Made by a program: the position numbers and the translations under genes
The notes under the pieces: generated by a model
The model's database searches: none
Told to the model about the DNA's origin: nothing
The model's input: only the letters and a program-made list of their open reading frames with translations
NCBI RefSeq assembly: GCF_004010195.1
Contig: NC_057719.1
Coordinates: 14,551,760-14,601,859, forward strand
Length of the DNA stretch: 50,100 nucleotides
Reading direction: 5' to 3'
From: Chiloscyllium plagiosum
Lineage: Eukaryota
In this document: in pieces, positions 1-50,100 of the stretch
Numbering within the stretch: position 1 is the first letter of the stretch
How the letters are laid out: each line of letters begins with the position of its first letter

Positions 1-130
1 CTGACTTCAGCCCATACTACCTCCAAAGGCAGATCCCCCTCAAACTGCCTTTCTGCAGCCATTATACCATTTCTAATTAGCAACGCCACCCCCCCCCTCC
101 TTTTTTACCACCCTCCCTAATCTTACTGAA
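1..130 (-). mobile_element. CR1 LINE ORF2 APE-endonuclease fragment (inverted 5' part of the adjacent LINE; continues off the window)
   Basis: The minus strand reads ...GGGVALLIRNGIMAAERQFEGDLPLEVVWAEV, the typical CR1 endonuclease GGGVALL motif. Confidence 0.85.
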
Positions 131-213
131 ACTTTACCAACAACTGAAGTGAAACTCACTGGTCTGTAATTACCAGGGTTGTCTCTACTACCCTTTTTGA
201 ACAAGGGAACCAC
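131..213 (-). repeat. 83-bp inverted copy of CR1 segment 431-513
   Basis: The reverse complement of 131-213 matches 431-513 with 2 mismatches. Confidence 0.95.
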
Positions 214-1850
214 AGAAATACTTGCATCTAGACTAGATAAGATTGAGGTTCACAAGGAAGATGTATTAGAAATACTGCAGAGTGTGAAAATAGACAAGTC
301 CCCTGGGCCGGATGGGATCTATCCTAGGATCCTCTGGGAAGCAAGGGAAGAGATTGCCGAGCCTTTGGCATTGATCTTCAAATCATCATTATCTACAGGA
401 ATATTGCCTGAGGACTGAAGGATAGCAAATGTGGTTCCCTTGATCAAAAAGGGTAGTAGAGACAACCCTGGTAATTACAGACCAGTGAGTCTCACTTCAG
501 TTGTTGGTAAAGTGTTGCAAAAGGTTATAAGAGGTAGGATTTATAACCATCTCGAAAGGAATAATCTGATCAGGGACAGTCAGCACGGTTTTGTGAAGGG
601 TAGGCCGTGCCTAACGAATCTTATTGAGTTTTTTGACAAAGTGATCAAACAGGTAGATGAGAGTAAACAGGTTGATGTGGTGTATATGGATTTCAGCAAG
701 GTGTTCGATAAGGTTCCCCACAGTAGGCCATTACACAAAATGCGGAGGAATGGGATTGTGGGAGACATAGCAGTTTGGATCAGTAATTGACTTGCTGAAA
801 GAAAACAGAGGGTTGCAGTTGATGGAACATGTTCATCTTGGGGTCCAGTTACTAGTGGTGTACCGCAAGGGTCGGTGTTGGGTCCACTGCTGTTCATCAT
901 TTTTATAAATGACCTGGATGAGGGCTTAGAAGGGTGGGTTAGTAAATTTGCGGATGACACTAAGGTCAGTGGAATTGTGGATGGTAACGAAGGATGTAGT
1001 AGGTTGCAGAGAGACATAGATAGAATGCAGAGCTGGGCTGAGAGGTGGCAAATGGAGTTTAATGTGGACAAGTGTGAGGTGATACACTTTGGACGGAGTA
1101 ATCGGAATGCAAAGTACTGGGCTAATGGTAGGATTTTTGGGAGTGCAGATGAGCAGAGAGATCTCAGTGTCCATGTATACAGATCCCTGAAAGCTGCCAC
1201 CCAGATTGACAGGGTTGTTAAGAAGGCATACAGTGTTTTGGCCTTTATTAATAGAGGTATTGAGTTCCAGAACCAGGAGGTTATGCTGCAGCTGTACAAA
1301 GCTCTGGTACGGCCACACTTGGAGTTTTGTGTCCAGTTCTGGTCGCCGCATTATAAGAAGGATGTGGAAGCTTTGGAAAGAGTGCAGAGGAGATTTACTA
1401 GGATGTTGCCTGGTATGGAAGGAATGTCTTATGAGGAAAGGCTGAGGGCCTTGAGGCTGTTCTCCTTAGAGAGAAGAAGGTTGAGAGGTGACTTAAGAGA
1501 CATACAAGATAATCAGAGGGTTAGATAGGGTGGACAGGGAGAGCCTTTTTCCAAGTATGGGGACGGCAAACACGAGGGGACACAACTTTAAAATGAGGGG
1601 AGATAGGTATAAGACAGATGTCAGAGGTAGTTTCTTTACTCAGAGAGTAGTAAAGGTATAGAATGCTTTGCCTGCATCAGTAGTAGATTCGCCAAGTTTA
1701 AGTGCATTTAAGTCGTCATTGGACGGGCAAATGGACGTACATGGAATAGTGTAGGTGGGATCGGCTTCAGATTAGTATGACAGGGCGGTGCAACATCGAG
1801 GGCCGAAGGGCCTGTACCGCGCTGTAATGTTCTATGTTCTATATTCTATG
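214..1850 (+). mobile_element. CR1 (HER1-like) LINE, ORF2 RT to 3' end, young, with a few stops/frameshifts
   Basis: Motifs KSPGPDGIYPR, NYRPVSLTSV, SQHGF, DFSK, GVPQGSVLGP, KFADD and RPHLEFCVQFWSP. The 3' end is GGGCCGAAGGGCCTGTA followed by a (TTCTATG)-type tail. Confidence 0.97.
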
Positions 1851-2554
1851 AAACATAATTGCACCAATATTTATAGTGCATAGTTGAAGTGAACTGATAA
1901 TATATTAATTATACAGAATGCAGCTCAGCTACCCTTCTGCTTTTGACCTGTACCACTGTTGTATGTAACACCTCAGGTAGCTATAAATTCAACAACTCTG
2001 GAAGTCAATGTGAAAAAAGACAGTTAAAATCACCATCAATATATTCACCTCGCATATATTTTAACCTCAGCTGTATTATTTTCCCAATAATTATTTCAAT
2101 GAAAACAGCCAAGATAACAAGAAATTTCCAAAGTTGTTTTCATTGCAATACTTACGTTTTATACATCTGTTTGTACCAGGGCTCACAGTCCATCCAGAAC
2201 AGCACTGTCTTCCACAAACATTAGCTCTGAAAGAAAATTAGCGTGCAGGTTAATTATGAGGTTCTTTCTTCGATTCATTGTGTTTGCTATGTTAGAAAAG
2301 ATGTTCATTCATTTGGCCATGTTACCTATCAAATCATTCACAAAACTATTGCAAGCAATGCCTCTGGGACTCCCCAGTGAGTTAGCAAGTTCATCCAGTG
2401 AAAACCAATTAGATCAAAGGTGTTGCAAATATGATAACAATATGGGTTCTGCTGTGATGTGTCAAAGATGAAATAGGAGCTGATGTTCATCGTCAAGCTC
2501 TATAATGGCCTCATCCAGGACCCTGGTTCATGTCACATTACAGGTGACCCCACT

Positions 2555-2778
2555 ATACACACACACACACCTATACGGTCACGCAGACCCTCTCTCATAC
2601 ACAAGCTCCCTCTCATACGTTCACACATACACTCCCACACTCACACACGCACCCTCTCACAGACTTATACCCCTTTACAGCCAGAGTCACACACATACTC
2701 ACACTCTCTCAAAGACACTCATATCTCCCCTCTACACACACACCCACACGCACACACACACACACACATACACACATA
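2555..2778 (+). repeat. CA-rich low-complexity/microsatellite tract
   Basis: (CA)n and ACACAC-rich runs. Confidence 0.9.
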
Positions 2779-2816
2779 AGTTTGTGGGGTGACGTTGTAC
2801 TTACAGAATTATATTT

Positions 2817-4310
2817 CTGTGTTTCCTTAAACACAAGTGAGGTGCCGGAGGACTGGAAGGTTGCTCATGTTGTCCCCCGTACAAGGAGGGTAGTAGGGAT
2901 ATTCTAGGTAACTACAAACCAGTGAGCCTTACATCAGTGTGGGAATGTTGCTGGAGAAAGTACTGAGGGATAAAATCTACTTATGTTTGAAAAAGAATGA
3001 GCTTATCAGTGATAGGCAACATGGTTTTGTTGGGGGAGATCGTGCCTTACCAACTTATTTGAGTTCTTTGAGGAAGTGACCAAGTTGATTGATGAAGGAA
3101 AGGGCTGTTATATCATTTACATGGACTTTAGTAAGGCATTTGATAACCTTCCCCATGGTAAACTAATGAAGAAAGTGAAGTCACATGGTGTGCAAGGTGT
3201 TCTAGCTAGGTGGATAAAGAACTGGTTGAGCAACAGGTAACAGAGAGTAGTAGTTGAAAGGAGTTTCTCGAAATGGAGAAAGATGACCAGTGGTGTTCCA
3301 CAGGGATCAGTGTTGGGGCCACTGTTGTTTCTGATATACATAAATAATCGGGAAGAGGGCACTGTTGGTATGATCAATAAGTTTGCAGATGAAATGAAGA
3401 TTGGTGGAGTAGCAGAAAGCATAGGGGACTGTCAGGGAATACAGGAGAATATAGATAGACTGGAGAGTTGGGCGGAGAAGTGGCAGATGGAGTTCAATCC
3501 AGGCAAATGTCAGGTGATATATTTTGGGAAGTCTAATTTGAGAGCAAATTATACAGTAAATGGAAGAGCCTGATGGGAAAAGTTGATGAGCAGAGAGATC
3601 TGGGAGTTCAGGTCCATTGTACCCTGAAGGTGGCTCCACAGGTGGAAAGAGTGGTCAAGAAGGCATATGGTACGCTTGCCTTCATCAGACTGGGTATTGA
3701 ATGTAAGAGCTGGCAGGTCATATTAAAATTGTTCGGTCGCATTCGGTTGCATTTAGAATACTGTGTACAGTTCTAGTCACCACATTACCAAAAGGATGTG
3801 GACGCTTTGGAGAATGTGCAGAGAAGGTTGACAAGGATGTTGTCTGGTATGGAAGGTGCAAGCTATGAAGAAAGATTGAGTAGGTTAGGTTTGTTTTCAT
3901 TAGAAAAAAAAAGATTGAGGGGAGGACTGATTGAGGTCTACAAAATCATGAAGAGTATAGACAGGGTAGATAGAGATGCGCTTTTTTCCCAGGGTGAAGG
4001 ATTCAATAACACGAGGTTACACTTTCAAGGTGAGAGGTGAAAACTTTAAGGGGGATATACGCGGCAGTACTTTACACAGAGGATGGTAGGTGCCTGGAAT
4101 ACGTTGCCAGCAGAGATAGTAGAGGCAGGCACGATAGATTCGTTTAAGATGCATCTCGTCAGATGCATGAGTAGGTGGGGAGCAGAGGGGTATAGATGTT
4201 TAGGAATTGAGCAACAGGTTTAGACAGTGGATTTGGATCAGCTCAGGTTTGGAGGGCCGAAGGGCTGTTCCTGGGCTATAAAGCTTCTTGGTTCTTTGTT
4301 CTCTTTGTTG
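2817..4310 (+). mobile_element. CR1 LINE, 5'-truncated, RT to 3' end
   Basis: Motifs SGVPQGSVLGPLLF, KFADE, WQMEFN and LENVQRR. The 3' end is GGAGGGCCGAAGGGC plus a (TTCTTTG)-like tail. Confidence 0.95.
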
Positions 4311-4467
4311 TAAATGTTATTTTGCTCAAAACCTGCATGAATCCATGTCAGATTAAATAAATCCCTTTTTTAGATTGGAATCAGTCTGAACATTGGGACA
4401 TAGACAGTCTCACATAGGGTACCTCGCACCATCAATGCATTATATGAGCCAACATGGGACCTATTTT

Positions 4468-4887
4468 TTAGATTTATTTTTTGATTAGATTCCCTAGAGT
4501 ATGGAAACAGGCCTTCGGCCCAACAAGTTTACATCGACCCTCCAAAGAGTAACCCACCCAGACCCATTACCCTCCTCTATATTTACCCCAGACTAATAAA
4601 CGTCAATTCTCCTGTTCCCTGGATGCTGCCTGACCTGCTGCGCTTTTCCAGCAACACATCTTCAGCTCTGATCTCCAGCATCTGCAGACCTCACTTTCTC
4701 CACCTAACACTATGGGCAATTTAGAAAGGCCAATTCACCTGACCTGCACATCTTTGGATTGTGGGAGGAAACCGGAGCACCCGGAGGAAACTCACGCAGA
4801 CACGGGGAGAATGTGCAAACTCCACACAGACTGTCACCCGAGGTGAGAATCGAACTCGGGTCCCTGGTGCTGTGAGACAGCAGTGCA
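4468..4887 (-). mobile_element. HE1-type tRNA-derived SINE, interrupted by a PLE-terminus insert
   Basis: The minus strand reads GCACTGCTGTCTCACAGCACCAGGGACCCGAGTTCGATTC...TGTGTGGAGTTTGCACATTCTCCCC, with a CR1-like 3' end and (TAATC) tail. Confidence 0.9.
4598..4700 (+). mobile_element. PLE-terminus mini-element, family B (starts at AAACGTC of the hammerhead), inserted in HE1
   Basis: Near-identical to 39094-39197. Confidence 0.85.
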
Positions 4888-5079
4888 AGTTCACTCGAGA
4901 ACGTAACTTTAAGAGAAGTTCTGGGATTTACATATGAAAGAAGTGAAACTAACATGGTCATTCTAACAGATGAGAGACTTAACAAACAATCCAGGTCTTT
5001 TTCAATATATAATTTCAGTTACATCACACTGTAAACTTTTGCTGTAAATTCTATGTCCTTCGATCTTATACTCCACAAC

Positions 5080-5114
5080 CACCTGACGAAGGAGCAGCGC
5101 TCCAAAAGCTAGTG
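5080..5114 (+). ncRNA. Degenerate minimal hammerhead ribozyme motif, family A
   Basis: cac-CTGACGA-A-GGAGC-agc-GCTCC-aAAA-GCTA-gtg. The change of GAAA to AAAA is consistent with CpG decay. Confidence 0.7.
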
Positions 5115-5152
5115 CTTCCAAATAAACCTGTTGGTCTATAAACTGGTGTTGT

Positions 5153-5304
5153 GTGAATTGGCCATGCTAAATTGCCCGTAGTGTTAGGTGAATGGGGTAA
5201 ACGTAGGGGAATGGGTGTGGGTGGGTTGCTCTTCGGAGGGTCGGTGTGGACTTGTTGGGCCGAAGGGTCTGTTTCCACACTGTAAGTAATCTAATCTAAT
5301 CTAA
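5153..5304 (+). mobile_element. HE1 SINE 3' fragment
   Basis: GTGAATTGGCCATGCTAAATTGCCC...GGGCCGAAGGGTCTGTTTCCACACTGTA plus a (TAATC)n tail. Confidence 0.88.
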
Positions 5305-6632
5305 GTAAAATATAATTTGGCATTAGGAGCACATAGGTGACTGAAAATTGCAACTAAAATATTTCTTAAAATGCCAAGTGTATAAACCTCAATGCAGCTT
5401 GATGTTCTCTGGGATTGCTTTGGCCCATTTGATAGTGTTCAAAATGCTAACTCACTCAGGCAAATTAACAAATGCGTGTTTCTCGTTCGACCGATATTCC
5501 TCCCCCAGAGAAGTGTGTCACGGGGCATATTTGAATTCAGTCTCATTTGCATATATTTGTTGCTCCAGTGAATTCTGTAAGACCCAACAAAGTTATTTTC
5601 TTCTGTGCTGCAGATCACTTTGAACCCCTTGGCTTTTCCTGACTGAATTCAACCATATATTGCCAAGGAAGCTTTTCTGGGATTGATCTAAATCTGGGAT
5701 TATAAGCAAAAATTCAAATGCAGCCAAGACAGATCCAGAAATTTAGAAAATATGTCAGCTATTCATGCATTAATTTGTAGAAATTGAGAGCAGATGATTT
5801 CCTCAGTACTTGTTTACATGCTTTTGACAATCGGTTTTCTCATACAAGTTTTTTGTTTTTAAATTATTTATCTTAAATCCAAATGCATTTCTTCATTTGC
5901 CAGACTAAGATATAATCTATCTGCCCTCTGCTTTTACTCAGCAACAAAGCAGTAGCAACATGAATCTAATTCAACCTTCAGACCACAACATTCTATCTGC
6001 TACATGAAGATACATAAAGTTCAATAACAAATAACGATTGGAAGGGGACTTAAATATACCTCTGTCAAGGAAAATTCTCGATGCCGAAACATGCTGCAAG
6101 AAGCAATTGAGCAAGTATGGTAGAAAATAGCAATGCCAGGTCAGAAAAAGACTCGGAGAAAAAGGAAATATTAGATAGCAGAACATTATTTCCTCCTGTT
6201 CTTTATATTTTAGCAACCCTTTCACAGACTTGAATCCAGTGTTTTGTTTTAAATCTAGCCAGGCATCTAATCCCATTTGGCCCTATTTTCTGGTCTTTCA
6301 TGGTGTTTGTGGATCTCACTCAGTTTTCAATCTATTTTGGCACCATCCTTTAGATCTCTGAAGCTCTTCATATTTTGTGAATATGATCTAAATCAAACTC
6401 AGTATGAAAATGACTTAAGTACTTTGGTATTTATTGACACCAGTCATCTCTGTGTGCCATTTAATGATATAATATAATTCATTACAATTATTTCTGGAGC
6501 ATCTGTTTTTTTATATAGAAAACTGCTATTGATTTTCTTGCATTTTGTATTCTCTAATTTGTGTGAAAGTTGAAAGCAGGGAGGCAGTACTTTCAAACAT
6601 TATTTCCTTGTTCATGCTTGCAGCTGCCATGT

Positions 6633-7020
6633 AAGACCATAAGATATAGGACCAGAAATAGGCCATTCAGCCCATCAAATCTGCTCTGCCTTTCGATGAG
6701 ATCGTAGCTGATTTGACACTCCTCATCTCCACATTCCTGCCTTTTCCCCGTAACTCTTGGTTTCATTATTGATTAAAAATCTGTTTATCTCAGCCTTGTA
6801 TATATTTAATGACCCAACTTCAACAGCCCATTGTGGTAAAGAATTCCACAAATTCACAACCCTTTGAGAGAAGAAATTCATCCTCACCTCACTCATAATT
6901 GTGCAACCCTTTATTCCCAGATAATACCCGCTGGGCCTAGATTCTCCTATAAGAGGAAAACAATCTTACTGCATCTACCCTGTCAAGTCCCCTAAGAATC
7001 ATGTCTATTGCTATAAATTC
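6633..7020 (-). mobile_element. CR1 LINE 3' fragment
   Basis: AAGACCATAAGATATAGG...GGCCATTCAGCCC is a reverse-strand CR1 3' end. Confidence 0.85.
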
Positions 7021-8960
7021 ATAAGAACATAAGAAATAGGAAGAGGAGTAAACTATTCAGCCCCTCGAGCTTGCTCAACCCTTCCATAGGATGATGGCCA
7101 ATCTGACATTCCTCATATCTATTTCCTTGCCCTTTCCCCCATGTCCCTTGATTCCCCCACTAATCAAGAGCCAATCTATCACAGCCCTAAATACACACAA
7201 GGACTCGGACCCCACAGCTCTCTGTGAGTCCAAAGACTCACAACCTTCTTAGAGAAGAAATTCCTCCTCATCTCTTTCCTAAATTGGTGCCGCTTTATTC
7301 TGAGACCATACCGTCTGGCCCATGAAGAGAAACGTCCTCTCAGCATTTACATTTTCAGGAATTATATATGTTTCAATGAGATCACGTCTCATTTTTGTAA
7401 TTTCCAATGAATAGAGTCACAACGTTGTTCATTAAACGATCCCTCCATAAGGGAATCCTCCTCGTGAACCTTCTCTGGATTACCGCCACTTAAATGATAG
7501 CTTCCCTGAAATAAGGGGACAAAACTCCTCACAGTACTGATGTGATCTCACCAGCACCTTATACAGTTAGCAAGACTTTTCCTGAAATCCTATTAAAATA
7601 AGGACCAACATTCCATTAACCTTCCTGACTACCTGCCGCACCTGTGTGCTTGCTTTCTATGTTTCATGTGTGAGGCTTCACAAGTCCCTTTGTGTTGCAG
7701 CTTTCTGCAGTTTTCTCCATTTAAATAATATTCTGTTCTCTTGCCCTCCCTTCCAAAATGAACTGTCATACATTTTCCCACATTATACTCCATTTGTCAA
7801 CTCCTATTTAACCTATCAATATCTCTCTGTAAACTGTTTGTATCGCTCTCAAACCTACTTTTCCACCGGTTTTTATGTCGTCTGCAAATTTGGCTCCAAC
7901 CCATTCAGTTCCTTCCTCCAAGTCATTGTTAGATATTGTAAACAGTTGTGGTCACAGCATTGATACCTACTGGTAATAGGTTGCCAGCCTGAGAAAGAAC
8001 CCTTTATTCGCTGTTTCCTATTTAGGAGTCAAATCTCTACCCACACCAATATATCTCCTCCAACATCATGGGCTCTTATCTTGTAACTTAACCTTTTTTG
8101 AGGTATGTTTTCAAACAGGTGTCCAAATAAACAGGTGTCCAAATAAAACACCTCTACTGGTTTCCCTCTATCCAGTTTGGTTGAGTCTTTCACAAAAAAC
8201 TCTTGCCAGACACGATTTGCTTTCATGAAGCCATGTTGGCTCTGCCTGATTATATTATGTTAAAAAACACACAGCACACAGATTATAGTCCAACAGTTTA
8301 ATTGGAAGCACACTAGCTTTCCAATTAAACTGTTAGACTATAACCTGGTGTTGTGTGATTTTTAACTTTGGACACCCCAGTCCAACACCGGCATCTCCAA
8401 ATCATGATTATGTTATGCTGGTTTTCCAAATGTTCTGCTATTTCTTCCTTAAAAATTTATTCCAACATTTTTCTAACAATGCTGGGCTAATCCATCTCCA
8501 CCAACCCATTTCTGCCTCCCTCCCTTTCTGAATAGAGGTGTCACATCAATCGTTTTCCAAGCCTCTGGTACAATTCCAGATCTTTGGAAAGTTACAACCA
8601 AAGCATCCATGACCTTTGTAGCTATCTCTTTAAGATCCTAACATGAAGCCATCATGGCCAAGGAACTTATCTGTGTTCAGGCCCATTAGTTTGCCTATTA
8701 CTACTTCTCTCATGATGATGGTTCTTAATTTCTCCTCTATATTCTTTAGTATTAATGCAATGTTCAAAGTACCTTCCACTGTAAAGATTGATTCAAATAT
8801 CTGGTTAACTCCTCTACATTTCCTTGTTCCCCATAACTGTCTCCTCAGATTCATTTTTGAAGGGGCCTATGTTCTCTTTGATTTCTCCCTTTCATTGTTT
8901 TTACATCTAAAGAAGCTCATACTGTCAGTTTTTTGTATTTGCCTTCATAGTTTCTGGGCT
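7021..8960 (-). mobile_element. Decayed CR1 LINE, RT region to 3' end
   Basis: The tail reads ATAAGAACATAAGAAATAGG. Minus-frame remnants include KLDRGKPVEVFYLD, KIRAHDVGG and GKLMGLNTDKFLGHDG. Confidence 0.85.
8260..8404 (+). mobile_element. Fold-back PLE-terminus mini-element, family A, with 13-bp TSD
   Basis: Imperfect inverted arms at about 8259-8308 and 8319-8366, then a 38-nt tail. TSD: TGATTATATTATG (8247-8259) and TGATTATGTTATG (8405-8417). Confidence 0.85.
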
Positions 8961-9169
8961 CACCTCACATTTTGTTACATTCCAACATGTACAGAGCCAA
9001 TCTACTCAACCTCTGCTCATAAGACAGTCCATCCATACCTGGTATCAGCCTTTTGCCTAATGCTATAAACAAGGTCGGATGGACACATCATTTCCTTTCT
9101 ACTCCCATTCTTCCACCAGTCACAATAAACATTCGATGTTGACAGGATGATGATGTGACCTATTATCAG

Positions 9170-9350
9170 GAAACATAAAAACTGGGAGCAGAAGCAGGCC
9201 ATCGGCATTTTCAGCCTGCTCTGACATTCAGTCAGATCATGCAAACATTTACACATAGAAATATGGAAAATAGGAGGGGAGGAGGCCATTCGGCCCTTCG
9301 AGGCTGCTCTGTCATTCATCACAATCATGGCTGATCATCCAACTCAATGG
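9170..9350 (-). mobile_element. Two abutting CR1 3'-end fragments
   Basis: GAACATAAAA...GGCCATCGG and CATAGAAATATGG...GGCCATTCGGCCCTTCGAG...ATCATGGCTGATC. Confidence 0.75.
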
Positions 9351-10293
9351 TTCCCCTCCAAGCACGGGATTGATGTGGATTTCACCAGTTTCCCAAGGAC
9401 AGAAATCTCCCCCCGTCCTCACCTTCCACCCCACTAACCTCCAGATACATCGCATCATCCTTCACCATTTCCACCACCGGCAAACGCATCCCACCACGAG
9501 AGATATATTTCCTTTCCCACCCTATCCACTTTCCATAAAGACTATTCCCCCTGCGACTCTCTTGTCAGGTCCACATCCCTCACCAGCCCATCCTCCCCTC
9601 CCAGCACTGCCACTGCAGGAATTGCAAAACCTGCACCCACACCTCTCCCCTCACCTCCGCCCAAAGCCCCAAGGAGCCTTCTACATCCATCAGAAATTTG
9701 CCTGCACTTCCACACATCATTTACTGTATCCATTGCTCCCGATGTGGTCTCCTCTATGCTACTTACACGTCGCCTACTTGCAGAACGCTTCAGAGAACAT
9801 CTCCGGGACACACGCACGAAGCAACCCCACTGCCTTGTGGCTGAACACTTCAACTTCCCCTCCCACTCCACCAAGGACATGCAGGTGCTGGGCCTTCTCC
9901 ATCGCAAAACCCTAACCACCCAACACCTGGAGGAAGAACACCTTGGGACCCTCCAACCATGCCGGATTAATGTGGATTTCACCAGTTTCCTCATTCCCCC
10001 TCAGAATGCCTCATCTTCCAACTCGGAATCCTTCAATTACACCGGATTAATGTGGATTTCACCAGTTTCCTCATTCCCCCTCCCAGATCCAACCTTTCAA
10101 CTCAGCACTGCCCTTATGACCTGCCATATCTGTCCATCTTCCTTCCCCCCATCCACTCCACCCTCCTCTCTGACCTATCACCTTCACCCCATCTCCATCC
10201 ACCTATTGCACTCTCAGCTAACTTTCCCCCAGGCCCACCCCCCTCCAGTTTACGTCTCCATCCCCTCGGCTCACAAGCCTCATTCCTGATGAA
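9350..10293 (+). mobile_element. Penelope-like element fragment: RT C-terminal linker, GIY-YIG endonuclease pseudo-ORF and pyrimidine-rich 3'UTR, ending in a truncated hammerhead
   Basis: Frames encode VLTFHPTNLQIHRIILHHF...PTTRDIFP, an IYCIxCSRCGLLY-like motif, and RLLAERFREHLRDTR...VAEHFN...SHSTKDMQVLGL...GTLQP..INVDFTSF. It ends with CATTCCTGATGAA. Confidence 0.92.
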
Positions 10294-11420
10294 TACCTTT
10301 CCTAACAAGAATCTATCCACCTCTGTCTTCAAAAATAATCAAATAAGCAAAAAAACCAGACTCCTCTGGTTTCTAAAGTTCTAAAGTCACACAATCCTCT
10401 GTTCTCCTCAATTCTCTCTAAAAAGGGCAACCCCTCATTTTAAAACAAAGCTGACCACCAACAAGAAGATGACTATTCAGAATCTTCTCTACTTCAAATA
10501 AATCACCCCTCACTCTTCAAAACTCCAATGGAAACAAACTCAGTCTGTCCAACCTTTCCTCATAAGATACCTCACTCATTCCAGATTTTCATCTTGTAAA
10601 CTACCTCTCACATAATTGCATCCTTCGTTTAAAAGGAGACCAAAGCTGCACACATTGAATCCCTATAGTGTGCAAACAGGCCATTTAGCCCACACCAACC
10701 CTCTGAACGGCATCCCACCCCACCCTCCTACCCTGTATTCCCCACATTTAATCTACCTAGCCTGTACATCACTGAATGCTATGGGTAATTTTGCACAGCC
10801 AATCCACCTAACATGCACATCCTTGGACTGTGAGACGAAACTGGAGCACCCAAAGGAAACCCATGCAGACACGAGGAGAATGTGCAAACTTCGCACAGAC
10901 AGTTGCCTGAGGGTGGAATCCAACCCAGGTCCCTGGCACTGTGAGGCAGCAGTGATAACCACTGAGCCACTGTGCCACCTCACAGTATTTGAAATGTCTC
11001 AGAAATGTCCTGGAAAACTGAAGTATCCTATCCTTACTTTTATGTTCAGTTCCTCTTGAAATAAAGGATAGGATCCCATCAGCCTTCTTGATGCCAGATC
11101 CCTATATTAACATTTGAGCCATATGCAATAGGACACGTAAATCTGTCCCCACTTCAGAATTGGGCATATGTTCTCCATTTAAGGTCTGCTCTGCCTTTTT
11201 AAAGTGAACATCCTCACATTTCCCCACATTATTTTCAAATCTGCCAGATTTTGCTCATGCACCCAATCTAGCCATATCTGTCTTCATCCTCTTTGTGTCT
11301 TCATCACAACATAGCTTCCGATTTATCTTTTTATCATGTGCAAATGCTGCCGCCATGCTTTTCATTTCCTTCATTTATTTCAGTGACATAATTTGCATAA
11401 AGCTGAGGCACCAGCACAGA
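10294..11420 (-). mobile_element. Old CR1 fragment, interrupted by HE1
   Basis: Degenerate reverse-strand CR1 RT/3' sequence (TCCAACCTTTCCTCATAAG; CTCACATTTCCCCACATT; TCATGTGCAAAT). Confidence 0.7.
10655..10980 (-). mobile_element. HE1-type SINE, near full length
   Basis: The minus-strand head is GGTGGCACAGTGGCTCAGTGGTTATCACTGCTGCCTCACAGTGCCAGGGACCTGGGTTGGATTCC, with Pol III A and B boxes. Confidence 0.92.
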
Positions 11421-11656
11421 CCGCTGTGGGCTGGGTAATCCAAGATGGAGGATGGGAAACAATTGTTGCTGTAAGAGCTGTTCCCTTTTTGAGGTATTTC
11501 AGGTATTGGAGCTGATTCCCTCGAATTCTAGGAGCAGTAATTACTGTTTTATAAGCTGTTGCATTGGTTTGGAACTTTGAGAACAAAAAGATCAAAACAA
11601 CGGCACTTTAAAAAAGACGAAGAGAGATAAATGCAGAGACCACATGGTCAGTGTAA

Positions 11657-11662
11657 GAGAGA

Positions 11663-11697
<35 letters not shown>

Positions 11698-11706
11698 GGA
11701 GGGAGG

Positions 11707-11752
<46 letters not shown>
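11657..11752 (+). repeat. (GA)n/(GGGA)n microsatellite
   Basis: Direct reading; it explains the ERERER ORFs. Confidence 0.97.
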
Positions 11753-11756
<4 letters not shown>

Positions 11757-11807
11757 AACCTACGTGAATCTGCACAGCTACTGCCTTTGCTGTTTGAGTT
11801 CAAGTAT

Positions 11808-12332
11808 TTGTATTGTGTGGAATTCTGGTCTCCTTCCTCTAGGAAGGATGTTGTGAAACTTGAAAGGGTTCAGAAAAGATCTACAAGGATGTTGCCAGGG
11901 TTGGAGGTTTGAGCTATAGGGAGAGGCTGAATAGGCTGGGGCTGTTTACCCTGGAGCATTGGAGGCTGAGGGTGAGACGTTTTACAAAATCATGAGGGGC
12001 ATGCATAGGGTAAATAGACAATATTTTCCCTGGGTTGGGAGAGTCCAGAATTAGAGGGCATAGGTTTCGGGTGAGAGCGAAAAGATTTAAAATAGGACCT
12101 AAGGGGGGGTGTGGTGCGTGTATGGAATGAACTGCCAGAGAAAGTGATGGAGGCTGGTACAATTACAACCTTTAAAAGACATCTGGACCTGTATATGAAT
12201 AGGAAGGGTTTAGAGGGATATGGGACAAGTACTGGCAAATGGGACTAGATTAATTTAGGATATCTGGCCAGCATGGACGAGTTGGACTGAAGGGTCTATT
12301 TCTGTGCTGTACATCTCTGTGACTCTATGACT
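11808..12332 (+). mobile_element. CR1 LINE 3' fragment
   Basis: YCVEFWSPSSRKDVVKLERVQKR. The 3' end is GGACTGAAGGGTCTATTTCTGTGCTGTA...GACTCTATGA. Confidence 0.93.
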
Positions 12333-12334
12333 TC

Positions 12335-12850
12335 ACTTATTACGTCCTGCCAATCAGAAAAGAGACTCATTTATGCATATTCCCTGTTTTCTGCCAGCCA
12401 GCCAATACAACCAGAAGATAAAACAATAGAGCGTAGAACAGGCCCTTTGGCTCTCGATGTTGGCGCCGACCTGTGAACTATTCTCACTACACCATCCCAT
12501 CATCATCCATCTGCTTATCCAAGGATTGTTTAAATCTCCATACTGTGGCTGAGTAAACTACATTGGCAGGTGGGGCATTCCACATCCTTACCACTCCATG
12601 TAATACCTGATACCGTGAGTTCAAACTTTGTGCAGTAACCTTTGATGTGGAACCTTGTCAAAGGTTTTCTGGCAATCGAAGTATAATATGTCTATAATTG
12701 CCCCTTTGTGCACAACGCAAGTTACACCTTCAAAGATTCCAGTAAACATTGGTTAAAGATAATTTCCCTTTCACGAAACCATGGTGACTTTTCCAATTAT
12801 TTGGAGTATTTCAAAATACCCAGTGGAAATCTCCTTAATGATCAGGGAGT
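12335..12850 (-). mobile_element. CR1 RT remnants with a nested CR1 3' fragment (about 12418-12600)
   Basis: ACCTTGTCAAAGGTTTTCTGG (a DFQKxFDKV-like motif on the minus strand), TTCACGAAACCATG (HGFV), and the tail AACAATAGAGCGTAGAACAGGCCC. Confidence 0.7.
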
Positions 12851-13589
12851 TTTTTTTTTATAGATTTGAGACTGAATCTGGTTTCGTATTAGGAACAAGT
12901 TATGCAGGTTCCTTTAGCTAGCAAAGAATAACAGCTTTATTTGAAATAAAGCTAAATGTGCATAGATTATTGCAAAGAAACGGTGCAAGCTGTGCCAAGA
13001 TAGGTATAACATATTCTAACAATCCAAACTTAACCTGAGGAAAATGTTAGAATACCCCACAGAACACATCAAACAACAACCAGGATTGATACAGACCCTA
13101 TGGGTTTCTCAGCAGTTCCTCAGAAGTTAGTGACACTGTGGGTGAGCAAATCTTGTTAAAATTTCAGGAGAGATTCTAATTGTCAACTTTTGATGATATG
13201 GCCTGGAAATTCTTTCAAAAACTACTGTCATACACTGTCTCAATGACTGCTCATGTTTTGGTGTTTCGCCCCCCCTCTCCTAGGTTTACGTTCCCAAGGA
13301 TTCTGGAAACTGCACTCTAGCACTGACTCACAAGCATATTTCACAAACTGCAAACTTCACCAAGTCAGTGCAATACTTGTTTCTCCAGCTATATTCCGGC
13401 TCAGTTACACAAAGTAAAATGCTGACTTACGGCTCTCCTTCTCCCTCATTCACTGAACTATCAGCGCTACACAGTTTCTCTCAGGTCCCCACAGCATTTA
13501 GGATGTTCCCTGAATGAATCTTCTGCCTCCTAGAACAAGAACCATCGCCAAACCCTAACCACCTGATGCCTAGAGGGGCTTCCAATACT

Positions 13590-13825
13590 TTGAGCCAGTG
13601 ACACTGAGGAACGGTGATATGTTCCTAAGTCAGAATAGTGTGTGGCTTGAATGATAATTTCCCATGTATCCTTCCCGGGAAGTGGTGAGTATTCCATCAC
13701 ACTCCTAACCTGTGCCTTGTAGATGGTGGACAGGCTTTGTGGAGTCAGAAGATGACTTAGTCACTGCAGGTTACCAAGCCTCTGACCTGCTCTTTTAGCT
13801 ACAGTACTTGTATGGCTAGTCCAAG
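13590..13825 (-). mobile_element. Fragment of the second LINE family (the SINE partner, see 18580-20740)
   Basis: GTATTCCATCACACTCCT..CTGTGCCTTGTAGATGGTGGACAGG..CCAAGCCTCTGACCTGCTCTT. The reverse complement resembles 19660-19680 and 20340-20400. Confidence 0.6.
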
Positions 13826-13844
13826 GCACAACCTTCAGGGTGAA

Positions 13845-13990
13845 GGGCCGCACTTTAGAATTGAGATGAGGAGATATTTCTTCAGTAATGAGGGTGGTCA
13901 ATCTGTGGAACCCATTTCTGCAGAAAGCTGTGGAGGCCACGTCATTGAGTGTATTTAAGATGGAGATTGATTAGTAAGGATCAAGGGTTT
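13845..13990 (+). mobile_element. CR1 3'-region fragment
   Basis: GAGATGAGGAGATATTTCTTC...AGGGTGGTCAATCTGTGGAA...GCTGTGGAGGCC. Confidence 0.75.
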
Positions 13991-13991
13991 T

Positions 13992-14235
13992 GTGGTTCTG
14001 GAGTCACGTGTACATAAAACAAGTTAAGGATGGCAGATTTCTTTCCTTAAAGGGCATCAGTGAACCTCGTAGATTTTTATAGCAATCAACAATAGTTGCA
14101 CTTCTCTACTTTCTAATTCTAGATTTTTATTGAATTCAAATTTCACCATCAGCCATGGTGGAACACAAATGCAAGTGCCCAGAACATCAGCCTGGGGTTC
14201 TGGATTACTGGTCCACTGACATTTCCACTACATTA
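13992..14235 (-). mobile_element. Shark SINE, family 2 (non-HE1), partial
   Basis: CTGGAGTCACGTGTA...AAGGATGGCAGATTT...TTGAATTCAAATTTCACCATCAGCCATGG, homologous to 19140-19475 and 38730-39240. Confidence 0.8.
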
Positions 14236-14259
14236 TCCAAATCTAGATCTCCACAAGTA

Positions 14260-15155
14260 AAAGTGTGGTTACAAAAGCATTTAGCATGTTTGCCTTCATT
14301 GCTCAGACTTTGAGAATAGGAGTTTGGAGGTCATTTTGAAGTTGTACAAGACATTAGTGAGACCTCTTCTGGAGTATTCTATCCAGTTCTGGTCCCCCTG
14401 CTATAGGAAGGGAATGATGGTTCACTGGTTAGCATTGCTGCCTCGCAACACCAGGGATCCAGGTTTGATTCCCACATTGGCCAGGTGTCTGTGTGAAGCT
14501 TGCAAATTCCCCCTATGTCTGCGTGGGTTTCCTCCCACAATCCAAAGATGTGCAGGTTAGGTGAATTAGCTGTGCTAAATTGCCCACAATATTCAGGGAT
14601 GTGTAGGTTAGGCACATAATTTCGAGGGAAATGGGTCTGGGTGGGTTGCTCTTCAGAGGGTCGGTGTGGCCTATTTCCACACCGTGGGGATTCTATAGTC
14701 TTGGAAGGGTTTTCTTAAATTGAGAGGGTTCAGAAAAGATTTACCAGAATGTCGCTGGGACTGGTGAGTTTGAGTTATAAAGATAGGCTGGGATTTTCTT
14801 CAACCAAGTGTAGGAGATGGAAGGGTGACCCGATAGAGGTTTACAAAATCATGACCGGCTTAGACAAGGTGAATAGCAAGGGTCTTTTCCTTAGGGTGGG
14901 GGAATTCAAAGCTAGGGTCATATTTTTAAGGTGAGAGGAGAAAGTTTTAAAAAGAACACGTGGGGCAACTTTTGAATGTAGAGAGTGTGTAGAATAATCT
15001 GCCAGAGGATGTGGTTAACGCAAGATGTAAAAGACATTTGGACAGGTAAGGTTTGGAGGGATATGGGCCAAATGGAGACAAGTGGGACTTCTTTCGTTTA
15101 GGAACATGGTTGGTGTGGGCTAGTTGAACCGAAGGCTCTGTTTCCATGACTTCTA
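14260..15155 (+). mobile_element. CR1 3' fragment, interrupted by HE1
   Basis: LKLYKTLVRPLLEYSIQFWSPCYRK continues after the SINE as LxRVQKRFTRM, followed by a CR1 3' end. Confidence 0.88.
14415..14700 (+). mobile_element. HE1-type SINE
   Basis: TGGTTCACTGGTTAGCATTGCTGCCTCGCAACACCAGGGATCCAGGTTTGATTCCC...GTGAATTAGCTGTGCTAAATTGCCC. Confidence 0.88.
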
Positions 15156-15612
15156 AACATTTGCCAGCCAAGCTGATGGAAACGATCTAAATCTATAACA
15201 ATATATCATACAGTGAATACAATTAATTTGCAATATTTCATTCTAGCTTCATTTACGCTTTTTCAAAACCAAAATGGCTTTTAAACTATGAAATTAAAGT
15301 GTAGATTTTAAGGCTGTGCTGTTCACTACACATCAACTACACATGAAAAATGGCAATTTGTTTATGTTTGTTTACAACTTATAAATATATTTGCTCAGAT
15401 AGCTCTTTTTTTCTGTTTTAAGTCCTGTGTGTTTTGATCTCCTAAATATCAAGCATTGTTTCCGTTTCTGTGTCCAGTTGGTTTTAAGACAAGTATGTTA
15501 ATTTCTGGAATAATACTCCCAACATGTGTGCCAGATTCATTTCCAGCCTCAAGCAGAGTTACAGAAAAAGCACATTGAGGGTGGAACCTGACCTGAATTC
15601 CCAAACTTTAAC

Positions 15613-15813
15613 GAGGCGAAAGTGAGGACTGCAGATGCTGGAGATCAGAGTCGAGATTAAAGTGGTGCTGGAAAAGCGTAGCAGGTCAGGCAGCATCTGA
15701 GCAGCAGGGAAATCGACGTTTCGGGCAAAAGCTTTTGCCTGAAACGTTGATTTTCCTGCTCCTCAGATGCTTCCTGCCCTGTTGTGCTTTTCCAGCACCA
15801 CTCTAATCCAGAC
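15613..15813 (-). mobile_element. Fold-back PLE-terminus mini-element, family B, with 15-bp TSD
   Basis: Arms of about 83 bp (15649-15731 and 15732-15814) meet inside hammerhead stem II (GGCAAAAG|CTTTTGCC). A 36-nt tail lies at 15613-15648. TSD: TTCCCAAACTTTAAC (15598-15612) and TTCCCAAATTTTAAC (15814-15828). Confidence 0.92.
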
Positions 15814-17609
15814 TTCCCAAATTTTAACCCAGGACAAGCCTTCATAACAGGGGATACCTTGCTAGTAACAATGATCCCAGTATCCGAGGGGCAAGAAGGC
15901 TGACTGGGTTGAGAAACATATCAGCCATGATCAAATCGTGGAACAGACTTGACAGGCTGAGTGGCTTAATTCTACATCATTTAACATTACTTTCATAAAC
16001 ATGTATTTCTCAACACACAAAATTGACTACATTTCAAAAGTCCTTAATTAACTGGAAGCCAAATCTTTAGATGACATTGTTTTGCTTTCAGCTGGAATTA
16101 TGTGTCCGAAGTGTCCAAAATAATTAATGGTTTTAATGGAGCAAATAATGGCTGCGCTCCAAAAATATTGGAATGACATTGAATGAGGCATTCATGCCCG
16201 ATAAGAATGGAGTGTTTTTAAAATGTTTGCCCTGTTAAACTTGTGCCCTATCAACATGTAATCCAGTTCTGAGCACCAGGTTGACACTGCATGAGGCACA
16301 TGTATCTGGTGAGAGTCGAGAGAATTTAAACTGTTAGAATATAGTGGTGAAAGCAGAATCTATAATTGCTTTTAAAAACAAGGCAGATGAATGTTTAAAG
16401 AAGAGAAAATTGATTCTGTATGAAGAATAAACGGGGATAGGACTAAGCATACACTTCTTTCAGGTAATTGGCATCAGCATGATAGACTTATAGCTTCCTG
16501 TACAGTGGAAATTATGCAACTTCGCTGGGCTCAAGTTATATACAAAACAGTACAGAATCAACTTGCAATGTTATAGCAATAAAGTTATTCGGGCATTTAA
16601 ACAAACGAGTAATAGCATGATATGGTGTAGTATATAGTGCAGAAATAGTGTTCTGAAAAATTGCCAAATTAGTTTAAAGTAAGCATTTCCAAACAGTGTG
16701 CAAGTGGTTGAGCTGTAAAGCACATCTGTGGCACAGATTTTCCGTTGACCTCCTACTGAAAGACAGCACTAGACTGTAGACATCACAAGCATGTTAAATA
16801 TCCCACATAAGATGGATGTTGCCTTTTTGTCACAGAGCCATCTCTTGGAATCCTGCTTGTTTCTTTGATTTGTTGCTTTCTGCTATATGCTTTAAAAGAA
16901 ATAAATATACTTCTACAGTACTACATTCGGCAGAACAAGTTCCTGAAGCCCAATAACTGTGAGCAAATTTGTTAAGTTATGGCAATTACATTAAATCCAC
17001 AATAATTCAAAGATTCAAAATCTTAAATATGAATGTCTTATTTTGTTTGGAAGGTTAATTTATTCTCAGTACCAGAATGATCTTCCCTATTTTAATCCTA
17101 CAATACAAGCAAATAAATATGTTTAGAAGCTGACTCTATCTCTTTAAGTGCTTTTTTATTAAAGTCTAAGATTTGTGCATACCAGCGGTGATTTTAATTG
17201 CAAATCCGAAAATCTCGGCAGTTGGGAGCCTCAAAGTCTGTGTTTCATCTGGACAGGACTCTATCCTGACCTTCTTTTATGGCTTCTAACATATTTTGCT
17301 GCTACACCCCCCCCCCCTCCCCCCACCTCCAAAAGTAGGCAATATCTGCCATGTGAAAGCATGTGCTTATGAGAAGTAATATAACTTGACTGACTGGCAC
17401 ACTCAGAAATCATACCCATGTTATACCATTTATCAAAAGCGCTCTATAAAGTTGTGATTTTTTTTGCCACACTGTGCAGAAACATAACAGTGCTATCTCT
17501 CCTGCCAATTAGTGTTTTTTCAATCATTTACCATTCAGTAGCCATAATGTAATCAGACCTGGTGTAATGTTAGCCTACCTGTATTTTTGAAAGTTTATCA
17601 CCTCTCCTG

Positions 17610-17945
17610 AGTTTTCAGGAATCACTGGAGTCAGGAAGGGTGTCAAAGGACTAGAAAACAGCCAATGCAACATTCGTGTTCAAGAGGCAGGGAGGCGGAA
17701 GACGGGGAACTATAGGCTGGCTAGCCTTCCTCTTGTCATTGATAAGATTTTAGAGTCCTTAGATTATGGAGAACTTGGAACTCCATGGAAAATTAGGGTG
17801 CAATCAGCACACAGTTTCATCAAAACAAGATCATGCTTGACAAATCTGTTAGACTTCTTTGAGAAGGTAACGAACCAGTTAGACAAAGGATAGCCATTGA
17901 ATATGATCTGGATTTCCAGAAGGCCTAGGACAAGTTGCCATACAG
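17610..17945 (+). mobile_element. CR1 RT fragment
   Basis: Degenerate GNYRLASL, CLTNLLDFFEKVT and DFQKA motifs. Confidence 0.85.
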
Positions 17946-19139
17946 GAGTGTTTGACTAGTTCAAAATATAGTGCTTTTATTACATTGAGACAACAAGTTT
18001 TTCGCCGAATGTTAGTACTTATCCCTTTTCAGCCCTTCACATTGCAAACACCATCTCTCAGTGAATGGCTAAGCAGCACACCTAATCAGGGGCATATTTA
18101 TATTTGAATGAAACCTTGAGTTTCGATGAATGGCTCATTTCTAAAATGAAATCCATGAAATAATTTGGATTTGTATGTTGAATTTGGAACACATGTAGTT
18201 TATATAACTCAAGTTGTTTTGAGGTGAAAGCTAAGTCAAACATAATTTTGTCTGTGTTCCTAACATATATGGAAACCAATCAGTACGGTAAAGGGGCTTG
18301 AGTTAAATTACTGAAATAGTTATATTGGCATATTTTCTGGGTGTCCAGTGGAGAGTACATGTCCTCCTGCCTTCAGAAAAGCTACTGTTTTCTTAAGTTC
18401 AGAGAATTCTATCACAGGTTGGCAGACCTAAGGCTTCAGGACCATCATGTGGGATCAGGGATGCTGCTGAGGTTTCCCTATGGTAAATCTTCACACAATA
18501 CCAGAAAAAAGCATAGAGAAGTCTCTGAATGCTTATTCAGCTGTGACCATAGGATTGCAGCAAAGTTTGGAGCCAATTGGAAACTTGACAGCACTGGCAT
18601 CTGTGCAATAATGTGGAAAATTGCCCAGGTATGTCCTGTTCACTAAAAGCAAGACAAACTTAAGTCTGGCCAATTATCACCTCAGCAGTATATTCTCAAT
18701 CATCCGCAACGTGATGAGAGTATTGTTGAAAATTCTATTAAGTAGCACTTACACAGCATTAACTAACTCACTGAAGCTCATTTTGAGCTTTGCCAGGACC
18801 ACTCTGCTCCAGATCTCCATGGTCCGAATATGAAAGAGCTGAATTCCATAAGTGAGGTTAAGAGTGACCGCCCTTGACATTCTGGCTGTATTTGGCATCA
18901 AGGCATGCAAGGTGTTGATGAGAGTCAAAGGAAAGTTCTCTATTGGAGTCCTGCCTAGCATAAAGAGGGATGATTGCGATGGATGAAAACTGATTATCTC
19001 CGTCTGAGGTCATTGTTGCAAGGTTCCTCAAGGCAATGTCCAAGGCCTTCGCCACTGAACGTTACTCCAACATAAGGTTAGAGGTGGGGATGTTAGTTGA
19101 TAATCTCCCATTGTTCATGGCTCTCCAGATACTGAGGAA

Positions 19140-19475
19140 GTTCATGTTTTTATTTATTCATGGAATGTGTGCATTGCTGGACAAGCCAGCATTAATTGCC
19201 TATTACCTAATTGCCCAGAGAGCAGTTAACACACTGTTATGGGTCTGGAGTCGCAAGTAGAACAGTTTCTTTCTCTAAAGGACATCAGTGAACCAGATGG
19301 GTTTTCCTGACAATTGACAATGGTTACATGGTGATTATCAGACTCTTAATCTCAGATTTCTTTCATTGAATTCAAATTCCACCTTCTGTCATCGATTCAA
19401 ACCTAAGTCTCCAGAACATTACCTGGGTCTCTGGATTAGTAGTCTAGTGATAAACCACGAGGACATCAGCTCCCC
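19140..19475 (-). mobile_element. Shark SINE, family 2
   Basis: TTTATTCATGGAATGTG..GCTGGACAAGCCAGCATTAATTGCC..TAATTGCCC..GGTCTGGAGTC..GAACCAGATGGGTTTTCC..GAATTCAAATTCCACC. Confidence 0.85.
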
Positions 19476-19699
19476 TTTGTATACATCCAAGACCCTGGAC
19501 AATATTCAGGTTGGAGCTGAAAAATGGCAAGTAACAATCGTACCACATAAGTGTTAGGCAATAATTATCGCCAACAAACTCTAATTATCGCACTTTGACA
19601 TTCCACAATCACTCTTTGACTAGAAACTTAACTGGATCGACCTCCTAAATACAGAGACTACAATAGCAGGTCAGAGGAAGGGTGGATAATCACATGATC

Positions 19700-20330
19700 A
19701 GCTGTTCACAATGCTCTACATCAAGCGCTGACTGAGTGACAGCTTTGGGGAACACTCGTGTCTGTCTGCAAAAATGACCTAAGTGTCTGGTTGATTGCCA
19801 CTTCAACACACCATCTTGTTCCCTGGCCAAAACATTAGCCTTGGATTTGCTGCAGTGCTCCACTCCAAGCTGGAAGAACAGCACCTCATTTTCCACTTGG
19901 GGACACTGCAGCCTTCGGAACTTTGTATCAAGTTCAATAATTTTAGGGCCTGAACACCTTCTTCCATGTCCTTTAGCCAACCCCTTCCCCTCATCCCAGG
20001 CCTTGTCATGACCTGGGCTTCCTTTAGCACAGCCGATCTATTTTCAACTACTTATGGCCCACATTAGGAACTCCTCTTTCTCCCTGGCTTACCAATAGAC
20101 ATCCCTTTGTCTGCCAAACTGTTTTTCTCTCCTTCTAGACTTCACCTCTACCTATCACTTACTCCTTTAGCCCACCCACCCACTCCCCCTTCCTGCCCCA
20201 CCACCACCTTTTGCTAACCTTCATTGATTCTGAAGAAGGGTCACTGGGCCCAAAGTGTTAATTTTGCTTTCTGTCCACAGATGCTGCCAAACCTGCTAAG
20301 TTTTTTTAGCAGTTTATGTTCTTGCTTTGG
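19700..20330 (+). mobile_element. Penelope-like element 3' fragment (GIY-YIG C-terminus, 3'UTR, degenerate family D hammerhead)
   Basis: F.EH, CHFNT and KLEEQHLIFHLGTLQPS...KFNNFRA*. At 20230-20260 the sequence is CTGAAGA-A-GGGTC-actg-GGCCC-AAAG-TGTT. Confidence 0.88.
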
Positions 20331-21254
20331 GTAATCACATCCTGGCTCCCCGAAATATCTAAAAAGTACAAATCAGGAATACTCTCTACTTCCACTGATG
20401 TAACAATCCATTGACACTTGATCAATTTGCCATGTTCTTCAACTGCACCTTGAACCTAAAATCTCTGTCACCCAGAGGGATAAGGGTAGCAGCTGAATGG
20501 AATTGTTGCTACCTGCAAGTTCACATTGAAGCTATATACCATCCTGACTTGGAGTCATATCCCCAGTCCTTCCTTGTTGTTAGCTCAAAAGCTTGCAACT
20601 CTTTGCCTAATAGCACTGTACACTACTTGGATTTGAGTACTTCAAGAGGGTAGTTTACCTTCACAAAGGAAGTCAGGGCTAGGCAATCAAAGTTGGCCTT
20701 TGCAATGATGCTCACATCCCATGGGCAAAGAAAAATTTTAGTGACAGGTCTATCTTTCCAGGTTCTTTTCACAAACTAGCCTGGTCAATCATTAATATTG
20801 CCCTAGAGTACAACAGGCCTGTCTGGTGCATGTATCGTATTACCAAGTCTGTTAAAGGATTAACTTTGTTCTGAATTTCCATTAGCAGGCGTGTCTTTCT
20901 GAAGCCACGTCAACCTTAAAGATACCCTGCTCAAAACAATAAAGAATACTTAAAAGCCAGATTAGTAGCAATGCTGCAAGTTCAGTAATGGTTAGACCTC
21001 CTTAAATGTGAGTTGTATTTAAATGTTGAATATAAAATCGAATAAACTCCACTTCTATTTCTTTTTGAAAGCTGTTTCCTCCATCCTTACATTCTTTTTC
21101 GCTTTGCTGTATTACATGCCAAGGCAAAGAACCAGTCAAAAGAGTTAGCAGGGACAACGTTTACAGATTTATCAATCTGCTGTAACACTGAAGTGCAGGA
21201 ACAAGAGAGTAATAAATGACCATGCATTCCACACATCAAACCTTCAGTGAAGCA

Positions 21255-21625
21255 GCACTTCAGGCAGATCTTAAAGGCCTCATGCCACTATTTGAGGAAG
21301 AGTAGAAAACTGAGGGATTGGCTCACTCCAGAGTGTTAGCATATGGTTCCGAGTAACACCAATGGCTTTGGCTCCTGTTCTGACTGAGGTGGCTTTGGGA
21401 CTTGTCACCTTCCCCTATCTCTGAGGCTGGCAGGCATTGGCAGTACACCACTGACAGAAACTGCCACAAGAAAAACTGAGGTTGAATCAGCAGTGAGCCC
21501 AGGATTAAGTATGACAAATTCTGTCAGTGCCCAGGCCAAAATTTCCTCCTCACTCAACATGAACAAAAAGCAATGAATAGGTCATTCATCACATTACTGT
21601 TTGTGGGAATGTATATAAAAATGCC
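21255..21625 (+). mobile_element. Old DeuSINE-like (SacSINE1/AmnSINE1-type) remnant, apparently split by an unclassified insert (about 21310-21525)
   Basis: TAAAGGCCTCATGCCACTATTTGAGGAAGAGTAG and CCAGGCCAAAATTT..CTCAACAT..GGTCATT..CACATTACTGTTTGTGGGA resemble my recollection of the Deu-domain SINE body. Confidence 0.5.
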
Positions 21626-21949
21626 ATTGTATTGCTGTTAAAATTAAACAATGATACTGCATGTTGCATATGAGTGATATGGCAGAGCATTTCAGAAGCG
21701 CAAGTGCTTTTTAAGTCATTTCACAATGCACACCAGAGAAAGCATGAAAGTGAACTGATTTAAGATCCTACAAGTGTTTTCCTTCTCATTGGAAAAAGCA
21801 TTAGTTAGTCTCTGAAAACTCATCTGATAGAACAACGAGGATAGTAAATTCACAGCAAGGGGAGTCACAGGGATAAAACTACATCTTACTTATTAGTACT
21901 GTACCTTCACTGTATAATATTGTGCTGAATTATGAGTTAGGAACAAAAG

Positions 21950-22187
21950 ATGTACAGAGAGTGGTGAGCCTATAGAATTTTCTGCCACAGGAAACTGTTG
22001 AAGCCAAAACATTGAATGCTTTCAAGAGGGGGTTACACGTACGTCTTAGGGCTTAAGGGATGAAAGAGTATGGGGAGAAAGCAGGGAGTGGGTTCTAAGT
22101 TGGATAATCAGCCATGATCATAATGAACAGTAGAGTGGAAACTCAGGGCCAAAAGGCCTACTGCTGCTGCTCTATTCCATGTTTCTA
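21950..22187 (+). mobile_element. CR1 3' end
   Basis: CAGAGAGTGGTGAGCCT..CAGCCATGATC..GGCCTACTGCTGCT..TTCCATGTTTCTATG. Confidence 0.85.
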
Positions 22188-22314
22188 TGATGTGAAGGTG
22201 CCGGTGTTGGCCTGGGATGGACAAAGTTAAAAATCACATGAAGGAGCAGTGCTCTGAAAGCTAGTGCTTCCAAATAAACCTGTTGGACTATAACCTGGTG
22301 TTGTGTGATTTTTA
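22188..22314. mobile_element. Asymmetric fold-back PLE-terminus mini-element, family A
   Basis: A 38-nt tail (22188-22225) and short arm GTTAAAAATCACA precede an opposite-orientation copy that starts within the hammerhead (TGAAGGAGCAGTGCTCTGAAAGCTAGTG). Probable TSD: TCCATGTTTCTA and TCTATATTTCTA. Confidence 0.8.
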
Positions 22315-22459
22315 TCTATATTTCTAGACAACTTGCTTAGTTTGTTTCTGCTACAACATGTATTAAAATTTAATTAACTTTTTTTTATTATTCATTCATG
22401 CGACATGGCTGTGTCAGTATTTATTGCCTGTCCCCAGTTGCCCTGGAGACGGTGATTCA

Positions 22460-22640
22460 GGAGAAATGTTAGGAAGTACCTTTACACAGAAAGGGTGGTA
22501 GAGGTTTGGAACTCTCTTCGAAATAGCAGTGGATGCCAGATCAGTTGTCAATCTTAAATCTGAGGGAGATAGATTTTTGATAAGCAAAGGTATTAAGGGA
22601 CATGGGCCAAATGCAAGTATATGGAGTTAGGCTTACAAAC
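22460..22640 (+). mobile_element. CR1 3'-region fragment
   Basis: ACACAGAAAGGGTGGTAGAGGTTTGGAACTCTCTT..GATAGATTTTTGATAAGCAAAGGTATTAAGGG. Confidence 0.75.
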
Positions 22641-23144
22641 AGGAATATCAACAAACTAAACAGATCTTTGTGAGATCTGCCTGCCATTGCTGAAGAGCAG
22701 AAGTAGTATGGAAACGTGAAGAGGTGGCTCAGAGAATTGACAAGCTCAAAGGTGAGCTGAAGCATTTGAGTGGTAAGCACATTGCTGTTGGTGAGTGATG
22801 GGCATTTGGAGCATTGAGCAGCGGGAAATGTTACCGAAGAACATTCTTTGACAATACATTAATTGGCATTGCTCACATCAAAGAGGTCATTGAGCCTTTT
22901 CCAGAATAGCAGCCAGGTCCTCAGGGCCAGACATCAGGAATTAAGTTCCATGGTCATTTATTCCCATTCTGTTGTAAGGGTGCACTTATTGGCTATATCT
23001 CCCTCCCCTTCGCTCCATCTCCATCACTTAGTCTGCCTCCAGAAATATATTAACCTTTCCTCTATTCTGCTGCTCCATTAAAAGTCCTCTGCCATCCAAC
23101 AAAGCCTTTCAGCGGCTATTGCCAGCTGCTATTGTACTATCTTT

Positions 23145-23385
23145 GTAATTTTCTCGTGAGACATGAGCATCACTGTCTAGCCAGCATTTATCACCCGTCT
23201 CTAGTTGCCATTGAGAAGGTGGTGGTGAGCTGCTTTCTTGAAGTGCTTCAGTCCACCCTGTAGGTCGACACACATTGACTGCCCTTATTGACGGAATGCC
23301 ATGATTGTGACTCTGCAACAGTGAAGAAACAGAGATATACTTCCATGTCAGGCTGGCGAGTGACTTGCAGGGGAACTTGTCTACT
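23145..23385 (-). mobile_element. 3' end of the second LINE family
   Basis: GCCAGCATTTATCACCCGTCTCTAGTTGCCATTGAGAAGGTGGTGGTGAGC. Related short tails lie at about 22385-22455, 33900-34055 and 35170-35260. Confidence 0.75.
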
Positions 23386-24844
23386 GCTCACTTTGAGAGT
23401 AAAGGACAGTATTTAAAAGTGCAAACTAGCTATATATGTCATGTCAGTCACACACACTGACACTACTCAGTGTGCCATCAATTGAGATTTTTAACTTTAT
23501 TGCATATTGTTGTCATATTGATGTGTAGGGAGGTAGCATCAAAATTTGAATATTACGTGCCTTAACCAAACACAGGGTCATCACTCATTCTCAGATTCAG
23601 TCCTCATCAAACCGTTACACCAAGGTACATTTTTCTTCCATTTAGTTACCAATTATAACATAAATGTGGAAGCAGGATACATTTTTAAAAATACAATCTT
23701 CATGTTATAAAGGAGGATATGAGCACACATCTACTGAAAAAAAAATTACCGATAATATGATGAAACGAACAGAGAGGGAGGGGTTTGATAGATGAAGAAG
23801 TTGAGCTCTTGACTTCCATTTAATAGGTTGCAAGTTCAAGTCCCAAGGCAACCTTTCATTGGCAATAGCTTGTCTCACTTGGGTAAATTCCATCAGTTCC
23901 TGTCTAAGACACTAATGAAACACATACAACAGACTTCCAGATGGATGGGGAGGATCAGCATGCATGACAGATGATAACCTGCTAGAAATATGGGGTAGAA
24001 TGAATGCCTTCTAGAAAACAAGATCACAAAAATTAAGATTGGCAAGCAATCAGTTACAGAACACAGTGCCAGAAATTAAATCTTTTGACTCTGCAATAGG
24101 AATGAATTTTAAAGTTAGGCTTTATAAGCTTTTTATAATGCTTTACTTTCAATTGTATTACTTGATGGATTTGTGCAATGTTACAACGTGAGCAACGGTA
24201 AAAATAACTTATGCTTGAGTGGCATGATTTTAAATTAGCTCAACCTTAATGAAATTGATTTTAACCTAGAGTGGGTTTCAGGTGGGCAGTGCCACTGCAG
24301 AGAGTTGCCACTTGCCAATGCATGAACTGTGGTAACGGACTAATGTCTGGGTAAGTGGCTCAGCACCAGGTTCCAGAGGGGCGGCTGGGAGGGTGTCTGG
24401 TAAAGGGGAATATTTGGAGGTGGGAATGAACATGGCAAGACTGTGACTTTCATTTTTGGCCCTGGTGGAATCTTCCTGTTGCTCCTGGCCCCACTGAGAA
24501 AAAGAAATTTCGACATTAGCAGTCCGTCTATTCGATCTTCAGACCAGCTGCAGATCTGCTTCTGCCTAGAGCGAAAGGCGCAGAACTTACCCTACTCAGG
24601 CCCCAGTTAAAATTGCACCGAGATCCTATTAATATTTTAAGAGCCCAATCTCACATAATTCCTTAAATTTACAAAAAACTGTTATTCATCTGCCAGCTTC
24701 ATGCAGTAATATTATCAATTTGTATTGCCTGTCCTTCTAGTACCTGCCTTCTGAATCTAAATTTACATCTTCTTTCTTCTTTTCTCTAGATTATTCTGCA
24801 AATTTTCCATTTTTATTGATATTCTGTATTTGTAGATGAGCAAC

Positions 24845-25200
24845 AACTTGCATTTATGTAGTGCCCTTTCTGTCACAAAATCAGTAGAAAAACCTTATGA
24901 ACTTTAGTAATAAGCATTTTTGACATTGAGGCGTAGAAACAGCTATCAGGACAGATGACCGAAAGCTCAGCTAAACAGGTAGGTTTGAGAAGCATCTCAA
25001 GGATGCAGAGGCACAGAGATTATATAGGAAACTCCAAAGCTTTGGCTGAAGACGACTGAAAGTAGTGAAAGGATTAAATGTCAGTGATGTGAAAAACACC
25101 GGAATTGGAAGAGTACAGAGCATTAGGCCAGTGGGCTGGAGGAGTTTACAGACATAAGACAAGCCCATGAAGAAAGATGAAAACATGTTGAGAATTTCTA
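24845..25200 (-). mobile_element. L2-type LINE 3' remnant
   Basis: CAACTTGCATTTATGTAGTGCCCTT is the reverse of an L2-type GGCGCTATATAAATGCAAG end, followed by GGACAGATGACCGAAAGCT..GGTAGGTTT. Confidence 0.6.
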
Positions 25201-25539
25201 GGGATCTGAAACCCTCCAGTTGATTCATACATTGACGTCATGAGATCAGCCATCTCCAGTGTTCACTTGAATCCAAGGTTACATTATCCAAGGTTTTACA
25301 ATACAGCCCAAGTCAATAATCAATGTCAGCACAGTATCAATTTAGTCTACCAGCCTGACAAAGAATATGAGGAACTTCAAACCAACATTCGGCGCCAGAG
25401 TTCATGGTCATCAGTATAGCGCCATGTTGTCAAGCAGATAGCATCCAAACTCAACAGACACGCATTCAACTTGGCTCAGTACTGTTGGGAATACAACGTA
25501 CAGATTGGCTTTCATGCCTAAGGAAAGATATAGCTGGCT

Positions 25540-25990
25540 GAGGCAAAGATTGCAATCAAGATTCGTTAGATTGATTCCTGGCATGAGAAGGATGTTGGGT
25601 TGAGTCAAATGAGCCATGCAAATGGAGTTTAGAAAACTGAAATGCAATTTGATTGAAACATGTAAACTTCTGTGGACCTTACAAGTTAGATGCTGGGAAT
25701 TGTTTTCCTATCTAGAACAAAGGGAACGGTGTTTTGGGATTGAGATGTGGAGAAATGTCTTGGCTTGGAAGGTTGTGAATCTTTGGACTCCACTACCAGA
25801 GAGCTCTGGAAGCTTAGTTGTTGAGTTGATTAAAGACTGAGATCAACAGATTTTCACACCCTGAGGGAAACAAGGGATACAGGAATTGGAAAAACATGTA
25901 CAGTGGAATTTGTGAGTTATTCAAGGTCTTGTGAAATAGTAGCAGAGGAAAAAGGCAGCTGTAAAGCTGACTGCTGCACCTACTTTAGAA
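25540..25990 (+). mobile_element. Old CR1 3' fragment
   Basis: GAGTTTAGAAAACTGAAATGCAATTTGATTGAAACAT and GAGATGTGGAGAAAT..GGTTGTGAATCTTTGG. Confidence 0.7.
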
Positions 25991-26227
25991 GGAGTCCATT
26001 CAATCCATCATGTCTCTGTTAGATTTGCTTCGGAAAGTGGTATTCACGTAGTCCCCTCCCCCAGTCATTTGCTGTAACCCTACAGTTCTTTCCCCACTTC
26101 CCAATTTCAACAGAGTTTCTAACTACTTTTCAGGCGATTCATGATCATAAGGTCCCTCTCATTTGGTTGCCAAATGTGTATTGTATTGTCCTGTGTCACC
26201 ATAGTCTTTCAAAACCACAGGAATGAT

Positions 26228-26417
26228 CTCTCATTAGAGATAGAGACGACTGGTGGTAGTTTAACCTGAGGGCCACCATTCCTCAGGCGAGGGGAGAGTT
26301 GCGAACGACAGTACTTCATGGCAACCTCGGCCAGAGATGGGAATTGAGCCCACACTACTGCTCATCACACTGCTTCGCAAGACAACCATCCAGGCAACTG
26401 AGCTAAACCAAACCCCA
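26228..26417 (-). mobile_element. tRNA-derived SINE (third family)
   Basis: The minus strand starts GGGGTTTGGTTTAGCTCAGTTG (A box), followed by GTGGGCTCAATTCCC (B box). It has an internal hairpin CCTGAGG-N9-CCTCAGG. Confidence 0.75.
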
Positions 26418-26829
26418 GTTGCCAAATGCCTCAAATTTGTACCATCTGATTCATGACCTCGCCCTCTATCCCACTGGAAACCATTTCTCCTTATGCCTCA
26501 TACAACTTTGAACAATTCTATTCATTATTCCTTTAGTTTCGTCTACTTTGAAGGAAACAATATCTTAGCTTCGCTTGTTTATCTACTTAAGAGTCCCTTA
26601 ACCCAGGTACCATTCTGGCAAATCTCCTCCGCAATATTTTCAAGGTCTTGACATCTTTGCTAAAATACAGTTCTTAGAATTGTATGGAATAGTTAGGTTT
26701 CAGTCAATGTCTTATAAAGATTAGCACTGTTTCTTTGCTTACATTTGGGGTAAGTTCTCTAGCACTTTAAGTATAGCAGATGCTTCAGCTAAGCATGTCA
26801 AATTCTACATGACGCAATGTGGTTAACCA

Positions 26830-27285
26830 CAAATTCGACTTGTCTTGGAAGCGGTACAGACAAAGTTCACTAGGATTGGTTAGTGCAATAAGAGGATTTT
26901 CCTACAATGAGAGGATGATTTCACCAGGCCCATACTACTGGGGCTTGGCTGCCTGAGAGGTAATCTGAAAATACATGATAGGATAGACACTGAACGGTTG
27001 TTTCCCCTGTCTGAAGAATAAAGAAAACCTGGGCACAATCTCACATTGAAATGGATGATTTAGGACCAGGAGGATGAGATTCCAGTGGTTGTAAATCTTT
27101 AGAATTGGCTACCCAAAGTATTGTGGATGCTCCACAGCTGAGTATATTCAAGGCTGGTCTCCCTGGGAATCAAAGGACACAGGGAACATAAATAGAGTGC
27201 AGGCAGAAAACAACCACAATCCTATTGAACGTTGGAATAGGCTGGAGGGTCTAAACAATCCACTCCTACTCTATGTTTTATAACA
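26830..27285 (+). mobile_element. Old CR1 3' fragment
   Basis: TTGGAAGCGGTACAGACAAAGTTCACTAGG (LEAVQ..FTR) and a CR1-type 3'UTR. Confidence 0.7.
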
Positions 27286-27361
27286 GAATCTTAGAAGGAG
27301 GCCAGTCAGCCCCTCATGTCTGCACTGGTTCAGACTGAATGTATAATTCATCCAGCTCCAT

Positions 27362-27875
27362 TCATAGAACATAGAACGTTACAACGCAGTACAGGACCTT
27401 CAGCCTTTGATGTTGCTCTGACCTATGAAACCAATCTGAAGCCCATCTAACCAACACTATGCCATTAACATCCATATGTTTCCCCAATGACCATTTAAAT
27501 ACCCTTAAAGTTGGTGAGTCTACTACTGTTGCAGGCAGGGCATTCCACACCCTTATTAGTCTCTGAGTAAAGAACCTACCTCTGACATCTGTCCGATATC
27601 TATCATCCCTCAATTTAAAACTATGTTCCCTCGTGCTAGCATCACCATCCAAGGAAAAGGCTCTCCCTGTCCACCCTATCTAACCCTCTGATTATCTTGT
27701 ATGTCTCTATTAAGTCACCTCTCAACCTTCTTCTCTCTAACAAAAACAGCCTCAAGTCCCTCAGCCTTTCTTCATAAGACCTTCGCTCCATACCAGGCAA
27801 CAACCTGGTAAATATCCTCCACAACCTTAGCAGTACTTTCACAACCTTCCTATAATGCGGTGACCAGAACTGTAC
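27362..27875 (-). mobile_element. Young CR1 3' fragment (same subfamily as 214-1850)
   Basis: VQFWSPHYRK...ERRRLRGDLIETYKIIRGLDRVDRESLF, with tail CATAGAACATAGAAC. Confidence 0.95.
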
Positions 27876-28068
27876 GTTATTCTCCTGATGTCTAACTCTG
27901 CGCATTCATCCCTTCCAGATAACATGAAGATATGCGTTAGGAGGAGTGGGGTTCTCAGCTCTCAGATCTGCACTGTCATTCAATAAAGTCATTGCTGATC
28001 TGATGTCTCTTTACATTATCGCCTACTCCTAAAAACACTTCACCCCCACTTTCCTAACAAGAATCTAT

Positions 28069-28229
28069 CTATTAAACAAAACAGAACTGAAAGATCTGAG
28101 GATGCTGTAAATCAGAAACAAAAACAGAAATTGCTGGAAAAGCTCAGCAGGTCTGGCAGTGTCTGTGGAGTGAAATCAGAGTTAATGTAGTGCTGAGGAA
28201 GGATCATACGACCTGACATGTTAACCCTG
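28069..28229. mobile_element. PLE-terminus mini-element, family D, with short inverted part and 10-bp TSD
   Basis: A minus-oriented terminus (GATGCTGTAAATCAGAAAC..TTGCTGGAAAAGCTCAGCAGGTCTGGCAG) is followed by plus-oriented CTGAGGA-A-GGATC..GACCT-GACA-TGTT. TSD: AAGAATCTAT at 28059-28068 and 28230-28239. Confidence 0.75.
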
Positions 28230-28357
28230 AAGAATCTATTGATCTCTGATTTGAGAAATATTCAAAGACTCTGTTTCCATCAGCTTTTGAAGAAGAGAGC
28301 TCCAAGTTCCTAAAACTCACTGTCCTCTCTATCTTAAATGAGTAACCCCTGACTTGA

Positions 28358-28564
28358 TAAAAACAAGTGTTGGAAAGCAGAGTCTAGATTAGAGTGGTGC
28401 CGGAAAAGAACAGCAGGTCAGGCAGCATCCAAGGAGCAGGAAAATCAACGTTTCAGACAAAAGCCCTTCATCAGGAATGATGAAGGGCTTTTGCCCAAAA
28501 CATTGATTTTCATGCTCCTTGGATGCTGCCTGACCTGCTGTGCTTTTCCAGCACCACTTTAATC
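28358..28564. mobile_element. Fold-back PLE-terminus mini-element, family B, with back-to-back hammerhead motifs and 15-bp TSD
   Basis: Arms at 28385-28473 and 28478-28566 surround a GGAA spacer. TSD: TAACCCCTGACTTGA (28343-28357) and TAACCCCTGATTTGA (28565-28579). Confidence 0.92.
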
Positions 28565-28588
28565 TAACCCCTGATTTGAATACAGTGA

Positions 28589-28712
28589 TGAAGGGCTTTT
28601 GCTCGAAACATCGAGTCTCCTGCTCCTCAGATGCTGCCTGACCTGCTATGCTTTTCTGTCATTACTCTTATCTTGACTCTAATCTCCAGCGTCTGCAGTC
28701 TTCGCTTTTGCC
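28589..28712 (+). mobile_element. Single-arm PLE-terminus mini-element, family B, with perfect 13-bp TSD
   Basis: TGAAGGGCTTTTGCTCGAAACATCGA...CTCCAGCGTCTGCAGTC. TSD: TTGAATACAGTGA at 28576-28588 and 28713-28725. Confidence 0.9.
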
Positions 28713-28945
28713 TTGAATACAGTGACTGCTAATTCTAGATTCTCCCACAAGAATCTCGAATCCTTTCAGTATGCACCTGATTGAGACTGTTCAGCATCTT
28801 TTATGTATAATCATGTTGTCTCTTACTTTTCTAAACCCTAGCAGATGCAAGCCTAGCCTGAGCAACGTTTCCTCATAGGGCAATCCACCCAGTCTTGGTA
28901 AGAATCCATTAAAACCTTTCTGACCTGCTTCCAACATATTTACAT

Positions 28946-29045
28946 ATGTACACCCACCCCCAGTCCTGAAGAAGGGTTACACCCGAAACATTGACTTCTC
29001 CACCTCCTGATGCTGCCTGGCTTGCTGGGTTCTTCCTGCTTGCCA
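28946..29045 (+). mobile_element. PLE-terminus mini-element, family C, with perfect 16-bp TSD
   Basis: TSD: TCCAACATATTTACAT at 28930-28945 and 29046-29061. It is homologous to the terminus of the PLE at 32935-33560. Confidence 0.9.
28962..28996 (+). ncRNA. Minimal type I hammerhead motif, family C
   Basis: AGTC-CTGAAGA-A-GGGT-tac-ACCC-GAAA-CATT-GACT. Stems I and II are perfect 4-bp stems; stem III has a CG-to-CA change. Confidence 0.8.
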
Positions 29046-29104
29046 TCCAACATATTTACATCGTTCATTAAATTTCCTTGGTTCGTCAATGCAGGGTGAC
29101 AATA

Positions 29105-29460
29105 GCATAAGGGGCATTCTGACTATGATATCGATCTCGTGATCCCAGATTATTTTCAGGGAACCTGAGCTCAAATCCTGCCATGGGAGATCCTATTCAA
29201 TAAAGGGGGAATAATCTGGAGTTAAGATTATAATGATGACCATGAAAATATTGTGACCACTGGGGGAACCCCCACTTGGTTCACTAAGACGTTTTAGGGG
29301 AGGAAACTAACATGGACTGGCCTACATGTGACTCCAGACCCACAGCAATGTGGTTGACTCTTGACTGCCCTCTGGCCAACTAGGAATGCTAATAAATAAA
29401 CAAATGCTACCTTAGCCAGCAACACCCGCATCCTGTGACAGAATGTTAAACAAAAAAGTG
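29105..29460 (+). mobile_element. Shark SINE, family 2
   Basis: GAGCTCAAATCCTGCCATGG..TGATGACCATGAAA..TGGTTCACTAA..GGCCTACATGTGACTCCAGACCCACAGCAATGTGGTTGACTCTT..AGCCAGCAACACCCGCATCC. Confidence 0.85.
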
Positions 29461-30899
29461 AAAAATACGTCAAGCCTGAAGAAAGTCAGTTTATTTCCCT
29501 TCATCAGTGCTGAGAAATGTGATGGCTCTTATCCAATACATGAGTGATCTTGTGTGAAGGAGTTGTCCTGCAAATGAGTGAAAGCGACAAAAACAGGAAT
29601 TGCTGGAGAAACTCAGCAGGCCTGGCAGTATAAGGCCTTAAGATTTAGGAGCAGAACTGGCCCATCAGGTCTGATCTATCATTCAATCATGTTTCTCAAC
29701 CCCATTCTCCTGCCTTCTCCCTATCACCCTTGATCCTTTTATCAATCAAGAACTTATCTATCTTTGTCTTAAATACACTCAGTGGCTTGGTCTCTACAGC
29801 TTTGTGTGGTAATGAGTTCCACAGACTCACCACACTCTGGCTGAAGAAATTTCCCCCTCATCTCAGCTCGAAAGGGTTGTCCCTTCACTCTGGGGCTGCG
29901 CCCTCTGGTCCTAGTCTCTCCTACTAATTGAAATGCCTTCTCCGTGTTGGCTCTATCCAGGCCTCTCAGTATTCTGTAAGTTTCAAAGAGATTCCCCCCT
30001 CACCCTTCTAAACTCCATTGAGTACAGACCCAGAGTCCACAATCGCTCCACATATGACTAGCTTTTCATTCCCAGGAAAATTCTTGTAATCTTCCGTTAG
30101 ACCCCCACAACTGCAGCACATCCTTCCTTAGATATGGGACCAAAACTGCTCACAAGATTCCAGATGCAGTCAGAACAGATATTTGTACAGCCTCAGCAGT
30201 ACATCCCCCTGTTCTTGTATTTCACCCCGCTTGAAACAAATCCTAACATTGCATTTGCCTTCCTAACTGCCAAACGAACTTGTGCGTTAATCTGAAGAGA
30301 AACCCTGAATGAGGACTCCCAAATTCCTTCATGCTTCAGACTTCTGAAACCTTTCCCCATTTATAAGACAGTGTATGCCTCTTCTTCCTACTAAAGTGCA
30401 TAACCTCACACTTTCCCACATTGTATTCCATCTGTCACTTCTTCGCCCACTCACCTAGCCTGTCCAAGTCTTTCTGTAGCCTCCCTGCTTCCTCAGTACT
30501 ACCTATCTTTGTGTCATCTGAAAACTTAGCAACAATGCCCTCAGTTCCTTCATCCAGATCGTTAATGAAAACGTGAATAGTTGTGGTCCGAACAACGACT
30601 CCTGTGGAATTCTACTAGTCACCAGTTACTATCTAAGGCCTGCTTTCTGTCATTCCTCTATCCATGCAAGTACCTTGCCCCTAACACCATTGGCTCTATT
30701 GTTATTTAGCAACTTCCTATATAGCACCTTATCAAAGCCCTTCTAGAAACTGAAATAGATCAAGTCCTCTGGCTCTCCTGTTTTTAACTTGTTTATTATC
30801 TTGTCAAAGAATTCTAACAGATTTGTCAGGTGTGATCTCCCCTAGATGAAACCATGCTGACTCTGTCCTATTTTACAATATTGTCCACAATCTCAACCT

Positions 30900-31105
30900 T
30901 AATAATCAAAGAACAAAGAACATTACAGCACAGGATAATAATCAAAGAACAAAGAACATTACAGCACAGGAACAGGCCCTTTGGCCTACCAGGTCTGCGC
31001 TGATCCAGATCCTCTATCTAAACCTGCCGCCTATTTTCTAAGGATCTGTATCCCTCTGCTCCCTGACCATTCATGTATCTGTCTAGATACAGCTTAAATT
31101 GACTA
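30900..31105 (-). mobile_element. Short CR1 3' end nested in CR1, with a perfect 36-bp tandem duplication at its tail junction
   Basis: TAATAATCAAAGAACAAAGAACATTACAGCACAGGA occurs at 30900-30935 and 30936-30971. Confidence 0.88.
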
Positions 31106-31792
31106 TGTAATCTTATTAATGACTGAGGTCAGGCTAATCAGCCTATAGATTCCTGCCTTCTGCCTCTTTCTCTTCTTAAATAGGAGTGTTACAGGAGCTC
31201 TTTTCTCCCCAGCCCTCTGGCACCCTCCTTGACTCCAGTGATTCGTGAAAGATCACCAGCAATGCCCTTACAATCTCCTCAGCTATCGTCTTCAGGACTC
31301 TGGGGTGTAGTCCATTTGGTCAAGGTGAATTATCCACCTTCAGACCTTTCAGCTTCCCCAGCACCTTCTCCTTAGTGATGACCACAACATTTACCTCTGA
31401 CTCCTGATACTCATGAAGTTCTGGGATGTTGCTACTCTCTTCCACCATGATGACTGAGGCAAAGTACCTATTCAGTTCGTCTGCCATTTCTTTGTTTCCT
31501 ATCACTACTTCTAGTACCTCATTTTCCAGCAGTCCAATGTCCATTACTGCCTCTCTCTTACCTCCTGATATCTAAACAAAAACTTACAATTATTTTTATA
31601 TTACTAACGAGCTTATTCTCAAATTTCATCTTCTTCCCCCTTATTGCTTCTTGCAATATCCTCTGCTGGTTTTGAAAGGCTTCCTAATCTTCTCGTTTTT
31701 CACTAATCTTCACCACATTGGATGACTTTTCTTTTGCTCTTATGCTGTCCTTGACTTCCCTTATCAGTCACGGTTGCCTCGTCCTCTCCTTA

Positions 31793-31937
31793 TTCTGGAT
31801 CAATGGTGCTGGAAGAGCACAGCAATTCAGGCAGCATCGAGGAGCTCAATGCTGCCTGAATTGCTGTGCTCTTCCAGCACCATTGATCCAGAATCTGGTT
31901 TCCATCATCTGCAGTCATTGTTTTTACCTCATTTTTA
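31793..31937 (+). mobile_element. Fold-back PLE-terminus mini-element (B-related) with perfect 46-bp arms and 16-bp TSD
   Basis: 31792-31837 is the exact reverse complement of 31849-31894. TSD: CCTCGTCCTCTCCTTA (31777-31792) and CCTCATCCTCTCTTTA (31938-31953). Confidence 0.92.
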
Positions 31938-32334
31938 CCTCATCCTCTCTTTAGTATGTTTCTTCCTTCTTGATAGGAATTTCTGTTGTGCCTCTCGAAT
32001 TACCCCCAGAAACTCCTGGCATTGTTGCTTCACTGTCTTCCCTGCTAGGCTCGCCTTCCAACCAACTCTGACTAGTTCCTCCCTCATGTCTTTGTAGTTT
32101 CCTTTACTCAGTTGTAACACCATTACATCTGATTCCAGCTTCTCCCTCTTAGACTGCAGGGTGAATTCTATCATACCATGGTCACTGCTCCCTAGGGATT
32201 CCTCCACCTTAAGCTCCCTGATCAAATCTGCCTCATTACACATCATCCAATCCTGAATTGCCTGTGCCTGAGTGGGATCTGCCACAAACTTCTCCTATTC
32301 AGCCTCTCCCATTAGCTCAAGCCCCCCAACCCTG

Positions 32335-32427
32335 ATTCCTGATGAAGGGCTTATGCCCGAAACGTTGATTCTCCTGCTCCTCAGATGCTGCCTGACTGGC
32401 TGTGCTTTTCCAGCACCACACTCTTGA
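32335..32427 (+). mobile_element. Single-arm PLE-terminus mini-element, family B, with 11-bp TSD
   Basis: TSD: CCCCAACCCTG at 32324-32334 and 32428-32438. Confidence 0.9.
32337..32368 (+). ncRNA. Minimal type I hammerhead ribozyme motif with intact core, family B
   Basis: tc-CTGATGA-A-GGGC-ttat-GCCC-GAAA-CGTT-ga. Stem III is the loopless palindrome AACGTT. Confidence 0.85.
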
Positions 32428-32759
32428 CCCCAACCCTGGCAACATCCTTGTAAATCCTTTCTGAACCTTTTCAAGTTTCACAACATCATTCCAGTAGGAG
32501 GGAAGCAAGAACTGCACGCAAAATTCGAAAAGTGGCCAAACCAATGTCCTGTACAGCCGCAACGTCACCTCCCAACATCTCACATAAACAAGCTGAAAAA
32601 AGTCTTCAACCTATTGGCAATTACAAAGACTGAGGCCCATGTACACCTGACCTCCTGGTCCCTAACCTGTCTCAATCACAGTCACACCATCGTTTCTGTG
32701 ACCAGAGATCTAATTAGAATATTCGAAGGAGTTGTGACACCCTGCGAACAATGAGATGA

Positions 32760-33745
32760 CGACCCAGTGGTATTGTTACTGGACCACTACTGCAGACACC
32801 CAAGTAATATTCCACAGACCCAGGTTCAAATCCCCCATGGCAGTTAGTGGAATTTGAATTTAATAAAACCCTGGAATTCAGAGTTTAATGATGACCATGA
32901 AATCATTGCTAATTGTTGGGGAAAAATACACTAACAGGAGGTGGGAAGAACATAGCAAGGCAGACAGCATCAGGAGGTGGAGAAGTCAACATTTCAGGAG
33001 TAACTGTTCTTCAGGACTGGGGCTGGAGTAAGAAGAGCTCAAGATAAAGAGGGGGTGGCGGAGGGTTTTGGGTGGGGAGAGGGGCAGCATGGTAAAGTAG
33101 TGATAGGTAAACACAGGTAGAGGGTACGGCCTGCTTTATTGATGGGAGGAATGAATCCATTTGGTGGCTGGAAGGGTTAATAAGTAGAATGAAAGGGAGG
33201 AGGAGGGGCTGGACAGGGAGTCAGGTGGATAGGAAGGGAGGTTATTTGAAACTGGAAGTTTTCCAGGCGGAAGATGAGGTGTTGTACCTCAGTGAGTCGT
33301 TCCCTAAGTTTACGTTTGGTCTCACTGATGTAGAGAAGACCACATTGGAAGCACCGGATACAGTAAACTCAGTTGGAGGAGAGGTAGGTGAACCTCTATC
33401 TCACCTGGAAGGACTGTTTGGGGCCCTGGATGGAGATAAGGGGGGTGGTGTGCTGGCAGGTTTTGTACCTTTTACAGTTGCAGGGGAAGGAACCCGGGGC
33501 TTCAGCAGGGAGTATGGCATGAACCAAGGAATGATGAAGGGAGCGGTCCTTGCAGAAGGCAGAAACACCCACCAGCTACACTTATGTTCTTTCAGGAAGG
33601 AAGCTACTGTCAGGTCTTCACATGACTCCAGACCCACAGGATTATGGTTGATTCTTAACAGTATTTAACTTAACAATTAGGGATGGGAAATTAATGCTGG
33701 TCTGGTCAGTGACACCCACGTCCGAAGAACAAAAATGAAAAAACT
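32760..33745 (+). mobile_element. Shark SINE, family 2, split by a PLE (pieces about 32760-32930 and 33565-33745)
   Basis: Head: CAGTGGTATTGTTACTGGAC..CCCAGGTTCAAATCCC..GGAATTTGAATTT. Tail: ACATGACTCCAGACCCACAG..CAATTAGGGATGGGAAATTAATGCTGG. Confidence 0.85.
32935..33560 (-). mobile_element. Penelope-like element 3' fragment with GIY-YIG pseudo-ORF and family C hammerhead terminus
   Basis: The minus strand encodes IQGPKQSFQVR..FTYLSPN.VYCIRCFQCGLLYISETKRKLR. The hammerhead remnant AGTC-CTGAAGA...GAAA-TGTT-GACT lies at 32984-33018. Confidence 0.9.
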
Positions 33746-34979
33746 TCCTGAATAAAGTGGCCAGTAAACATTCCTCTCCTGGATACATCACAGTGTCTGT
33801 AGTTCACCCTCCAACCTATAAACTCTGAACTGAAGCTGATCAAGCTATGGCAGATATGTTTACCCTGGATCACCTGGGCATCCAGGAACTCCCACTTGTT
33901 CTTTATTCACTTGTGGGATTTGAGCAATGCTGACTTGGCCAGCATTTATTGCCTTGTCCCTAGTTGCTCTTGGGAAATGGTGGTGCCTTCTTGAACTGCT
34001 CCTGTCCACATGCTATAGGTAGACCCACAATGCTACTCGGGAGGGAATACCAGGGACATCCTGCAAATACATCTCCCAATTTCATTGTGCTTGAATTAAG
34101 TAATGTATTTAGTATTTGGTTAATTAACTTTTAAATAAATTAATATCCCTTCTCGCCACGACTCACTGTACTAATTAATATCTTAGAATTCAATAAATTT
34201 TACCACTTAAGAATTATATAAATAATGGAAACATTAGATTCTTACTTCCCTTTTGCAATAGGCTTGAGGTTTCCATGATGCTGCTAATTGCCTGTCTTGG
34301 GGTCCACTGATTGCTGTTCTATTTTGAATTCCCATTTGAATGCTTCGATTGAATTTGTTCCCACCATAGGCTCAAGCAGTGCACTGTTGACCTTGACCAC
34401 ACACTGCATGATAAAAGATTTCCCTCATGCTGATTTTGTTTCTTTTGCCAAATAATATAAATCTATGCCCTCTCATTTACAAGCGTGGGCAGTTTTTCCT
34501 TATCTATTCTCTGTCCATCATTGTGAATGCCTCCATCCAACCTCATCTCAGGCCTCTCTTTGTCAAGGAAGCTCCTCATGCCCGGGAATGTGTTAATAGA
34601 TTCTGATTCAATCTACCTGCACTCATTAATTATTTGTTTCATTTATCCAGACTGCATTGGAGTGGAGCATCCCACTGCATACACTGCTCTTCACAAATAT
34701 TCACAGAACTTTAGATAATTTTGTCCATACTATTGCTGGAAATACAATTTAATACAATGAAGGCAAGAAAAGGCTTCTTGGATGTTGATGAACAATTGAA
34801 CACACATTCCGTGAACAAATGAATGTAAAGGTTTGGAAAATAAACAAAGGATGAGAAGATTGAAGTGGACAAGATGAATTAATTATGTCAATGCTGGAAC
34901 GGAGTAGGAAATATTAGATTAAGAAAAGAAGTTTATTTACTTTTAATTTTAAATCTGATTTTAAATTTTAAATACTTTT

Positions 34980-35105
34980 TTTTCAGCAAAGGTATTAAGG
35001 GACAAATGCAGATATATAGAGTTCGGTCACTAAACAACCATGATCTCATTGAACAGTGGAACAGGATTGTGGTTTGAATGGCCTACTCCTGTTCTTCTGT
35101 TTCTG
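34980..35105 (+). mobile_element. CR1 3' end
   Basis: AGCAAAGGTATTAAGGG..CCATGATCTCATTGAA..GAATGGCCTACTCCTGTTC. Confidence 0.75.
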
Positions 35106-36013
35106 TGTAAACAGGACGTTTCTTTAAAGACTGACAAATGTTAGATCTCCAACTTAAAATAACAGCTCTCCACCACCTTCATGACGTCAACTAGAGATAG
35201 GCATTAAATGCTGGCCAGCCAGCGAAGCCCGCATCCCACAAATGAAATAAAATAAAAAGTACATAAGTCCATGCAAGTCACATTTCCAATTGTACACTTT
35301 CCTGGTAAGGTTAACAAGGAATGCCAGGAGAGAATACTTACACTGTTAATTATGGATGTACTTCAAATTCTGCATAAAACCTACTTCTTCCACCGTACCT
35401 TTGATCATGCAGCTTAAAGTCTCCTCTCAGAGCTTGCTGTCAGCTCTGTAAAGCATCTTGGAATATTTCACTTTATTTAAAGGGACTATTATTATCAATA
35501 AAAGTTTTTTTGATTAAAGTTTTGCAGCATGTTAGTGGGCAATTAATCTGCAAATGCTGAAACCTCATGAAAATTACGGAGACATTAAGGGTGAGATGCA
35601 GTTTTCGCAAAACTCGTGCTGAAATGTTGCAAATCATCCGACAAATTGGGGCAATTTGCAATTGACAGGGTGTATCTTTTTCACCATTGGCTCATTTGCA
35701 TGCACAGTTCATACACCATTATTTTTTCTCAGCAAATTCTGGCAATTATTTTGACAAGAGTCAGAGAGTGATAGAAATGTACAACACAGAAACAGACCCT
35801 TCAGTCCAACTTGTCCAGCTCGACCAGATATCCTAATCTAATCTAGTCCCATTTGGACAATGTTCCCCTAAACCCTTCCTATTCATAAACCCATCCAGAT
35901 GCCTTTTAAATGCTGCAATTGTACCAGCCTCCACCAGTTCCTCTGGCAGCTCATTCCATACACGCACCACCCTCTGTGCTGTGGTTCTGTTCGCCGAGCT
36001 GGAAGTTTTTGTT

Positions 36014-36053
36014 GCAAACGTTTCGTCCCCTGGCTAGGCGACATCATCAGTGC
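36014..36053 (-). ncRNA. Hammerhead ribozyme motif, family E (left arm, minus strand)
   Basis: GCA-CTGATGA-T-GTCgCCT-agcc-AGGgGAC-GAAA-CGTT-TGC. Confidence 0.85.
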
Positions 36054-36275
36054 TTGGGAGCCTCCTGCGAAGCGCTTCTTTGATGTTTCCTCCGGTGTTT
36101 ATAGTGGTCTGTCCCTGCCGCTTCCGGTTGTCAGTTTCAGCTGTCTGCTGTAGTGGTTGGTATATATACTAACCACTACAGCGGACAGCTGAAACTGAAA
36201 ACCGGAAGTGGCAGGGACAGACCACTATAAACACCGGAGGAAACATCAAAGAAGCGCTTCGCAGGAGGCTCTCAA

Positions 36276-36315
36276 GCACTGATGATGTCGCCTAGCCAGA
36301 GGACGAAACGTTTGC
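36276..36315 (+). ncRNA. Hammerhead ribozyme motif, family E (right arm, plus strand)
   Basis: GCA-CTGATGA-T-GTCGCCTAGCCAGAGGAC-GAAA-CGTT-TGC. Confidence 0.85.
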
Positions 36316-39038
36316 AACAAAAACTTCCAGCTCGGCGAACAGAACCACAACAACGAGCACCCGAGCTACAAATCTTCGCACAAACTTTGACCACCCTCTG
36401 TGTCAAAAGGTTGCCCCTGAGGTCCCTTTTAAATTTTTCGCCTCTCACCCTCAACCTATGTCCTCTAGATCTGGACTCCCCCATCCCAGGGAAAACACCT
36501 TGTGTATTTATCCATGCCCTCATGAGATTATAAACCTCTATAAGGTGATCCCTCAGCCTCCAACTCTCCAGGGAAAACAGCCCCAACCTGTTCAGCCTCT
36601 CCCTGTAGCTCAAATCCTCCAACCCTGACAACATCCTTGTAAATCTTTTCTGAATCCTTTCAAGTTTCATAACACCTTTCCTATAAGAGGGAGACTAGAA
36701 TTGCACACAATATTCCAAAAGTGGCCTAACCAATGTCCTGTACAGCTGCAACATGACCACCCAACTCCTGTACTCAGTGCTCTGACCAATAAACGAAAGC
36801 ATACCAAACGCCTTCTTCACTATCCTATCTACCTGCAACTCCACTTTCAAGGGACTATGAACTTGCACTCTAAGGTCTCTTTATTCAGCGACACTCCCCA
36901 GGTGTATAAATCCATTAAGTGTATAAATCCTGCCCTGATTTGCCTTTTCAAAATGTAGCACTTCACATTTATCTAAATTAAACTCCATCTGCCACTCCTC
37001 AGCCCATTGGTTCATCTGATCAAGGTCCTGTTGTAATCTGAGGTAACCCTCTTCACTATCCACTACACCTTCAATTTTGATGTCATCTGCAAACTTACTA
37101 ATTATTACCTCCTATTATTCACAATCAAATCATTTATATAAATGACAAAAAACAGTGGTCTCTGCACTGATCCTTGTGGCACACCACTGGTCACAGGCCT
37201 CCAGTCTGAAAAAACAACCCTCCACCACCACCCTCTGTTTTCTACCTTGGAGCCAGTTCTGTATCCAAATGGTTACTAGTTCTCCCTGTATTCCATGAGA
37301 TCCAACCTTGCAAACAGTCTACCATGAGAAACCTGGTCGAATGCTTTACTGAAGTCCACATAGATCACATCCACCACTCTGCCCTCATCAATCCTCTTCA
37401 TTTGTTCTTCAAAAAAAACTCAAGCAGGTTAGTGAGACATGATTTCCCGTGCTCAAACCCATGTTGACTATCCTTAATCAGTCCTTGCCTTTCAAAATAT
37501 ATGTACATCCTGTCGCTCAGGATTCCTTCCAACAACCTGCCCATCACCAATATCTGGCTCACCGGTCTATAGTTCCCTGGCTTTTCCTTAACACCTTTCT
37601 AAAAAAGTGGCACCACATTAGCCAACCTTCAGTCTTCCTGCACCTCATCCATGACTATCGATGATACAAATATCTCAGCAAGGGGCCCAGCAATCACTTC
37701 CCTAGCTTCCCACAGAGTTCTAGGCTACACCTGATCTGATCCTGGGGATGTATCCACCTTTAAGATATCCAGCACCTCCTCCTCTGTAATATGGACATTT
37801 TTCAAGATGTCACCATCTATTTCCCTACATTCTATATCTTTCAAATCCTTCTCCACAGTAAACACTGATGCAAAATACTAATTTAGTATCTCCACCATCT
37901 CTTCTGGCTCCACACAGAGGCTGCCTTGCTGATCTTTGAGGGGCCTTTTCTCTCCCTAGATATCCTTTTGTCCTTAATGTATTTATATAATCCCTTTGGA
38001 CTCTCCTTAACCCTATTTGCCAAAGCCATTTCATGTCCCGTATTTGCCCTCCTGATTTTCCTCTTAAATGTACTCCTACTGCCTTCATACTCTTCTAAGG
38101 ATTCACTCAATCTCTGCTGTCTATACCTGGCATACGCTTCACATTTTTTTCTTAACCAAAACCTCAATTTCTCCAGTCATCCAGCATTCCCAACACCTAC
38201 CAGCCTTGCCCTTCACCCTAACAGGAATGTACTGTCTCTGGACTCTTGTTCTCTCATTTTTGGCTTCCCATTTTTTAGATGTCCCTTTACCTGCAAACAT
38301 CTGCCCCCAATCAACTTTGAAAGTTCTGGCCCAATACCCTCAATATTGATCCTCCTACAATTTACAACTTCAACTAAAGTATACACAGGGTATGGGTTTC
38401 ATGTAGGAGACGTACCAGCTTACAAACTGGTGAGAGTCCCATGTCAACTGTTTTTGTGAAGACCTGCCATATTACTGCCAATCACACAACTAAATGGGCA
38501 GTGATGGACCTTCTAAAGGATATAGGGACCCAGAGGCAAAGATCCCACCTGCTGATAGCTACCAGAAAAACCAAAGACTAGTTAATCATCATTGCTCAGC
38601 AGCACTACTGCAGAATGGTGGCCAATGCCGATAATATTCCCAGCTGAGACCAAGACTGCTGAAGGCTTTGGGCACAGGAGTACCACCAGAGGGTGGGGGT
38701 CATGGAGAACCTAGATGAGGTTTTGTTTCAATTCATTCAAAGGATGAGGGTGCCGCTAGCCAAGCCAGCATTTATTGTCCATCCCTAATTGCCCAGAGGC
38801 CAGTTAAGAATCAACCACATTGCTGTGGCTCTGGAGTCACGTGTCGGCCAGACCAAGTAAGGATGGCAGTTTTCACCCCTAAAGGGAACCAGATGGGTTT
38901 TTCAAATAATCGATAATGGATTCATGGTTATCATTAGACTCTTAATTCTAGATTTTGCTGAGTTCAAAGTACACCATTTGCCATGGTGGGATTCAAACTC
39001 ATTTCCCCAGATCATTACCTGGGTCTCTGGATTAACAG

Positions 39039-39198
39039 CTGAAAATGTGTTGCTGGAAAAGCNNNNNNNNNNNNNNNNNNNNNCTTATGCCCGAAACGTC
39101 GATTCTCCTGTTCCCTGGATGCTGCCTGACCTGCTGTGCTTTTCAAGCAACACATTTTCAGCTCTGATCTCCAGCATCTGCAGACCTCACTTTCTCCT
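39039..39198 (+). mobile_element. Fold-back PLE-terminus mini-element, family B, containing an assembly gap; 15-bp TSD
   Basis: The arms are AGCTGAAAATGTGTTGCTGGAAAAGC and GCTTTTCAAGCAACACATTTTCAGCT. The hammerhead 3' half is CTTATGCCCGAAACGTC, and there is a 35-nt tail. TSD: TCTCTGGATTAACAG and TCTTTGGATTAACAG. Confidence 0.88.
39063..39083. other. Assembly gap (21 N)
   Basis: Direct reading. Confidence 1.
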
Positions 39199-40439
39199 TC
39201 TTTGGATTAACAGTCTAGCGATAATGCCACTAGGCCAGTGACCAGGCACTGAGTGCCTCCGAAATGGGGAACCACCCCCTCGAAACTCAACAGTAAATCG
39301 ATGAAGATTTGCTATTCAGAATTCTTGTATGGTGCGTTTTTAACTGGGTAAATATTAGTGGTGATGGGAGAGCCCTTAAATAGACCAGAAATTGCATAAC
39401 TGGGGCAGAAGGAGGAAAGTGGATGGTGCTGAGCCTTCACTCTAATGCCTTATAAACTGCGGCCTGTCATCAAACTCCGCACAGCAGAGATTAAGTTTCA
39501 CCCAGAGTTAATATTTGTTTCCAACAAGTGCCTCTGAGAGGTGGAAGACTGCTGCTTTCAATCTGGTAATTTGCAACAGCAAGAACAGATATGTACAGAC
39601 TGAAAACTAGAACATCCACTCATGATCAGGTTAAAGGGTGCTGGCACATTGATCATTGGGACATAGCCAAGAGACAATGAGAAAGAATGAGAGGAATGGA
39701 AGGACAGCATGGAGTAGAGGCAAAGAAACAAAGAGAGAATGTGATAGTGTCCAAGGAAAGATGAAGGCAGACTGGGGGGAAAGTAATCTTCAAAGGTTAG
39801 GTTGATGAGGGAGAATGTAAATGTTAAAGTAAAAAGTATGGAAGCGAAGGAAATCTGTGAAACAACAGGCGGCTTTTTTTTTTTTAATATGAGCTCAAAA
39901 ATAATATATCATGTAATTGATAGCCACTTCCAATTGGAATGATAATTAAATAAGTTTGGTTGCAGGTTCTGAATGAATATGTTGAAGTATTTTATCGATA
40001 AGTTTTTTTAACACATCGATTTCTTATATTGGGCACGTTATGAATAGGGAATTATAAATTCCAGCTATTGAAAAAGAAATATTTTGGATGGTTCTGATTC
40101 AATTGGCTCCTCTACTTCTTGATAGGCTTTCCTGACTGATCATACAAGTTTAATTCTTTGCTCCTGTGTTTCTTTGAGCCAATTTGCAATTGGAAAAATA
40201 TGATGTATGGAGTGTGCTGCCAGAAATAAGTATGATACATCGAATTTGCAAGACTGTTAATACAGTGTTGATTTTATATATCGCCACATGTGGGTGTGTG
40301 TCACAGGTTTTAAGTCATAATTTGCGTGCCACATTTATACACATATATATTTCATACTTCACATCCGTGAACTGACAAATTACAACTGAATAAATAGGCC
40401 ACATACCGATCAAAAGATTACAACATTATGTAATCCTCA

Positions 40440-41275
40440 AACAGGATCAGACAGAATAGATACAGGAAGGATGTTCCCAATGACTGGAGAATCCAGAACC
40501 ATGGCTCAGAGTTGAAGGATATGGGTTAGACCTTTTAAGACTAACATGAAGAAAGTTTTCTTCACCTCGAGAGTGTGGTGAGCCTGTGGAATTCTCTGTA
40601 CAGAAAGTGGTTGAGGTCAAAACATTGAGGACTTTCAAGAAAGATGTAGGTATAGATATAAAATTATAGAGTCATTGGAATCCAAATGTCTTTCAAATGT
40701 TTTAACTGTACCACTATCTTCTGTAGCAGTTCATTCCACACACTAGCTGTGTAAAAAGGTTCTCCCTCATGTCATTTTTAAATCTTTCTCTTCTCACCTT
40801 AAAAATATTCCCCGTAGTTTTGAATTCCACCAAATTAGGGAAAAGACCTTTGTGATTCACTTTATCTCCACCCGTTATGATTTTATAACATTCTGTAAAG
40901 TTACTCGTCAACCTCCTACATGCCAGTGAGAAAAGTCCCAGCCTATACAGCCTCTCCATATAACTTTAACTCTCCATTCCCACAACATCCTGGTAAATCT
41001 TTTTTTAACCCTTTCCAGTTTAGTATATCCTTCCTGTAGCAGGGCAACCAGAACTATGTCCAGAAGAGGCCTCACCAACGTCCTGTACAACCTCAACATA
41101 ATGTCCCAATTCCTATATTCAGTTCTTTGGATTTAAGAGATCAAAGGGTATGAAGTGATAATGGGAACAGGACATTATGTTGGATGAGCCGTCATTATTA
41201 TATCGAATGGTAGAGGAAGCTCGAAGGGCTGAGTAGCCAACTCCTACTTCTATATTCTATATCACTATGTTTCTG
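40440..41275 (+). mobile_element. CR1 3' fragment, split by an opposite-strand CR1
   Basis: GGAAGGATGTTCCCAATG..GTGGTGAGCCTGTGGAATTC (40440-40660) resumes at 41125 with ATCAAAGGGTATG..GAAGGGCTGAGTAGCCAACTCCT. Confidence 0.8.
40665..41125 (-). mobile_element. CR1 3' fragment
   Basis: MLRLYRTLVRPLL..KLERVKKRFTRML. Confidence 0.88.
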
Positions 41276-41720
41276 TAGCAACACTGCCCTGCTTTTATAA
41301 TTCATACCCTCACCAGGAAGTATCAACATTTTGATTGTCTTTCTCATTACTTGCTGTACCTGCATACTCACTTTTAGCGATTCAGGTATTAGGATACACT
41401 GGTCCTTCTGAGACATAAAGTTTTGCAATCTCTCCCCATTCATATGACATACTGCTTTTTGATTTCTCCTGACAAAGTGGACAAGTTCACATTTCTGGTT
41501 CACATGTGAAATGACCTGCCAGAGGATGTTGTAGATGCAGGTACAGTTACAAAATTTGAAATACATTTGGACAGGTGCATGAATTGGAAAGGTTTAGAGT
41601 GGTATGGGCCAAATATAGGCAAATAGGGCTAGCTTAGTTTGGGAAACTTAGTTGGCATGGACTGGTTGGAGTGAAGGATCTGTTTCAGTGCTTTAGGACA
41701 CTATGACTCTGACTCTATCA
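41275..41720. mobile_element. CR1 RT fragment (minus, 41275-41495) abutting a CR1 3' end (plus, 41497-41720)
   Basis: Minus: KCELVHF..ESLKVSMQVQQV. Plus: GAAGGATCTGTTTCAGTGCT..CTATGACTCTGACTCTAT. Confidence 0.8.
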
Positions 41721-41939
41721 ATGATTTTCTAAAACAAATATAGCAATCAGCAAAAACAACCAATACATACCGAAGAAAAGGAAAACCTATGAACTTTTTA
41801 TTAAATCCTCAGCAAGGTGATAGAGATTGTTGTTAGGGAATTTTCATCACCTGAAATCAGCATCAACTACTGTCAGGTAAGTACAGTATTTGGAGAAGGA
41901 GACAGAGAATAAAAGTTGCTCAGTTCTGCCCTAACCATT

Positions 41940-42540
41940 TGCTTCCTAGTGACATGGCTGCAAGGACATCAGGGCTGGGAATTAAATATCCAAAGATGCA
42001 TGCCCTATTGAAAGAACAGGCAGATGGGCATGGGGGCAGGATTGCATTGTTAGTAATGAATTAAATTAAATTGATAGCCAGAAGTGATATCGAGTCTGTT
42101 TGGGTAGAGTGGAGGGGCTGCAAAGGATAAGGGAGGACAATAATGGGAGTTGTATACAGGCCTCCTAATCAGGATGTAGGGAAGAAAATAAAACAGGAGA
42201 CAGAAAACGGAACTAAGAAAGGCACTATTACAATAATCATGGTGGGGTCTTCAATATAGAAATGGACTAGGAAAATCAGGTTGATAGTGGATCTCCAAGA
42301 AAAGGAATTCACAGAATGTCTACGGGATTTATTTTTGGATCAGCTTGAGGTATAGCCAACAAAGGAACAGCTAATTCAGAATTTGATGGTGTGTAGTGAG
42401 GCAAACTTGACTAGGGAGCTTAAGGTGAAAGAACCCCTTGGGGCAGTGAACATAATATGACAGAATTTAACTTGCAGTTTGAGAGGAAGAAGTTGGAATC
42501 AGGTGTAACGCATTACAATTGAATAAAGAGAACTACACAG
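41940..42540 (+). mobile_element. CR1 APE-endonuclease region, decayed
   Basis: Remnants include TWLQGHQGWELNI, ESVWVE, MGVVYRPP, FTECLRD.FLDQ and ELKVKEPLG.SEHNMTEF. Confidence 0.85.
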
Positions 42541-42549
42541 CCTCACAGT

Positions 42550-43310
42550 AGGTGTACAGCCTTTTATAATTGAGATGATAAGGAATTCTTTCAGCCAGAG
42601 GGTGGTGAATCTTTGGAACTCATTGCCACAGACAGCTGTGAAGGCCAAGTCATTGAGTGTACTTAAGACAGAGATAGACAGATTATTGATTGTTAAGAGG
42701 TTTGAGGATTACAAGGAGGAGCCTGGAGAATGGGATTGAGAAATATATTAGAATTAGAATTAGATTTTTATTGTCTCATGTACTCAAACATAGAAGTACA
42801 TGAGTACAGTGGAAAGTGTACAATCCTGCCATTCCCTGCACAATCTTAGGTAAAAAGGTACCTAGGTATAAAATCTTAAGTACAAAGTATAACAATAAAG
42901 AAACATTAACATTACTGTCCCTCTTAGTACAAAATAGAAAAATAAAGAAGTAAAGTTAAAAGTTAAACATTAATGTCTTACTTTGTATTAAGTAGAAAAA
43001 TAAAGAATTAAAGTTAAAAGTTCAACAGTCTTTCTTATGTGCTTAGCCCTGCTGGGCTTGCACTCCCTACAAGTGCTCGATCTCCACCACTTTGGCCCCA
43101 TCTCCAGGAGACCTCGGGCTGCCTGCTCTCATCAGTGCAAATACCAGGCAGACCTCCCTCACCAATGTGTTGGGCTCACTCCTCTGATGTTGGAATCAAT
43201 CTCCGACTGTCAAAGTCCCAATCCAGGCATGATCGGCCATGATCAAATAGTGGAGTGGACTCAGTGGGCTGAATGGCCTAATTCTGCTCCTATAATCTAT
43301 TGGTCTTAGA
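42550..43310 (+). mobile_element. CR1 3' end, split by an unclassified minus-strand element (about 42748-43230) with an (ATTAGA)n end and internal imperfect repeats of about 55-60 bp
   Basis: GAGAATGGGATTGAGAAATATAT resumes as CGGCCATGATCAAATAGTGGAGTGGACTC..GGCCTAATTCTGCTCC. Confidence 0.7.
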
Positions 43311-43844
43311 ATAGAATCCCTACAATGGGATTTTGGAAACTGCACAATGTATTCCAGATATGACCCATCCAATGCCCATTTGGCCTATGTATAACTACAA
43401 TAAGACTTCTTTAAATGTTACACTCCAAAGCCTTTTTTGGTAGCATAAGCGTACACACCATTTGCCTTCCTGACTGTTTGCTGTACTTGCATGCAACTTT
43501 CTATGATTCTTGCTGAAATGCATCCAAGCTCATCTACGGAATTATTTCCTAAACTCTCACCATTCGGAAAAATACTCTGCAACAGTCCAAAGCTCATGCT
43601 CCATCGAATCATTGACCGTCATCACATCTCAAACATATACATTTGATAGCTTTTCATCAAATGTTTGTATGGGGCAAGGACACAACCATAAAAGATAGTC
43701 TTTTAAATTGATCTTCTTTCGAGTTCAGCTCCACTCTGCCCCAGTCAGATTTCCTGGTGTCAACCAGTGAGAGTTGTCAAGCTTGAGAAGCCGTGTTGAC
43801 CCAGTTATGTTGCACCTTTAACATTGCAAGCTTTTGACAACAAC

Positions 43845-44055
43845 ATAGAGTCATAGAGATACACAGCGTAGGAACAGGACCTTTGGTCCAACTTGTCCAC
43901 ACCAACCAGGCATCCTAAACTGAACTTGTCCCATTTGCCTGCATTCGGCAAATGATCCTCTAAAACTTTCCTGTCAAAATGTCTTTTAAATGTCATAATT
44001 GTACCTGCCTCTACCATTTACTGAGACAGCTCATTACATACACACACCACCAAGC
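43845..44055 (-). mobile_element. CR1 3' end
   Basis: CATAGAGTCATAGAGATACACAGCGTAGGAACAGG. Confidence 0.85.
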
Positions 44056-46561
44056 CCAACTACATGCAATTGAGATATCTCATGAGCAGGTCAACAATTA
44101 GGGGCTTCACTCCAAACATCTTAAGCATTTGCATAAACAAGTATCTTGATGATGAGAGAGCCTCGAAGAATTGAAGAAGTTTGTACTTATTAGAGCTTCA
44201 AGGATGAAACCTATCCTGCTAAGTTCATGCCTCATATATGAAGTTAGATATGTGAATGTGCAATTTCCTGTTTATGCCCAATAAGATTGTGCCTTTGAAC
44301 ATAATTTCAGAAACATGCCAAGCTAAGAAATATAAAATAGGTTCCTAACCATGAAGGTTAGGAAAGCCAACCAATCTGCAAAGCTCTGCTAACTTCATAG
44401 CAAAGCTTTAGTCTGACATTGGAAAACTGAATTATTGCCTCCTGTTCCCGTGGCCAACTTTCTAAAATCTCTGAGCATACTGAGAAAATTCTGCCTGAAA
44501 TCCATTACTAGTCTACTGACATATTCCCTTTGCTTTTAGTTGCCTAGTATATATGTGGATTAATATCCAGCAGCATTTTTGCATTAACCCTTTCTTATAT
44601 GACCCTCCACTTTCCTGATTTATACTCAGTCTAATATTAGAATAGTAGTAAAATATGGGCCATCAACTTTCAACTTGCATCATCTGAATGTTAATATTTA
44701 GGACTTAAGACAATAAGCCATCAAATTCAGCCAAACTCAACATGTGAAAAGCAAAGGCAATCTGAGCTAAAACGAACATTTTCTCAATCAGGCATTGTAA
44801 CTCAGTCATGCATGTAGAAACCTCAATTGTTACTTTTGATTTCCAAACGTCTGGAAGTTTCACATACTGAAATGAAAATCATATCCATATAAAAGAACAA
44901 TGATGCCAGACATGGGAACACACAAGTGACGTGTATTTCAGGAAAACAGTTTTTTGTGAAAGGGGAAGAAATAACATGGATTGGTAACACAAGAACTGAA
45001 ATCAATCTCCCTGTTTCATGTCCAATGACTCAAAAGCTGGTCCTGGTGATAAAACAGAGGAACTGAGAATTCTGCAATCCTTACTACTGCTAAGGATACC
45101 AGACATTAACTAAATAGCAGTGGTCTCGGGTTCAGTTATAACAATAAGGACTCGTAAGCACTTTTGAAACTTTGCGTTCTAGAACTTCCTGCAAAGGTAG
45201 ACAGTGTTTTCTTTTAAAATATTTTACCTGAGTTTATCTGTTATATATTACATTTTATTATTTTTCTCAAAATAAGTAAATAATAAAATTCCACTTCATT
45301 TCATTCAAGAAAACTTTGCATTTGACAGCTTAGTTTTGATTAGTATTATATTTCAATAGAAATCTGACATAGATGTATGCTATAAGAAAAATGTTTGACT
45401 GAGGTGTTTGAAAGAGATCTGATTTACCCCTCGTCACCTGGTTCTGGAACTATACAACAACAACTGTTGAAGAACTACGACAAGTCGCATTAATATTTTC
45501 TGCCCCTTGCTGTTTCTTTGCTCCACAGAAAAACCATTTGGTTCTTGATTTTCTGATCTGAAATTCTTTATCTCTAAAGTCTTTATCCTATTCTTTATTA
45601 TCAGGGCTATTCCTCCTTCATTTCTGCTCTTTCCACTTCTTTTAATTGCTAAATTTCATAAAATATTTAGTGGGCATTTTGCAAACACATCTGTAACGAT
45701 AATCACATTAAACCTATTCATTTCTGAGCCAGTAGCTTCTCTAAGTTGTTGTGATTTTGAATATAGCCCCTTTAGCATGGACTGTTACTGATATTGTTTT
45801 GTGAAATTACTTTAGTCATTAATACCTTTTAATCTCACTGTCCCTCCTTGATCCACATACTTCCTTCGCAGCTTTCATAGTTATCCTTTTCCTGATCTTC
45901 CAGCTGCTTATTTCACCAGGGAACTGGTAAGAGCCCAGTTTAACTGGAGCCCATTTCCACAGAACAGCTCTCCCTCACCCCCAGTGCTTCTGGTCAGTGG
46001 CACATGAAACTACTGCCTCCCACATCAATCCTTTAGCCACACATTCATGTTCCAATCCGCTTTTTTTTTCCCTCTCTGTCAATGGGCACACAGCTAAAGT
46101 ATCAATTCTGGGATTAGAAATTTTGAGTGCTACTTTACAATTTAACATCCTTCCCAATCTATCGATGTTGGTGATCCTTTCAAGAGCCACAACTGGATCC
46201 AATCCTCTTTCACTCCAGACTGTTCTCCAAACACAAAGAGAGGCTTTTGCCTTCAGTACTAAGCAGGTTTTGGACTGCTCGGTAGTGACTGAAAGGAATG
46301 GTGTTCACTCAGAGGTGTGGTGTTCCCTATCACAGCCACACTCCTTCACTTCCTTACTTGAATGGCCTCCTGCACAGTGGCCAATTTGTCCATCCACATC
46401 CACTTCACAGACACCTCTCACCTATTGATCAAAGTAAAGGGCTGGGTCACTCCATAACTATTCCTGGTGCCAATACTTGCCTGACAAAGCCCATGCACAG
46501 TACATGTGCCACATATTTAATGGTTTAGCATGTGTCTGGAGTATTCTTTGCCAAGTCAGTT

Positions 46562-46594
46562 CACACACACACACACACAGGCGCACACACACAC
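46562..46594 (+). repeat. (CA)n microsatellite
   Basis: Direct reading. Confidence 0.95.
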
Positions 46595-46629
46595 GTTGAA
46601 CTATGTCATAGTATGAGGGATACAAATGA

Positions 46630-46762
46630 TGTAGGAACGTAGAAAGTAGGAGTAGGCCATTCAGCCCTTCAAGCCCTTCAAGCCTGTCCCATCATTCAGT
46701 ATGATCATGCCTGCTCATCCAACTCAGTGCCATGTTCCTGTTTTATCCCCACACCCTCTGAA
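46630..46762 (-). mobile_element. CR1 3' end
   Basis: AGTAGGAGTAGGCCATTCAGCCCTTCAAGCC..ATGATCATG. Confidence 0.8.
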
Positions 46763-48454
46763 CATAGATTTAATGTGATTGTTGTTACAGATTCATTGCA
46801 AAATGACTAATAAATATTTTATGATATTTTGTATTTAAAAGAAGTAGGCAGAACAGAAATGAAGGAAGAATAACCCTGATACTAAAGAATAGGATAAAGA
46901 CCTTAAAATCATATCAAACTCCTACTTGAAAGCATTCAAAGTGTTCAGGTAATTCTTCCCTTCCTTAAGGTGCCAGAATATCTGCAGCTCATTCTCCAAC
47001 TCTATGATGCTGAACTGAGCTGGCTGCAGGCAATATGTGAGGATGCAGTTGTCCATTATCACAAACTTCAACATGGTGTACCGATGGCATTGTGCCTGGC
47101 CTGCTGTGCCTGTGTTACTCTGTGTATTCCCTTACTTATTTAGTTAATTGTTCAATTGAATCAACTATTTTAATTTCAGTTAAGTAATTGATTTTATCTA
47201 GTTTAAGCTTATAATTGAGAAAGGTTATAGCAAATTGCAGTTTCCCCGTTTAGAGACAAAAGTGAAACAGGAGGTCAATGGAAATTGAAAACCAACAACC
47301 TTTTCTTTCTCTGAATTGAGTTCCCACTTGCACCACATTTTGGGCTTTAGGAATATGTAAATGAAGCACACTTTCATGATCACACTTTGTTCCGTATTGT
47401 GCTCTTAAAACCAGCAGCAGAAAAGATTTCCATCCTATCAGCCTGGGCTGGAACTGAAACAGGGCCCCTATAAGGTCAGAGTTTAAGCTACCGTCACACA
47501 GTTCCTCTCTAATCATTGTGTGTAAGCCAATCTTAACAATGAAACAACAGGAAGGTGTCAGAACCTCAAATTTCAGAAATCATTAATGGGGCTTGGAAGC
47601 TAAATAATAATTTATTCCACTTTGGAACAAAACCATCAAGACAATACTGTGATTTGGTTTTTACTCACTTTGTACAGGCTAGATTTAAAGATCTGAAGCC
47701 ATTTATTAGATTCAGCGCATTCTCTCTAAATCTGATCAACAATAAACGCTGTCATTCATTGTTACAGTCCACAATGGGAGCATAAGACATCTGCTGTTAC
47801 ATGCTCCTCAGTTGTCCTTTTCTCCACCCTGTAGCATTCTTTCCCCAAACTGTCACATTTCCATTAAATTCAGAGATCCACTTGGTTATCAAACTTATAT
47901 TTGAGGTACACAAATTTACTTCAATGTTATTCAATCACCAAAATAATTGTTGATCAGTACATTATTTACTTGCAGGAAATAATCAAAAATAATGTCACTG
48001 TCTCAGAACATAATCTCTCATATAATCTTTTCCAAATCCTTTCAACATGTGTGTGTCCCTCACCCTCTCAGTGCCTTTCAACTCTCCAAGTGTAACAACA
48101 AATCTTCTGAGCAATGACACAGGATAGATATGAAAGGTTAATACATCTCAGTTATAACTAAGACATTGCGTGGTGTTTTGCCAAATTGTTACCTTATGCT
48201 TATTGAAAAATATTAAAACGCAACAGACGTCAGTGTTCAAACATCAAGATATGCTATACCACAACTAACTTGAAATGACCTCAGCATGTCTTATTTACTC
48301 CCTGCAGCATTTTACTTTTTGACATCACAGGGCAAGCAAAGCTAAAGGCATCTCCATTCCAAAGAACTAGCTTTGTAAACGGGCAGTTATAATATTCCTG
48401 CCTTGATAAAAGATTGTATCCTTTCACATTGAATAATGCTATGGGTGATTAAAT

Positions 48455-48965
48455 GATTACAGCTTCAATCCATCCGTCCAACTCGTCCAAGCCAACCAGG
48501 TATCCTAAATTAAATCAGTCTCATTTGCCAGCATTTGGCCCATATCCCTCTAAACCCTTCCTATTCATATACCCAACCAGATGCCTTTTAAATTTGTAAT
48601 TGCACACATTTCCACCACTTGTGGCAGCTCATTTCATACACATACCACCCTCTGCATGGAAAAGGTTGCCTTAGGTCCCTTTTCTATCTATCTTCTCTCA
48701 CCTTAAACTCATGCCCTCCAGTTTTGGAGTCCCCCACCCTGAGAAAAAGACCTTGACTAATCACCTTATCTACACCCCTGATGATTTTATAAACCTCTAT
48801 AAGGTCATCCTTCAGCATCCAACACTCCAGGGAAAATAGCCCCAGCTTATTCAGCCTGTCCCTGTAGCTCAAACCCTCCAACTCTGGCAAAAGATTTGTA
48901 AATCTTTTCTGCAACCGTTCAAGTTTAACAAATCTTTCCGATAGTGACGAGACCAGAATTGAACA
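48455..48965 (-). mobile_element. CR1 3' fragment
   Basis: VKLERLQKRFTNLLPELEGLSYRDRLNKLGLFSLE...LIEVYKIIRG. Confidence 0.92.
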
Positions 48966-48999
48966 TATTATTAAAACTATCAATAATCGAACGCATTTA

Positions 49000-49106
49000 A
49001 GAAACACAGAGAATGCTCGAGAAATGCTGCAGATCTGGCAGCATTTGTGGAGACAAAAAAAAGTGAACAATTTGAGTCCAATATGAACTAAGTTCTGAAG
49101 AAGGAT
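49000..49106. mobile_element. Degenerate PLE-terminus fold-back remnant (D-like), truncated by CR1
   Basis: A minus-oriented GAATGCTCGAGAAATGCTGCAGATCTGGCAGCATTTGTGGAG is followed by plus-oriented GTTCTGAAGAAGG. Confidence 0.55.
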
Positions 49107-50100
49107 AGACAATAGACAATAGACAATAGGTGCAGGAGTAGGGCATTCAGCCCTTCGAGCCTGGACCGCCATTCAATATAATCATGGCTGATCATTCCTA
49201 ATCAGTATCCTGTTCCTGCCTTATCTCCATAACCCTTGATTCCACTATCTTTGAGAGCTCTATCCAACTCTTTCTTAAATGAATCCAGAGACTAGGCCTC
49301 CACTGCCCTCTGGGGCAGACCATTCCACACAGCCACCACTCTCTGGGTAAAGAAGTTTCTCCTGAGCTCTGTCCTAAATGGTCTACCCCATACTTTTAAG
49401 CTGTGTCCTCTGGTTCGGCACTCACCCATCAGCGGAAACATGATTGCTGCCTCCAGAGTGTCCAATCCTTTAATAATCTTATACGTCTCAATCAGATCCC
49501 CTCTCAATCTTCGAAACTCAAGGGTATACAAGCCCAGTCGCTTCAATCTTTCAGTGTAAGGTAATCCTGCCATTCCAGGAATTGACCTCGTGAACCTACG
49601 CAGCACTCCCTCAATAGCCAGAATGTCTTTTCTCAAATTTGGAGACCAGAACTGCACACAGTACTCCAGGTATGGTCTCACCAGGGCCCTCTACAGCTGC
49701 AGAAGCACCTCTTTGCTTCTATACCTAATCCCTCTTGTTATGGAGGCCATCATGCTATTAGCCTTCTTCACTACCTGCTGTACCTGCATGCGTACCTTCA
49801 TTGACTGGTGTACAAGAACACCCAGATCCCTCTGTACTGCCCCTTTACATAAATTAATTCCATTGAGGTAGTAGTCTGCCTTCCCGTTCTTGCTACCAAA
49901 GTGGATAACCATACATTTATCCACATAAAACTGCATCTGCAATGCATCTGCCCACTCACTTAACTTGTCCAGGTCACCCTGTAATCTCCTAACATCCTCA
50001 TCACATTTCAACCTGTCACCCAGCTTAGTATCATCAGCAAATTTGCTAATGTTATTGCTGATACCATCTTCTATATCATTAACATATATTGAAAAAAGCT
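49106..50100 (-). mobile_element. Young CR1 LINE, RT to 3' end (continues off the window)
   Basis: KFADDTKLG, LQGDLDKLSEWA and RPYLEYCVQFWSPNLRKD; the tail reads (TAGACAA)3 on the plus strand. Confidence 0.97.

Follow-up and report, generated by a model that had tools for sequence, protein, structure and literature searches.

The short inserts scattered through a 50,100-nucleotide stretch of the Chiloscyllium plagiosum genome (the window) are non-coding end modules, each a minimal hammerhead plus a tail, of protein-coding Penelope-like elements (PLEs). Each was likely made anew by the parent RT-endonuclease, which would prime the two strands of the nicked target from two start sites on the RNA, frequently within the 5' leader of the transcript. 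A reading made from the sequence alone (the sequence-only reading) had offered a choice between extremely 5'-truncated PLEs and independent non-autonomous ribozyme retroelements. The PLE origin and the abundance that it described stand, but the either/or does not, as neither alternative holds. The inserts are not plain random truncations, because their 5' ends are strongly non-random, and they are not independently amplifying families, because doublet junctions are almost all distinct, the subfamilies of family B are mixed, the trees are interleaved and whole-unit arrays are absent.

All 13 starts named as non-coding inserts from PLE families were confirmed as real PLE-terminus inserts. At least ten had been credited with TSDs of 10-16 bp, which agrees with our count: a TSD was present at 11 of the 13, clear at 8260, 15613, 28069, 28358, 28589, 28946, 31793, 32335, 35979 and 39039 and weak at 22188 (12 bp with 2 mismatches), and none was found in the flanks of 4598 and 49000. 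Eight of the 13 are head-to-head doublets, a structure overlooked before. Empty-site (uninterrupted) homologues were found at 6 of the 13 tested sites (4598, 8260, 31793, 32335, 35979, 39039); two matches for 15613 were left uncounted because the one inspected is the flank of 15613 itself. The inserts and coding fragments of the window are given below, doublets without a strand and arm positions counted from the ribozyme cut.

2477..5159, + strand: family A PLE 3' fragment (putatively Neptune/Nematis-type); nhmmer matches 2477-2829 and 4311-5159; hammerhead core at 5083; interrupted by later insertions that we take to be CR1-like and SINE-like
4598..4700, + strand: family B single arm, from -6 through the end of the long tail; CUGANGA box and TSD both absent; 6 uninterrupted target homologues
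8260..8404: family A head-to-head doublet, left tail short, right long, no core; TSD 8247-8259 / 8405-8417
9354..10294, + strand: family B PLE 3' coding fragment (GIY-YIG), ending inside the hammerhead core
15613..15813: family B doublet, left tail long, right short, junction in stem II loop; TSD 15598-15612 / 15814-15828
19696..20327, + strand: family D PLE 3' fragment with GIY-YIG end, 3' UTR, decayed hammerhead and short tail; TSD 19683-19695 / 20328-20340
22188..22314: family A doublet, inverted long-tail stub plus short-tail arm from -25; weak TSD 22176-22187 / 22315-22326
28069..28229: family D doublet, long-tailed inverted arm plus decayed hammerhead stub; TSD 28059-28068 / 28230-28239
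28358..28564: family B doublet, minus arm with intact core; short+short by script, although by eye the left arm resembles a long tail with a deletion; TSD 28343-28357 / 28565-28579
28589..28712, + strand: family B single arm, -26 to long tail; TSD 28576-28588 / 28713-28725
28946..29045, + strand: family C single arm from -43, short tail, core intact; TSD 28930-28945 / 29046-29061
31793..31937: family B tails-only doublet (+10 / +18), short plus long; TSD 31777-31792 / 31938-31953
32335..32427, + strand: family B single arm from about -32, short tail, core intact; TSD 32324-32334 / 32428-32438; 70 empty-site homologues
32935..33565, - strand: family C PLE 3' coding fragment with hammerhead and short tail
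35979..36389: family E doublet (putatively Penelope/Poseidon-type, young), arms both from -148, short plus long tail, two intact cores; TSD 35966-35978 / 36390-36402; 107 empty-site homologues
39039..39198: family B doublet, inverted short-tail stub, 21-base N gap that partly masks the structure, long-tail arm; TSD 39024-39038 / 39199-39213
48998..49106, - strand: family D-type inverted arm plus sense stub truncated by a later repeat; no TSD

All five families, A to E, are the ends of protein-coding RT/GIY-YIG PLEs. The translated family profiles contain RT thumb or core plus GIY-YIG, in the arrangement of endonuclease-bearing PLEs, whose single ORF encodes RT and then, at the C-terminus, a GIY-YIG motif that contains two cysteines. 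A Pfam search did not detect the GIY-YIG endonuclease itself, and gave no match for the reading frame of the family B fragment. The match of families A-D to the termini of PLE fragments was upheld for all four. The family B link had been thought to rest on terminal sequence only, yet it holds firmly, since in long coding copies the coding part continues into this very hammerhead and tail (relatives L152-L180 of the fragment at 9354..10294). As had been stated, family E has no coding parent in the window, but its parent RT was found elsewhere in the genome, at L318, where a 411-aa open stretch matches RVT_1 (E 7.6e-9) and is followed by a GIY-YIG motif; none of 11 upstream stretches reached a full-length family E copy. 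The ORF of family A contains a CX4CxxC linker as well as a GIY-YIG domain. A CX2-5CxxC linker between RT and endonuclease was found in the translations of A, B, C and D, and was absent from the family E loci L318 and L221. According to passages of Craig 2021 (PMC8557442), this linker marks Neptune/Nematis and is missing in Penelope/Poseidon; judged by its presence or absence, families A-D are of putative Neptune/Nematis type and family E of putative Penelope/Poseidon type. The hammerhead-tail module is repeated before the ORF, as a partial tandem (pseudo-LTR), in family B loci L352 and L354.

A search with a strict minimal-hammerhead descriptor, as had been suggested, yielded 101 matches in 1.25 Mb versus 0-3 in each of 5 shuffles. 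The motif had been correctly recognized, but calling the inserts hammerhead-bearing was an overstatement: the full core (CUGANGA...GAAA..UH) is present in only 4 of the 13 (28358 minus arm, 28946, 32335, 35979), and an intact core in 118 of 423 sampled arms. An Rfam scan of the window reported no hammerhead family, and its miRNA matches reflect palindromes. The motif has the features of the minimal type I, with an unpaired base before stem II, a palindromic stem III and covarying stems; across families, base pair 1 of stem I is C-G, U-A or A-U, stem II pairs are swapped and the dinucleotide is CG or GC. The metazoan PLE hammerheads described in parts of Cervera and De la Pena 2014 (PMC4209133) share the unpaired base and the palindromic 2-nt stem III, as well as a G-C closing pair. 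They are mostly solo, with some opposite-strand pairs 100-700 bp apart, and are attributed there to truncated PLEs; compared with the approximately 4,000 (coelacanth) and 9,000 (Xenopus) per genome, the density is much higher here, with descriptors that differ.

The genome sample contained 327 insertions in 1,215,767 non-N bases (about 270 per Mb), or one per 3.7 kb, close to the earlier estimate of roughly one copy per 4 kb. The 423 arms form 96 head-to-head pairs and 231 singles, the bulk of units measure about 100-240 bp, and at least 7.5% of the bases sampled belong to these families. TSDs are 12-15 bp long and flank 51 of 96 pairs; among singles the count is 22 of 231 and among controls 1 of 192. 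The 209 singles without adjacent TSD are only partly accounted for; hidden short inverted arms sought in singles were near the control level (33/160 versus 23/159).

Tails stop at two sites, with a median offset of 37, 35 and 38 nt for families A, B and E, and the 96 pairs have the form of an inverted 5'-truncated copy with a one-sided tail (offset 35-38 nt). Within pairs the two tail lengths are coupled. Among the 81 pairs of families A, B and E, 72 were classifiable and 70 of these combine one long with one short tail, versus 78 long and 79 short tails among the singles. The TSD-flanked pairs comprise 46 long+short, no long+long, no short+short and 5 unclassifiable cases. At 15 of 16 family E loci chosen for a long tail, the neighbouring inverted arm ended at query position 181-192 of 226. 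At the first threshold family D looked less coupled, with 7 long+short and 5 short+short pairs and 3 that were unclassifiable; only a threshold set afterwards gave 10 long+short, 1 long+long, 1 short+short and 3 unclassifiable pairs.

Doublets of this kind have been attributed to self-priming or DNA fold-back of a single cDNA, with the endonuclease trimming the tail on one arm. Passages of the older literature propose this inverted-repeat model for palindromic junctions (Arkhipova 2013, PMC3846280) and for the tail (Craig 2021, PMC8557442). Near-symmetric pairs exist (-148/-148, -775/-771, -273/-265), and partner arms are more similar to each other than random arms, as fold-back would have it; the few shared changes in family E resemble CpG decay, at loci that were query-selected. 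Unequal arms are where the published self-priming account fails. Nine pairs have arms that differ by more than 100 nt. In seven the short-tailed arm extends further 5', so that it is neither a copy of the long-tailed arm nor the source of the extra tail, and in two the asymmetry is opposite. Simple DNA fold-back is excluded because either arm can be the longer and neither fold-back order yields both. As singles are also half long and half short, we regard fold-back in any form as very improbable.

When 5' breakpoints were plotted against position, as had been proposed, they were strongly non-random. They concentrate 30-39 nt upstream of the ribozyme cut at about 30 times background, within a wider zone from -20 to -47. 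The termination rate is 0.066 per nt at -30 to -39, or 0.080 in junction-pinned pair arms, versus about 0.002 beyond -70. This pile-up refutes plain random 5' truncation of a LINE-like element for families A, B and D. The flat rate beyond -70 and the scattered 5' ends of family E copies selected for length, in a family with little pile-up (23 arms), are what random truncation would predict, but overall we give this explanation hardly any credence. A sharp peak of 5' ends at the cut (+1) was sought and not seen, and self-cleaved RNA was rejected as the template. A splice to the AG that immediately precedes the hammerheads of B, C and D was rejected as well: junctions have no common upstream exon, deletions fail to resume exactly at the AG, and the joint was absent among the 15 matches listed of 214 in the contigs.

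The shared breakpoint zone is best explained by the start of the parent RNA. Arm lengths are correlated within pairs (both long in 8 versus 1.6 expected), which could also be a product of coupled synthesis. Arms stop in the zone in 102 of 111 cases when their partner is short, versus 3 of 20 when it is long. ORF-leading modules that reach -20 end at -25 to -47 in 12 of 14 cases among the best 20 hits of one family (Fisher p = 7e-5 versus the long-partner arms). Alternatively, priming could be twin, as we propose, with the pile-up arising where RT pauses on the 3' copy, at the 5' edge of a hammerhead that is folded or bound by protein; the stubs would then be stalled truncations and not leader run-offs. 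In A, B and D the zone overlaps the 5' strand of stem I as well as the edge of the core, the hammerhead is protein-assisted (Frangieh 2024, PMC11167929), and three of the 28 long B copies have internal deletions after which the sequence resumes at -23, -25 and -30, which is compatible with stalling on a long template. Pausing does not account for the passage of 17 of the 20 long-partner arms through a zone at which most ORF-leading modules stop, and the stops are located beyond stem II, not before it. We therefore consider pausing unlikely, though a more serious contender than fold-back.

The templates could also be short non-autonomous RNAs, either retrozyme- or SINE-like monomers or read-through of existing stubs, mobilised in trans by PLE proteins. 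In line with this, 311 of the 423 arms are short, in one TSD-bounded insert (C3 sample) the arms are separated by about 180 bp of foreign sequence, passages of Arkhipova 2013 report trans-mobilisation of rotifer pLTRs, and retrozymes are proposed as PLE derivatives in a part of a recent preprint (bioRxiv 10.64898/2026.07.22.740005). A search for short-only clades with shared breakpoints, also proposed earlier, had a mixed outcome. The common 5' zone is real and short/long labels are mildly clustered in the B tree (21 changes versus an average of 25.6 in shuffles, of which 13 in 500 were as low). However, short and long copies interleave in the trees, the A tree has no clustering (11 changes versus 10.6), and all five B subfamilies contain long and short members (the B1/B4 motif split is noisy and serves only to show long copies in each group). 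Moreover, distinct junctions number 95 among the 96 doublets, the core is not intact in most stubs, and no head-to-tail arrays of whole units were found in 16 same-strand neighbour pairs. The fixed shared structure and short-only clades of SINE- or MITE-like elements are thus missing. Animal non-LTR retrozymes, as portrayed in parts of PMC7229834 and the same preprint, are likewise non-coding, hammerhead-related and PLE-derived, with long TSDs and dispersed monomers, but they are head-to-tail tandems with a ribozyme per unit and circular RNA, whereas the inserts described here are head-to-head doublets or solo stubs with a core that is mostly not intact. Short RNA templates seem improbable to us, more so than pausing.

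Together, these observations are consistent with synthesis by the parent element. In the mechanism that we propose, the target strands would be nicked 12-15 bp apart in a staggered fashion, and one ribonucleoprotein, plausibly a dimer, would synthesise two separate RNA-templated cDNAs, one per start site, which would then be joined head to head via microhomology. Judging from the DNA copies only, the 5' end of the RNA would lie about 30-45 nt before the cut, and leader-primed synthesis would therefore run off after about 95-140 nt. The ribozyme would be a passenger, self-cleaved RNA not being the usual template. We are evenly divided between belief and doubt on the stricter version, in which a single dimeric RT-endonuclease starts at two fixed RNA sites separated by 35-38 nt, one site being reserved strictly for each target strand, and does so mostly on the 5' leader of its own mRNA, leaving about a million genomic fossils by a reaction undescribed in the literature searched.

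The element class is already known, as truncated PLE ends with minimal hammerheads have been published (Cervera 2014, Arkhipova 2013, Frangieh 2024). Insertion units of endonuclease-bearing PLEs, as described in passages of PMC3846280 and PMC8557442, also have head-to-head arms, a one-sided tail (30-40 bp there), a TSD with inverted units, microhomology joins without TSD and strong 5' truncation; by comparison, the units described here are mostly of about 100-240 bp and very numerous, with the long-short rule and unequal arms counted. For PAc, a Poseidon element of Anolis, two adjacent RT start sites set the tail in vitro and both target strands are cut and extended (Frangieh 2024), which our tail offsets and paired arms match. 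A dimer is predicted for PAc, uncleaved RNA is the template and the hammerhead lies at the pLTR-ORF junction. That study detected no difference between strands in bulk, and it describes neither within-insertion coupling nor run-off stubs; the signature described here reaches Neptune/Nematis-type families.

The transposition mechanism of PLEs is still called undefined in a passage of Craig 2021, and the value of the present data is both mechanistic and practical. The long+short rule and leader run-off each yield a sharp prediction for the in vitro system already in use. If the stricter version holds, SINE-like stubs with a common 5' zone would be the main product of an autonomous element, without a non-autonomous master, and the same reaction would account at once for the one-sided tail, for the inverted pLTR and for the surplus of solo minimal hammerheads in animal genomes. 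Common breakpoints of short retro-copies need not indicate a SINE or retrozyme, which bears on the counting of 'retrozyme monomers'. Hairpin doublets make up about one third of the insertions; they leave gaps in assemblies and, when transcribed, could be a source of double-stranded RNA.

At all 13 positions listed in the sequence-only reading, a profile search found short inserts matching the termini of Penelope-like elements (PLEs). TSDs of 10-16 bp, which had been proposed for most of them, were clear at ten inserts and weak at 22188, and were absent at 4598 and 49000. For six target sites, uninterrupted homologues were present in other repeat copies. The inserts had also been described as hammerhead-bearing. 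A strict minimal-hammerhead descriptor gave 101 matches in 1.25 Mb, versus 0-3 in each of five shuffles, and the stems covary across families, but the full core was present in just 4 of the 13 inserts. Eight of the 13 are head-to-head doublets, i.e. two copies (arms) of the terminal module of minimal hammerhead and tail, an arrangement absent from the earlier account.

We then considered a larger sample, consisting of the window, the adjoining 200 kb and, from each of ten other large contigs, one 100-kb stretch at a round coordinate (in total 1,215,767 non-N bases; picked blind to content, yet non-random). Using nhmmer and family profiles from about 30-50 fetched copies each, we identified 423 terminal arms (213 of family B, 97 of D, 84 of A, 23 of E and 6 of C), which were grouped into 96 close pairs and 231 singles. 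These 327 insertions, an approximate count as some singles are distant pairs and divergent families escape the profiles, amount to one per 3.7 kb, in agreement with the suggested density of about one per 4 kb. These families make up at least 7.5% of the sampled bases; extrapolation to the whole genome (3.56 Gb) gives roughly 0.96 million insertions. At least three more E-like hammerhead variants with differing stem II and tails were seen (samples C2, C7, C10, C12, C20), so the family total exceeds five. The available part of the whale shark paper reports Penelope elements and 10.8% unclassified repeats.

In long B copies, the RT and GIY-YIG coding sequence is followed by the hammerhead and tail found in the short inserts (stubs). 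Family E, said to be without coding parent in the window, indeed has none there, but a locus elsewhere (L318) has an RVT_1 match followed by a GIY-YIG motif, and family E is the terminus of a young element. The CX2-5CxxC linker, present in A-D and absent in E, marks Neptune/Nematis and is missing from Penelope/Poseidon, according to the accessible text of Craig 2021 (PMC8557442). In two B copies, L352 and L354, partial tandems with hammerhead and tail directly preceding the ORF indicate that the module was at both ends of the source transcript. In two other family B ORFs (L335, L350), RT is preceded by a long low-complexity segment rich in Thr, Ala and Pro, reminiscent of inserts in rotifer PLE ORFs. 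In L352 (oriented 440-720), acceptor-like sites of polypyrimidine plus AG immediately precede the hammerhead, immediately follow the end of the long tail and occur within the beginning of the family B ORF; no copies spliced at these sites were found.

Tails end at either of two positions separated by 35-38 nt, which match the two RT start sites of an Anolis element in vitro (Frangieh 2024, PMC11167929). Long and short tails were equally common in A/B/E singles (78 versus 79). Among 81 A/B/E pairs, 70 were long+short, one long+long, one short+short and 9 unclassifiable; with TSD confirmation, 46 were long+short, 5 unclassifiable and none long+long or short+short. For D, the first threshold gave 7 long+short and 5 short+short pairs, because the D reference tail is poor; a threshold set afterwards gave 10 long+short, one long+long and one short+short. 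Among 16 E loci selected because they had a long tail, 15 had a short-tailed inverted arm next to it. N gaps between the arms of several TSD-bounded long+short pairs (samples C34, C10, C7) indicate that assembly fails at these palindromes and that long doublets are undercounted.

Fold-back of one cDNA is contradicted by 7 pairs whose short-tailed arm exceeds the partner arm by >100 nt at the 5' end, and by 2 with the reverse: a fold-back copy neither outgrows its template nor gains a missing tail, so two RNA-templated cDNAs are needed. TSDs were found in 51/96 pairs versus 22/231 singles (controls 1/192 and 1/456; mode 14-15 bp), an excess that use of both staggered nicks would predict. At L057 (sample C1 66980-67500), one TSD surrounds an inverted arm and a leader module (a copy preceding the ORF) whose sequence continues into the beginning of the ORF and then jumps to a second module, a template switch between the two module copies. 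In L065 (sample C3 49560-50020, G000:C3:80049560-80050020), a B doublet flanked by a TSD, the arms are separated by about 180 bp of non-PLE sequence, possibly acquired by capture or 5' transduction.

In A, B and D, pooled and counted upstream of the ribozyme cut, 5' termination was 0.066 per nt at -30 to -39 versus about 0.002 beyond -70, and 0.080 per nt at -30 to -39 for junction-pinned pair arms. This concentration rules out plain random truncation, and no sharp 5'-end peak was found at the ribozyme cut itself in A, B and D arms. Family E had little pile-up among its 23 arms. The commonest 5' ends in B and D lie at or near the A of a motif resembling the initiator consensus YYANWYY. Contigs from four public runs, of guessed type and possibly representing genomic copies, show inverted joints and loose ends at matching positions.

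Arm lengths within pairs are correlated, with both arms long in 8 pairs versus 1.6 expected. Stops in the pile-up zone (about -20 to -47) were found for 3/20 arms with a long partner versus 102/111 with a short one. The upstream side was fetched for 20 of 39 listed B copies in which the tail leads on to the beginning of the ORF; of these, five end at -1 or further downstream, one at a gap (-10), 12 at -25 to -47, and 2 pass. Leader copies therefore stop where stubs stop (12/14 in the zone versus 3/20 long-partner arms, p = 7e-5). In three unselected leader copies, the starts are at -33, -21 and -25; the L352 and L354 leader modules extend past the zone. On these sequence data, the simplest reading would place the RNA 5' end in the zone, with priming on the leader and run-off at that end generating a stub. 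A pause at stem I may instead account for these stops, and three long B copies have jumps resuming at -23 to -30, which would fit such stalling.

The inserts are genuine and abundant, and belong to a known kind; their interpretation as independently amplifying ribozyme retroelements is not supported. Junctions (family and breakpoint pair) were distinct in 95 of 96 doublets, many with microhomology, and short and long copies occurred together in all five B subfamilies. In trees with one arm per insertion and about 80 columns, short and long copies interleave, with mild clustering in B (B, 21 label changes versus a shuffle mean of 25.6, 13/500 shuffles as low; A, 11 versus 10.6). None of the 16 same-strand neighbour pairs in the sample formed an array of whole units, so the inserts are not retrozymes as defined in the available portions of Cervera 2020 (PMC7229834) and bioRxiv 10.64898/2026.07.22.740005.

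Internal initiation has been published (Frangieh 2024, PMC11167929), as have, from the accessible parts of the respective papers, inverted pLTRs (Arkhipova 2013, PMC3846280), the one-sided tail (Craig 2021, PMC8557442; Arkhipova 2013, PMC3846280) and solo and opposite-strand minimal hammerheads (Cervera 2014, PMC4209133). Neither the long+short coupling count nor the leader run-off model was found in the literature searched, which comprised main texts, largely of papers free of subscription. The remaining interest lies in this mechanistic signature, which is directly testable.

Neighbouring repeats in the window include copies that we take to be CR1 and SINE elements. An inverted repeat at 131-513 (84 nt, 98% complementary), on the 5' side of a LINE fragment (RVT_1 at 791-1525), is a 5' inversion of a presumably CR1-like copy. 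A further D-type tail fragment, inverted and lacking a TSD, lies at 29582-29631 and was not among the listed inserts.

Follow-up and report, generated by a model that had tools for sequence, protein, structure and literature searches.

Do the hammerhead-like motifs of this locus derive from transposable elements whose RNAs were selected for self-cleavage, and what has become of the copies left in the genome? The window is the whole 50,100-nt stretch that was analyzed (Chiloscyllium plagiosum GCF_004010195.1, NC_057719.1 14,551,760-14,601,859, forward strand). Its five motifs, from families A to E, are minimal hammerheads of type I, and each belongs to the terminal repeat of a different Penelope-like retrotransposon (PLE) family. 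Stem II lies where it was originally placed and has the sequences first described (A, 5091; B, 32347; C, 28974; D, 20238; E, minus strand 36014-36053). The stem I pairings cac/gtg, agtc/gact, and gca/tgc and the stem III palindromes AGCT (A) and ACGT (B and E) were likewise confirmed. These motifs and the related features of the window are as follows.

2638-2815 and 4887-5159: pieces of an A-type PLE remnant, with hammerhead 5080..5114 at its 3' end.
5080..5114, plus strand: family A minimal hammerhead; C3 at 5083, stem II at 5091-5103, predicted cut 5111/5112; G12>A, predicted dead.
8245..8385: inverted pair of truncated family A tails.
22235-22321: another truncated A copy.
9638..10293, plus strand: B-type PLE 3' remnant with GIY-YIG sequence at 9638-10081; by direct sequence reading, it terminates in a hammerhead 5' half near 10286-10293.
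15649..15814: inverted pair of B copies, truncated within stem II, with a 15-bp duplication.
28443..28478, minus strand: additional family B hammerhead, intact core.
28478-28560 and 28586-28669: two direct B copies, both without C3, whose inverted partner is 28443..28478.
31789..31897: inverted pair of B tails without core, with a below-threshold Rfam miRNA match.
32335..32370, plus strand: family B minimal hammerhead; intact core, ACGT palindrome, predicted cut 32366/32367.
32335-32426: family B insertion whose first base is the start of stem I; 12-bp duplication (32323-32334 and 32427-32438) with 1 mismatch.
28946-29043: family C insertion; 18-bp duplication with 1 mismatch.
28962..28996, plus strand: family C minimal hammerhead; core intact, palindrome lost (ACAT).
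32924..33054, minus strand: second family C copy, broken stem II.
33288-33452, minus strand: GIY-YIG remnant upstream of the second C copy.
19873-19944: GIY-YIG remnant upstream of the family D motif.
20226..20263, plus strand: family D minimal hammerhead; G12>A and A15.1>G, predicted dead.
35972..36390: whole E insertion, with inverted arms (35972-36164 and 36165-36357) and a one-sided tail to ~36390; it sits in a CR1-type LINE and has a 12-bp duplication.
36014..36053, minus strand: family E hammerhead, minus arm; intact core, predicted cut 36017/36016.
36276..36315, plus strand: family E hammerhead, plus arm; C3 at 36279, predicted cut 36312/36313, one additional stem II mismatch; A9-U-G10.1 forms an ATG (36285) that shares the frame of the RT ORF.

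The original reading that the core is invariant held for the family consensuses, which carry it in full, but not for the cited A and D copies, which lack G12. The A copy reads AAAA at this site; the D copy reads AAAG, with GTGT at the palindrome position. These substitutions are the reason both are predicted to be dead. Among the cited copies, core and palindrome are both kept only in B (32339) and in the two E arms. The consensuses show the type I order of core elements (CUGANGA, GAAA, UH), with GC (A) or CG (B-F) at positions 15.2/16.2 and no stem III loop. Every motif also carries one additional base (A in families A-D, T in E) between A9 and G10.1, which was absent from the earlier reading. 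A window scan with this base found 4 exact-core motifs (3 with no stem mismatch), compared with 0.12 in 100 shuffles, and a scan without it found 0 with a stem of at least 4. The canonical hammerhead without the extra base gave no signal in the window and was rejected as a search model. With E allowed up to 1, Rfam hammerhead models gave no match in the window; of six miRNA matches, all below threshold, five lay on two inverted repeats. For most of the six window motifs, single-strand folding did not surpass that of shuffles (z, -0.04 to -2.07).

The PLE origin was borne out for all five families, each of which has GIY-YIG sequence upstream. In family B, GIY-YIG passes Pfam and the RT falls in assembly gaps. 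Family E has a single ORF with YVDD and YIGQT (loci L244, L248, and L249), and its relatives carry PF00078. Family A has an RT ORF (locus L255) and an EN in broken frame, while C and D are represented by EN remnants only; the Pfam GIY-YIG threshold was missed by E and by window fragments. A CX2-5CxxC linker (Neptune/Nematis-type Zn) between RT and EN is present in A, B, and C loci; no in-frame linker was found in 3 E loci or 3 degraded D loci. The one-sided E tail, with ends at ~36354-36357 and 36390, fits the 30- to 40-bp tail of EN+ PLEs. E copies are 97-99% alike, as in a young family. Among 36 long loci, many with assembly gaps, none showed a direct pLTR-ORF-pLTR tandem; an inverted, 5'-truncated form, an arrangement described for PLEs (PMC8557442), was common. 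A non-LTR retrozyme was also considered and rejected: the window holds no head-to-tail array of short hammerhead units, and close pairs are mostly inverted.

Abundance was estimated from 967,225 bases drawn without regard to these motifs. With one extra base, 87 exact-core motifs were found, compared with 2-4 in 5 shuffles; with 0 or 2 extra bases there were 6 and 3, respectively, and no excess. Extrapolation gives ~320,000 exact-core motifs genome-wide. After 2 of the 87 were dropped (locus ends or N), features outside the search pattern were still present in most motifs: the G10.1 pair in 81/85, U16.1 in 80/85, and an N17 other than G in 82/85. Positions 15.2/16.2 were self-complementary in 55/85 single copies.

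Covariation in helices I and II was found over 11 lineages, with 85 of 99 cells Watson-Crick paired (20,000 shuffles: mean, 42.7; maximum, 60). Slid-register controls gave 14-23/88, compared with 76/88 in the true register, and 7 double changes between sister lineages kept pairing. Counting on real copies gave a weaker result: the number of pairs with double changes was reached by 48/500 shuffles, and family A was one column out of register. Columns with subfamily-type variation numbered 1/50 in the core and 34/186 in the flank (p=0.003). G12>A was found in 26/165 copies, compared with 32/177 at other CpGs; family C, in which G12 is A in 4/5 copies, was left out of the pooled tests. Since the core is less variable than the flank and G12 is lost from copies at the CpG rate, selection acted on the source elements and not on the copies. 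The proposal that source elements were under selection is thus supported, both by covariation and by the near absence of subfamily variation in the core. The selected property appears to be cleavage, for which U6 joins at the predicted cut are the best support.

Outside the window, in other parts of this genome, U6 was fused exactly at the predicted cut in 7 family B and 2 family A loci. When a 31-position window was allowed, U6 with its terminal 5 T was joined at position 1.1 in 6/6 matches, none of them from family C or D. A separate U6 search gave a join at this position in 1/1, and 2 of 30 U6 loci examined had one, including a locus common to the 6/6 set. One additional case was weaker, and another (locus L320, putatively inside stem II) was rejected since its U6 match was only 10 nt. 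The PLE tails match different uncut sub-lineages. A search for U6 joins in E and F found none, and ordinary copies, examined for 5' truncations accumulating at the cut, showed no such peak. U6 RNA has 5 U and a 2',3'-cyclic phosphate at its end, and such U6 is joined to 5'-OH RNA by RtcB (PMC6789731). These junctions indicate that at least two families (A and B) likely cut in living cells in the past. We think it probable that shark PLE minimal hammerheads cut in the germ line and that this was fossilized, in several independent lineages of two families, in the form of U6 fused at the exact scissile bond to the product with the 5'-OH end.

Pairs of copies <300 nt apart were inverted in 67 cases, direct in 9, and convergent in 2; because most are inverted, close copies cannot supply a dimer partner. 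The modeled dimer fold lay 5-17 kcal/mol above the MFE in 9/9 lineages tried. Read-through E RNA folds as one long hairpin (-382 kcal/mol) with both motifs buried. E reads running through the motif numbered 261, with no pile of ends, in one polyA single-cell library poorly suited to this; a second raw RNA run had 0 E reads, and no match among those listed was recorded as RNA. The 5' boundaries of family B concentrate 2-6 nt ahead of C3 (33/81), where a cap mark was not confirmed (next base G in only 11/33).

These observations bear on an unlikely alternative, in which the conserved fold serves as a signal at the PLE RNA 5' end, for protein binding, packaging, or translation, and cleavage is an incidental leak. 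Weak dimer energies are consistent with such a signal, as are the start codon within the protein-coding E motif and the derivation of nearly all copies from uncut RNA; in addition, hammerhead mutants of an Anolis element insert normally in vitro (PMC11167929). Against such a signal stand a catalytic core fixed between lineages while stems and loops change, an N17 that is almost never G (3/85), a mutable CpG palindrome kept across Neptune-type and Poseidon-type families, and U6 joins located at the scissile bond.

It is more doubtful still that the U6 joins reflect reverse-transcriptase template switching at a structure boundary, uninformative on cleavage, and that the motif is a passenger kept by descent. 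U6 is also joined to the PLE coding region (loci L301 and L305), so non-ribozyme joins do occur; PMC6789731 leaves template switching open, and PMC8557442 raises the idea that hammerheads possibly just parasitize PLEs. Yet ordinary family B 5' truncations are not clustered at the cut (0/139 at the site, 2/139 within one base), the junctions always have 5 T and no T-run homology, and descent alone does not yield 7 pairing-preserving double changes.

Selection in source elements does not extend to the inserted copies, which decay neutrally. Since G12 follows G10.1-C11.1, the general base always lies in a CpG, and ordinary methylation decay therefore inactivates the copies. Residual match was 95.2% in the core and 93.3% in the flank, a small gap expected from profile seeding and rare subfamilies. 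Although this gap and the existence of E-family RNA reads could be taken to mean that copies are functional host ribozymes regulating their surrounding transcript, this is scarcely credible given G12 loss at the ordinary CpG rate, intact 11-nt cores in only 22/49 (A), 57/95 (B), and 8/32 (D), 2 of 5 cited copies predicted dead, and the burial of E in its hairpin.

Together, the data make it quite likely that the terminal repeats of at least five PLE families carry minimal type I hammerheads, that selection kept these in source elements most likely because they cut the element's RNA, and that the window copies are neutrally decaying fossils. Because helix III has no loop, the four-base palindrome would pair with a second molecule, probably aided by PLE protein, by analogy with the Anolis element. 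Cutting after N17, close to where the PLE message begins, would leave a 5'-OH end, which a ligase such as RtcB could join to U6. The cut would strip the 5' leader, in family E taking away the start codon; in B and C it would fall ~18 nt upstream of a candidate ATG. Nearly all copies extend through the motif, which makes cut RNA a minor template. The likeliest selected role would be slow processing of precursor RNA, tandem or read-through, with consequences for translation; cleavage, if it occurs as proposed, may act as a translation switch and would not be a required step of each insertion.

The motif and its covariation were already known: cross-family covariation and this architecture are described by Cervera and De la Pena 2014 (PMC4209133). 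The window copies are thus decaying members of a known hammerhead kind; new are the shark examples and their very large copy number. No report of shark PLE hammerheads or U6-PLE joins was found among the literature matches listed, though Lunse et al. and one supplement file of PMC4209133 may bear on both; two other supplement files of the latter, searched for shark names, contained none. Hammerhead function in EN+ PLEs has been called unclear (PMC8557442), and the question for the field is whether weak PLE ribozymes cut in vivo. U6 joins offer a genomic readout, exact to the base, for which any genome rich in PLEs can be screened, and the young E copies provide assayable sequences.

Like the metazoan PLE pLTR minimal hammerheads of PMC4209133, the shark motifs are type I, with no helix III loop, palindromic 15.2/16.2, an extra base between 9 and 10.1, G10.1-C11.1, and a short helix I; both occur as many covarying families per genome, with opposite-strand pairs and mostly solitary truncated copies. 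The shark motifs differ in a helix II of mostly 4-5 bp (A-D), in a genomic trace of cutting, and in number (the ~320,000 estimated here versus ~4,000 in coelacanth and ~9,000 in Xenopus, with different descriptors). Motifs of this type cleave poorly even as dimers (PMC4209133). The small PLE hammerhead variants of Lunse, Weinberg, and Breaker (via PMC6765202), compared by description, are also PLE-associated and type I, have a palindromic, very short stem III, and cleave as dimers. Family E resembles PAc, the Anolis carolinensis Poseidon element (Frangieh et al. 2024, PMC11167929), in an ORF start at stem II, a cut (predicted in E) ~26-28 nt past the start codon, a 30- to 40-nt tail, two 3' ends (36354 and 36390 in E), and no RNA ends at the cut, where the Anolis element likewise has no RNA-seq reads ending. 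PAc cleavage was assayed and requires PLE protein, and cleavage is dispensable for insertion in vitro (PMC11167929), whereas shark cleavage is predicted from sequence; unlike PAc, shark families A-C carry the Neptune/Nematis-type Zn linker. Finally, the joins resemble U6/LINE-1 chimeric pseudogenes formed via RtcB ligation (Moldovan et al. 2019, PMC6789731), in which 5-U U6 is joined to retroelement RNA and then reverse transcribed. There, an endoribonuclease not identified in that account makes 5'-OH ends at variable sites, whereas the shark joins lie at one predicted ribozyme bond.

Penelope-like retrotransposons (PLEs) of five families, A to E, carry minimal type I hammerhead motifs in the window, and the stem II sequences of all five were found where the original prediction placed them. 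The core, predicted to be invariant, is intact in the cited copies of B, C and E, while those of A and D have AAAA and AAAG where GAAA is expected; the stem III palindrome is no longer present in the C copy. Every motif has the layout CUGANGA, one extra base (between A9 and G10.1), stem II, GAAA, three bases and N17, after which cleavage is predicted. With the extra base, the window contained four exact-core motifs with a stem of at least 4, versus 0.12 in 100 shuffles; without it, the window scan found none with such a stem. Within the window, which consists for the most part of repeats, profile searches located 23 pieces belonging to these families. The long repeats there are presumably CR1-type LINEs. 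Three B copies at 28374-28688 look like one complex insertion, comprising one inverted copy with its core intact and a pair of direct copies, neither with C3, separated by 108 nt. Below-threshold Rfam miRNA matches at 31789-31897 and 36110-36219 are inverted PLE ends, not miRNAs; hairpins from such ends could feed small-RNA silencing.

To sample the genome (3.56 Gb), 100 segments of 10 kb each, located at round-number positions, were retrieved (967,225 non-N bases). Exact-core motifs with one extra base numbered 87, versus 2 to 4 in five shuffles, while 0 or 2 extra bases gave 6 and 3 motifs, within or near the shuffle range. Features outside the search pattern were also present: the G10.1 pair in 81/85 motifs, U16.1 in 80/85 and a base other than G at N17 in 82/85. 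The 87 sampled motifs extrapolate to about 320,000 genome-wide, and 311 profile matches extrapolate, roughly, to about 1.1 million family pieces. A sixth family, F, kin of E, emerged from the sampled stretches (loci L147, L137, L184 and L215); its stem II has compensatory changes.

GIY-YIG sequence lies upstream of the motif in each family, with the B domain above the Pfam threshold. In family E, reverse transcriptase (RT) and endonuclease (EN) share one open reading frame (ORF), and the protein is 90% identical to one from Chiloscyllium punctatum and 87% identical to one from Hemiscyllium ocellatum, which places the host among carpet-shark relatives. A Zn linker between RT and EN, assigned to Neptune and Nematis PLEs in PMC8557442, is present in A, B and C and was not found in three E loci or three D loci, the latter degraded. 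E copies stop at one of two places separated by about 35 nt, the PLE tail. In the E motif, an ATG made up of A9, the extra U and G10.1 reads in frame with a relative's RT ORF, so that coding constraint also acts on this motif. An Anolis element reported in PMC11167929 likewise contains its ORF's ATG in the motif.

Covariation of the stems, as originally claimed, was borne out. Copies were clustered by flank columns alone, giving 35 clusters of at least three copies (smaller ones were left out), and consensus CpG was restored at columns mixing CG, TG and CA. Across 11 clusters, chosen because their stems differ, 85 of 99 cells (nine pair positions) were Watson-Crick, versus a mean of 42.7 and a maximum of 60 in 20,000 shuffles of the 3' letters; sliding the pairing gave 14 to 23 of 88, versus 76 of 88 in register. 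Because the lineages share ancestry and themselves supplied the structure, these control figures are not p-values. In comparisons of sister lineages 20 cells changed: seven double and four single changes preserved pairing, and the other nine had an unpaired state on one side. For 11 real copies, with family A one column out of register, a covariation tool's score was matched in 2/500 shuffles and its count of double-change pairs, the weaker result, in 48/500.

The proposed selection on source elements was likewise supported. Among the copies sampled from families A, B, D, E and F, variable columns (second allele at least 15%) made up 1/50 of the core, 14/64 of stem II plus loop and 34/186 of the 3' flank (core versus flank, p=0.003), in addition to the covariation. 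In the remaining columns the consensus match was 95.2% in the core and 93.3% in the flank, with a slight bias toward the core from seeding the profiles with exact-core copies. G12, the core general base, was changed to A in 26/165 copies, and other CpG sites showed G>A in 32/177. Thus, source lineages altered flanks and stems with the core unchanged, and inserted copies decay about neutrally. G12 lies inside a CpG in all families (5104 and 20252 in the window), so methylation decay disables copies at the CpG rate. Intact cores remained in 22/49 A, 57/95 B, 8/32 D, 6/8 E and 5/15 F copies; G12 was kept in 1/5 C copies.

An indirect trace of cleavage was found in joins to U6. In a survey of 30 of 48 matching U6 loci, two were joined to the B tail at position 1.1, the first base 3' of the predicted cut, and two (L301, L305) within B-type GIY-YIG coding sequence, away from the ribozyme. 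About a third were joined to a tRNA-like SINE. When the junction was allowed at any of 31 positions, an exact pattern gave six B matches, all at 1.1 (one also in the survey). The family A pattern gave one match, at 1.1, and a further A search returned this locus and a second 1.1 join whose U6-like part spans only about 22 nt; its third match was not U6 and was dropped. The E/F pattern gave no U6 joins. In total, seven B and two A loci are joined at the predicted cut.

L289, L313-L319, L321 (other contigs, outside the window): U6 joined at the predicted cut, families B and A
Such as L287, L294, L295, L299, L304, L307-L312: U6 fused to a tRNA-like SINE at the SINE's 5' end, as judged by visual inspection

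The U6 part of all nine ends in five T, and the joins differ in 5' truncation and flanks. For every chimera tail the closest sequence is an uncut copy and not another chimera, an outcome favoured by the numbers compared (833 comparators versus 8), but two tails exactly match distinct uncut variants. Mature U6 has a five-U end with a cyclic phosphate, which RtcB joins to 5'-OH RNA (PMC6789731), and hammerhead cleavage leaves a 5'-OH on the 3' product (PMC6155905). The joins at 1.1 therefore give indirect, base-exact support for germ-line cleavage in families A and B.

Copy ends and reads were also inspected. None of 139 B copies began at the cut and two began within one base, profile boundaries blurring a few bases; E RNA reads had no pile of ends there. 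Many short B copies (33/81) begin where stem I does, 2 to 6 nt ahead of C3, as does the window copy at 32335. This cluster may mark transcription start, although the search for a cap-derived G there gave no confirmation.

Same-family neighbours less than 300 nt apart were inverted in 67 cases, direct in 9 and convergent in 2, and among 36 long loci, many of them with gaps, none showed an ORF flanked by a direct tandem. The inverted E pair of the window (36014-36053, minus strand; 36276-36315, plus strand) is predicted to fold as a single hairpin (-382 kcal/mol), and modelled tandem-dimer hammerheads lay 5 to 17 kcal/mol above the minimum free energy. If dimers are used at all, they would arise on the transcripts of source elements and would probably need protein help.

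Among the papers listed by literature searches, none dealt with PLE hammerheads of sharks or with joins of U6 to PLEs (Lunse et al. lies outside that comparison). PMC8557442 calls hammerhead function in PLEs unclear, and PMC11167929 describes cleavage in the Anolis element as protein-assisted and not needed for insertion. A preprint (10.64898/2026.07.22.740005) reports that one chondrichthyan carries retrozymes and that 1/9 Xenopus dimers was active. The extra base, G10.1-C11.1, palindrome, covarying families and opposite-strand pairs are already in PMC4209133, as is low dimer activity of such motifs. Overall, the original observation holds in part and its interpretation is supported; the motifs as first described are ordinary for the field, and their interest is raised by the U6 trace outside the window.

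Follow-up and report, generated by a model that had tools for sequence, protein, structure and literature searches.

A tail of 30-40 nt is described as a general feature of Penelope-like elements (PLEs) in PMC8557442, PMC3846280 and PMC11167929, the repeat in Drosophila virilis is 34 bp (PMC2377424), and a minimal hammerhead motif in the pLTR is a further PLE feature (PMC4209133). In vitro, an anole PLE cleaves and extends both target strands and has two internal RT starts, the tail being the sequence between them; initiation remains internal and is unmoved by lengthening the RNA at its 3' end, and a dimer is predicted (PMC11167929). Inverted products and the spacing across families are not treated in that paper. 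Neither an explicit twin-priming model for PLEs nor shark PLE palindromes were found in the literature searched, most subscription papers lying outside it. The tail pattern described here is real yet mostly ordinary, the tail itself being already known, and the gain is small and mechanistic.

The window analysed here is a stretch of 50,100 nucleotides from Chiloscyllium plagiosum, for which a preliminary description had listed seven palindromic inserts as inverted-pLTR insertions of PLEs and had named D. virilis as the precedent. All seven are present within 1-2 nt of the reported positions, and an eighth fold-back at 28069-28229 (~108 nt unpaired) had been missed; the precedent holds, except that the tail is described for PLEs in general rather than for D. 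virilis alone. The reading of the fold-backs as 5'-truncated PLE stubs is supported. The features that mark such insertions (a minimal hammerhead motif in the pLTR, an optional 30-40 bp tail, and an inverted 5'-truncated copy of variable length with a TSD) were all found, the sequence predicting a hammerhead-type core with stem II at five places (B, D and E copies) and family A showing, by eye, no more than a decayed form. No hammerhead was among the eight Rfam matches, all of them below the gathering score and mostly to hairpin-shaped miRNA models. A scan with the motif pattern gave 0 hits in viral contigs, 0 in genome contigs and 14 loci in metagenome contigs, which were counted as chance because their likeness to the window ended, in every case, with the motif plus a few bases. 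A decayed ORF end with the GIY-YIG region (9340..10295, plus strand) runs into the start of a B-type hammerhead core; within it, the remnant at 9762-10001, which adjoins the B-type end, is 71% identical to P0001 (E 6.7e-19), whose own Pfam matches are weak, both under the curated cut-offs (GIY-YIG, E 2.5e-4; RVT_1, E 0.008). The top Atlas match of the remnant was a GIY-YIG cluster (0.92), while Pfam gave no significant match for three fragments of the window. No full-length ORF was seen in the window, nor any ORF for families A and E; with no ORF tying them to RT here, A and E are classed as PLEs by their hammerhead core, their tail and their TSD. A MITE or foldback DNA transposon does not fit, as one arm begins 27-44 nt inside the element end, the TSD varies from 10 to 16 bp, the centres of the B copies differ, and single-arm copies with TSDs occur.

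The seven listed fold-backs belong to three lineages of PLE ends (family A twice, the B clan four times, family E once), and their TSDs are, in order of position along the window, 13, 15, 12, 15, 16, 13 and 15 bp. Tail lengths are given as ranges on account of 0-2 junction bases common to TSD and element. The first family A insert (8247..8417; TSD 8247-8259 / 8405-8417) has a tail-less minus arm (8260-~8320) and a tailed plus arm (~8319-8404) with a tail of 38-39 nt (8366/7-8404). In the second (22176..22326), a tailed minus arm made up of the tail plus ~12 nt (22188-22238) meets a longer tail-less plus arm (22239-22314); the tail is 39-40 nt (22188-22226/7), and the TSD of ~12 bp with 2 mismatches was drawn by eye, the automatic search returning only its 6-bp core. 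The B-clan insert at 15598..15828 (TSD 15598-15612 / 15814-15828) has a tailed minus arm to 15732, with a tail of 36-37 nt (15613-15648/9), and a tail-less plus arm (15731-15813). At 39024..39213 (15-bp TSD), a tail-less minus arm (39039-39062) faces a tailed plus copy ending at 39198, with a tail of 35-37 nt (39162/4-39198); a 21-N assembly gap at the centre of this insert (39063-39083) precludes arm lengths. The family E insert (35966..36402; TSD 35966-35978 / 36390-36402) has arms of ~186 nt that are 95% complementary, hammerhead cores at 36021-36050 (minus) and 36279-36308 (plus), and a tail of 37-39 nt (36351/3-36389). The two exceptions noted previously were confirmed: the B-clan ('C') insert at 31777..31953 (16-bp TSD; tail-less minus arm 31793-31845, tailed plus arm from 31845) has a tail of 43-44 nt (31894/5-31937), with an 11-nt tandem duplication spanning the junction of tail and TSD, and the B-clan insert at 28343..28579 (15-bp TSD), in which both arms reach the hammerhead core, has one of 27-29 nt (28358-28384/6). 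In the latter ~9 nt are absent internally when compared by eye with the related copy at 31895, which looks like a deletion. The eighth fold-back (28059..28239; 10-bp TSD), from a B-related family ('F'), consists of a long tailed minus copy and a 40-nt inverted piece whose end lies far upstream of the inner site.

The unpaired tail thus measures 35-40 nt in five of the seven listed TSD-bounded fold-backs, or five of eight when 28069-28229 is included, and the probability that five of eight tails fall within 5 nt by chance is 0.006, 0.0006 or 0.00006 for uniform lengths of 0-60, 0-110 or 0-200 nt. The tail at 22188 came to 39-40 nt, for which 38 nt had first been given, and the families first called unrelated came down to three lineages, the copy at 31792 being a homologue of B. 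Solo copies occur beside the fold-backs. Among the four that are flanked by TSDs, one has the tail (28576..28725, B clan, plus strand; element 28589-28712, 13-bp TSD) and three do not: a B-related ('D') copy at 28930..29061 (plus; element 28946-29045, hammerhead core 28966-28988, 16-bp TSD), a B-clan copy at 32324..32438 (plus; core 32339-32362, 11-bp TSD), and a 632-bp copy at 19683..20340 (plus; decayed hammerhead-like core, 13-bp TSD) with a decayed ORF end like the endonuclease terminus of the 9340 remnant. Two of these three, at 32335 and 19696, terminate at or near the inner, tail-less site of their family. A further tailed B-clan solo (4598..4701, plus) is 96% identical to 39094-39197, and no TSD was found around it.

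End positions were also surveyed in public contigs, for family E only and for the best 6 places per run (373 further places existed), the counts being of ends of contigs and not of paired ends of single insertions. Among the places listed, 234, 231 and 261 contigs ended at 36390 in runs X1 (which may be the window's own source), X13 and X14, and 162 (X1, three places) and 144 (X14, two places) ended at 36352-36354, the piles lying 36-38 nt apart. Run X13 had no inner-site pile among the places listed; its copies differ at 36320-36326, so that short pieces there may escape alignment. No reads of the RNA run X22 aligned, a result that says nothing on expression. The flanks at these ends are long and unrelated (median 255 nt, agreement 0.37-0.39) and look AT-rich; nine TSDs in the window are not A+T-richer than the window itself (57% vs 58%). 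The preliminary description had set its proposal against a broad, unpeaked distribution of tail lengths, and since the family E contigs end at two sharp places, the distribution looked at here is peaked. Positions differing in at least 20% of the depth in some run numbered 1 of 62 in the terminal part vs 19 of 125 upstream (P = 0.004, with a boundary set after the helix described below had been seen, and with variants near contig ends under-listed), and conservation of family E's final ~60 nt extends over three organisms.

We consider it likely that the fold-backs are insertions of EN+ PLEs in which two cDNAs were primed at two fixed internal sites of the RNA. The GIY-YIG endonuclease would nick both target strands 10-16 bp apart, as the TSDs suggest, leaving two 3' ends that would each prime a separate cDNA on element RNA. 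Each cDNA would start internally, at one of two sites lying ~36-38 nt from one another close to the end of the pLTR. The sequence or fold of each family's RNA would set these sites, and the geometry of the protein-RNA complex probably underlies their conserved spacing. If one strand began at the outer site and the other at the inner site, and if both cDNAs stopped early and were joined head-to-head where a few bases are self-complementary, the outcome would be a palindrome tailed on one side; survival of a single cDNA would leave a solo copy, tailed or tail-less. The earlier suggestion of two priming events at a staggered cut is supported by the tail-less arm: in three of six resolved centres it goes beyond the tailed arm in the 5' direction, by 11, ~65 and 4 nt, and there contains family sequence that its partner does not have. 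In one centre the tailed arm is the longer, and in two the arms are about even. Against this reading, five of the six centres depart from symmetry by no more than 11 nt, which fold-back synthesis would likewise produce, and the inner site is not the one used in the fold-back at 28069-28229. Microhomology as the primer at the inner site was not supported (9 shared bases over seven junctions vs 5.2 expected, P = 0.11). Shark-like genomes offer many short copies with the two start sites as well as the two cut sites preserved.

The two start sites may be placed by an RNA helix, one strand of which lies in mid-tail; this idea is possibly new and weakly supported. In family E, with the inner start site at 36352-36354 and the tail end at 36390, the predicted helix pairs 36329-36335 with 36361-36367. 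It is conceivable, if somewhat doubtful, that a conserved RNA helix is gripped by a dimer of the PLE protein whose two RT sites begin synthesis to the left and right of the helix's 3' strand, one for each target strand, so that the fold-back stubs would record a two-headed reverse transcription. In lineages A, B and E this 3' strand would fall in mid-tail, at tail nt ~9-22. Two template copies would be used, with the place given by the helix and the 36-38 nt spacing by the dimer, in much the way that elements of telomerase RNA set a template boundary. The helix test failed or was non-significant in four of eight copies, the few copies compared have the helix either unchanged or decayed, and folding z-scores of whole fragments were weak in all eight (-0.08 to -1.39). 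The fold in Fig. S2C of PMC11167929 may already show it. If the dimer-on-helix arrangement were true, tail, inversion and TSD would be explained in one step, and template choice in PLEs would be linked to that of their telomerase relatives.

The preliminary description had instead proposed a sequence-independent step that measures length, i.e., the second primer is set a fixed number of nucleotides from the start of the first cDNA, whatever the sequence. Such a ruler agrees with the 35-40 nt spacing that three lineages share although their tails are dissimilar, as well as with published elements at 31, 34 and 30-40 nt (PMC3846280, PMC2377424 and PMC8557442), and the tail is steadier than the distance from hammerhead core to tail end, which varies from 82 to 106 nt. 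In the copy at 28358 the inner end lies 3-6 nt upstream of that of its relatives, and restoring ~9 nt gives 36-38 nt (one copy, by eye). However, the three tail-less solos lack a partner to measure from and two end at or near the inner site, the terminus of family E barely varies, and in vitro starts stay put upon 3' extension (PMC11167929). Sequence independence is therefore unsupported, both ends being fixed coordinates of the family RNA, and since the outer site is itself fixed in the family E piles, a constant spacing requires no measuring. What stands of the claim is that the steadier spacing makes some geometric constraint plausible; we regard a pure ruler as unlikely. Less likely still is snap-back or self-priming, by which one cDNA (or antisense RNA) folds and is copied back, stopping ~37 nt before its start. 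The near-symmetric centres on short self-complementary matches fit it, and self-priming was proposed for rotifer PLE palindromes in PMC3846280, but the extra sequence in the tail-less arm of three resolved inserts does not, the tail cannot derive from the tail-less arm, and TSD-flanked tail-less solos are left unexplained. It is very improbable that the tail reflects endonuclease trimming at resolution of a transposition intermediate with no second start site, for although recognition by the D. virilis endonuclease depended on the tail (work cited by PMC11167929), later in vitro work places both tail boundaries at RT start sites (PMC11167929).

Compared with canonical EN+ PLEs, the insertions described here share an inverted truncated copy, a one-sided tail, a hammerhead-type core in the pLTR and a putative GIY-YIG ORF upstream, and the TSDs are similar (8-10 bp in rotifers, 10-16 here). 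They differ in that both copies are very short, the whole insert being a hairpin of 130-410 bp, and several families occur within one window, which allows side-by-side measurement. In L1 twin priming, as Ostertag and Kazazian are said to have described in 2001, the first primer sits on poly(A) and the second at a variable internal microhomology, and the two pieces reportedly hardly overlap. There, as in the reading given here, both target 3' ends prime cDNA, the join is head-to-head and the TSD is kept, whereas in the present inserts each start has a fixed place and the two arms are copies of one region. Twin priming of the L1 type does not fit, there being no poly(A), a fixed inner end, and overlapping arms in seven of eight fold-backs. 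The insert at 28069-28229 looks L1-like. The resemblance to Poseidon of Anolis carolinensis (PMC11167929) includes a tail bounded by two internal start sites, an ATG within the hammerhead core of family E, its frame staying open across the tail, and, again in family E, an inner site that is A/C-rich; by eye count in the sequence given in the Methods of that paper, the Poseidon RNA also has a 6-bp helix with its 3' strand in mid-tail, like B and E.

Repeats were abundant in the window, whose DNA resembles that of a vertebrate and includes what we take, by eye, to be LINE and SINE fragments. An inverted-repeat search of the window returned 86 pairs, and six of the seven hairpins of the preliminary description were among the 25 longest, the seventh, at 22188, having an arm of ~12 nt. 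All seven are fold-backs of Penelope-like elements (PLEs), flanked by target-site duplications (TSDs) of 12-16 bp (the TSD at 22176 was set by eye). The near-constant unpaired tail described for them is a real pattern: taken in the sense direction, from TSD boundary to TSD boundary, five inserts had tails of 38-39, 36-37, 39-40, 37-39, and 35-37 nt (35-40 nt overall). The tail at 31895, which includes an 11-nt duplication, was longer (43-44 nt), and that at 28358 was shorter (27-29 nt), lacking ~9 internal nt relative to the 31895 copy. An additional, eighth fold-back at 28069-28229 has a 10-bp TSD and ~108 nt unpaired, and five of the eight tails fall within 5 nt (P of 0.006 or less under a flat distribution). 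The tail had been said to span unrelated families; more than one lineage does carry it, but BLAST grouped the window copies into just three, A, E, and a B clan that takes in the previously unlabelled copies at 31792 and 28358.

Several copies showed features of their own. The 11-nt tandem duplication (31922-31943) bridges the junction of tail and TSD and may reflect either slippage at a later time or re-alignment right after priming. In the copy at 28358-28564, whose tail is short by ~9 nt, the inner end is displaced 3-6 nt upstream relative to related copies; this one case hints that both ends may move in concert. At 28059-28239, two pieces of an old PLE fold-back overlap by only ~12 nt, as in L1 twin priming on a single RNA, unless the second arm suffered a later deletion. 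A ~270-nt piece of family A terminal repeat (pLTR) at 4886-5157, around which a TSD was looked for and not found, stops ~7 nt short of the usual inner site and abuts a SINE-like piece of opposite orientation. Other sequence fills the ~1.1 kb between a set of inverted arms (110 nt, 86%, and 29 nt) at 45575-45717 and 46764-46905, which were not matched by PLE probes and are perhaps an old DNA transposon, and arms of 84 nt (98% complementary) at 131-214 and 430-513, at a strand switch within a LINE-like piece, look like a young 5' inversion.

The best reading of the tailed inserts, and one we consider quite probable, is that priming occurred twice, at fixed RNA sites: an outer site where the tailed copy ends and an inner site where the tail-less copy ends. 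The preliminary description had proposed a length-measuring, sequence-independent step, in which the spacing of the two starts is set by length. Length survives solely to explain why the spacing is conserved. In favor of such a constraint, the spacing holds at 35-40 nt while the hammerhead core lies anywhere from 82 to 106 nt from the end of the tail. The single-arm (solo) copies argue against sequence independence. One solo with a TSD reaches the outer site (28589-28712), and three tail-less solos have TSDs, two of which (32335-32427 and 19696-20327) terminate at or near the inner site, while the third (28946-29045) has no tailed relative within the window for comparison. The inner site thus works without a surviving partner. 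Family E also argues against sequence independence: positions differing in at least 20% of depth in some public run numbered 19/125 upstream versus 1/62 from 36329 onward (P = 0.004), with the boundary picked post hoc, under-listing of variants close to contig ends, and an end region that may also be coding, given its open ATG frame of 37 codons.

The inserts run TSD, minus copy, plus copy, TSD, and the element 3' ends both face outward. By the established logic of TPRT, this layout is expected when a staggered cut primes two cDNAs, as in L1 twin priming. When each arm was aligned to an independent copy, the tail-less arm extended beyond the tailed one in the 5' direction at 8260 (by 11 nt), 22188 (~65 nt), and 31793 (4 nt); the reverse was true at 28358 (5 nt), the arms were about even at 15613 and 35979, and 39039 contains a gap. 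Because a single cDNA folding back cannot yield 8260, 22188, and 31793, RNA was probably the template for both arms. Two priming events at a staggered cut, as had been suggested, are favored by these three inserts and by the outward 3' ends; since the arms span the same region, they would need a second copy of the template or else displacement of the first cDNA.

In each lineage, a predicted 7-9-bp helix can pair upstream sequence with the middle of the tail. It lies at tail nt 10-18 in the B copies (reached by 58, 66, and 25 of 1000 shuffles; pairing probability 0.90-0.98), at nt 9-15 in E (43/1000; 0.93), and at nt 14-22 in A with the upstream sequence taken from the 22239 copy (21/1000), the other two A comparisons giving 187/1000 and 309/1000 with competing folds. 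In three more copies (28610, 31845, and 28071) the helix was lacking or non-significant. As the B copies do not count as independent cases, this candidate anchor of the sites is a lead only. Counted by eye, the anole RNA given in PMC11167929 has a 6-bp helix at the same place, which Fig. S2C of that paper may already draw.

The family E arm (36172-36420) was compared with three public DNA runs from three organisms, in which 9998, 5329, and 13286 contigs aligned, and with one RNA run, in which none did, a count with no bearing on expression. Among the matches listed (18 rows, with 373 further rows beyond them), loose ends with long unrelated flanks piled up at 36390 (234, 231, and 261 contigs), with a second pile at 36352-36354 in runs X1 (76+46+40) and X14 (83+61); listed matches of X13 lacked this second pile and had 41 at 36389 and 23 at 36387, and those of X14 included 55 short loose ends (median 16 nt) at 36377. 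The piles are 36-38 nt apart, agreeing with the window copy. An unpeaked distribution had been named as refuting the constant tail; the distribution is peaked, for family E only and for ends rather than paired tails. Around 36208-36300, depth in X13 fell from ~230,000 near 36190 to ~6,000 near 36285 and then rose to ~2 million in the tail, suggesting that organisms differ in the pLTR middle but share its end.

A hammerhead-type core with stem II was found at five places, each 5' of a tail and in its orientation, and these cores match the minimal motif characterized in PLE pLTRs in PMC4209133. Three B-related ends are preceded by decayed ORF ends, one of which (9762-10001) is 71% identical to P0001, a bamboo shark protein according to its source and the sole match among 50 candidates. 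P0001 has weak Pfam matches to RT and GIY-YIG, and the best Atlas match, at 0.92, was to a GIY-YIG protein cluster. Because these matches are weak and a Pfam search of the window's own fragments gave nothing significant, the B clan is only moderately linked to an RT/GIY-YIG protein; A and E are classed as PLE by structure alone. At 9962-10082, ~40 nt from the end of the ORF remnant are present twice, with complex junctions, and a similar stretch starts the remnant near 9365. The family E ATG lies within the hammerhead core, and its 37-codon frame (36282-36392) is open through the tail, much as the anole ORF begins at stem II.

An explicit PLE twin-priming model was not found in the literature searched, most subscription papers being outside that coverage. 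PMC8557442 reports that PLE insertions carrying inverted 5'-truncated copies often have a 30-40-bp tail on one side and shows it in every endonuclease-positive clade drawn, PMC3846280 describes rotifer insertions with a 31-bp tail, inverted pLTR, and 9-bp TSD, for which it suggests self-priming, and PMC2377424 gives a 34-bp repeat in D. virilis. According to PMC11167929, purified anole PLE cuts and extends both strands, reverse transcription begins at two internal RNA sites unmoved by lengthening of the RNA 3' end, and the tail is the RNA sequence lying between them. From these four reports, tailed fold-backs are therefore a known class, and the main result is already in print.

Follow-up and report, generated by a model that had tools for sequence, protein, structure and literature searches.

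A probable 5'-truncated Penelope-type insertion behind a hammerhead-bearing palindrome in a shark genome

Two hammerhead motifs sit in the arms of a near-perfect palindrome, facing away from each other, in a stretch of 50,100 nucleotides of Chiloscyllium plagiosum DNA (hereafter the window). This raises the question of how such a structure was assembled, and of whether its outward-pointing units are used by the host or are simply what an insertion left behind. Our answer, in which we have strong confidence, is that the locus is a dead, 5'-truncated insertion of an abundant shark retroelement of the Penelope/Poseidon type (a PLE); the route of assembly that we favour below is, within this answer, just slightly more probable than not.

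The palindrome consists of two arms of 185 bp (35980-36164 and 36165-36349), with no spacer, as the preliminary description had it, and with 6 mismatches; the longest arm obtained in 30 shuffles of a 1401-nt region was 22. Its centre, TATATATA (36161-36168), is an AT-rich site holding the I-Y codons at the end of the parent endonuclease domain. On the right, the plus strand continues into a 40-nt PLE "tail" (36350-36389), which was absent from that description. This tail is found on one side only and stops at the family-wide 3' end, so that the insert amounts to 411 bp. The perfect 13-bp TSD that had been claimed is there: ACCACCCTCTGTG is identical at 13 of 13 positions at 35966-35978 and 36390-36402 (both +), occurs just twice across the whole window, and gives a score of 13 in a repeat search that reached at most 10 at 60 random places. 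At the left junction, a single unmatched C (35979, +) forms with the next four bases a repeat of the last five letters of the TSD; this stretch (35974-35983), in which the insert opens by repeating the last five target bases, could reflect primer slippage at initiation.

The element interrupts the C-terminal region of the ORF2 of a CR1-like LINE on the minus strand (35761-37000), which we take to be CR1 from its peptide pattern; a related ORF at 791-1525 matches Pfam RVT_1. Once the insert is removed, the flanks form one CR1-like repeat, which the window also holds whole, without a break at the site, at 12330-11811 and 48470-48972. RNA reads coming from other CR1 copies, 49 of them, run straight from the left-flank letters into 36390. 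The TSD is thus a real one. A CR1-like copy also carries an inverted pair of its own (131-214 and 430-513, 84 bp, 98%, with a 215-bp spacer).

The insertion had also been called recent, with many CpGs retained. The CpGs are indeed kept: the insert has 23 for 26.8 expected, near expectation, against 546 for 2155 (about a quarter) window-wide. The arms differ by 3.2% (95% CI 1.2-6.9%), and the CR1 copies in the window by 18-35%, far above this; by such a comparison, the insertion is young relative to its CR1-like host repeat. A recent date is nevertheless unproven, given this interval, the 65% chance that a 13-bp TSD would still be identical at 3.2% divergence, and the low mutation rate reported in a shark (7e-10 per base per generation; PMC10587355). 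At such a rate the insertion need not be young in years, and gene conversion between the arms would mask its age further.

Each arm is a pseudo-LTR (pLTR), since one short stretch holds the end of an ORF, a hammerhead and the start of an ORF. On the minus strand, 36034-36165 carries the last 43 codons and the stop of a PLE ORF, which is open on the left arm and has one stop on the plus arm. On the plus strand, 36285-36389 carries the first 35 codons of the RT ORF, whose ATG lies at the start of helix II; over 36234-36398, this frame of the right arm and tail is 80% identical to residues 2-56 of protein P0010. The 43-residue peptide of the left arm found 5 HMMER matches among 1.84 billion representatives. 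Three of the five (P0002-P0004) are uncharacterized Chiloscyllium punctatum proteins with 64-74% identity, to whose C-termini the peptide aligns, after a GIY-YIG-like region; P0002 (XP_072420853.1) is the one at 74%. The other two (P0005 and P0006) are repetitive proteins with no relation to the family, and we set them aside. A word-index protein search with the same peptide gave no match, and two sequence patterns gave 0 matches in metagenome contigs.

P0002, taken as a query, led to four RT proteins among 696 candidates. P0010, also from C. punctatum, matches RVT_1 (E 3.9e-11), and its end is 91% identical to P0002, while P0002 is 56% identical to P0008, which has an RT plus a GIY-YIG domain (E 0.008). 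The Pfam GIY-YIG matches lie below the cut-off (P0004 E 0.028, P0008 E 0.008, P0002 none), the motifs themselves being visible. No full-length parent was found in which a single protein has both ends: P0010 breaks off in the thumb, and P0002 is without the RT core. These two uncharacterized proteins, at 80% and 74% to the arm peptides, represent a diverged subfamily in another species or lineage. The arms nevertheless lead, as anticipated for a PLE, to RT and GIY-YIG-like proteins, and what characterizes an EN+ PLE is found here: a parent RT, a C-terminal GIY-YIG endonuclease (below the Pfam cut-off), a pLTR with an ORF end, a hammerhead and an ORF start, a tail at one end (40 nt, in the 30-40 bp class), 5' truncation and an inverted copy. 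Judged by its sequence, the parent is a Penelope/Poseidon-type EN+ retroelement, the clade label being drawn from its likeness in layout to PAc of Anolis carolinensis. The window itself holds no coding parent, as had been noted: tblastn with P0002-P0004 and P0008-P0011 returned the arms and two short GIY-YIG-like matches of another family. A MITE or TIR DNA transposon is refuted by the 40-nt end asymmetry and by the parent RT and GIY-YIG, and the non-LTR retrozyme class does not apply to units that are inverted, rather than in head-to-tail tandem, at a single locus in the window. In the P0009 entry, the shark PLE protein shares 46% identity with a protein that bears the label Dicrocoelium dendriticum (trematode), and 56% with an ENA protein; both of these end 10-12 residues past I-Y-x-P-L, while the ORF of the shark continues for about 30 residues more and enters the pLTR.

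The hammerheads have the traits of minimal PLE hammerheads, namely CUGANGA, GAAA and NUH, helices I and II, and a palindromic helix III region. The one on the plus strand (36276-36315) is of type I, with a 3-bp helix I, no helix III, the palindromic AAACGTTT at the helix III position and a GUU cut site after 36312; the one on the minus strand (36014-36053) has the core letters and a consensus helix II. The core CTGATGA...GAAAC-GTT starts at 36279 (+) and 36050 (-), and counting from the ATG the cut is at +28 and the ends are at +65 and +105. A TATA-like CTATAAA, which would be a putative promoter and whose T-I-N codons are kept in P0002-P0004, lies 54 nt before each core (36225-36231 on the plus strand, mirrored at 36104-36098 on the minus strand); it occurs 12 times window-wide. 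These positions agree with the preliminary description, and with cores and CTATAAA on opposite strands either side of the centre, the units do point outward. That both hammerheads are intact holds for the core letters, but on the right helix II is weakened from -6.9 to -1.9 kcal/mol by a G>A change private to that copy, at 36300 (+), and both are without helix III. Rfam gave no hammerhead match, either at the gathering score or at E<=10, and its miRNA matches, below the gathering score, reflect the hairpin only.

Read-through RNA is predicted to fold into a hairpin of -402 kcal/mol, in which the pair probability of helices I and II is 0.0; the folding thus speaks for the suggestion that this hairpin would mask both ribozymes. 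That the dsRNA could feed Dicer or ADAR, and that the DNA could extrude a cruciform, are further possibilities raised in the preliminary description. The suggestion that RNA initiated internally could fold the ribozyme fares well for the left arm in a short RNA that begins near the TATA-predicted start (predicted helix II probability of 0.87), but not from the centre (0.11), nor for the right arm (0.002 and 0.004, respectively). In the RNA run X21 (polyA single-cell, 2% read), read ends show no pile-up at the cut site, a polyA run being ill-suited to show self-cleavage. Among the metazoan PLE hammerheads, those of Schistosoma offer a point of reference: a single motif showed no detectable cleavage as a monomer and dimers had low activity, and opposite-strand pairs lie 100-700 bp apart (PMC4209133). 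Our motifs share with this group a short helix I, a bulged base before helix II, the lack of helix III and a palindromic 15-16 region; they differ in their GUU cut triplet and in the weakened helix II of one copy (PMC4209133).

The PLE family is very abundant and has a common 3' end. This end, at 36389/90, is reached by 227 contigs in run X1 and, in X21, by 73 RNA reads; organism B (run X13) has 220 such contigs, and X5 none among the matches listed (24 of 3,427). Beyond it, the copies continue into mixed AT-rich DNA (agreement 0.37). Other contigs leave the arm at 36164 (18 in X1 and 34 in X5, among the matches listed), and their upstream letters, translated by eye, are the nine residues that precede I-Y in P0002. 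The centre is therefore a point at which the element was cut short, within the end that encodes the endonuclease. The insert is thereby read as two 5'-truncated pLTR copies, one inverted, without a tail and close to the family consensus (35980-36165, -), the other direct (36164-36349, +), as supported by the protein matches and by loose contig ends before 36164; the two share 2 parent-derived bases (AT, 36164-36165). Among the matches listed (40 of 271), 93-99% of the X1 family depth at 36199, 36209, 36272 and 36300 shows the left-arm letter, so these changes are private to the right arm, and the left arm is indistinguishable from the family by its letters. In a read comparison that drew on just 30 bp of the left arm, and in which family copies swamped the signal, no read or contig was traced to the locus.

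The family is present in X21, with a strand bias toward the PLE sense that is visible at the family level only. Family-level RNA mismatch places are 33 for A>G, which is no more than the 41 for T>C, 45 for G>A or 66 for C>T, and RNA depth in 30-nt bins shows no promoter step. In X1, family DNA depth rises across the hammerhead (36285-36344), from 0.82M to 1.19M and 2.06M. A start at the cut site (36312) or just past it may be common among the copies, which would point to cleaved RNA as a template; the 30-nt bins and old subfamilies confound this signal. X13 has the 3' end in common and a far lower depth over 36225-36314, which suggests that the subfamily expanded mainly in organism A.

The locus is not alone in its window. 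An inverted-repeat scan with spacers of up to 30 found four more head-to-head palindromes, belonging to two other hammerhead-like families: 15655-15808 (15598-15828 with its TSD-like repeats and tail), 28385-28566 (28343-28579), 31792-31894 (31777-31949) and 8279-8347 (8247-8417). Each has a TSD-like repeat of 12-15 bp with one mismatch and 29-40 extra bases on one side. The TSD-like scores are, in this order, 13, 13, 10 and 11, for a null in which 3 of 60 random places reached 10 and none 11. Their centres show an overlap of 2 or loops of 3, 4 and 11 nt, and the extra sequence is one-sided in 5 of the 5 palindromes examined.

To the family, anatomy, shared 3' end and TSD observed at the locus, we add insertion steps modelled on the anole PAc. 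In the anole, the Poseidon protein was shown to nick as well as extend the two strands and to start RT at two internal sites, between which the tail lies; ribozyme cleavage is dispensable in vitro (PMC11167929). By analogy, the GIY-YIG endonuclease would make staggered nicks 13 nt apart in the CR1 copy, and the bottom-strand end would prime reverse transcription at the outer start site, 36389. The cDNA would halt after about 226 nt at the AT-rich spot and fold back; copying would then proceed as far as the inner start site, which lies 40 nt before the point where the cDNA began. Once the new end was joined to the remaining end of the target, the outcome would be a head-to-head palindrome with a single tail. 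The hammerheads, the TATA-like motif and the ATG would be passengers of the pLTR rather than a designed two-way switch, and transcription through the locus would yield a dsRNA hairpin. Fold-back of the first cDNA is the somewhat favoured variant of this explanation, because three neighbouring centres keep loops of 3-11 nt; such loops and the overlap of 2 are as self-priming would leave them, and head-to-head junction palindromes have been read as self-priming on an antisense template (PMC3846280). Against it, 2 bases would have to be untemplated or slipped for a centre to be perfect, whereas joining two cDNAs needs just a 2-bp AT/AT overlap; two of the centres, including the main one, are perfect, and no case has more than a single tail. 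The end product is alike under both variants. The target counts against the explanation as a whole: PAc prefers AT-rich targets, and the target here is not AT-rich (PMC11167929).

Within the same family, a dimeric PLE protein might instead prime both target strands on one RNA, one subunit per RT start site, with both cDNAs reaching one 5' end, or one break, of that RNA, where the 2-bp self-complementary overlap would join them. We consider this a possible but less probable account. It draws on PAc, which cleaves and extends both strands, has two start sites bounding its tail and is predicted to be dimeric (PMC11167929), on the one-sided extra sequence of all five palindromes, on a partial primer-template likeness at both junctions (5 of 7 at the left one), and on at least two X5 contigs that leave the element at 36352 among the matches listed (12 of 152). 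The parent-derived loops fit snap-back more simply, however; PMC11167929 reports no difference in start sites between strands and nothing on inverted copies; and the near-symmetry is partly selected, because of the spacer limit of our scan. A wider, non-exhaustive search found no clear long-spacer pair bounded by a TSD in the window. That the strict pattern of one tail, with arms cut near the same point, should record a PLE dimer priming both strands at two RT start sites is a tentative idea, and we found no paper stating it in the open-access literature.

The remaining accounts fit less well than the truncated insertion that we prefer. The compact, TSD-bounded shape, with cis signals at both ends, could recall a mobile non-autonomous unit (MITE-like or retrozyme-like) copied whole, and records that match on either side of the centre number 23 in X1 and 24 in X5, but 2 in X13; yet there is one copy in the window, its ends are asymmetric and its arms consist of coding ends of a PLE. 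To the left of the centre, the depth (25,730 and 31,601) comes largely from the single shared base 36164 (17,539 and 21,407), so that many copies with this centre are not shown, and we rejected reading this depth as many shared palindromes. Such a unit is improbable. A slightly poorer candidate is a functional locus, retained as a source of hairpin RNA or as a two-way ribozyme switch used by the host: the predicted 185-bp duplex, the presence of the family in RNA and the matching siRNAs given by Penelope inverted repeats in Drosophila (PMC3681739) would suit it. But a single arm has 5 of the 6 differences, among them one that lies in helix II and another that makes a stop, which looks like decay; the private letter at 36199 is seen in 0 of 77 RNA reads of X21 (2% of one polyA run), and the cut site has no pile-up. 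Least probable of all is a fold-back artefact of the assembly, for which one can invoke the missing locus-specific reads and a palindrome of the window that encloses an N gap (39063-39083); against it, the arms differ at 6 sites, the left one carries the family letter at the four private positions, and a TSD and collinear CR1 flanks stand on both sides.

In published terms, the locus is a clean example of a known arrangement. EN+ PLE complex insertions combine an inverted 5'-truncated pLTR with a one-sided tail of 30-40 bp, and the rotifer Pen2a has a 9-bp TSD, a 31-bp tail, an overlapping inverted pLTR and a two-way TATATATA (PMC8557442; PMC3846280); the two-way TATATATA and junction palindromes are thus already in print (PMC3846280). 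Our insertion resembles these in its head-to-head inverted pLTR, one-end tail, TSD and first ORF codons within the pLTR, and differs in consisting of two truncated ends alone, in its 2-bp overlap and 13-bp TSD, and in its shark host (PMC8557442; PMC3846280). As in PAc, the ORF starts at hammerhead helix II and a tail lies between the two ends; the cut falls 26 nt after the ATG in PAc and 28 nt here, and the insertion end lies 111-118 nt into the ORF in PAc and 105 nt here, a likeness of layout; PAc loci, however, are described as tandem (PMC11167929). The head-to-head pLTR, the one-sided tail, the TSD, the opposite-strand minimal hammerheads and the siRNA idea are all published for Penelope, and the family itself may already be catalogued. 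We found in the open-access literature no paper joining Penelope, chondrichthyan and palindrome, and in its titles and abstracts none on twin priming in PLEs.

A single locus of this kind has little importance by itself. As a class, however, such stubs are a large natural record of how PLE insertion is completed, a step that has yet to be defined, and they may supply shark transcriptomes with dsRNA in bulk. If dimer priming were true, stub-dense shark genomes with several families would make the unsettled second-strand step of PLEs readable from genomes alone.

Other PLE traces are scattered over the window. A further inverted pair of the second family (39037-39163) encloses the single N gap of the window. 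At 9440-10290 (+) and 33377-33249 (-) lie GIY-YIG-like coding remnants, decayed and with no Pfam match, of a different PLE type; we presume them to be Neptune-like. The former contains a 64-bp internal repeat and is followed by a hammerhead-like start near 10285.
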